This document shows positions 1-38,912 of a stretch of DNA of 38,912 nucleotides, in pieces. Below the pieces are notes generated by a model. It did not search any database. It was not told where the DNA came from and saw only the letters and a list, made by a program, of their open reading frames with translations. The position numbers were made by a program, and so were the translations under genes. Origin of the DNA: Geobacter sp. (GTDB lineage: Bacteria > Myxococcota_A > UBA9160 > JADFDR01); assembly GCA_018262735.1 (NCBI GenBank), contig JADFDR010000003.1:1-38912 (forward strand). Direction: 5' to 3'. How positions within the stretch are numbered: the first letter of the stretch is position 1; every line of letters starts with the position of its first letter.

Positions 1-69
1 CTTCACTTCGAGAAAATGTGCGGAGTCGGTCGAGTTTGAATTCATCGGGACGCAGTGTAGCCGCCTTGC

Positions 70-97
70 TTGACAGAGATCGACCTGCAGATAATCT
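70..97 (+). promoter_or_regulatory. Putative sigma70-type promoter for the cimA leader
   Basis: TTGACA at 70-75, a 16-bp spacer, then TAATCT at 92-97, just upstream of an in-frame leader ATG at 105. Confidence 0.4.
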
Positions 98-104
98 CGA
101 ATCC

Positions 105-269
105 ATGGTTTTTCTGAATCCCCTCCACTTCGCCTGTCCTTGGATGCCAACACGGGCACAACGGAAGCAATGCGCGAATGCACTGCGATCGGGCATCCCT
201 CCTGCGCGTGCGTCGACGCCGTGTGCGATCCACTCGATTTTGATTCCGGGGCAAATGATTGAGCGGTGA
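105..269 (+). CDS. Putative Ile-rich attenuator leader peptide (start at 105 or 144 uncertain)
   Basis: Frame ends ...AIHSILIPGQMIER* with Ile codons at 195, 228, 237, 243 and 258. The TGA stop (267-269) lies inside the predicted antiterminator strand. Confidence 0.45.
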   Translation: MVFLNPLHFACPWMPTRAQRKQCANALRSGIPPARASTPCAIHSILIPGQMIER

Positions 270-334
270 CGACCGCGACCCAAGAGGATCTTTTTTCTTT
301 GGCCGTGGTAAGTCACCACGGCCTTCGTATTTTT
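265..334 (+). promoter_or_regulatory. Transcription attenuator (antiterminator plus intrinsic terminator)
   Basis: Terminator GGCCGTGGT(301-309)-AAGTC-ACCACGGCC(315-323) followed by TTCGTATTTTT. The segment 265-280 GGTGACGACCGCGACC can instead pair with 301-317, so the two structures are mutually exclusive. Confidence 0.65.
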
Positions 335-407
335 GGGCAAACGCTATACGATGCACTGCGCCACCCGGACCGGGCGCCCTCCAACGGTTCCGAAACGAGA
401 TGAGACT

Positions 408-2015
408 ATGGCCAAAAATTCTGAACAATTCGTTTCCATCATGGACACCACGCTGCGCGACGGCGAGCAAACGCCGGACATCTCGTACACGCCCGCAGAA
501 AAACTCCAGATCGCGCGAATGCTGCTCGCCGAAGTCGCCGTCGACCGCATCGAAGTCGCCTCCACGCGCGTTTCGCAAGGTGAAGCAGATGCCGCCAAGT
601 TAATCACCGACTGGGCGCGCAAGGCAGATCGCCTGGAACAAATCGAAATTCTCGGATTTTGCGACGGCAAAAAATCGGTGGACTGGATTACACAAGTCGG
701 TGGAACGGTCCTGAACTTGTTGACCAAGGGCTCCGAGCATCATTGTCGCACGCAACTGCGCGCAACACCGGAGGCGCATCTTCAAAAAATCGAAGAAGTC
801 ATACGTTATGCGCGACACAAAAAAGTGAAGGTCAACGTTTATCTCGAAGACTGGTCGAACGGTGTACGCCAAAACTTCGATTATGTGGCCCTGCTCGTAC
901 GCGCACTGCTACGGCTCGAAGTCGAACGAATCTATCTCCCGGACACGCTCGGCGTTTTCGCACCCAACGACATCGCAAAATATTTCGGAGCCATGGTCAC
1001 CGCTTGGCCACTCGCGCACTTCGAATATCACGGGCACAACGATTATGGCCTGGCGACGGCGAATTGCCTGAGCGCAGTGCAAGCCGGTGCGAAAGGCGTC
1101 CACACGAGCGTCAACGGACTTGGCGAACGCGCAGGAAACAGCCGCCTTGCGGAAGTCGTTGCTGCACTGCACGACCACTCGAAATTTCGAACGCGCGTCG
1201 ACGAAAGCCGCTTGACGGCACTTTCGCGAGTCGTGGAAACATTCACCGGAAAAAGTGTAGCCCTCAATGCACCGATCGTCGGACGCGACGTCTTCACCCA
1301 AACCGCAGGCGTCCACGCCGACGGAGACGCCAAGGGCGATCTCTACGCAAGCCGCTTGGCACCCGACCGTTTCGGACGCAAGCGTCGCTATGCACTCGGC
1401 AAACTTTCGGGCAAAGCCTCTCTGGATCACAATCTCGAGAATCTCGGCATCACACTTGCCGCCGAAGATCACGAAAAAGTGTTACGCCGCATCATCGAAC
1501 TCGGAGACCGAAAACATACTGTCGTCCTCGAAGATTTGCCGATGATCCTTGCCGACGTACTCGATGCGCCGGGCCGCAGCGTTGTGCGCGTCGAATCGTA
1601 TCGAGTTTGCGTCGGCTCGGACGAAACTCCGATGGCCGAAGTCACCGTGCGCTATGCAGACCAATTGCAAACGGCCTCTTCCGTGGGTGACGGCGGATAT
1701 GACGCATTCATGCGAGCATTGCGCAAAGCCGTGCAACCCATGGGCATCGAGATGCCACAGCTTACCGACTTTCGTGTACGCATTCCGCCGGGCGGACGCA
1801 CCGAATCGCTCGTCGAAACACGAATCAGTTGGGGCTCCGAAGAAGAAGGTGGTTTTTCGACGCTCGGGGTCGATTCCGATCAGCTCGCCGCCGCCGTGAC
1901 CGCAACCGAGAAAATGCTCAACATCGTTGCGCCGTCGCGTATCACGCAGAACACGAAAAGCGCAAAAACTTCCAAAACCACGTCTCCCAAAAAAACAAGG
2001 CGGCGTAGCGCGTGA
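408..2015 (+). CDS. cimA: Citramalate synthase / alpha-isopropylmalate synthase family (DRE-TIM), Leptospira/Bacteroidota CimA-like
   Basis: Motifs DTTLRDGEQ, HGHNDYG, GLGERAGN and FTQTAGVHADG, plus a C-terminal LeuA-type regulatory domain. ATG at 408 preferred over the ORF-track start. The cimA versus leuA call is by resemblance only. Confidence 0.8.
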   Translation: MAKNSEQFVSIMDTTLRDGEQTPDISYTPAEKLQIARMLLAEVAVDRIEVASTRVSQGEADAAKLITDWARKADRLEQIEILGFCDGKKSVDWITQVGGTVLNLLTKGSEHHCRTQLRATPEAHLQKIEEVIRYARHKKVKVNVYLEDWSNGVRQNFDYVALLVRALLRLEVERIYLPDTLGVFAPNDIAKYFGAMVTAWPLAHFEYHGHNDYGLATANCLSAVQAGAKGVHTSVNGLGERAGNSRLAEVVAALHDHSKFRTRVDESRLTALSRVVETFTGKSVALNAPIVGRDVFTQTAGVHADGDAKGDLYASRLAPDRFGRKRRYALGKLSGKASLDHNLENLGITLAAEDHEKVLRRIIELGDRKHTVVLEDLPMILADVLDAPGRSVVRVESYRVCVGSDETPMAEVTVRYADQLQTASSVGDGGYDAFMRALRKAVQPMGIEMPQLTDFRVRIPPGGRTESLVETRISWGSEEEGGFSTLGVDSDQLAAAVTATEKMLNIVAPSRITQNTKSAKTSKTTSPKKTRRRSA

Positions 2016-3001
2016 TGCTTTTCGCAAAGAAAACACTTTTTTGGGTCACCTGCCTTGGGCTCCTTGCAAGCTGCACGTCACTCACGACATCCGGATCCGC
2101 AACGAAGTCGGATTCCCAATATCGCGCACCGGAAAACATTCTCGAAATCGTCGCAGTCTTACGACGACATATTCCGGATGACACCTATCGCTTTGATCCG
2201 GCACGCGATTTTACGGGTCGTAACGTATATCGCGCGTCGCTCTTGCGTCTCGAAAACATCGAACGAATCCATGCCGACGCTTTGCGTGCAGGACACATGG
2301 ATCCGGTGATCGCATTCTCGAAAGCACGCGCCCTCGAACGCTTACGCGCATTCGACCTCGCTGCCGAAAACTACCGGGTTGTCGCAAACTACGAAAATTC
2401 ACCCTTGCGCCAAGAAGCCTTGCAGAGCGCCGCCGTATGCGACGCACTCGACGAAGCTTTGCGCTTCGAATTCTTCCGGAGCGAAACTTTCTCCGATGCA
2501 ACGTCCACTCCATTTCCAGAATCGATCGAAAAGGCCGAAGCCATCTTCGCGAAGCGCAACGCCTTGCTCGAAGCACTGCTCGCCGCAAACGGATCGACAC
2601 ATTACCGGTTCATCCTTCAAGAAGAGATTGAACACGCAGACGTATCGCGTGCGCGCTATTTCGAAACCTTGCGTCATGCCAGCAAGGGCGGCAACGAACG
2701 CGCACTTGCCGAATTTCAGCAACTGGTCATGAAACACCGCGACAGCAAACGTTTTCGTCAGCATTTGATTGCACTCGCAGATCTCTATGCTGTGATGGCG
2801 CGAGAATACGTGGATCGCGATCCGCCCGAATCGTTGCTATTCGATCCCGTTGCCTTCCGTGAACTCATCGACGCTGCATCGCAAATTTATCAAAACGTGT
2901 CCAATCAAGATGGTTCGCCCGAGAAAATCGAAGCCGCACGCAAGCTCGAAGAAATGCTTGCCTTTACTCTGAGGGTCGATCGTGATCGATTCACGCCGTA
3001 A
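2015..3001 (+). CDS. Hypothetical lipoprotein, helical/TPR-like
   Basis: Start overlaps the cimA stop (TGATG); lipobox LLASC; Ala/Leu/Arg/Glu-rich helical sequence. Confidence 0.75.
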   Translation: MLFAKKTLFWVTCLGLLASCTSLTTSGSATKSDSQYRAPENILEIVAVLRRHIPDDTYRFDPARDFTGRNVYRASLLRLENIERIHADALRAGHMDPVIAFSKARALERLRAFDLAAENYRVVANYENSPLRQEALQSAAVCDALDEALRFEFFRSETFSDATSTPFPESIEKAEAIFAKRNALLEALLAANGSTHYRFILQEEIEHADVSRARYFETLRHASKGGNERALAEFQQLVMKHRDSKRFRQHLIALADLYAVMAREYVDRDPPESLLFDPVAFRELIDAASQIYQNVSNQDGSPEKIEAARKLEEMLAFTLRVDRDRFTP

Positions 3002-3111
3002 AGAGCCTCTGGTCAATCCCGCTTTATCAATGCGAGTTTCTTTTCCACCGACGGAAAACAGCAGCACCGGTTTGCAACAATGCTTGAAGAATAAAATGGA
3101 TCCGAGGTTCC
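3002..3111 (+). mobile_element. MITE-like ~110-bp repeat, copy A
   Basis: AGAGCCTCTGGTCAAT...CACCGACGGAAAACA...ATGGATCCGAGGTTCC; aligns end to end with five other copies; starts immediately after the TAA at 2999-3001. Confidence 0.8.
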
Positions 3112-3233
3112 TTCCATTGCTCGCATGCATTCTTGCGCGAACGCAGCTTCTTCAAGATGCGTGTCGCCTGCCGGAGCAACAACGCGACGATCTCCGACAA
3201 TCCTGCGCTCGAAGAAACATCGGAAAAACAAAG

Positions 3234-5516
3234 GTGCGAGCATTACTCTTTTTTGTGTTGGCTTCTTTGAGCGCACTGGGTTGCGCTTCCAAAACGACCA
3301 TCCCTCTCTATGCACCGCTCGCTCCCGCGCCCTTGCGTTCCGCGCGCATGCCCGACGAAGCCGACTTTGCCGCGCGCGATCTGCTCTCCGTCGCACTGCT
3401 GGAAGATCGTACGCGTGCCGCAGAGGCACTGGCAAAATTGCGCGAAACGACCCTCCAAAGCACAAACCCGGAAGACAACACAAAATTCGGTATACCCCTC
3501 GTAGCGTATGCACAAAATCTCGTCGATTCGATGCAAGAAAATCCGCGCGCCTATCGAAATGCATCGCGCACTCTGTTGAAACAAAAAAAATTACCCAAGT
3601 CTCTTCGCACGCGTCTCGAGTATGAAGTCGAAGATGATCCCATGCTGCTTAGCAAGGCGCGATTGCGCGACGATCATCAAGCTTCTTTCGGGCAAGTTTT
3701 CAACATGATCGCCGTACCGGCGGGACGCAGCATGATGTCGGCCAGCACACCCATCGTGGGTTTTGTGCGCTCCTTCATCGAGTGGAGCGCAAGCCGGCAT
3801 CTCACCGACGACTTCTCGATCTACGAACGTCAGGCTCTGCACTACTGGGAAGAAGAATTGCGTCGCGAGCCTGATTCGGAAGACGCTCCCGAGCTTACGC
3901 GAAAAGTCGAAATTGCAAACACAAAATTGCGTAATACGCGACGCGACCAAGAACTTCGCAAAGCACGACGCGCGCTCCGCCAAGGCGATCCACGGCTCGC
4001 CTTGGCATTTTCGGAATCGGCATTGCGCAACACTCCGGAAGATTCCAAAGCGCGACGGCTCGGCGAAAAAGCATTGCAGCAAATCGAAACGCAAGACGCT
4101 GCACGCGCGCGAAGTCTGGAAGCACCCCAAAATCTGACCTTGTCGGATCCCACCGAACTGCAACTCGCAGTCGCGCTGCTGGGTTCGGCCTCGGACACCG
4201 ATGTTCGCATCGCGCAAGTGCTCACCGACGATCCCAAAGGCCCATGGGCGGACGAAGCGCGATTTGCTCTCGCGATGCGCAAAATGGAACAACACGAGGA
4301 TGTTTCGAGCTGGAAAATTTTGCAGGAAGCGAAGAAACGCCGACACCGGCATGAAAACATGACTCTCCACGCCAAGACGCTGCTTCACGATCCCGCGCAA
4401 AACCCTCTTGCCATGTTTCAATCAACACGAAAAAGTGACGGATGGTTTCGAACGCGCTGGATTCTCTTTGGTCCGCTCGCGCGCGGCGCACGTGATCGCG
4501 ATTTGCCGCGCACTCTCGAATGGATACTCGACGCGCCTTATTTCATCGATGTCCTCGTCGGCATGCCCGAACGCATCGTGCGTTATCCCTGGCTTTCGCC
4601 CTGGCCGTTTGGACGCGCGCCTTCCTATTTCGCAAATCAGTATCTCGCCCGTTACTCCGACGGAAAAGCAATCGAGGACGTCGAAGAATGGCTTGAGGAC
4701 TATGAAAAACAACGCGGCAACTGGATCGGCGCACATGAAATGGCAAGTCGCCATACACCTGAAGGTGTAGAACCGTCCAAGCAACTGCTGCGGCTTGAGA
4801 AAAAAGCCGCCGAACAAGCCCTTGCCTCCGCAACCCAACAAACGCGCCTCGAAGTACGCATTCCGATGCTGCAAGAAATCGTACGTCGCTATCCAAAAAC
4901 CGAAGCAAGCCGCAAAGCAGGATTGCAGGTCCGCGCCGAAGTTCTCGAGCTCGCACCGCAAGCCATCCGCGTTTCGCGCGGCTTCCTCGAAGAAAACCCC
5001 GAACTCGCAGGCCCCAACGGTCTTGGTCTTCGCCCCGAACTTCTCGACGGGAATCCCGACAATGGCGAGTTGCATCCCCGCGGCGTCACCTTCGAAGGGG
5101 GTAACACTCTTGCGGTTCACTATTTGAACGAACGAGGCAAAAAGAAAGAAGCGCCTGTAACCGTTCGTCAGCAAATTTCTGCCGAACGACTTGCAGAGAT
5201 CGTGGCGCGTCTCGAAGAACGATCCCTCGCACTGACTCTGCTCGATCGCGATTACGAGCATCTTCCCGATGCACAGCGCGATCTCTTCTTTGAGCGTGCA
5301 CGCCTTGGTGTTGCGGAAGAAAAAGCTCCCCGGCATGCGGCGCGCTCGACTTTTGCCTTTCTCGGAATGCGCGAAAAATATGGCCTCGTGCGCGGGCGCG
5401 AATCGATCCTGCCGATTGAACTCGTCTTGCAAAGCTCGGCGAGCGACTTGAGCCTCGGCGCATTCCCTCGCATCAAAGAGCCAAAGAAGACTCCCGACTC
5501 CATTTTCTTTGAATAA
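3234..5516 (+). CDS. Large hypothetical lipoprotein with TPR-like helical region
   Basis: GTG at 3234 gives MRALLFFVLASLSALGC (lipoprotein signal). The longer ORF-track start at 2982 simply reads through repeat copy A. Confidence 0.75.
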   Translation: MRALLFFVLASLSALGCASKTTIPLYAPLAPAPLRSARMPDEADFAARDLLSVALLEDRTRAAEALAKLRETTLQSTNPEDNTKFGIPLVAYAQNLVDSMQENPRAYRNASRTLLKQKKLPKSLRTRLEYEVEDDPMLLSKARLRDDHQASFGQVFNMIAVPAGRSMMSASTPIVGFVRSFIEWSASRHLTDDFSIYERQALHYWEEELRREPDSEDAPELTRKVEIANTKLRNTRRDQELRKARRALRQGDPRLALAFSESALRNTPEDSKARRLGEKALQQIETQDAARARSLEAPQNLTLSDPTELQLAVALLGSASDTDVRIAQVLTDDPKGPWADEARFALAMRKMEQHEDVSSWKILQEAKKRRHRHENMTLHAKTLLHDPAQNPLAMFQSTRKSDGWFRTRWILFGPLARGARDRDLPRTLEWILDAPYFIDVLVGMPERIVRYPWLSPWPFGRAPSYFANQYLARYSDGKAIEDVEEWLEDYEKQRGNWIGAHEMASRHTPEGVEPSKQLLRLEKKAAEQALASATQQTRLEVRIPMLQEIVRRYPKTEASRKAGLQVRAEVLELAPQAIRVSRGFLEENPELAGPNGLGLRPELLDGNPDNGELHPRGVTFEGGNTLAVHYLNERGKKKEAPVTVRQQISAERLAEIVARLEERSLALTLLDRDYEHLPDAQRDLFFERARLGVAEEKAPRHAARSTFAFLGMREKYGLVRGRESILPIELVLQSSASDLSLGAFPRIKEPKKTPDSIFFE

Positions 5517-5819
5517 CAAATATTTGAGTCAATCCATTGCGTCGCGGTGCGTCATGCAACGCGCAGCGAAATGCAAGCCGATTCCGAAAAAGGAAGATCC
5601 TGGCCCACAAAAAAGTCAACACCGGGATGGCTTCACCCGATATGCTGCCCAAACCCAAAAATCGTGTTTCAGGTGCGCAGACAGTTGGGCAGGATTTTTC
5701 TGTCCCGTCGAGCTGTGTACTTCACAACTGAACCCATCCCGTTTTTCCTCGGATCGCGCAGCTTCGCTCGGATGGGTCCTAAAGAAAGAAACCTTTTTCA
5801 TTCCTTTGGAGGGCAATCC

Positions 5820-6878
5820 ATGTTCAATTCACTTTCTTTTCGATTCGTGTTTTTCGGAATTGCGGTAGCCGCAATGTTGCTTCACGCAACGCCGGCGAAC
5901 GCCGTAGCAACGACGCAAATAAGTGTTACTGGCACTGCCGTAAAAGAAACCACTCTGCAACTTCTCGATGCGAACAACCAAACCGTCCAGGAGGACGAGG
6001 ACAGCAATCACGCCGTCGGTCTTTGGTGGTGGCGGAACATTCCTTCGGGAAGCTACACGCTGCTGATTCAACAACCCGGCAAGGCCGATATCCGCGAGAC
6101 GGTCAAAATCGCCGATGGAAAAACAACGACGATCAGCGTCGACAGCGCAGCGCGCACGGTATCCATCACCGGCGAGCGCGAGCCGGATGCCATCAACACC
6201 CTCGACGACTCGCGATTTGCGGTAGCCCTCCTCGGCGGAGTAAAGCGAACGCCATACGATGCACAGGTGCAATCCAAAATGTGGGGCATCGATGAAGAGG
6301 AGAGCTTAAACGATACGATTGGAATGCTCGGCATCGAAGGACGTTACTACCTGCCAAACTTCGAAGTGTTGCAAGCGTGTCGCGCGCGACTTTTCCTTGC
6401 AGCGATGTACCTGGAATATCTCGGCGGAGGACAAACCAACCGCTTCATCAATGCTCATCCCGGACCCAGCAAGGATACCGGCATGAGCCTCGACGAACAG
6501 CGATCTTTGCGTCTGGCGCTTGGCTCGCAGTTCCTACTCACGCAGCAAGTCATGCTTGCAACACTCGTCGGTGTCCATGCCACCCGCGTCAAGGCACGCA
6601 TGCTCAGCGACGAGAGCGGTGGCGGTGGCCCGCGAAACAGCTTCAGCAAATCCGAAACGGTCTGGGGGCCTTACTTCGCGGTGGATCTCATCTTTCCGCT
6701 CTTGCTGCAACAGCTTTTCCATGTGCCAAATCTCGATCTCTTCGTACGTGCAGAAGCGATGCACATGCGCGACGTCACGGCGAGCGGGAAATCTCCATTC
6801 ACCGGCGCAATTTATCATGGCGAGGCCGAGGGTGGGACCCAGTATGGCGGCGCGATTGGAATCATGAAGCGTTTCTAG
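5820..6878 (+). CDS. Exported protein: N-terminal carboxypeptidase-regulatory/PEGA-like beta domain plus probable outer-membrane beta-barrel
   Basis: GGAGG ribosome-binding site before ATG 5820; signal peptide ending ANA; motif NIPSGSYTLLIQQPG; alternating-hydrophobic strands and a C-terminal Phe (GIMKRF). Confidence 0.7.
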   Translation: MFNSLSFRFVFFGIAVAAMLLHATPANAVATTQISVTGTAVKETTLQLLDANNQTVQEDEDSNHAVGLWWWRNIPSGSYTLLIQQPGKADIRETVKIADGKTTTISVDSAARTVSITGEREPDAINTLDDSRFAVALLGGVKRTPYDAQVQSKMWGIDEEESLNDTIGMLGIEGRYYLPNFEVLQACRARLFLAAMYLEYLGGGQTNRFINAHPGPSKDTGMSLDEQRSLRLALGSQFLLTQQVMLATLVGVHATRVKARMLSDESGGGGPRNSFSKSETVWGPYFAVDLIFPLLLQQLFHVPNLDLFVRAEAMHMRDVTASGKSPFTGAIYHGEAEGGTQYGGAIGIMKRF

Positions 6879-6889
6879 ATGCAACTTCC

Positions 6890-6936
6890 AGGGAGGCATT
6901 TGCACGAGATCCCGCTGCAAATGCCTCCCTTTTTTT
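6890..6936 (+). terminator. Rho-independent terminator
   Basis: Perfect 15-bp stem AGGGAGGCATTTGCA / TGCAAATGCCTCCCT followed by a T run. Confidence 0.85.
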
Positions 6937-7018
6937 ATGCAACACAAAAAAGAGATTCATGATGAAGTCGCTTCCGCGTGTCGCGAAACGATTTCGAAGA
7001 AATTCCGGAGAGAGAAAA

Positions 7019-10000
7019 ATGCGCAACTACATCCTGCCGCTTCTTTGGCTTCTGGCTTTCACCTTTCTTCCGAACGGAATTTTCGTCGGAAATGTCTTCG
7101 CCGACGACGATGTGACCGTCGACATGAAGCAATCCGAGATTCCGAAAGACAACAGCGATCTCGAAGCCATCCAAAATTTTGCGCAACAGTTACAGTCACA
7201 AAAATGTGTCTGCCCAAAAATGGACTGCGATGCAGCGCATCGCACTCTGCAAAAACTGGCCGATCTCCAGGGCTACCTCGAAGGAATGCTTGCTTCGCTT
7301 CGCGATGCGAACGACGATCATATGGCGCATTTCAAGGCACTCGCGGAACAAGGCAAGCTCACCAACGAACAACTCGGTCGAACCATCCTCGCGCTCGGCG
7401 TGCAGGAATTTCTGCACAACATGGGTAGTGCGTTGCTCGACATTGCGAGTATCACGAGTTTCTTCAACGAAATTGCGGAAGACCCCAGCAAACTCGCAAG
7501 CAAGAAACCTCTCGAAATCATCGAAAACCTCGACAAATTCTATGAAGCCGTAAAAGACTACGAGAGCGCCGTCACCAATTTGAGTAGCAGTCTCACGGGT
7601 CAAAAGATCGAGGGACCTGTCGGCAACTTGACTCCAGACGTGCTCGGCATCGGCAAAGATGCTCTCAACGATCACAAGAGCACGATCTCCGACGCTATTT
7701 CCGTTTTGAAGGATGTCCACGAGAAAGGCGGCGACGTGCGCGAGGCCTTCAAAAAACCGGGCGGCCCCGCATCCGCCATCGGGCAAATTGCGGGTCGATA
7801 TTTGAAAGCTTACTCCGCCAAACAAATGGAAGAGCGCATGCAATATCTCAAAGATCTCGAAGGCGATCTCGCGGCGTCGGATCTTTCTCAGGCGCAGGCT
7901 TTTCGAGAAATGCAGAAGGTGCAAACGCGCCGCTTCATGGCGGAAGACACGCTCGAGGCTGTACGCGCCGCACTGAGTTCATTTGCGGCCTGTGCAGCGA
8001 AAGCCGGTTGCGGACCATACACTTTGGTGCGTCCACAACTTCCGAATTTCAACACGGAAGTTCCAGGAGCCAACGGCAAAGTCAAAAAGAACTGGGGCAC
8101 CGCATTGCGCTACTACAATGAAGCCTTGGCTGCGTTGCGCTCGGATTTGTCCTTGCCTGCGATCGAAGAGCGCGTGCCCTGCAATCCGACACCAATCGGC
8201 GACAAAATCAAAATCGGATTTGATACTCCGGTGTGGTGCAATTTCGGGGGCGGCTCGACGCCCGTGCCTCCCTTCGGAGGCGACGACGGCAGCACGCCGC
8301 CTCCGACGAGTGGCCCAGGTGATGGCATCGGCATTCCGACCGGAGGCGGAGGAACACCCACCACGCCCGGCGGCACACCTCAAATTCCAGGCGGCCCGCC
8401 GACACATCCTGGTGGCACGGGCACAACGACGCGTCCACCCGGAACAACCTCCAAGCCAAACGACGACGATCCGCGCGACGGCGATCCCACGACCCCGCCG
8501 CCGGTGATCGTGAAAGCAACCAAAACTGCACTCGCAACCGGCGCGCAGGCCGTCGCCGTGCAAGGCGCATTACTCAAAATTGAGACACCCGCACCAGCGC
8601 TACCTCTTGCCGGCAATACAGCGCCCGATACGGGATTCAACGAGTCTCCGCAACAAGGCGTAACCGGACCGGACGGTCAAGCAAAACTCGGGTCTGGTAC
8701 ACCGAACGGAGTCACTCCGGTTGTGGTTGGCGTCGATCTCACTCCACAATCGAGCATGATGGTGACGCTTGGAGGAAACAACCCGCGCGCTGCACTGCAT
8801 CCAGATTTGCATCAATATTGGAAGCGTTCGTTCTTGCTCAATAGCCAAACCGTGGCGGTTTTGTTCTATCCGCAAGAGATGGGCCAAACCGTGGCGCGTC
8901 TTATTCGCGAGTCGGCAAACGTCACTCACTCGGAAATCAATTACTGTCGCGAGAAAGAAGGCACACCGAACGATCCATACTTGCTATCGAAAGGAAGCTG
9001 GAAACAAAACTATGACGATCAATGGGGAATCAAGCGTGTCGGCTTTACTACCGATGCGGATTCCGCATGGAATTCCGTCGGAGAAAAACCTGCGTCGGTT
9101 GTGGTGGCCGTGATTGATTCGGGCCTCGACTGGAATCACAAAGACTTCGCCTGGGAAAATATCTGGCAAAACCCCGGCGAAATTCCCGACAACGGCATCG
9201 ACGACGATGGCAACGGTTATGTCGACGATGCCATCGGCTGGGACTTCTTCCATGGATCCAACAAACCCTGGGATTACGACGGACACGGTACTTTCGTGAC
9301 AGGCATCATTGCAGCAACACAAAATAATGTTACCGGTATCGCAGGCATCAATCCGCACGCAAAGATCATGGTGCTCAAAGCTCTGAACAGCTTTGGCCAC
9401 ACACGCGCCTCGTTCATCGCCGAGGCCGTGCTCTATGCAGCGAATCATGGAGCACAAGTAATCAACTTGTCCGTCGGTGGAAAAAATAGAACTCGCGCCG
9501 AAGAACAGGCAATCTCCTATGCACTCTCGAAAGGCATCGTCGTCGTGGTTGCGGCCGGCAACGAAGGCACGGACGTCGCCGATTTCGGTCCTGCGTCACT
9601 CGAAGGCGTTATTACCGTGACCGCCACGGATCCCAACGACAAGCGCGCAATGTTTGCGAATTGGGGTTCCGGCATCGACATCGCTGCACCGGGCGTGGAC
9701 ATTCTTTCGCTGCGTGGCCGTCGCACGGACTTGATGCGCGACCTACCCGGCACCGACTACCAACCCGACTCGGCTTTCGTCGGTAGCGACAAACGTTACT
9801 TCCGGGCTTCCGGCACTTCGTTTGCCGCGCCGATCGTTGCGGGTACGGCATCGCTTCTGATCTCGAAAAATCCCAATCTCCGTGCGGAGCAAGTGAAACG
9901 AATCTTACTCCATTCCGCGAAAGACATTGAGACACCAGGCATCGATCAACTCACGGGGTATGGCCTGCTCGACGCCAAAGCGGCGCTCGCTGCGGATCCA

Positions 10001-10309
10001 GCCTTCTTCTTAACTGCGACAATTCATAGTGTCATAGCGGCACAACGCGACGGAGCGACGGTCGTCGAGGTAAGTGGTTCGCTGCTTGGCAGCTCACTCG
10101 CGCGTGGCTGGCTCGAACTCGGTGCAGGCGAAACGCCGACCACATGGAAGAAAATCGGCGGAGAAATTCGCGGCAACATCGAGAACGGCGTACTCGGCGC
10201 CATCCCTGCCAGCGAGCTCTCGGGATCGAAAGTCTGGACGATTCGCGCGATCGGGGAGGACAAGAACGGGAAGCGCCGCGAAGCTTGGTTCCGACTCAAC
10301 TTGAGCTAA
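7019..10309 (+). CDS. Secreted S8 (subtilisin-like) serine peptidase with long N-terminal extension
   Basis: GGAGAG ribosome-binding site and signal peptide MRNYILPLLWLLAF...; catalytic motifs VIDSG, GHGTFVTG, AAGN and SGTSFAAP; IDDDGNGYVDD insert; Pro/Gly/Thr linker at ~8240-8505. Confidence 0.9.
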   Translation: MRNYILPLLWLLAFTFLPNGIFVGNVFADDDVTVDMKQSEIPKDNSDLEAIQNFAQQLQSQKCVCPKMDCDAAHRTLQKLADLQGYLEGMLASLRDANDDHMAHFKALAEQGKLTNEQLGRTILALGVQEFLHNMGSALLDIASITSFFNEIAEDPSKLASKKPLEIIENLDKFYEAVKDYESAVTNLSSSLTGQKIEGPVGNLTPDVLGIGKDALNDHKSTISDAISVLKDVHEKGGDVREAFKKPGGPASAIGQIAGRYLKAYSAKQMEERMQYLKDLEGDLAASDLSQAQAFREMQKVQTRRFMAEDTLEAVRAALSSFAACAAKAGCGPYTLVRPQLPNFNTEVPGANGKVKKNWGTALRYYNEALAALRSDLSLPAIEERVPCNPTPIGDKIKIGFDTPVWCNFGGGSTPVPPFGGDDGSTPPPTSGPGDGIGIPTGGGGTPTTPGGTPQIPGGPPTHPGGTGTTTRPPGTTSKPNDDDPRDGDPTTPPPVIVKATKTALATGAQAVAVQGALLKIETPAPALPLAGNTAPDTGFNESPQQGVTGPDGQAKLGSGTPNGVTPVVVGVDLTPQSSMMVTLGGNNPRAALHPDLHQYWKRSFLLNSQTVAVLFYPQEMGQTVARLIRESANVTHSEINYCREKEGTPNDPYLLSKGSWKQNYDDQWGIKRVGFTTDADSAWNSVGEKPASVVVAVIDSGLDWNHKDFAWENIWQNPGEIPDNGIDDDGNGYVDDAIGWDFFHGSNKPWDYDGHGTFVTGIIAATQNNVTGIAGINPHAKIMVLKALNSFGHTRASFIAEAVLYAANHGAQVINLSVGGKNRTRAEEQAISYALSKGIVVVVAAGNEGTDVADFGPASLEGVITVTATDPNDKRAMFANWGSGIDIAAPGVDILSLRGRRTDLMRDLPGTDYQPDSAFVGSDKRYFRASGTSFAAPIVAGTASLLISKNPNLRAEQVKRILLHSAKDIETPGIDQLTGYGLLDAKAALAADPAFFLTATIHSVIAAQRDGATVVEVSGSLLGSSLARGWLELGAGETPTTWKKIGGEIRGNIENGVLGAIPASELSGSKVWTIRAIGEDKNGKRREAWFRLNLS

Positions 10310-10408
10310 GAAGTCTCCGACTCATGAATGCGCATTGATTTGTCACCGACGGAAAACATCCGTATAACTTGCAAAAAAGTCCGTTCATGGAATGGCTCGG
10401 AAGCTTCT
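10309..10408 (+). mobile_element. MITE-like repeat, copy B (internally shortened)
   Basis: AGAAGTCTCCGACTCAT...CACCGACGGAAAACATC...ATGGCTCGGAAGCTTCT; abuts the peptidase TAA. Confidence 0.7.
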
Positions 10409-10462
10409 TGACGGCCCGATCTTCGATACGCGACATAAAAAAGTGTCGAACGATTTTGCATA

Positions 10463-10573
10463 GGAAGACTCTGATTCATTCCACTTTATGAATGTTGACT
10501 GATTTCCCACCGATGGAAAGCCTCAACCCTGGTTTGTGAGAGTGCTCAAAAAATGGAATTGATCAGAGGTTCC
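10463..10573 (+). mobile_element. MITE-like repeat, copy C
   Basis: GGAAGACTCTGATTCATTCCA...CACCGATGGAAAGC...TGGAATTGATCAGAGGTTCC; ~20-bp imperfect terminal inverted repeats. Confidence 0.8.
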
Positions 10574-10625
10574 ATCGAGCCAAAGTGGGTTCACAAAACG
10601 CAACTTCCGTCTTGGCAAGGAAGGA

Positions 10626-11963
10626 TTATTCCTGGCGTGAGTACGCTTCGGCAAGAATTTCGATGGGGTGCAAAGTGCGTATCGAAAGCCCACGTTGCGC
10701 AAAACCGGCACGAAACTGCAAGAGGCAGCCCGGATTCCCCGTTACGACGACATCGGGATTTGCCCTTTCGATCGACGCAAGTTTGCGTCGCCAAACGGCA
10801 TCGGCCATTTCGGGATGTGTAAGATTATAAATTCCCGCAGCACCACAACAGGCTGCAGCGTCTTCTTGCTCGACGAGTTGCAAACCGGGAATTTGCCGAA
10901 GGAGCGCACGTGGCGCATCGACAACGCGTTGGCCGTGAAACAAGTGACATGAATCGTCGTAGCAAACGCGAAGCCTCATTTCGCGGCTTGGTTTTTCGAT
11001 ACCCTGTGCGTACAAAAACTCCGAAATATCGCGTATCGAATGCGCAAGCCAACTCCAGGACTCTCGCTGCCTCGGCGATGCCGTCGAACCCTCTCCGTCG
11101 TCGCAAAGCCAATTTTCACAATCGCGCAGCGCCGCCCCGCACCCCGCCGAATCGACGATGACATACTCCACTTGGGCATCGCGAAACGCGCGCACGTTTT
11201 GCTCCAAAAGCTCGCGCGCAGTTTCAAGATCTCCCGAATGCGCGTGCAACGCTCCACAACACACTTGGGTGTCTGGCACAATCACTTCGAAACCGTTCTG
11301 CGCCAACACATGAAGACTCGCACGCTGCACCGAACCAAAAAATTCAGGCAAAACGCAGCCCACGAAATAACCCACCCGCGCTCGCCGCTTTCCGCGAGCA
11401 ACAAACGAAGTGGCAAGAGGAGCACGCAAACGGGGCGGTGCGATCGGCGGTAGAAAATCGATCCGTCGTTGCCAACGCGACGGAAGCAACAGACGCAACG
11501 CAGCAAGAACGCGAAAGCGTTGCAGTCCGTGCAAAACATTCACGACAAAACGCAAGCGACGACGATTCGGAACGATCTTCTGCAACACAAAAATTTCGAT
11601 TCTCTTTGCAATGCCCTGATGAAGGCCACGCCCTCTTGCTTCCGCGCGCATCGTCTCAAGCAGATCTTCAAAGCGCACTCCCGACGGACATGCCGTTTCG
11701 CAAGCACGACAGCCCAAACAAAGATCCATCGCCTCCAAAACAAGCTCGGAAAATTCAATGCGATTCTCCACGACGCCGCGCATCAAGTAAATGCGTCCGC
11801 GTGGCGATGCGATTTCATTTCCCGTTTCTCGATAAGTTGGACACGTTGGCAGGCAAAGGCCGCAGTGAACACAATCAAGTGTTAACTGCGAAATTTTTTT
11901 CATTCGCGCAGGATCGCTTCCATGACACGCAAAACCGTCGCAAGAGTTTCCGCCCGCTCGCAT
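10626..11963 (-). CDS. glcF: Glycolate oxidase iron-sulfur subunit
   Basis: Two 4Fe-4S motifs (CVHCGLCLPTCP, CLGCRACETACP) and two CCG domains; follows glcD/glcE. Start at 11963 (coupled to the glcE stop) or 11903. Confidence 0.85.
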   Translation of the reverse strand: MRAGGNSCDGFACHGSDPARMKKISQLTLDCVHCGLCLPTCPTYRETGNEIASPRGRIYLMRGVVENRIEFSELVLEAMDLCLGCRACETACPSGVRFEDLLETMRAEARGRGLHQGIAKRIEIFVLQKIVPNRRRLRFVVNVLHGLQRFRVLAALRLLLPSRWQRRIDFLPPIAPPRLRAPLATSFVARGKRRARVGYFVGCVLPEFFGSVQRASLHVLAQNGFEVIVPDTQVCCGALHAHSGDLETARELLEQNVRAFRDAQVEYVIVDSAGCGAALRDCENWLCDDGEGSTASPRQRESWSWLAHSIRDISEFLYAQGIEKPSREMRLRVCYDDSCHLFHGQRVVDAPRALLRQIPGLQLVEQEDAAACCGAAGIYNLTHPEMADAVWRRKLASIERANPDVVVTGNPGCLLQFRAGFAQRGLSIRTLHPIEILAEAYSRQE

Positions 11964-13279
11964 CACAGCTTCCCCATACCGCGTCCCGGATTGAGCAAAA
12001 GATGGGGATCCAATTTGCGCTTCAATTCGTGCATGAGATCAAGATTTGGGATTTTATCTCCGTAAACATCGATCTCGCGTTTGCAAACCACAGCGTTCGC
12101 TGCCGGAACTTCTTCCAAAAAAACCGCAGCCGAAGTTTGTTGCGCAAGATCGCAACATTTTTGCCATAGCATGCGCATCGTCTGTGCAGCACTCGCTGCA
12201 TGCATCGGAATCGGGATCCAGGCCCAGAGCAGGGTCGCACCCACGCCGGGACAAATCAAAACTTCCGCATCAAGTGCATGCAACGCCTTTCGCAAAGAAC
12301 ACAATTTTGAGTTGGAAGCTGCGAAACGAACTCGTACCCGATCCGCTGCGCAGCCCGTCGAGCGAGCGCTACGCATTCTTCCCGCCGCCGTCGCATCCAT
12401 TTCCTGGATCGAAGCCATTCCTCGCAGCCAACTTGTATCCGCCTCGATATTTTCAACGTCTCCCGCAAACCCAACACCGAGTACGGCATCGGCAGTTGCG
12501 AGTTCGGGAGAAAATCGCGCGACCAGTGCGCGATCCATTCCCATGACCGAAGCCACCGTCGGTCGACGTGCCAGCGCCAGAGCGAGCGACTCCAGCCCGT
12601 CTTCCGCCGCAACGAGAAAAGAAATCGCGGCTTCGGCTTTCGGTCGCAATCGCAACCAGCTACGTGTCATCACGCCAAGAGAACCGCAAGATCCAACGTA
12701 GAGTTTGTTGAGATCGTAACCCGTGACATTTTTTACAACGCGCCCACCGCAACGCACTGCGCCACCATCGGCCAAAACCAAATCGAGACCGAGAACGCAA
12801 TGCTTCGGAAATCCCGATCGTAACCAGCTTGCTCCACTCCATGCTAACGCCAGAGTTCCTCCGACACTACTTTGCGTCGATGCAGCTTCAAGCGGAAGCT
12901 CCCATCCTTCGCGCTGCACAATTTCTTGCAGTTCCGCCACGCGCATTCCCGCACCAGCTTGCACAACACCCTCTTCGGGTTCAAAAACGTGCAACTGCGC
13001 AAGGCGTGTCGTCGAAAGCAGCACCGCATCGCCCCGCAACAAATTTCCTTGCGTAAGACGCGTTGCATTCCCTGCAACGAGCGACGGAATTCGATTTGCG
13101 TGAAGCACAGACATCGCCTCGCAAAGCGCACTCTCGTCTTCGGGATACAAAACCCATTTCGGCGCCATACCCTCGACAAAAGGTGAAGCAGACATCATCT
13201 CGATCGACGGTGACAAACTCGCAAGACAGTTCTCGAGCCGACTCAAAAAGGAAATCTCGAATTGCGCTTCGTGTTGCAT
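11963..13279 (-). CDS. glcE: Glycolate oxidase FAD-binding subunit
   Basis: Motif GGRVVKNVTGYDLNKLYVGSCGSLG; C-terminal LKRKLDPHLLLNPGR; GGGGAAG ribosome-binding site before ATG 13279. Confidence 0.8.
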   Translation of the reverse strand: MQHEAQFEISFLSRLENCLASLSPSIEMMSASPFVEGMAPKWVLYPEDESALCEAMSVLHANRIPSLVAGNATRLTQGNLLRGDAVLLSTTRLAQLHVFEPEEGVVQAGAGMRVAELQEIVQREGWELPLEAASTQSSVGGTLALAWSGASWLRSGFPKHCVLGLDLVLADGGAVRCGGRVVKNVTGYDLNKLYVGSCGSLGVMTRSWLRLRPKAEAAISFLVAAEDGLESLALALARRPTVASVMGMDRALVARFSPELATADAVLGVGFAGDVENIEADTSWLRGMASIQEMDATAAGRMRSARSTGCAADRVRVRFAASNSKLCSLRKALHALDAEVLICPGVGATLLWAWIPIPMHAASAAQTMRMLWQKCCDLAQQTSAAVFLEEVPAANAVVCKREIDVYGDKIPNLDLMHELKRKLDPHLLLNPGRGMGKL

Positions 13280-13378
13280 TGCTTCCCCGCTTTGTACTAC
13301 GTACTTTCGCGAACACTCTCCGCCAAGGAACGGTGCGCATCCTCTTGTCGCGCGCATCTTCCTGCCTAACGCATCTGC

Positions 13379-14809
13379 CTATCGCAAATGCGGATTCGAC
13401 TCGACACAAGATCGTGTTGACGGCAGAACCTTCGATGGATTGCAAAGCTTTGCAGGATCGAACACTGCACGCACAGCTTCCATCGTCGCAAGATCTCGAT
13501 CCGAAAAAAGAAGCCGCAAAAACTCGCGCTTCTCATGCCCAATGCCATGCTCGCCACTGATACTTCCCCCGACCGCTACGCAGTAACGTAAAATTTCCTC
13601 TCCTGCGGCGAGCACACGCTGCAATTCGTCGGCATTACGCCGATCGAAAGAAATGTTCGGATGCAAATTCCCGTCACCTGCATGAAATACATTGGAAAGT
13701 GTCAGACGATAGCGGTCGCCAATCTCGCAAACTTTCTTCAATACCTCTGGCAATTTCGTACGCGGCACCACGGCATCGTGCACATAAACATCCGGCGCAA
13801 TGCGGCCCATGGCGCCAAACGCGCTTTTTCGGGCGCGCCAAAATCCCAGTCGCTCTTGAGCATCACGCGCCACGGAAACATTTCGGGCACCGCTTGCCTG
13901 CATCAACACTTGAATGCGTTGAACATGACGTGCCAGACTCGGCGCCGGGCCATCGAGTTCGACCAAGAGCACGGCGCCGGCGTCCGTCGGAAGTCCGCCC
14001 GAATAAACGCTTGCTTCAATTGCGCAAATCGTGCGTTGATCCATGATTTCCAGGGCAGAGGGCACAATGCCGGATCGAAGGATCCGCGTCACGGCATCGC
14101 ACGCCGTGACCAACTCCTCAAAGACCACAAGCAAAGTTTCGACTTGTTCCGGCCGCTCGGTGAAACGCACGACCGCCTGCGTGATGACGCCAAGCGTTCC
14201 CTCGCTCCCCGTCAGCAAACCCGCAAGATCAAATCCACTCGCAAACCCCGACGGAGAACCGAACCGACGCAGTGTGCCATCGGGCAAAACTACTTCGAGT
14301 GCGAGTACGTGCTCGGTCGTCGCGCCATACTTAAAAGTGTGTGGACCTCCCGAATTTTCAGCGATGTTGCCTCCGATGCTGCATGCGAGCTGACTCGACG
14401 GATCAGGCGCAAAGAACAATCCATGCGAAGCGACGGCCTTCGACAAATCAGCATTGATGACGCCGGGTTCGATCACGGCGTATCGATCCTCCACATTTAC
14501 ATCCAGGATTCGATTCATCCTCGAGCACTCGAGGATCACTGCACCGTCGGCGGGAAGCGCACCGCCAGAAAGTCCTGTGCCAGCTCCTCGCGGAACGAAG
14601 GGAACGCCCCAGGCGCCACATAGTTTCACGATGGAAACCACTTGTTCGCAATTTTCGGGAAGCACCACAGCACTCGGCATGCCTGCGTGAACAGCAAGCG
14701 CATCGCACTCATAGGGCAAAAGCTGTTCGGGCTCGAGCAACAGACAATCTCTCGCCACGATTTGACGCAAAGCCTCGACAAACGCAAATTTGTGTCGACT
14801 CACGTGCAT
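13379..14809 (-). CDS. glcD: Glycolate oxidase FAD-linked subunit
   Basis: Motifs PRGAGTGLSGGA, PDPSSQLACSIGGN, HAGDGNLHP and SGEHGIG. Confidence 0.9.
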   Translation of the reverse strand: MHVSRHKFAFVEALRQIVARDCLLLEPEQLLPYECDALAVHAGMPSAVVLPENCEQVVSIVKLCGAWGVPFVPRGAGTGLSGGALPADGAVILECSRMNRILDVNVEDRYAVIEPGVINADLSKAVASHGLFFAPDPSSQLACSIGGNIAENSGGPHTFKYGATTEHVLALEVVLPDGTLRRFGSPSGFASGFDLAGLLTGSEGTLGVITQAVVRFTERPEQVETLLVVFEELVTACDAVTRILRSGIVPSALEIMDQRTICAIEASVYSGGLPTDAGAVLLVELDGPAPSLARHVQRIQVLMQASGARNVSVARDAQERLGFWRARKSAFGAMGRIAPDVYVHDAVVPRTKLPEVLKKVCEIGDRYRLTLSNVFHAGDGNLHPNISFDRRNADELQRVLAAGEEILRYCVAVGGSISGEHGIGHEKREFLRLLFSDRDLATMEAVRAVFDPAKLCNPSKVLPSTRSCVESNPHLR

Positions 14810-14834
14810 CGGTTCACCCAAATCCAAAACTGAA

Positions 14835-14943
14835 GGAGCTTCTGATCAATTCCATTTTTCGAGTTTTTCACAAACCATGACTGATGTTTCCCGTCGGTGA
14901 AAAACCAACTCGCATGGACAAAGCGAGATGGATCAGAAGCTCC
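14835..14943 (-). mobile_element. MITE-like repeat, copy D
   Basis: Perfect 14-bp inverted repeat AGGAGCTTCTGATC (14834-14847) / GATCAGAAGCTCCT (14931-14944) around the core TGTTTCCCGTCGGTG. Confidence 0.85.
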
Positions 14944-15128
14944 TCAAATCAAAACGCAAAATCGGTTCTACTCAAAAGCCAAGAGGCCAAACGCATTGAA
15001 AGGGATTCTCTCTCAAAACGATCGGCCAATTTGTAGGAAAAACCTCGAAGAAGTGTCACGATACGCGCGCAAAGCGTGCTTCTCTCCTGCGCCGCACGCG
15101 ACTTCACGCTCGGAGGGAACCTTGCGAA

Positions 15129-16193
15129 TCAAACGAGTCCGAGACGTTCCAGATCCTCGGCGTCGAGACCAAGAAAATGCCCGACTTCGTGTTTGATCGT
15201 GAGCTGAATCTGCGCTGCAAGCTCCGTCTCGTTTCGACAGACTTTTTCGAGATTCTTCTTGAACAGCGTCAGACGTCCACTGCCACGCGAGATCTTTCGT
15301 CCAAAAAGAAATCCGGGCTTCGAACGCGGCTCTTCAGCTTCGGGAGGCGGCCCTTCGTAAATCCCAAGCAACTGCGGCGACACTTTTTCGCGATCGATCA
15401 ATTCTTGCGCTGGGAAATCCTGCACGTCGACTTCGACCTCTCCCAAAAATTCGCGAATCGAACGTGGCAAGTTGCCAAGCGAGCTACTCACGATTTCGCG
15501 AAAACGCGGCAAGTCGAGCGTCAGAGGACGAGGATAATGATCCGGGTCGAGTGCATCTGCGCGAACAAACGCATCTTCTGCGGCTTGCTCAAGATTCATC
15601 CGTTCAAGCACCAACCCAAGGTGATACAAGGCATGACCTGAATCGGGTTCAAGTGCAATCGCTCGTTCCAGACACTGCTTCGCGGCTTCGAGCTGACTCG
15701 TTTCGAAAAGAATCTGACCCTCGAACGCACGATAAATTCCGACGTCGCCCGCCGCACGCAATGCGCGACGCACCAAAAAAAGCGCACCGGGCAAGTTATC
15801 AAGATAGAAGAAGGCTTTCGACTTGAGGTAGTAAACTTCGGCTTCGAGCATCCGATCGAGCTGCGGCAAATCGGGCGAGCCCTCGAGCAGTGCATCGCAG
15901 CGAAGCAGCGCTTGCTCATGCTCTCCAAACTCTTCGACCAAAAGCTCTGCACGATTCAAATGTGCAGTGATGAACTTCGGATCGGCAGAGGCCGCCAAAT
16001 CAAATTCGTGTAGAGCTTCCTCCACATGACCCGCGTCCCAAAGGATTTCGCCACGCCCGTTATGCGCCTCTGCACCGTCGGGCTGCGCTTTCAACGCTTC
16101 ATTGAGCCAAGCCAGTGCTTCGTCGGTACGACCGCCGTGCGATGCCTCCATCGCCTGGTCAAGGCAATCCCAGTATCGATCCTTGTCTTTCAT
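15129..16193 (-). CDS. TPR-repeat protein fused to a zincin-like metallopeptidase domain
   Basis: Multiple TPR motifs (e.g. AEAHNGRGEILWDAG, ALYHLGLVLERM); C-terminal LLGIYEG...TIKHEVGHFLGL with HExxH. Confidence 0.85.
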   Translation of the reverse strand: MKDKDRYWDCLDQAMEASHGGRTDEALAWLNEALKAQPDGAEAHNGRGEILWDAGHVEEALHEFDLAASADPKFITAHLNRAELLVEEFGEHEQALLRCDALLEGSPDLPQLDRMLEAEVYYLKSKAFFYLDNLPGALFLVRRALRAAGDVGIYRAFEGQILFETSQLEAAKQCLERAIALEPDSGHALYHLGLVLERMNLEQAAEDAFVRADALDPDHYPRPLTLDLPRFREIVSSSLGNLPRSIREFLGEVEVDVQDFPAQELIDREKVSPQLLGIYEGPPPEAEEPRSKPGFLFGRKISRGSGRLTLFKKNLEKVCRNETELAAQIQLTIKHEVGHFLGLDAEDLERLGLV

Positions 16194-16351
16194 TTGCTTG
16201 CGTTGATCCTTGTGCCGAAAATAAAAACGCCGGGCCGGCGTCGCGTGGGCTCAGCATAGCAGAAGCCTGCGTCCGCCAAGGGCTAAGCGACTTCGAGGGA
16301 AGATCAACGTAAAGCATTGAATTCATTGAACTCTTGCGAGAACAACCACGC

Positions 16352-16993
16352 CTACTTTTCTTGTCGTGAAAGCGAAAAAGGTGCGGAAAGAAGTTCGGGA
16401 CGGACGGAGCGGACGCGATCGTCGAGAATGGCCTCCGCAATTTCGGCGACCCACGCCACGCGATCCATGGAAAGCCGCTCCCCCGTCACGAGTTGCACAT
16501 AACCATGCACGGCGGCCCAACTGAGCGCTGTCTCACGATCCGGATCGCTTGGCCGAAACACGCCCGACTCAATCCCCCGTACATAAAGCGAGCGCACAAG
16601 CATCCAAACCCGAAACGCACTTTGCAATGCTTCAACACTGTATCGTGTCGAGAGTGTCGACAATGTATTTTCCTGAAACATCAGGCGATACAACTCGGGA
16701 TGATCCAAACCAAAACGGATATAGCGCCGACCGGCCTCTTTCAACGCAACATCAAGATCTGCGATTCCGACGATACTTTCCATTTCCTTCGAAAGACGAT
16801 CAAAGCCATGCAAAGCAATTTCTTTGATCAACTCTTCCTTGTTCTCGAAGTGCAGATAAATTGTCGCCGAGGAATAACCAAGATTCTCGGCAAGCGAACG
16901 CATCGTCACGCGTCCCGGCCCCTCTCGGTATACGATTCCAATCGCCTCTTCCAAAATTTTATTGCGTAACTCGGAATTCCCTGTACGGCGCAT
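16352..16993 (-). CDS. TetR/AcrR family transcriptional regulator
   Basis: HTH motif VTMRSLAENLGYSSATIYLHFENKEEL; C-terminal WAAVHG; strong GGAGG ribosome-binding site. Confidence 0.92.
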   Translation of the reverse strand: MRRTGNSELRNKILEEAIGIVYREGPGRVTMRSLAENLGYSSATIYLHFENKEELIKEIALHGFDRLSKEMESIVGIADLDVALKEAGRRYIRFGLDHPELYRLMFQENTLSTLSTRYSVEALQSAFRVWMLVRSLYVRGIESGVFRPSDPDRETALSWAAVHGYVQLVTGERLSMDRVAWVAEIAEAILDDRVRSVRPELLSAPFSLSRQEK

Positions 16994-17547
16994 GCCCCTC
17001 CCGCCTCCTGTCTTCGATCGACTCCGAAAAGTCCGTGCGACTTTTCATTCCTTGCCGCGCAGCTCAAAGGCGACCGTTTTGCGGTAGCGACCTTGGGTTT
17101 GATTTGCCCTTCGAACCCAATGCAAAACGTCCTTGCAAGAGCTGTCCGCCGGTACGGCTTCAAGCCCTTTTCCTTTTCACTCATCTTGTTGAGATTGCGC
17201 GGCTCCCCAGACTCAAAACTCGGGTTTCGAAAGTATCATTGCAGCACTTTCGGTCAACGGCGGGTCTGCATTTTTATGACGAGAACGTCTTTATTTTCAA
17301 TCGCTTACAGATGTGGTGTTCAACCTACAACTTGAAAAAAACCAAAGGAAAACAATCGTCTTCGGGGCAAGATGGGAGCGAAATTTCCGATGAGACCTAC
17401 ACGCCTTCTGCAAAATTCCACTGCAAAAAATGTGTACAAGCCAGGAAAGAAATGCCGGCAACGACAGGAAGAGAGATGCGCCGGAAAAGAACAAGAAGCG
17501 CGAAACGCTCCCTCATCAAAAATTCATGAAACACAAAAGATGCAAGT

Positions 17548-17624
17548 TGGTGGGCCCTCCAGGGATTGAACCTGGGACTGTCCGGTTATGAGCCGGATGC
17601 TCTGACCGACTGAGCTAAGGGCCC
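17548..17624 (-). tRNA. ileX: tRNA-Ile2 (CAT anticodon, lysidine-modified type), CCA encoded
   Basis: GGGCCCTTAGCTCAGTCGGTCAGAGCATCCGGCTCATAACCGGACAGTCCCAGGTTCAATCCCTGGAGGGCCCACCA folds as a cloverleaf. The acceptor stem and its position downstream of rpoD favour Ile2 over Met. Confidence 0.88.
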
Positions 17625-17873
17625 AACCGCCGCTAGCTTACCACGTCACACGCATGAAGCAGGAGTGCGCAAAATTTTTTGGAGACCGTACGCTCGAACG
17701 CTGCAAAAAAGAGTTACTTGCAATGCGATGAAACGCGCATGGCGCGATCACGATCGAAGCCATTTCCGCTTTGCAGTTTGTGAAATTTCGAACACCGCAC
17801 TTTGCCTTTCTGCGTCTTCGCGAGTCAAAACGCGCAATTGCCCCGAGTTACGAAACTTGTCAATATGCTCGAC

Positions 17874-19217
17874 ATGTCCGACGAAAATCGAAAACACATC
17901 GTAGCCATCATCGGCGGTGCGACAGCCGGTGCTGAGGTTGCCAAGCAACTCGCCGATCGCGGCGTACACGTCGTCATCTTCGAAAAGAATCCTCGACCGT
18001 ACGGAAAAATCGAAGATGGACTGCCGCGTTGGCACGACAATCAGCGACGGAAAGAGTACGAAACGATTCGTGAAAAACTGGCTCGCGATCGTGTGCATTT
18101 CGTACCCAACACAAAAGTCGGAACGGATCTCGATTTCATCGATCTCGTCCGTGGCTGGGGGTTTAGCGCGGTCGTGCTCGCGTGTGGCGCTTGGGCCGAT
18201 CGCAAGCTTGAGCTGCCGGGCATCGAAAAATACGAAAACAAAACCCTCCTCTATCAAAACCCCTTCGTCTATTGGTTCAATCACTACAACGAAAAATCCT
18301 ACACAGGAACGCGTTACGAATTGCAAGACGGTGCCATCGTCATCGGAGGCGGTCTCGCATCGATCGACGTCGCAAAAATCCACACGCTTGAATTCGCACG
18401 CCGCGCGCTCGCGGGAAAAGGAATCGAAATTTCGATTCCGGAACTTGAACATCAGGGCATTCCAAAAGCACTCGCAGCAGCAGGTCTCTCCTGGAAAGGT
18501 CTGGGGTTGCGAGGATGCACACTTTTTTACCGACGACGTATCGAAGACATGCCGGTGATGGGTGCGCCGGACAATGCAACCCCCGAGCAAATCGTGAAAG
18601 TCGAAACCGGTCGCAAGCGGATGGTCGAAAAGGCCGTCGAAAAATTTTGCTTTCGCATTGAACCACTTGCGGCGCCCGAAGCGGTGCTCGAAGAAAACGG
18701 CCAAATGGTCGGACTCGTATTCCGCCGCAACAAGTTTGAGAACGGCAAACTCTCCGCCACGGCTGAAACCTTCGCCGTACGCACACCGTACGTCGTGAGT
18801 TCGATCGGTAGCGTACCGGATCCGATCCCGGGCATTCCGATGCGCGGCGATCTCTTCGATTTTTCGGATTTCGAATTGGGAAGACTCAAGGAATTTCCGA
18901 CGGTGTTTGGCGCGGGCAATGTCGTGACGGGCAAAGGCAATATCGTGGCCTCGCGCAAGCACAGCGTCGAAGTCAGTCAATTCCTCATCGAAAAATATCT
19001 CGGGATCGACGACGGAAAATCTCTGCCGGCGGAAGCCAAAGCGGCCGTGACGGCACCCGCGCGCGAACTCGCCGAACATATTGCCAAGAGCCCGGGGATC
19101 GCACAGACCACAATCGACACAATTTTGGATCGCGTCAAAAAACGCCAAACCGAAGTAGGCTACACCAGCGACTATGCAGCGTGGCTCAAAAAAGTAACAC
19201 CAACAGATCTCGAGTAA
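17874..19217 (+). CDS. FAD/NAD(P)-dependent oxidoreductase, ferredoxin-NADP+ reductase (FprA/adrenodoxin-reductase-like)
   Basis: N-terminal Rossmann motif VAIIGGATAG...FEKNPRPYGKIEDGLP and a second dinucleotide motif VIGGGLASIDVA; start at 17865 or 17874. Confidence 0.8.
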   Translation: MSDENRKHIVAIIGGATAGAEVAKQLADRGVHVVIFEKNPRPYGKIEDGLPRWHDNQRRKEYETIREKLARDRVHFVPNTKVGTDLDFIDLVRGWGFSAVVLACGAWADRKLELPGIEKYENKTLLYQNPFVYWFNHYNEKSYTGTRYELQDGAIVIGGGLASIDVAKIHTLEFARRALAGKGIEISIPELEHQGIPKALAAAGLSWKGLGLRGCTLFYRRRIEDMPVMGAPDNATPEQIVKVETGRKRMVEKAVEKFCFRIEPLAAPEAVLEENGQMVGLVFRRNKFENGKLSATAETFAVRTPYVVSSIGSVPDPIPGIPMRGDLFDFSDFELGRLKEFPTVFGAGNVVTGKGNIVASRKHSVEVSQFLIEKYLGIDDGKSLPAEAKAAVTAPARELAEHIAKSPGIAQTTIDTILDRVKKRQTEVGYTSDYAAWLKKVTPTDLE

Positions 19218-19311
19218 TCACGCGACGCTCGGCATTCCATTTTGACACAGCGATGTGACTCTTCGGTACGCTGCGCTTTCACAATTCGAAATTTGGAATG
19301 TGTTGCATCTC

Positions 19312-19422
19312 AGAAATTTCGAATCCATTCCGTTTTTCGAGCCTTTTCGCAAACCAAATCTGATGTTTTCCGTCGGTGAAAAATCAACCCGCATTCATCA
19401 AGCGAAAGCAATCAGAACCTCC
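19312..19422 (-). mobile_element. MITE-like repeat, copy E
   Basis: Plus-strand TGATGTTTTCCGTCGGTGAAAAATCAAC core with degenerate terminal repeats; aligns with copies D and F. Confidence 0.8.
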
Positions 19423-19447
19423 CTCATCCATGCGAGCGGAGTCAACG

Positions 19448-19493
19448 CAAAGCGGCTCGCCTCGAAAGACCTCCGAAGCGAGCCGCTTTGTTT
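19448..19493. terminator. Stem-loop / probable bidirectional terminator between convergent genes
   Basis: 13-bp stem CAAAGCGGCTCGC / GCGAGCCGCTTTG, about 17 nt past the rpoD stop. Confidence 0.65.
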
Positions 19494-19507
19494 CCAACGA
19501 CCGTACT

Positions 19508-21364
19508 TTAATTCTCGATAAACGCCTTGAGCAAGCGACTGCGGCTCGGGTGGCGAAGCTTGCGCAGCGCCTTGGCCTCGATCTGTCGAATCCGCTCGCG
19601 TGTCACATCGAAATCCTGCCCGACCTCTTCGAGTGTATGGTTCGAGCGCTCGCCAATTCCAAAGCGCATCTTGAGCACGCGCTCTTCGCGTGGACCGAGC
19701 GTCGCAAGCACTCTGCGCGTTTGGTCGGCCAGATTTTCTTCAAGAACACTATCCTGCGGATTCGTCACATTCTTGTCTTCGATGAAATCCCCGAGATTGC
19801 TGTCCTCGTCTTCGCCCACCGGCGATTCGAGACTAATCGGCTCTTTTGCGATCTTGAGCACCATCTGCACTTTCTCGAGCGGTAGCTCAAGCTTCTCCGT
19901 CAACTCCTCGGGCGTCGGTTCGCGGCCAAACACTTGCACGAGTTGACGACTGGCTCGCGCAAGTTTGTTGATCGTTTCAATCATGTGTACCGGAATCCGG
20001 ATCGTACGCGCTTGATCCGCAATCGCGCGCGTAATCGCCTGACGAATCCACCACGTCGCATACGTCGAAAATTTGTAACCACGCCGCCACTCAAATTTTT
20101 CGACTGCCTTCATCAAGCCGATATTGCCTTCCTGAATCAAATCGAGGAATTGCAAACCGCGGCTGGTGTATTTCTTCGCAATCGACACCACGAGTCGCAA
20201 ATTTGCTTCGATCAATTCGCACTTCGCTTGATGCGTAATGCGCGACGCCTCTTTGTATTCCGAAAGTGTCGTGCGAATTTCATCGACATTCATTCGTGTA
20301 TCGGACTCGATCTTATCGAGCGCTCGTTCGAATCCTTTTAGCTCCTCCACGGTGCGTGCAATTCGCGCCGCATCGCCACCCAGCTTCAACAAAGCATCTT
20401 TGCCGGGCTTGCTGCGCCGTGTCGCCAAAAGCGCCATTTTTTGAAATGCACGCCTTTCCGCCACTACGTAATTCTCGAGCACTTTGCGGATGCTACGTTC
20501 GATACGTCGAATTTCCTTGTCGATCGTCTCGAGTCGATCCGTCATGCGCTGGATCTGAACATTCTTGAAGCGAACTTCCCTCAACAACGACAGCGTTTCC
20601 GTGTACCGCTCCTCGATCTCTTGCTGCAGTCGCGCCCGCGTTTGTGCACTGGTACGCGAATTGGCCGCTGCACTCAATCGCCGCGCCACGTCTCCTTCGA
20701 TCGCCTTGATCTGCTCAATCACGGCTTCAAACTGCGCACGCCGCTCCTCGAGATCAAGCACGGGCTCTTCCTCGTCAAGCCCCGTCACCAATTCACGCAA
20801 TTCGATCTGCCCATTTCGATACGACTCAAAAGTGCGTAACAAATCGCGTATGCCGAAGGGCGTTCCCAGGATCAGACGATTCTGCCGCTCTTGCCCGACT
20901 TCGATGCGCTGCGCAATCTCGACTTCGCCGTTGCGCGTAAGCAGAGCCACTTGGCCCATTTCGCGGAGATACACACGAACAGGATCGTTCGTATAATGGT
21001 CGCCTCCTTCGCGAGACTCTGCCGACGGACGACGCTTGCGCGACGGCAGCTTACGCGGGACACGACGTTCATCGACGACATTCACGCCCTTTGCCGCCAA
21101 GAATTCAAAAACGGCTTCAATCGTGCCCGCTTGCACGATCTGCTTGGGAAGCCCTTCATTGATTTCGTCGTAAGTGAGCCCACCTTTGCGCAGTCCGAGA
21201 ACGACGAGTTCTTGCACTTCGGCCAAACTCGCAATGACCGCACCCTCGAACAACGCATTCGAGCCTTTCGGTGTTTTGCCCTTCTCGATTTTCGTATTTT
21301 TTCTCGCTCCAGCGGTCTGCCGTGTGAGCCCCTTCGAACTTGCCGACGGATTGACAGTTGCCAT
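19508..21364 (-). CDS. rpoD: RNA polymerase primary sigma factor
   Basis: Motifs [58 protein letters not shown] and [19 protein letters not shown]. Confidence 0.98.
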
Positions 21365-21466
21365 GCGCTTCCCCCTTCATGACACAATCGTGATTCAATC
21401 GTTCTCCGCCTCACCACCCCAATGGCGAGAGCGTCCTGCCAAATCTCGGAACGCACGTTTCTCGAA

Positions 21467-23239
21467 CTATTTCTGCTCTTTCTTTTGATTCAACGTGCGC
21501 TTTTTCTCTTCGAGCTGTTTCTGCTTGTTTTCCAGGAGCAACACCGCATTGTGACTTGGATCTTCGAGAAACTTTCGGGTTTCTGCGCGCTGTTCTTGTT
21601 TCACCCGGCGTTCCTGAAGGCGTTCGATGACATCGCGCACTGCGACGGAAATTTTTTGAGGTGTAAGCGGCGGCGAGGGATGAGCAACGATTTCGAGGTA
21701 AAACATTTTGGCAGGATCTTCGAGTCGCTCGGCAATATCGAGCAAACTCCCCTCACCTTCCATTTGCCAACATTCGATTGCGCGCACAATCGACTTCCAA
21801 GGCCCTTCCTCGAGCAGAGCATCAAGATCGACAGACTCGAGCTGCCGCGCTTCGGCAGGAGCTGCCACGAGATAAGTCGCAAGTTCCTTGGCGTAGCGCT
21901 CTACGCCAGACACCGTTTTGCGCAAAGGTTTCGGTGCTGCCGACGGTGCATCGTCCGCCGCACCGCGAAGTTCCAGCACTTCACCGCGAAGAAGTTCTTG
22001 TTTCAAATCGAGCTGCAGCGCCAAGCGACGCGTAAATTCATCACATTCGATCGAGTTTGGAATCAACGCGATGAGTGCGGTGATTTGCTTGGCGACGTCC
22101 GCCTTTTGCCACGGCGTAGCGCAACCCTTGGCAAGCGCGCGACGTGTCACGAGATCAAGCGCCATCGGCGCTTCCTCAATCAATTGACGCAATTTTGCGT
22201 CACCGTGGGTTTTCCGAAAATCATCGGGATCAAGAGCATCCGGAAGAAACACTGCGCGAACACGCAAACCCTGTGGAAGCAACACTTCGAGCCCCTTGTG
22301 CATCGCACGTTGCCCGGCCTCGTCTCCGTCGAAAACCAAGACGATCTCCTTCGCCCGCCGGCGTAGATCTTGCGCATGCTCCGCTGTCAAAGCCGTTCCA
22401 CACGTCGCCAAAGTTTCTGCGATTCCCGCGCAATGCATCGCAATCAAATCGAAGTAACCTTCAACGAGAACGACTCTTTCCCCCCGGCGAATCGCTTCAA
22501 GCGCATGGGGAAAACCGTAGAACGCTTCTCGCTTTCGGTAAATAGGTGTTTCGGGAGAATTTACATATTTTGCACCGTCGGACTTACCGAGGGTGCGACC
22601 CCCAAAGCCAATCACACGACCGCGCACATCCCGAATCGGAAACGTGATCCGCTCACGCAGTCGATCATACACTCGACCCTTCTCGCTTCGCGCAAGGAGC
22701 CCTGCTCTCTCTCCGTCGGCAGACGAGTATTTTGCGCGCTCGATAACCTTCGCGAGCGTATCCCAACTATCCGGCGCAAAACCAAGTCCAAAGGTGTCGA
22801 TCATCTCGTTCGGGATTCCGCGTTGGGCAAGATAATCGCGGGCTACACTCCCCTGAGGCGATCGCAAAATTTTGAAGTAGGTGTCTTGTGCTAGCTGATT
22901 GAGCTTGAGCACGGGCTCCGTGACACCAACGTCGGTGTTCGCGGTGTCGGCAATCGAGATTCCTTGCTCCTCGGCGAGTTGGCGTACTGCTTCGGGAAAA
23001 CTCAAGTTGTCGTGGCGCATCAAAAATGTGATGGCATTGCCGCCCTCGCCGCAGCCAAAGCAATGAAAAATTTGGCGATCGACGTTGACGTTGAACGACG
23101 GAGTTTTTTCGTTATGGAACGGGCAGAGCCCTTTGAAATTGCGCCCGGCTTGGCGAAGAGTGATGTATCGCCCAATGAACTCGACAATATCCACGCGATC
23201 CCGAACTAGCTGAATCGTCTCGTCGGAAATTCGGCTCAC
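21467..23239 (-). CDS. dnaG: DNA primase
   Basis: CHC2 zinc finger (LCPFHNEKTPSF...FHCFGC), KYVNSPETP, and TOPRIM motifs VEGYFD / FDGDEAG. Confidence 0.98.
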   Translation of the reverse strand: MSRISDETIQLVRDRVDIVEFIGRYITLRQAGRNFKGLCPFHNEKTPSFNVNVDRQIFHCFGCGEGGNAITFLMRHDNLSFPEAVRQLAEEQGISIADTANTDVGVTEPVLKLNQLAQDTYFKILRSPQGSVARDYLAQRGIPNEMIDTFGLGFAPDSWDTLAKVIERAKYSSADGERAGLLARSEKGRVYDRLRERITFPIRDVRGRVIGFGGRTLGKSDGAKYVNSPETPIYRKREAFYGFPHALEAIRRGERVVLVEGYFDLIAMHCAGIAETLATCGTALTAEHAQDLRRRAKEIVLVFDGDEAGQRAMHKGLEVLLPQGLRVRAVFLPDALDPDDFRKTHGDAKLRQLIEEAPMALDLVTRRALAKGCATPWQKADVAKQITALIALIPNSIECDEFTRRLALQLDLKQELLRGEVLELRGAADDAPSAAPKPLRKTVSGVERYAKELATYLVAAPAEARQLESVDLDALLEEGPWKSIVRAIECWQMEGEGSLLDIAERLEDPAKMFYLEIVAHPSPPLTPQKISVAVRDVIERLQERRVKQEQRAETRKFLEDPSHNAVLLLENKQKQLEEKKRTLNQKKEQK

Positions 23240-23259
23240 ATCCGGCCAAGCCTCCGTGC

Positions 23260-23457
23260 TTATTGCACTTGTCGCTTAATCTTCTTGAGCGCGCGCTTGC
23301 GAGCCGCAATCTCTTTCTTCTTGCGACGCACACTCGGCTTGTCGTAGAACTCACGCCGACGGAGATCGGAAAGAACACCCGTCTTTTCGACTTGCTTCTT
23401 AAAACGGCGCATCGCCGATTCAAAAGACTCATTGTCTTTCAGTTTGATGACGGACAT
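23260..23457 (-). CDS. rpsU: 30S ribosomal protein S21
   Basis: [12 protein letters not shown]...[16 protein letters not shown]; GGAG ribosome-binding site; rpsU-dnaG-rpoD order. Confidence 0.97.
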
Positions 23458-23689
23458 CCTCGAACACTCCTTGCTTGAACGGCACAAAAAGCAAACCGAA
23501 GTTCAACCAACTCTTGCAAATCGACTCGGCTTGGAAAGCGATTTTTCCGGCGGCCCTGCACCGCGGGAGCCGCATGCTAGCGAAGCGATCTTCGACGATC
23601 AACTCGCATTGACCTCCGAACCAGGAACGTCTTGGAAGCCCAAATCCAAAATCAAAACGGGATGCGATCACCAATTTGGTCCGCTCGCT

Positions 23690-24502
23690 TCACGAGCAGG
23701 ACGACTTGCACTCCGGCGGACGGACTGGAATGCCCAGCTCGAGGAGGCGACGTTTGACCTTCGGCACCGTTGTCTCTTTGAAGTGAAAAATCGACGCGGC
23801 AAGTGCAGCCTGCGCATGGCCACCGTGAGGTCCGTCGTCGAGAGCAGCGGCCATGTCTTCCGCGCTGCCCGCACCGCCCGATGCAATCACCGGAATCGTC
23901 ACAGCGTCGGAGATCGTGCGCACGAGTTCGAGATCGTAGCCCGCCTTTGTCCCGTCCCCGTCCATGCTTGTGAGCAAAATTTCACCTGCACCAGCTTGCG
24001 CCATACGACGCGCCCACTCGACGGCATCAATCCCCGTCGCACGACGTCCGCCGTGCGTGCAAACTTCCCAGCGCGGCGTGCCCGACGCGGCAGTGCCCGC
24101 GACACGACGTGCATCGATCGCGAGCACGAGATTCGCACTGCCAATCTTCGCTGCAGCTTCACCGACGAGATCCGGATTGTTCACCGCAGCGGTCATGATC
24201 GAAACTTTGTCCGCACCGGCATTCAAGAGATCACGAATGTCTTGCAGGGTGCGCACACCTCCACCGACGGTGAGCGGCATAAACACCGTCTCCGCCGTAC
24301 GCGTGACGACATCGAAAATCGTGCGGCGCTCTTCATGACTCGCCGTAATGTCGAGAAAAGTAACTTCGTCCGCGCCTTGCTCGTCGTACATTCGAGCCAC
24401 TTCGACGGGATCTCCCGCGTCAACGTGATCGATATACTGCACGCCTTTGACGACCCGACCGCGATCGACATCAAGACAAGGAATGATTCGCTTTAACAAC
24501 AT
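23690..24502 (-). CDS. hisF: Imidazole glycerol phosphate synthase cyclase subunit
   Basis: Motifs [28 protein letters not shown] and ALAASIFH. Confidence 0.97.
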
Positions 24503-25233
24503 GAAATGCCTTCGAGTGCACGCTCGAGATCGACGGCGCCTGTGTAGAGCGCGCGACCGACGATCACGCCTGCAATGCCTTTCGCATGCAACGCCGCCGC
24601 GTTTTGAATGTCGGCTTCCGAGCCGACACCGCCCGACGCAATCACGGGGATTTGCACCGCTTGCGCGATCTTCACGGTTGCATCCAAGTTCGGTCCGCTC
24701 AGCATTCCGTCACGTGAAATATCGGTATAAATCAGAGCCGCAACTCCGACATCTTCGAAACGCTTGGCAAGATCGACTGCGAGTACATCGCTCGTTTCAA
24801 GCCAACCTTCGACGGCAACGCGTCCATCCCGAGCGTCGAGTCCCACTGCGATCCTGCCTGCAAACCGCTTGGCGGCTTGGCAAACGAGTTCGGGATCTGT
24901 CAGCGCAATCGTCCCAAGAATCACGCGTTGCACGCCAAGCTCGAGCATTTCTTCGACGACGGCCAGCGTGCGAATGCCGCCACCGAATTGCACCGGTACT
25001 GCACCTGCTACCGCGACGATGGCACGAATCGCACTTTGATTTTTCGGGGCACCGCTCTTCGCCCCGTCGAGATCGACGACGTGCAGACGGCGGATCGCAT
25101 GCTTCAAAAAATTTTGGGCTGCTTGCGCGGGATCTGCGGCATACACCGTCGCAGCGTCATAGCGTCCTTGCGAAAGCCGCACGCACTTGCCTTCAAGAAG
25201 ATCAATCGCCGGGATCAGCTCGAACGCACTCAC
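24493..25233 (-). CDS. hisA: ProFAR isomerase
   Basis: Motifs [27 protein letters not shown] and [14 protein letters not shown]; GTG start coupled to the upstream stop. Confidence 0.96.
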
Positions 25234-25862
25234 TTTGCCCGTCCTTTGCGAAGTTTCACGAGAGCTTTGGCCACTTCTTTGCTTCCCCAGCGCGCAAGCT
25301 CTTCCGCCGAAAGCCAACGACTACCCATACTCGGATAACGCGTCGAAACCAGAAGATTCTCCGACACTGCGACTTGGCGCTCATCGAAAACAGCGTCGAG
25401 CAGCTTTGCACCGTCCTGCACACGATAAAGTGTCACTCGAAAACCGACTCGTGCCGCTTTCTGAGCACCCACCGCACTTCCTTGCAACGCTTCGTAGTGT
25501 TGCACTTCACCGAGCAGGATGCTGTCGACACCCCAGCGCTGTGCCAAACGATTCCCGAGCACGGCGGGCGACTCTGCGACAACATCCTCACCCAAGGCCA
25601 GCTCTACGTCGCTTCCCGCAATGATCGAAATGCCCCGTGCTGCAAGTGCTTCCGCCATGTAACGCGTGACCCGCGCCCCCGTGTCCTGGTCGTGTGCAAC
25701 CGCACGACCTTCCGAAAAGGGCAGCACAGCAACACGATTCAATGTCGACGAAGTCGAGTGCCAGGCGGGAGTCGTTTGCAAATGCGCAAAAGGATGCAAG
25801 CAAGCCGTTGCGAAAAACGCCATTCCCAGAACACCGAGTCCACGCACGATACGTTTCAACAT
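25230..25862 (-). CDS. Lipoprotein of CsgG/TolB-N/DUF799-like fold inserted in the his operon
   Basis: Lipobox FATAC; RVAVLPF motif; GVDSILLGEV; overlaps both the hisH stop and the hisA start. Confidence 0.7.
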   Translation of the reverse strand: MLKRIVRGLGVLGMAFFATACLHPFAHLQTTPAWHSTSSTLNRVAVLPFSEGRAVAHDQDTGARVTRYMAEALAARGISIIAGSDVELALGEDVVAESPAVLGNRLAQRWGVDSILLGEVQHYEALQGSAVGAQKAARVGFRVTLYRVQDGAKLLDAVFDERQVAVSENLLVSTRYPSMGSRWLSAEELARWGSKEVAKALVKLRKGRAK

Positions 25863-26500
25863 TTTTGAATCCACCCTGCAAACGCATCAAGCACGCGCTT
25901 GCCTGCAAGTTGACTTTTCTCAGGATGAAACTGCACGGCAAACACATTTTCGTGTGCCACGGCCGACGTAAATTCGCCGTCGTAATCCGTGCGACCGACG
26001 ACAAGACGCGCATCCATAGGCATCGCGCGATACGAATGCACGAAATAAAAAAAATCGCGCTGCGGCATTTTCGCAAGTAGCGGGTGCGCACCATCGAAAC
26101 AGACTTCGTTCCAACCAATATGCGGCACACGCAAAGGCGCACCCGACGCGCCAAAAGACGGAAAGCGTTCGACGCGGCCCTTAAAAATTCCAAGCCCACG
26201 ACTTCGCCCGTGCTCATCGCTCTCTTCGAAAAGCATTTGCAAACCGAGACAAAAACCAAGATACGGTTTGCCAATCCGGATCGCTTCGCACAACGCCTCG
26301 TCGAAGTGACGTGCACGCAAACTCTTCACCGCATCGGCAAAGGCACCGACGCCAGGCAATACGATCGCATCCGCCGCACGCAGCGTCTCCGGATCGCTCG
26401 TAACTTCGGTTTCCATCCCCGAGCGCAACAACGCCTTCGCAACGCTGCGAAGGTTCCCTGCGCCATAATCGACCAAGGCGATGTGAAGCTTACGATTCAT
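25856..26500 (-). CDS. hisH: Imidazole glycerol phosphate synthase glutaminase subunit
   Basis: Motifs DYGAGNLRSV, LPGVGAF, GFCLGLQ and QFHPEKS. Confidence 0.97.
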   Translation of the reverse strand: MNRKLHIALVDYGAGNLRSVAKALLRSGMETEVTSDPETLRAADAIVLPGVGAFADAVKSLRARHFDEALCEAIRIGKPYLGFCLGLQMLFEESDEHGRSRGLGIFKGRVERFPSFGASGAPLRVPHIGWNEVCFDGAHPLLAKMPQRDFFYFVHSYRAMPMDARLVVGRTDYDGEFTSAVAHENVFAVQFHPEKSQLAGKRVLDAFAGWIQKC

Positions 26501-26524
26501 GGAATCTCGCCCGAACTTTCTTGC

Positions 26525-27121
26525 TCAAAGAGTGCCTTTTACCGACGGAACACCGTGCACACGCGGATCTTTCTCGAGCGCCATCTTGAGTGCGCGCGCT
26601 GTCGCTTTGAAGATCGCTTCCGCTACATGGTGTGGATTTTTTCCGTAGCGAAGTTCGATGTGCAGATCGAGACCTGCGCTTTGCGCAAGCGCACCAAAGA
26701 ATTCTTCCACGAGTGAAATATCGAAGTCTCCCGCACGCAAATTTGTGACTTCGACGTTATACACAAAAAAGGGTCGATTCGAAACATCGACGACAGACTC
26801 GGCTTTCGCTTCACCCATCGGAACGACAAAAAAACCGAAACGGCGTATGCCTTCGGCGGTGCCAAGCGCTTGGCGAATGGCTTGACCAAGACAAATTCCG
26901 ACATCCTCCACGGCATGGTGATCGTCCACTTTCAAATCACCTTTTGCACGCAACGTCAAATCGAGGAGTGCGTGTTTGGCGAACGACTCCAACATGTGAT
27001 TGAAAAAACCAATTCCGGTTTCGACATCGTACTTTCCGGAGCCATCAAGATCGAGTTCGAGTCGAATTTCGGTTTCACGCGTCTTGCGCTCGATTACACT
27101 TTTCCGTGTTTGTTGTTGCAT
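26525..27121 (-). CDS. hisB: Imidazoleglycerol-phosphate dehydratase
   Basis: Motifs RKTRETEI, TGIGFFNHML, DDHHAVED, NPHHVAEAIFKA and PSVKGTL. Confidence 0.97.
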   Translation of the reverse strand: MQQQTRKSVIERKTRETEIRLELDLDGSGKYDVETGIGFFNHMLESFAKHALLDLTLRAKGDLKVDDHHAVEDVGICLGQAIRQALGTAEGIRRFGFFVVPMGEAKAESVVDVSNRPFFVYNVEVTNLRAGDFDISLVEEFFGALAQSAGLDLHIELRYGKNPHHVAEAIFKATARALKMALEKDPRVHGVPSVKGTL

Positions 27122-27126
27122 CCTAT

Positions 27127-28503
27127 TTACATCTCCTCTTCCGAGTCGGCATCGCGCGCGGCATCTCGTTCGCGTCGCGCACGCCGAATTTTTTGCAAAC
27201 GCAACTCGACGGCCACGCCATGCCCAGCCAGTCCTTCCAGCTCGGCAAGACGAATCACATCCGTACCCAGCTCACGCAACTTCGACGGTTCAAAACGTAT
27301 GATACTCATCCGTTTCAAGAAATCTTCGACGCCCAGCGGCGAAAAGAAACGCGCCGTCCCGCCCGTCGGTAGCACATGACTTGGTCCCGCCAAATAATCA
27401 CCGACCGCTTCGGGTGTATAGTGCCCTAGGAAGAGTGCTCCCGCGTTGGTGATTTTCTTCGAAATCAAATCTGCATCCTCGATCGCAAGCACCAAATGCT
27501 CGGGCGCATAACGATTCGATATTGCAATCGACTCTTCGAGATTCTTGGTCAAGATCACTGCACCATGCTGGGTCAGCGACTCGCGTGCAATTTTCGCACG
27601 CTTGAGGCAAGCGAGCTGCTTTTCGAGCTGCTCTTGCACGCGCGCTGCAAGTGCTTTGACATGCGTCACCAAAATCGAGCTTGCCATTTCATCGTGTTCG
27701 GCTTGTGAAAGCAAATCCGCAGCAACCCAAGCGGGCGTTGCCGACTTGTCGGCAAGAATCAAAATTTCACTCGGCCCCGCTTCAAGGTCGATGCCCACCT
27801 CACCGAAAACCAAACGCTTCGCCGTTGCAACATACACATTTCCGGGACCAACGATCTTATCGACGCGCGGTACGGTCTGTGTGCCGTGGGCAAGCGCCGC
27901 AATAGCTTGTGCGCCACCCACCTTGAACACGCGATGCACGCCGGCCACGCGAGCTGCCATCAAAACTTCCGGTCGAATGCGTCCGTCGCGATCGGGTGGC
28001 GTCACCATGACGATTTCGGGGACTTCGACCACCGAGGCAGGCACTGCATTCATGATCACGCTCGACGGATAGGAAGCCTTTCCGCCAGGCACATAGATGC
28101 CGACGCGCTCAAGTGGGCGCAATCGCTGCCCCATGAACGCACCGCCTTCTTCCCGCATCTCCCAGCTCGACGGAATGCGTTTTCGGTGAAAGTCACGCAC
28201 ACGCATGGCCGCCTTGCCGATGGCTGCGCGATTGGCCGGATCGACGGAAGCCACCGCCTCATCCCACTCATTTTTGGTTACTTCGAAACTTTTAAGTGTT
28301 ACACCATCATACTTTTCGGTGAGTGCGATCAACTCCGAATCTCCGTGCTCGCGCACGCGTTCGATGATCTTGCGTACCGTTTTCTCGACGGTGTCGTCGT
28401 CCGTGAAGCGACGTGCCACGAGTTTCTTGAACGCGCTTTCAAACTTCGGATCGTCGGTTTTTAAGACGGACAACAGCTCTTTCGATCCCGCTCGACTCGC
28501 CAT
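27127..28503 (-). CDS. hisD: Histidinol dehydrogenase
   Basis: Motifs YVPGGKASYPSSV, GGAQAIAALA, KIVGPGNVYV, SQAEHD and APEHL. Confidence 0.97.
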   Translation of the reverse strand: MASRAGSKELLSVLKTDDPKFESAFKKLVARRFTDDDTVEKTVRKIIERVREHGDSELIALTEKYDGVTLKSFEVTKNEWDEAVASVDPANRAAIGKAAMRVRDFHRKRIPSSWEMREEGGAFMGQRLRPLERVGIYVPGGKASYPSSVIMNAVPASVVEVPEIVMVTPPDRDGRIRPEVLMAARVAGVHRVFKVGGAQAIAALAHGTQTVPRVDKIVGPGNVYVATAKRLVFGEVGIDLEAGPSEILILADKSATPAWVAADLLSQAEHDEMASSILVTHVKALAARVQEQLEKQLACLKRAKIARESLTQHGAVILTKNLEESIAISNRYAPEHLVLAIEDADLISKKITNAGALFLGHYTPEAVGDYLAGPSHVLPTGGTARFFSPLGVEDFLKRMSIIRFEPSKLRELGTDVIRLAELEGLAGHGVAVELRLQKIRRARRERDAARDADSEEEM

Positions 28504-28505
28504 CG

Positions 28506-29765
28506 TTATCCCTCCCGGCGGATGTCCGCCCCCAAACTCTTCAACTTTTCTTCGATGCGTTCATAGCCGCGATCGATGTGATACACGCGATGCACCGTCG
28601 TCTCACCCTCAGCAGCAAGGGCTGCCACCAAAAGTCCCGCCGATGCACGTAAATCGGTCGCCATCACCGGCGCACCCATCAACTTCGCACCACCGCGCAA
28701 ATGCGCCGAACGACCGTCGAGCGTGATGTCGGCTCCGAGCCGCTGCAACTCGGGCACATGCATGAAACGATTCTCAAAAACTTTTTCTGTCACCACGCTC
28801 GAACCTTCGGCGACAAGCAAAAGCGCCATGATTTGCGCCTGCATGTCCGTTGCAAATCCCGGATACGGCGCTGTCGTCACATGCGTTCCGTGCAAACCAT
28901 TCGGCACACGCGCGCGAATCGAATCGCCTTGCACGGTGATCTCAACTCCGATCTCGCGCAATTTTTCGAGCGTTGCCCCCATGGTTTCGGCGGAAGCACC
29001 GTGGATCCAAACATCTCCGTGAGTCACTGCAGCAGCACAAAGAAGTGTTCCCGCTTCGATACGATCACCTGCAACACAATGCTCGACGCCGTGCAGACGT
29101 TCGACTCCACGAATCACGATCCGCGCCGTACCTTCCCCTTCAATGTCCGCGCCCATCTTGCGCAAGACCTCGACCAACTCGACCACTTCGGGTTCACGCG
29201 CCGCGTTTTCGAGCACGGTCTCGCCCTTTGCAAGCGTCGCCGCCATCATCACGTTCTGCGTCCCATTCACCGTCGTAATATCGAACGAAAAATTGACACC
29301 GACGAGCGGAGCACCGCTCACTTCCACGTAGCCGTGATCGAGATGCGTTTTTCCTCCAAGTGCTTCAATCCCTTTCAGATGCTGATCGATAGGGCGCACG
29401 CCGATGGCACAACCGCCGGGCTCCGACACGCGCGCTTGGCCAAAGCGTGTTACGAGCGGACCAAGCACCATGAACGAGGCACGCATTTTGCGCACGAGAT
29501 CATACGGCGCTTCATAACGGCAAACCGTCGAAGCGTTAATTCGAACCGCGTGCGAATCTTGAGGATCCCAACCGGCCTTCGCACCGAGTGCCTCGAAAAT
29601 CGCAAGCAAACCATCGACGTCGCGCACGCGCGGAACATTGCGCAGCACGACTTCATCGTCGGTGAGAAGCGCCGCCGCCATCAACGCAAGCGTCGAGTTT
29701 TTCGACCCGGAAAGAGTCACTTCGCCGGTCAAGCGGCGACCTCCGCGGACAACGATACGATCCAT
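28506..29765 (-). CDS. murA: UDP-N-acetylglucosamine 1-carboxyvinyltransferase
   Basis: Motifs SGSKNS, PGGCAIGVRP, ENAAREPE, DLRASAG and HIDRGYE. Confidence 0.97.
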   Translation of the reverse strand: MDRIVVRGGRRLTGEVTLSGSKNSTLALMAAALLTDDEVVLRNVPRVRDVDGLLAIFEALGAKAGWDPQDSHAVRINASTVCRYEAPYDLVRKMRASFMVLGPLVTRFGQARVSEPGGCAIGVRPIDQHLKGIEALGGKTHLDHGYVEVSGAPLVGVNFSFDITTVNGTQNVMMAATLAKGETVLENAAREPEVVELVEVLRKMGADIEGEGTARIVIRGVERLHGVEHCVAGDRIEAGTLLCAAAVTHGDVWIHGASAETMGATLEKLREIGVEITVQGDSIRARVPNGLHGTHVTTAPYPGFATDMQAQIMALLLVAEGSSVVTEKVFENRFMHVPELQRLGADITLDGRSAHLRGGAKLMGAPVMATDLRASAGLLVAALAAEGETTVHRVYHIDRGYERIEEKLKSLGADIRREG

Positions 29766-29853
29766 GTTTCACTACTTTCCGAATGAGGTGATTTTCGTTT
29801 TCGAGGTAATCGCAGCGCTTCTCGTCAAATCCCCTTCGGGAAGCGCATCTAGC

Positions 29854-30891
29854 CTACACCGACTCCGGATTCCGTGCTGCCACAACTCGAGCGCGCCCCG
29901 CTAAGTCTTTCAAAATTCTTACATTCACAAAACCAGTTTCCTGCAAAAACTCTTGCATGCTTCGAGCCTGTTCGGGCGCAAACTCGAGCGCAATTTCACC
30001 TCCCGCCACCAAGTATTTCGGAGCCTCGACTGCAATTTTTTGCAACGCCTCGAATCCCGTCGTACCCGCAAAGAGAGCTTTGCGCGGCTCATGTGCAAGC
30101 TCCGGTGCGAGAGTCGCCGCTTCGCTTTCCGCCAAATACGGTGGATTGGAAACAATCAAATCAAAAACCTCGCCCGAGAGCGCCGAGAACCAATCGCTTT
30201 CGAGGAAACGCATGCGCTCGCTCAAGCCAAGTGTTTGCGCATTGGTACGTGCAACTTCGAGTGCGGCAAGCGAGATATCCGTCGCTGTAATCTGGACACG
30301 GGGTCGCTCGCTTGCAATCGCGAGTGCAACCGCGCCGCTCCCCGTGCCAAGATCGAGCACGCGATACGGTCGATCGCGATCGCGCAAAAAATCGAGCGCC
30401 TCCATCACGAGTGTTTCCGTATCGGGCCGTGGCGTGAGCACCGCCGGCGTGACGCGCAACGAAAGCGACCAAAATTCTTTTTGCCCCATGAGCAAGGAAA
30501 CCGGCACGCGTTCGCGCGCGCGCCGCTGCACGAGTTCGCGAAATCGTGCGCGCTCGGCTTCCATCACCGGTTTTTCGAAATCAAGATACACACGAAGACG
30601 ATCACACTGAAGTGCGTATGCCAAAAGACACTCTGCGTCGAGACGCGGACTTTCGATTCCACAGTCTTGAAAATACTGCGTCGTCCAGCGCAAAAGCTCG
30701 AGCACCGTCCAGTTTTTCGAACTAGGCTGCGAACCGGAATCCGATCGAGAAGATTGACTTGACACTTTATTGAGTCGGGAGGTCGGCTCGTGTCGTGTGG
30801 AAGAATGGTCCCACGTTCTCGTTGGAGTAGATCGCAGCGTTTTGGGTTGCTCGTCCGACGGAGGATCCGATGGTTTCTCGGAATCGCTCAC
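29854..30891 (-). CDS. prmC: Release factor glutamine methyltransferase
   Basis: Motifs [20 protein letters not shown] and VSNPPY; GTG start coupled to the prfA stop (GTGA). Confidence 0.95.
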
Positions 30892-31964
30892 AGATTTGCC
30901 TTCTTGCGTGCCTCGGCTGCGAAATGGCTCGCAACTCCGCCCAAAAGTTCGTCGAGATCTCCGGCCATGCAATTTTCAAGTGAATGCAACGTAACGCCAG
31001 CGCGGTGATCCGTGACACGAGATTGTGGAAAGTTGTAGGTGCGAATTCGCTCGCTGCGATCGCCGGTCCCCACTTGTGAGCGCCGCTCACTCGCACGCTC
31101 TGCATCGGCGCGTGCCTGTTCGGCTTCGAGAAGGCGTGAGCGCAAGACGCGCAGCGCCTTGGCCTTGTTCTTGTGCTGTGATTTTTCGTCTTGGCACTGC
31201 ACTTCGACGCCCGTCGGTAGATGTTTGATCCGCACGGCCGAATCTGTGGTATTGACGCTCTGCCCGCCTGGCCCCGAGGCGCGAAACACATCAATGCGTA
31301 GGTCTTCGGGCTTGATTTCAATATCCACTTCTTCGGCTTCCGGCAAAACCGCCACCGTCACCGTCGAAGTATGGATGCGCCCCTGCGCCTCGGTCGCGGG
31401 AACGCGCTGTACGCGGTGCACACCACGCTCGTACTTCATCTGACCAAACACGCCGCTGCCTTTGATCGAAAGAATCGCTTCTTTGGTCCCGCCGGCGTCG
31501 GCGTCGCTCAAAGAGAGAAGCTCTGTGCGCCAACCTTTGCGTTCGGCGTAGCGCGTGTACATGCGCAAAAGTTCGCCCGCGAAAAGCGCTGCTTCTTCAC
31601 CGCCCGCACCGGCGCGAATTTCAAGAATGACATCGCGCGCGTCCGTCGGATCTTTGGGAATCAGGAGCAGTTCGATTTGCACTTCGAGCGCTTCGCACTC
31701 GGTCGTAAGACGCTGCATCTCGGCCTTGGCGAGCTCACGAAGCTCGGCATCCGATTCGCCAAGCATGGCTTTCGCGCCCTCGAGTTCGTGAATCAAAACC
31801 CGATACCGCTGCGTCGCATCGAGAATTGGGCGCAATTCGGCGAGATTTCTCCCAATTTTCGCAAAGTCTGCCGAACCACCGGCAAGCGAAGGATCGGCAA
31901 GTTGCTCTTCGAGCGCGCGCGCACGCGCTTCAATTTCGGCAAGGCGTTCGAGCAGAATCGACAT
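30888..31964 (-). CDS. prfA: Peptide chain release factor 1
   Basis: GGQ motif (SGPGGQSVN), RF1-type PAT tripeptide (RVPATE) and IRTYNFPQ. Confidence 0.98.
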
Positions 31965-32044
31965 CGGTCATCTCACTCCGGCGCAGGTCCAGAGTCGGAA
32001 AATCTCGAGGCAGGAAGAGAACGTCGAGGCAGAGGTCGCCGCGC

Positions 32045-32245
32045 TTACTTCTTCGTGTAGCGGCGCTTGAACTTCTCCACCTTACCGGCCGTATCAATCA
32101 GCTTTTGTTTGCCGGTGAAAAACGGATGGCAAGAGGAACAAATTTCGACGCGAATTTCCGGCAGTGTGGAACGAGTCTCCCACTGCTGACCGCATGCACA
32201 GTGAACCTGCACGGTTTGATATTGAGGATGAATTTCAGGCTTCAT
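32045..32245 (-). CDS. rpmE: 50S ribosomal protein L31 (zinc-binding C+ type)
   Basis: MKPEIHPQY...CACG...[13 protein letters not shown]. Confidence 0.97.
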
Positions 32246-32315
32246 AATTGGGGCCTTCTAATAGCCTACTCGCTCCGGTTCGACAAGCTCGAAATCCGGA
32301 CGGCGGAGCAAACGG

Positions 32316-33764
32316 TTAAGAGTTCATCGACTTCAAAAAGTCTTCGTTGTTTTCTGTAGCCTTGATCTTCTCGAGCAAAAATTCCATGGAGTCGACCGGG
32401 TTGAGCGGCGCAAGCACCTTGCGCAGGATGTACATGCGGCTGAGCGTATTTTCACCAAGAAGCAGATCTTCTCGGCGCGTCGCCGATTTGCTGATGTCGA
32501 TCGCCGGATAAGTACGGCGCTCGGCAAGCTTGCGGTCGAGCACGATTTCCGAATTGCCCGTACCTTTGAACTCTTCGAAGATCACTTCGTCCATTCGCGA
32601 TCCGGTATCAATCAGCGCCGTACCCACGATCGTAAGGCTGCCGCCCTCTTCCACGTTTCGCGCGGCACCAAAGAAGCGCTTCGGTTTGTGGAGTGCGTTC
32701 GAATCGACGCCGCCCGAAAGAATTTTTCCTGAGTGCGGCACCACCGTGTTGTAGGCGCGCGCAAGTCGCGTGATCGAGTCGAGCAAGATCACGACATCGC
32801 GCTTGTGCTCGACGAGCCGCTTCGCTTTTTCGATCACCATCTCCGCCACTTGAACGTGTCGGGCGGCCGGCTCATCGAACGTCGACGAAATCACTTCCGC
32901 CTTCACGGTGCGCAGCATATCCGTCACTTCTTCGGGTCGCTCGTCGATCAACAACACGATCAAGAACACTTCCGGATGCGCAGTGCTGATCGCATTCGCA
33001 ATGTCTTTCAAGAGCATGGTCTTGCCGGCCTTCGGCGGCGACGGAATCAGCGCACGCTGGCCTTTGCCGATCGGCGCCACCAAGTCGATGATCCGCGTCG
33101 TGAGTCCCGCACCCTTGTAAGCCAGGTTAAACTTTTCCTGCGGATAGAGCGGCGTGAGATTGTCGAAGAAAATTTTACGTCGGCTTGCAAGCGGTGACTC
33201 AAAATTGATTGAACCGACTTTCAACAACGCAAAATAACGCTCGCCTTCTTTCGGAGAACGAATCTGTCCCTGAACGGTGTCACCCGTACGTAAACCAAAA
33301 CGTCGAATCTGCGACGGAGAAACATAAACATCATCGGGGCCGGGCAAATAATTTTGATCCGGCGCGCGCAAGAATCCAAATCCATCCGGCAAACATTCGA
33401 GCACGCCGTCGGCATAAACACGTTCGTCACCTTCGCTCTTGGCTTTGAGCACATTGAAAATCAAATCTTGCTTGCGCATCCCCGTTGCGCCTTCAATGTT
33501 GAAGCGCTCGGCGAGTTCCGTCAGTTCTTCCATCGACTTGTTTTTGAGATCGCGGACATACACGCGCTTGCTCGGATCGGATTCCTCTTCGGTATCGATT
33601 TCTTCGTCGGAAATGTCATACATCTCCGGCCCACGATCCTGGCGGCCCATATTGCCACCGCGTCCACCACCACTACGGCGACGCCCGCCATTGCGACGAT
33701 TGCCTCGATTCATCGAGTTGTCGTTCGAGTCGCTTCCTCTTCTGGGGCTCAAATTTTTCCTCAC
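32316..33764 (-). CDS. rho: Transcription termination factor Rho
   Basis: Motifs [36 protein letters not shown] and FEEFKGTGN. The start may be TTG 33752 (GAGGA upstream) or ATG 33713. Confidence 0.98.
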
Positions 33765-34131
33765 TTCCTACATTTGGACTTTGTGTCATTACACATGAAA
33801 AAGATTTTTCAAAAATTGAATCGGCAGAGATTGGCCGTGCCGCGCGTTCGATTCGCTACAGAACGAAATACGGGGATGAGTAAGTCGGGAATACCCTTTT
33901 TGCTCGGACCAACGGTCCTTTTCATTGACCTTAAAAATGCTGCGCGAAATAAAATCTCGAATACGCCGGGACCGGCTACGAACAAATTCCTCGGAAAAAC
34001 TTTTTCTCCTGCAGCGCGCTCAATGCCTTACGGATCACGATGACCGACGAAGGAGCAAATTCGCGATGGGAGTCGTGCCCGAGAAAATCAAACCGGCACG
34101 AGTCCTAACCTATGCGGAGTCGAGCATCGTG

Positions 34132-34803
34132 TCAAGTCTCGTTCGCAGCTGCGATGAAATGCACAAGACGTCCTGTGCCTGCACCATCGCGACGATAGGA
34201 ATAAAATCGTGTCGGATTGCACGCCGTGCATGCGTCGGAAATTCGACCGATGCATTGCCGATCAAGTCCAAAACGCGAGAGTTCTTGCACTGCAAGAAGT
34301 CCCAAATCAAGCTGCACATGCTCGGAACGAGATGCATCACGCATATGCACAGCAGCTTGCCAATCCGGAAACCGCTTCCGCATCGCATCGAGCACCGGTG
34401 TATCGACCTCGTAGCAACACGGACCAATGTGTGGACCGATCACCGCACGCAACTTGTTTGCGTCCACTCCAAGATCCGAAAATGCATGCAGGGTTTGCTC
34501 CATCACACCGGCGGCAAGTCCACGCCATCCCGCATGCGCCGCAGCCACCACTTTCCCCGACACATCTGCAAACAACACAGGAACACAATCTGCTGTCACA
34601 ATACCAATACAAACACCAGGAAGTGTTGAAAGGATCGCGTCCGCTTCTCCCGCATTTTGTGCAGCTCGGTCGATGATGGCGACGCGCGTTCCGTGCACTT
34701 GCCGAGGGCGTAACAACCCGGACACTTCCTTCGCGGCAATCGTCCCAAAGCCATGCAAAACATGGACTTCCGTCAAAAGATCATGTGTCAAAAAACCTTT
34801 CAC
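34132..34803 (-). CDS. pgeF: Purine nucleoside phosphorylase / peptidoglycan editing factor (YfiH)
   Basis: Motifs QVHG, TADCVPV, AHAGWRG, IGPHIGPCCYEV and FYSYRR; coupled to rluD. Confidence 0.93.
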   Translation of the reverse strand: MKGFLTHDLLTEVHVLHGFGTIAAKEVSGLLRPRQVHGTRVAIIDRAAQNAGEADAILSTLPGVCIGIVTADCVPVLFADVSGKVVAAAHAGWRGLAAGVMEQTLHAFSDLGVDANKLRAVIGPHIGPCCYEVDTPVLDAMRKRFPDWQAAVHMRDASRSEHVQLDLGLLAVQELSRFGLDRQCIGRISDACTACNPTRFYSYRRDGAGTGRLVHFIAAANET

Positions 34804-35723
34804 GGCTGCTCTGCTCCATTCAACGTATCGAGCAACGTTTGAAAATCTTGGGGAACAGAAGCTTCAAACCTTTTTCGCTCGCCTGTACGTGGATGCACGA
34901 AACCCAGCACTTTGGCGTGCAATGCGGGCCGTGCGAGCAGTGCTCGTTTCGCATTGGTACGGCCATACACCGTATCTCCGACGAGCGGCAAGCCTGCCGA
35001 TGCAAGATGCACGCGAATTTGATGCGTACGACCCGTTTGCGGATACACCTCGAGCAACGTAATTCCACTTTGCGGAAAACGTCGCTTCACCTTCCAGCGC
35101 GTGTGCGCTGCACGGCCTGCACGCGTGCGCACCGACATTTTTTTGCGATCACGGAGATGTCGTCCGATCGGTCGATCGACTTCGCCCGTATCTTCTTTGG
35201 GTACACCACGCACGAGTGCCCAGTACATGCGATCGATCGAATGCAAGCGAAATTGCTCTGACAAAAATTGGTGTACATCGTCGCTTTTTGCCACGACAAG
35301 TACGCCGGATGTACCTCGATCAAGGCGATGCACGATCCCGGGCCGTTGCCCGCCACCGACAGCGGATAGGCTTTCTCCACAATGATGCAAAAGCGCGTTC
35401 ACGAGCGTACCCTGCGCATGACCCGGTGCAGGATGCACCACGATTCCCGCCGGCTTGTCGAGAACGATTAAATCCTCATCTTCATATAAGACTTGCAACG
35501 GAGTCGCTTCGGCTTTCACAGTCGAAGGTTCTTCTGCGACACGCTCCACTTGTACAATATCTCCGGAACACACGCGCTTGCTCACGCGCGCACGCTCACC
35601 GTTCAACAAAACTTGCCCGCTTTCGATCCAACGCTGCACCTGTGCACGCGGCGCCTGCAAAAACGATGCACATACGGCATCCAGACGCTGACCTTCTTCG
35701 TTTTGCGTAATCAAATGTTGCAT
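34800..35723 (-). CDS. rluD: RluA-family 23S rRNA pseudouridine synthase (RluD)
   Basis: S4 domain (QRLD), KPAGIVVHP, IVHRLDRGTSG and TGRTHQIRVH. ATG 35723 preferred because the ORF-track extension lies inside repeat copy F. Confidence 0.93.
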   Translation of the reverse strand: MQHLITQNEEGQRLDAVCASFLQAPRAQVQRWIESGQVLLNGERARVSKRVCSGDIVQVERVAEEPSTVKAEATPLQVLYEDEDLIVLDKPAGIVVHPAPGHAQGTLVNALLHHCGESLSAVGGGQRPGIVHRLDRGTSGVLVVAKSDDVHQFLSEQFRLHSIDRMYWALVRGVPKEDTGEVDRPIGRHLRDRKKMSVRTRAGRAAHTRWKVKRRFPQSGITLLEVYPQTGRTHQIRVHLASAGLPLVGDTVYGRTNAKRALLARPALHAKVLGFVHPRTGERKRFEASVPQDFQTLLDTLNGAEQP

Positions 35724-35725
35724 GA

Positions 35726-35834
35726 GGTTCCTCGGATTCATTCGCTTTCGAAATGCAACTTGATTTTTCACCGACGGAAAACATCAAACCTGGTTCGCGA
35801 AAATACTCGAAAAATGGAATGGACTAGAGGTTCC
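35726..35834 (+). mobile_element. MITE-like repeat, copy F
   Basis: GGTTCCTCGGATTCATTCGC...TGATTTTTCACCGACGGAAAACATCA...TGGAATGGACTAGAGGTTCC. Confidence 0.85.
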
Positions 35835-35878
35835 ATAAACAAAGGTGAGCCTGCGGGAGGAGGCAACACCGAAGTGCG

Positions 35879-36517
35879 TCATCCAATTTTACGTGGAATG
35901 GCGCTCTGACGCGCCCTCTCGCAACGCTGCATATAACTCGGTACGACCTGCTTCGGATCGAGTCCAATACAACGTGCGTAAGCGTCGACGAAACCGCGTA
36001 GGTACACTGTTGCAGGTAAGGCATCGAAACGATCGGCTTCGAGAAATTGCAACATCGTAGAACTCACCTTGGTAAGCACCGCCACGTCTTCAATCTCGAT
36101 GCCGCGACCAATACGATTGCGACGCAAACGCGGTCCATCCCAAACCGATTCTTCCGCATCGTCAAAATGCACCAACTCGTCGAGCTGAGAACTGGCCTCC
36201 GCGGTCGAGAGCGAAGAAACGAGCGCCGACGGACGAAGCCCGAAAGTTCGCGGTGGCAAAGTCGCGAGTTCCGCGTCTGCCGGCAGAGTCTGATCGTATT
36301 CCGCACGCACTGCTGCATCCGACAAAACGTTGTAGGCGCGCTCGATCTGCGTACGCTGCTCTTTCAACTCCTTTTCGTCGAAGAGCGAATACATCGCAAC
36401 CGATCCTTCGGCGTAGGCGACCTTGGCAAGGCGATACGCACGTTCAACCTCGGCCGGAGTCGCTTGCCGTGAAATTTCGAGGACTTCGTAATGCGTTTGT
36501 TCAGTCAGCGCTTTCAT
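35879..36517 (-). CDS. DnaJ-like N-terminal domain (no HPD) plus RodZ-type helix-turn-helix protein
   Basis: THYEVLEISRQAT...AYNVLSD...RAEYD is J-like; GPRLRRNR...LPATVYLRGFVDAYARCIGLD resembles the RodZ-type HTH. Confidence 0.8.
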   Translation of the reverse strand: MKALTEQTHYEVLEISRQATPAEVERAYRLAKVAYAEGSVAMYSLFDEKELKEQRTQIERAYNVLSDAAVRAEYDQTLPADAELATLPPRTFGLRPSALVSSLSTAEASSQLDELVHFDDAEESVWDGPRLRRNRIGRGIEIEDVAVLTKVSSTMLQFLEADRFDALPATVYLRGFVDAYARCIGLDPKQVVPSYMQRCERARQSAIPRKIG

Positions 36518-37511
36518 AATTCTCCGCAACCTGCACTTTGGGCAAAGACGGCGCGAGTGCGGCGTGCTCGACGAGAACGGCAGCGATCTTGCGTGCCATA
36601 CGACCGATGCAAACCGCTGCATCCGAGCGAGGAAAGGCTTCCACGAAAGGACGTCCTGCCGTCACAGCTTTGCGTACGGCAGTATCTTCGTTGACATAGC
36701 CAAGATACTCGGCGTCGATCCCAAAATATTTTTGACATGCGCTGCGCACCGCGAAACCAAGGCGAACTTCCTCCGCCGAAAGCACATGATTCACAACGAG
36801 CCTCGGTCGAAACGCGCGCTGTGCTTCTTCGATTTTTTCGGCCTCTTGCGGTTCTTTTGCGACGATTTCGCGCAACAAATCATAGGGGCTGCGAATGCCA
36901 AGATCGTTGCGTTGATCCATGGCATCCGTCACCAAAGTGCGTATGGTTTCACTGCTCACAGCCGAACGAATGCAACGATAAAAGGCCGCACGCAAAAATC
37001 CGTAGGCATTCTCGATGGAAGTTGGCTCGGGCGTCATCACGATCACGCCGTCGTCGGCAGCCAAAAAATAATCCATCAGCGCCGGCTGCATACCCGCTCC
37101 GAGATCGAGCAAAATCACATCCGCGCGAAGCTTGCGCAGATCTTTCAAAAAACGCACACGTTGAAAATGACCGGGCTGCGCCGAAGCCAAGTTCGCATGC
37201 GTCGCGGCAATGAGATGCAAACGCGGAATCGCCGTATCCAAAACCAATTTCGCAAGATCTTTCTCACGATACGCAATGAAATCCGCAAGACTCGTCGAGG
37301 GATTCCCTACACCAAGAACTGTATGTAAATTCGCGCCATCGAGATCCGCATCGACCACAATCACTTCGTGCCCAAGTCGCGCGAGCGCCACGGCGAGATT
37401 CACGACGAAGAACGTTTTCCCGACACCGCCTTTTCCTCCGCCCACGGCGATGATTCGCGGAGTCTTCTCCGTCGAGCAAAACGGCAAACTTCCTTGCTCG
37501 TCGTGATCCAA
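36501..37511 (-). CDS. MinD/FlhG(YlxH)-like P-loop ATPase
   Basis: Deviant Walker A GGKGGVGKT, plus VDADLDGANL, LLDLGAG and TPEPTSIENAY; GAGGA ribosome-binding site before TTG. Confidence 0.9.
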   Translation of the reverse strand: MDHDEQGSLPFCSTEKTPRIIAVGGGKGGVGKTFFVVNLAVALARLGHEVIVVDADLDGANLHTVLGVGNPSTSLADFIAYREKDLAKLVLDTAIPRLHLIAATHANLASAQPGHFQRVRFLKDLRKLRADVILLDLGAGMQPALMDYFLAADDGVIVMTPEPTSIENAYGFLRAAFYRCIRSAVSSETIRTLVTDAMDQRNDLGIRSPYDLLREIVAKEPQEAEKIEEAQRAFRPRLVVNHVLSAEEVRLGFAVRSACQKYFGIDAEYLGYVNEDTAVRKAVTAGRPFVEAFPRSDAAVCIGRMARKIAAVLVEHAALAPSLPKVQVAENYESAD

Positions 37512-37583
37512 CGTACTTTCCTCTCTGCTTCTTTTCTGCTTTGGTTTCGGGCTTGATTCGTGGCTGCGCTTGCGCGCGCGGCA

Positions 37584-38201
37584 TTATGCACGAGACGATT
37601 CAAAATTTACGTCGCTCATTTTGCGCTGTTCAACGACATGAAGGAAGGGTTGCCATTCCTTGTAGCGCACTTTTCCCGGAAAAGAATGCGCCCAGTGTGT
37701 CCAGCGCGGGCGAACTGGTCTTCGCAAAAGAGAGATGCGTGCTTGAGCAAGCGTGCGGCTGCCCTTGTTGCGATTGCACTCGAAACAACTCGCAACGATG
37801 TTCTCCCACGTCGTTTTTCCACCCAATGCACGCGGCACGACGTGATCGAGATTAAGTTCCGATTTGGGAAGCCTCACCCCACAGTACTGGCAGGTAAATC
37901 CATCTCGCACCAACACGTTCTGTCGGCTGAAACGGACATAGCGCTTCGGAACATGATCGTAGTGATCCAGTACGATGACCCGCGGCACACGGATCATCCC
38001 CTGCATCGTGCCGATGACTTCCCCTTCCAGACTTTGGATCTCGTCTGGCGACACACGCAACTCATAAAAATTGAAGGTTTGGAAATCTTCTCCGAGTGCC
38101 TTGGCAACTCCGCGATACAACAAGACAAAAGCTCTCTTGACCGATGTCAGGTGCACCGGCAGATAGGACCGATTCAGAACGAGTACATTCGAGTGAACCA
38201 T
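37584..38201 (-). CDS. HNH endonuclease (stand-alone)
   Basis: VLVLNRSYLP...RDGFTCQYCG...LDHVVPRALGGKTTWENIVASCFECNRNKG. Confidence 0.9.
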   Translation of the reverse strand: MVHSNVLVLNRSYLPVHLTSVKRAFVLLYRGVAKALGEDFQTFNFYELRVSPDEIQSLEGEVIGTMQGMIRVPRVIVLDHYDHVPKRYVRFSRQNVLVRDGFTCQYCGVRLPKSELNLDHVVPRALGGKTTWENIVASCFECNRNKGSRTLAQARISLLRRPVRPRWTHWAHSFPGKVRYKEWQPFLHVVEQRKMSDVNFESSRA

Positions 38202-38912
38202 CGCGACCGTGACACGATCCTATTCGAATTCAGGCGTGCGGATCAAGTTTCTCGCGCAAGCAACGGGTGGTGCTCCATCTTTTTTCCGAATTCTTCTGAA
38301 TTTTTATCTGCAAGAAGTCAACCAATTCCACAACAAATCCGATAGGCTTGCAGCCAAACTCTGCGATTAAGGAAAGGATCAAAAATTTCGCAGGGTGTTT
38401 AAAACTTTTGCGGTTCTGCCTTTCCGCTCCCAAAAGGCCTTATTGCAAGACGCAAGAATTTAGAAAACAAGAACCATTGGCAGGACTCGCGGGCATCGAA
38501 TTCCAATCTCAATCATGGGGTGCTCGGCGCAAAAAGCGCATGAGGGAATTCGAAAAACTGAAAAGTAAGTAAGGGAAAACAAGGGGCGTTCGAAACGAAC
38601 GAAATTTTAATGGAGACCCTCACTCCGCTTTTCAGCACGATGCAGGCGATTCCGCGTAAGTAAAAAACAATTTTGTGCGAGCTCAATTTTACGAATCATG
38701 AGTCGGAACAATCCAATGAGAAATTTTCCTCCGTCCGTCGAGAAGAAGATGCTTCTTCGCGGATTCCCCTGGAGCGTACGTATGCCTGACATTGGGGCAC
38801 GCTGACGCTCGTCTCTCCGCAATTTCTCATGACACGATGATTGGCTCGCGCTAACGCCGCAGCAAACGGTTCACACGCCTCGAAGGAGGATCGTGTTTCG
38901 AATGCCGTGAGC

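Follow-up and report, generated by a model that had tools for sequence, protein, structure and literature searches.

A dense family of 110-bp intergenic elements, very probably IS5-group MITEs, in a Myxococcota_A genome

Six copies of a short repeated element lie in the window, a stretch of 38,912 nucleotides of contig JADFDR010000003.1 from an assembly named Geobacter sp. (GTDB lineage Myxococcota_A). With borders counted from the initial G of GGAGCC, copy 1 occupies positions 3002..3111 on the plus strand, is full length and is flanked by GTAA (2998-3001) on the left and TTCC on the right, the left flank holding the TAA stop of the ORF at 2012..3001. The corresponding site is empty in G001, a sister genome of the same genus, where the orthologous gene terminates in CTAA. 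Copy 2 (10310..10408, plus strand) has lost about 10 nt of its left terminal repeat; it adjoins the TAA stop (10307-10309, within CTAA) of a subtilase-like ORF and is missing from the syntenic G001 site. Copy 3 (10464..10573, plus strand) is full length, with flanks ATAG and ATCG that match at 3 of 4 positions. On the minus strand, the full-length copy 4 (14835..14943; minus-strand flanks TTGA and TTCA) ends 7 nt upstream of a TTG start, that of a GlcD-like ORF (13379..14827, minus strand), and the full-length copy 5 (19313..19422) sits between convergent genes within an exact 4-bp direct duplication, TGAG/TGAG; copy 5 is also missing from its syntenic site in G001. Copy 6 (35726..35834, plus strand, full length, flanks ATGA and ATAA) has its left end 2 nt from the ATG of an RluD-like gene on the minus strand, and the spacer at this locus measures 184 nt here and 72 nt in G001, a difference of 112. 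All six copies fall between the best ORFs, whose genes were named via Pfam, and the sole ORF overlap in the window arises where the longest-ORF extension of the RluD-like gene enters copy 6. The window also contains a tRNA at 17551-17624, its sole Rfam match at gathering score.

Three approaches agree on these positions. A repeat search of the window recovered the six copies independently, as direct and inverted families; alignment with MAFFT gave 73% mean column identity with unalignable flanks; and an nhmmer model built from the six copies matched 3003-3111 (+), 10311-10407 (+), 10466-10573 (+), 14835-14943 (-), 19313-19421 (-) and 35729-35834 (+), with no seventh copy anywhere in the window. 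An earlier, sequence-only reading had described six intergenic copies in both orientations, and its placements were right within a few bases.

The consensus is 109-110 nt long (median genome match 104 nt), which leaves no room for an ORF and so no coding capacity. Its first and last 19 nt, GGAGCCTCGGATCCATTCC and GGAATGGATCCGAGGCTCC, are perfect reverse complements, so that the element is bounded by a 19-bp terminal inverted repeat (GGAGCCTCKGATYCATTCC) and has the ends GGAG...CTCC; terminal repeats of about this length had been proposed from the window. Each arm is conserved at 59-94% per position. Allowing up to 3 mismatches, the terminal 19-mer occurs 235 times in the host assembly (1.97 Mb, 74.6% complete), compared with 0 occurrences of the reversed control and 0 in the 94% complete G001.

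Across the host assembly the six-copy model gave 286 matches and a second-round model 373, which reduce to 297 separate places, 156 on the plus and 141 on the minus strand, covering 29.4 kb; 183 of these copies are full length. The expectation of hundreds of copies per genome is therefore borne out, at a density of 151 copies per Mb and 1.5% of the assembled DNA. Given the 297 distinct copies and the 235 terminal 19-mers versus none in the control, the window sequences and the genome-wide family are not a product of chance. Identity to the consensus has a median of 80% and identity between nearest neighbours a maximum of 95%, in line with the suggestion that the family is old. There are 24 near-full pairs of neighbouring copies no more than 16 nt apart, of which 12 share an orientation and 12 point in opposite directions; members of such pairs are no more alike than random pairs (0.74 versus 0.735), and many have one YTAR in common.

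The sequence-only reading held that target-site duplications were not recognisable, and this did not survive the genome-wide comparison. The profile of full copies, in a set that still contained reverse-strand duplicates, reads Y-T-A-R directly at both ends. In the de-duplicated set the flanking 4-mers are identical in 35 of 182 full copies, against 5.9 +/- 2.3 in 5000 shuffles (maximum 16), and reverse-complement matches number 9 against 5.6 expected. Direct 4-bp YTAR duplications are thus statistically clear. An exact duplication is kept in just these 35 copies and YTAR on both sides in 19 of 182; decay and the genome's word bias explain only part of the frequent non-YTAR flanks (TTCG, CGAA, TTCA, TGAA). 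In an earlier set that had not been de-duplicated, exact duplications were found in 9 of 81 copies in the best-scoring third and in 22 of 82 in each of the other thirds.

The positions of the copies relative to genes rest on the calls of a rough in-house ORF caller. All but two of the 297 copies are intergenic, convergent genes enclose 104 of them and divergent genes 20, and the element is very often found on a TAA or TAG stop codon: in 88 of 363 flanks facing a gene's 3' end, the last base of the stop touches the element. Orientation shows no bias (62 copies in the same and 80 in the opposite direction relative to the upstream gene, 57 and 54 relative to the downstream gene). The host genome itself is extremely poor in TA and in YTAR, the latter being depleted 11-16-fold.

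The family appears to be confined to this lineage. The model matched none of 40 relatives, and at 10 syntenic loci examined in G001 all 14 copies are missing, which supplies the empty orthologous sites that had been sought. On one host contig (C44) the arrangement CTAG-MITE-CTAA corresponds to a single CTAA in G001, and CTAA-MITE-CTAA-MITE-CTAA corresponds to one stop codon.

An IS5-family transposase with the same ends had also been sought, the lack of any IS with such ends having been named among the signs that would refute the reading, and four were found, all in metagenomes. The exact 19-nt end is present at 79 metagenomic loci, 43 of which have YTAR directly 5' of the match, and four of the 79 (L075, L091, L089 and L141) are insertion sequences of about 1.17 kb with an ORF of 305-343 amino acids just inside the end. 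Their products match PF05598 (DUF772; 1e-15 to 1e-22), PF01609 (DDE_Tnp_1; 1e-26 to 1e-32) and the NCBIfam model NF033581, 'IS5 family transposase', at 299-348 bits (cut-off 140 bits), and are about 54% identical to the transposases of IS1646 and ISXfu2. L089 (about 1165 bp) is flanked by CTAG/CTAG and L091 (about 1165 bp, right end read by eye) by CTAA/CTAA; at a further locus, L071, the flanks are TTAA/TTAA. The same 19-nt end heads unrelated MITEs in Proteobacteria, and in other genomes it stands on MITEs flanked by perfect duplications of CTAG or TTAA. In IS1646, which is annotated as an IS5-group element, the left end starts GGAACCTCTGA, and 10 of its first 11 bases agree with our element. 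The exact end was found on an IS only among metagenomic ISs, and neither on the named ISs examined nor on IS5-group copies of G002, a genome of the same family. The window had been noted to lack a transposase, and none of the IS5 type was found in the whole host assembly (PF01609, PF13340 and NF033581 searched), nor did we find the terminal repeat outside the MITEs in that assembly. This result counts little either way because the assembly is incomplete and multi-copy ISs are often unassembled.

We consider that the copies are very probably non-autonomous elements, 110-bp MITEs that an IS5-group DDE transposase (IS5 family) moved in trans. The MITE layout proposed at the outset is upheld by the terminal repeats, the absence of coding capacity, the 4-bp duplications, the intergenic positions and the empty sites in G001, and the proposed relation to IS5 by directly matching YTAR flanks and by the four IS5-group ISs that carry the same end.

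A transposase that duplicates only the TA within YTAR or NTAN, as in IS630/Tc1-like elements or the IS427-group element IS711, could instead have moved the MITE, in which case each end of the element would extend by one base. IS711 is described as duplicating the TA of a YTAR target (PMC2266754), and the palindromic flanks CTAG and TTAA fit the TA and 4-bp models equally well. Two full-length relatives, L141 and one copy of IS1646 (plasmid NZ_CP018463.1), have a left flank TTAG and a right flank CTAA, which is not a direct 4-bp repeat and is what TA duplication predicts for ends G...C. The TA model predicts no left-right match of the outer Y and inner R, but such a match is seen both at the first flank base (C/C 45, T/T 65, C/T 18, T/C 10; Fisher p = 2e-12) and at the fourth (A/A 49, G/G 67, A/G 21, G/A 18; p = 9e-10). 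Among non-palindromic double-YTAR pairs, nine are direct (CTAA/CTAA 3, TTAG/TTAG 6) versus one TTAG/CTAA; L071 and L091 require a 4-bp repeat; and the transposases on these ends are of the IS5 group (DUF772 plus DDE_Tnp_1, NF033581), not of the DUF4096 type and not IS630. We therefore regard duplication of TA alone as very unlikely.

The centre of the element presents a different picture from its ends, a contrast that the sequence-only reading had missed. The CCGACGG(AAA) core is 85-99% conserved, compared with 76-78% for the repeat ends, and is exact in 170 of 195 copies that were found without using it, a pattern not predicted by a pure model in which the ends are all that matter to a MITE. 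The core word is also the commonest 10-mer both in the rest of the host genome and in the MITE-free G001. Set against a DNA uptake sequence or Chi-like signal, which should be a sharply delimited 8-12-mer in enormous excess, with strand skew for Chi, the word is over-represented (193 observed against 53 expected under an order-5 Markov model) and genus-specific; it exceeds the next unrelated word in count by a factor of just 1.7, its flanking extension is weak and it has no per-contig skew (p = 0.39). The exactness of the core and its rank as commonest 10-mer, together with the clustering of copies at gene ends, would suit an intergenic repeat maintained by the host, for instance a REP/BIME-like element or an array of regulatory or protein-binding sites, spread or kept for a cellular function and not a transposon relic. 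Against it stand the direct target duplications, the empty sites in the sister genome, ends identical to those of transposase-bearing ISs, the lack of orientation bias and terminal stems that decay without compensation, and we give this explanation only a very slim chance. REP sequences are described as being 20-40 nt (PMC3733652), unlike our element in size and layout. Membership of the class of REP/BIME elements with a RAYT transposase was rejected: these would be 20-40-nt imperfect palindromes headed by GTAG or CGTC and lacking a target duplication, and the element is 110 nt long, has ends GGAG...CTCC and is flanked by duplications.

That the long terminal stem marks structured small-RNA genes or a cis-acting RNA (a terminator or mRNA stabiliser) can practically be dismissed: copies 4 and 2 fold much better than shuffles (z = -4.9 and -3.2) and many copies directly follow stop codons, but for other copies shuffles do as well (z = -0.75, -0.8 and +1.4), and both orientations are equally common. 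No Rfam family was found on the copies at gathering score, RNA-type covariation was nil (the paired fraction equals the shuffle expectation at every repeat position; RNAalifold covariation term -0.32), and a structured RNA family was rejected on the lack of compensatory base-pair changes and of an Rfam match to the element.

Returning to the IS5-group MITE, we propose that an IS5-group transposase would have bound both ends, excised or copied the element, and integrated it at YTAR through a cut staggered by 4 bp. Insertions within genes would be lethal and, because the genome is also poor in TA and YTAR, the targets that could be tolerated would largely be TAA and TAG stop codons; since the duplication restores the stop, such insertions would be nearly neutral. 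The burst would have come after the two sister species diverged; since then the transposase would have been lost, or else it was left unassembled, and the copies would now be decaying. The core may be under a constraint of its own, and our best guess, the weakest step of this scheme, is that a central bend or host-factor site would allow the two ends, only about 110 bp apart, to pair; a similar end-pairing role has been proposed for the IHF site of Correia elements. It is also conceivable, if rather doubtful, that the core CACCGACGGAAAA is a functional DNA word of the genus, a binding or recognition site selected genome-wide in genic and intergenic DNA, and not a leftover of the parent IS. If so, the MITE may have spread by carrying the word, or about 250 copies may have been retained as extra host sites, and a family of transposons would then have ridden on, or been co-opted into, a signal particular to the genus (compare uptake or nucleoid-organising sequences).

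The closest parallel in layout is given by the Correia elements (CREE) of Neisseria, which are likewise short and non-coding, have long terminal inverted repeats, number hundreds of copies in a genome of about 2 Mb, lie mostly between genes near gene ends, and have a link to an IS5-family transposase and a special central site. Correia elements have repeats of about 26 bp, a TA duplication and a central IHF site. The present element differs in its 4-bp YTAR duplication, in its non-Neisseria host and in its conserved centre, a genome-wide over-represented word unlike that of Correia. More than 120 Correia copies are given for N. gonorrhoeae (PMC10969869), and ISfinder enters the element among its MITEs, with a link to the IS5-family IS1106, in keeping with the entry 'IS1106_IS5' among ISfinder MITEs (10.1101/2024.01.18.576219). 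IS5 of E. coli, whose duplications are described as making the motif YTAR (PMC5009759), and IS1646 and ISXfu2 of Xanthomonas have the YTAR target and 4-bp duplication seen here, and IS5-group ends start with GGA as in our element; the MITE differs in having no transposase gene and one tenth of the length of an IS5-group IS. BrickBuilt and MITEPgRS/MITE464 of Porphyromonas gingivalis and ATR of N. meningitidis are also IS5-family-derived MITEs, assigned to their parents via identical or near-identical terminal repeats (PMC4596501), and our own assignment follows the same logic. The repeats of those elements are 11-12 nt long (GAGACC...), their copies number in the tens, and their parents reside in the genome that carries them; here the repeat is 19 nt long, there are about 300 copies, and no parent turned up in the assembly. 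The highest density given in a RefSeq census of MITEs is 123.4 per Mb, or 1.23% of the genome, for all families together (10.1101/2024.01.18.576219), against 151 per Mb and 1.5% for this single family, a rough comparison as the methods differ. The high-density genomes of Wolbachia, Rickettsia and Prochlorothrix resemble this one in a lineage-specific MITE burst that accounts for some 1% of the genome or more.

The element is an additional member of an already known MITE type. Its kind is ordinary; its density and its well-kept central motif are not. For annotation, some 300 intergenic blocks of 110 bp can now be labelled, and the copies, which are also potential recombination sites, probably underlie many of the contig breaks and of the odd 'extended' ORFs seen in this MAG. 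A burst later than the divergence from the sister species would make the family a dated marker. Unrelated MITEs across distant phyla carry one and the same 19-nt IS5-group end, so that many MITE families may have arisen independently from the activity of one clade of transposases. The match between the over-conserved core and the most frequent 10-mer of the genome is a definite anomaly that lends itself to testing. With YTAR so strongly depleted, an IS5-type element would come to rest largely on stop codons that its own duplication repairs, and the family would be a clean natural case in which the target specificity of a transposon and the composition of its host genome jointly decide where it can live.

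The six stretches that the sequence-only reading had taken for copies of a ~110-bp intergenic element, at positions 3002-3111 (+), 10310-10408 (+), 10464-10573 (+), 14835-14943 (-), 19313-19422 (-) and 35726-35834 (+) (copies 1 to 6), are real. They can be aligned end to end with a mean column identity of 73% and have unalignable flanks; a search of the window for direct and inverted repeats recovers the same six, and a profile built from them matches the window in these six places only. All lie between the best ORFs, in a neighbourhood of ordinary core genes (leuA-like, subtilase, GlcDEF-like oxidase, rpoD, dnaG, the his operon, murA-like, prfA, rho and rluD-like). The profile scan of the genome that this reading had proposed gave 286 matches in the assembly that holds the window on contig C167 (G000; 1.97 Mb, 233 contigs, 56% G+C, 74.6% completeness). 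Rebuilding the profile from 172 full copies raised the number to 373, of which 76 were the same copies on the opposite strand, because the element is nearly symmetric. After de-duplication the family comprises 297 distinct places (156 plus, 141 minus) with a median length of 104 nt, totalling 29.4 kb or 1.5% of the assembly. Full-length copies number 183, the 245-246 "full" copies counted before de-duplication having included reverse-strand duplicates, and contig ends truncate seven matches.

The 110-nt consensus has terminal stretches of 19 nt that are perfectly reverse-complementary (GGAGCCTCGGATCCATTCC ... GGAATGGATCCGAGGCTCC); the ends begin GGAGCCTC. Y-T-A-R abuts both ends in the flank profile, whose set still contained reverse-strand duplicates. 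Target-site duplications, earlier held to be unrecognisable, are in fact detectable: 35 of 182 copies have identical 4-mers on both sides, compared with 5.9 +/- 2.3 when partners are shuffled (5000 shuffles, maximum 16), and no comparable excess was found in other registers or lengths of flank match. Reverse-complement identity of the flanking 4-mers is at chance (9 vs 5.6), and left and right 4-mers are concordant at the first base (Fisher p = 2e-12) and at the fourth (p = 9e-10). YTAR stands on both sides of 19 copies, with the non-palindromic pairs CTAA/CTAA in three, TTAG/TTAG in six and TTAG/CTAA in one. The 4-mer identity, the concordance of bases and the direct non-palindromic pairs therefore show that the flanks are a direct target duplication rather than an extension of the inverted repeat.

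A scan of metagenome contigs for the 19-nt end returned 79 loci, with YTAR directly before 43 of the 79 end matches. Four of them (L075, L091, L089 and L141) have an ORF of 305-343 aa whose start lies just inside the end. Each ORF contains DUF772 and DDE_Tnp_1, and against NCBIfam NF033581 "IS5 family transposase", which has a cut-off of 140 bits, they reach 299-348 bits. L089 is ~1165 bp long and flanked by CTAG/CTAG, and L091, whose right end was placed by eye, is ~1165 bp and flanked by CTAA/CTAA. The nearest annotated plasmid relatives are the IS1646 and ISXfu2 transposases, at ~54% identity, and IS1646 starts GGAACCTCTGA. Duplications made by E. coli IS5 follow the YTAR motif (PMC5009759). 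Since the end is shared with transposase-bearing IS5 elements and the target is that of IS5, the element is an IS5-group MITE; the IS5 relationship and YTAR preference suggested from the sequence were correct, as was the interpretation as a whole.

The search for an IS5-family transposase with the same ends thus succeeded at these four metagenomic loci and failed in the source genome: Pfam PF01609 and PF13340 and NCBIfam NF033581 had no match in the assembly, which is 74.6% complete; the absence already noted for the window thus extends to the assembly. Ends outside the MITEs in G000 amount to 11 weak or solo fragments, among which we found no IS, and blastn of an end against the PLSDB plasmids gave no match. 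IS5-group copies in a genome of the same family (G002) were rejected as parents, their ends being related but different (GGAAGGTCTGAAG, GGAGACGCTGAAC).

Two full-length IS5-group elements, L141 and the IS1646 copy L153 (NZ_CP018463.1), are flanked by TTAG at the left end and by CTAA at the right end, unlike a direct 4-bp repeat, and IS711 is reported in PMC2266754 to duplicate the TA of YTAR. Both observations would fit a transposase that duplicates only TA; set beside the concordance of the first and fourth flanking bases in the present family, such a mover for this MITE is highly improbable. The TTAG and CTAA flanks of L141 and L153 are reverse complements of each other, which possibly reflects recombination between copies or another cut geometry in some members.

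The paired fraction at each of the first 20 terminal-stem positions equals the shuffled expectation (in the set before de-duplication), and the arms of the stem therefore mutate independently; RNAalifold assigned almost no covariation energy, and the folding of single copies ranges from z = -4.9 to z = +1.4. Relative to the gene upstream, 62 copies have the same orientation and 80 the opposite one, and relative to the gene downstream the counts are 57 and 54, so neither comparison shows a bias; Rfam at gathering scores matched only a tRNA, not the element. The element is neither an RNA nor a structural repeat. A reverse-strand ECF-type promoter (AAAC-N16-CGTC) was also dropped, as the C of the -35 is only ~50% conserved and there is no downstream orientation bias.

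The MITE that we describe belongs to the known IS5-derived kinds, to which it adds a family: BrickBuilt and MITEPgRS in P. gingivalis and ATR in N. meningitidis are named in PMC4596501, and a preprint (10.1101/2024.01.18.576219) links Correia elements, the closest analogue in look and density, to IS1106. The highest all-family MITE density quoted in the RefSeq census of that preprint is 123.4 per Mb (1.23%); at 151 copies/Mb and 1.5% the present single family exceeds it, the methods of the two counts being different. In the literature that could be searched, we found neither the family nor its end sequence described. The host is tentatively a planctomycete, on weak evidence.

The exact end is found on other MITEs. 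A scan of one genome per species returned 25 stretches against ~17 expected by chance (our own arithmetic), so single matches carry little meaning. Paired or multi-copy matches, however, mark clear MITEs of other sequence with the same end in the Proteobacteria: in Dyella (L035, L042, L044, L047-L049), a Burkholderiales/beta-proteobacterial MAG (L039-L040, L069-L070) and an Aquisalimonadaceae MAG (L051-L057, L063-L072). Unrelated MITE families with this end also occur in soil and sediment metagenomes (many of L074-L152). The MITEs of Dyella and the two MAGs measure 45-355 bp and are flanked by perfect duplications of CTAG or TTAA, and each such genome has 4 to 115 end matches, compared with 0 for the reversed control. 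The perfect duplications belong to young copies, and the 115 matches to one MAG. ORFs beside the ends in these genomes are ordinary genes, and their PF01609 and PF13340 matches lack the end. These results suggest that many MITE families go back to a single IS5-group clade.

With a sequence-only covariance model, for which at most 93-150 candidates were scored per genome, the family was found in none of 40 relatives, the sister genome G001 (same genus, 94% complete) and a genome of the same family among them. With up to 3 mismatches the 19-nt end has 235 occurrences in G000, none in G001 and 4-12 in each of three other relatives. G001 is syntenic with the window, its genes being 73-84% identical in DNA, and we aligned ten loci, of which the window has four, contig C44 three, C161 two and C43 one, and which together contain 14 copies; the element is missing from G001 at all ten. 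The empty orthologous sites that had been sought are precise at three. For copy 1 of the window, the gene in G001 terminates in ...CCC TAA AA (CTAA) and the sequence continues, where G000 has GTAA and then the element; at C44:12796 a single CTAA in G001 corresponds to CTAG-element-CTAA; and at C44:8058-8271 one stop codon corresponds to CTAA-element-CTAA-element-CTAA. The copies are old, as had been supposed: median identity to the consensus is 80%, nearest-neighbour identity has a median of 82% and a maximum of 95%, and divergence is mostly by transitions. Being absent from G001 and old, the copies point to a burst after the split from the G001 lineage that has long ended.

Near-full copies lie within 16 nt of one another in 24 pairs, many with one common YTAR. 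Half of these pairs have the same orientation and half are inverted, and partners are no more alike than random pairs (similarity 0.74 vs 0.735); tandem duplication was rejected on these grounds, and the pairs reflect independent insertions beside a resident copy. Copies 2 and 3 (+) and copy 4 (-) enclose a GlcDEF-like three-gene FAD-oxidase/Fe-S operon (10626-14827, minus), copies and operon together spanning 10310-14943. The whole ~4.8-kb block is absent from the syntenic site in G001, where a ~100-nt spacer with a terminator hairpin stands, and the GlcD-like protein as query had no match in G001. One-step composite transposition of the block is unsupported because the outer flanks mismatch.

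The centre of the element is over-conserved. Among 183 full copies ACCGACGGAAA is 85-99% conserved, both CpGs 96-99%, compared with averages of 76-78% for the terminal repeats and 71% for the remainder. A detection artefact was rejected with two half-profiles lacking the centre: 170 of the 195 copies that they found have an exact CCGACGG, where uniform 20% decay would leave ~21% (our own arithmetic). A small stem around the core showed no compensatory change, and an IHF-consensus match was unconvincing by eye. Our preferred guess is that the core is architectural, a site required for the pairing of ends that lie only ~110 bp from each other.

A bolder reading, that the core is a host-protein site common to the rest of the genome, we consider unlikely. 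The word is abundant outside the MITEs: in MITE-masked G000 the commonest 10-mers are CACCGACGGA (216 occurrences) and CCGACGGAAA (193, against 53 expected under an order-5 Markov model), and the next unrelated 10-mer has 124. Predicted coding DNA contains 173 of the 193 CCGACGGAAA, which use both strands and four of the six frames; flanking extension is weak, and no per-contig strand skew of the Chi/KOPS type was seen. CCGACGGAAA has 214 copies in the 2.5 Mb of MITE-free G001 and 2-64 in the 2.2-6.4 Mb of 39 other relatives. Both words are mostly in genes, equally abundant in G001 and 10-40 times rarer per Mb in the 39 relatives. Abundance in the MITE-free sister implies that the word pre-dates the burst and characterises the genus. 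Codon, dipeptide and CG-rich word bias may be all that lies behind it; it is not obvious, though, how such bias by itself would keep ten positions of the MITE ten-fold better protected than the adjacent ones.

Gene positions were taken from a rough ORF-based caller made for this analysis (1589 genes, 86% coding), by which 295 of the 297 copies are intergenic; convergent gene pairs flank 104 and divergent pairs only 20. Of 363 flanks that face the 3' end of a gene, 88 have the element starting immediately after the stop codon, which is then the TAR of the duplicated YTAR; copies 1 and 2 show this directly in the window. Between copy 5 and the rpoD stop, a G+C-rich hairpin at 19448-19490 (AAAGCGGCTCGC...GCGAGCCGCTTT) looks like an ordinary terminator for convergent genes, outside the MITE.

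At a distance of 4 nt from the tip, each MITE end also has a GAGG that faces outward. The ATG of the RluD-like gene, which has its own, different leader in G001, is only 2 nt from the end of copy 6 (35722-35726), and a TTG of the GlcD-like gene is 7 nt from that of copy 4 (14828-14835); similar proximity is seen at ~10 places genome-wide. The repeats may now be supplying ribosome-binding sites to adjoining genes.

TA is scarce in G000 (observed/expected 0.33) and YTAR words more so (CTAG 0.06, CTAA and TTAG 0.09, TTAA 0.13), and TCGA, TTCG and CGAA are over-represented 2.5-3.1 times. Only 2083 YTAR sites are present in 1.97 Mb: 1074 in coding DNA, 236 at other stop codons, 169 at MITE borders and 604 elsewhere. 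With so few sites, a YTAR-specific element has few harmless targets besides stop codons, where the target duplication would recreate the stop on insertion. We regard three points as being of moderate interest: an IS5-group end common to unrelated MITEs in distant phyla, an over-conserved core, and the targeting of stop codons in a TA-starved genome.
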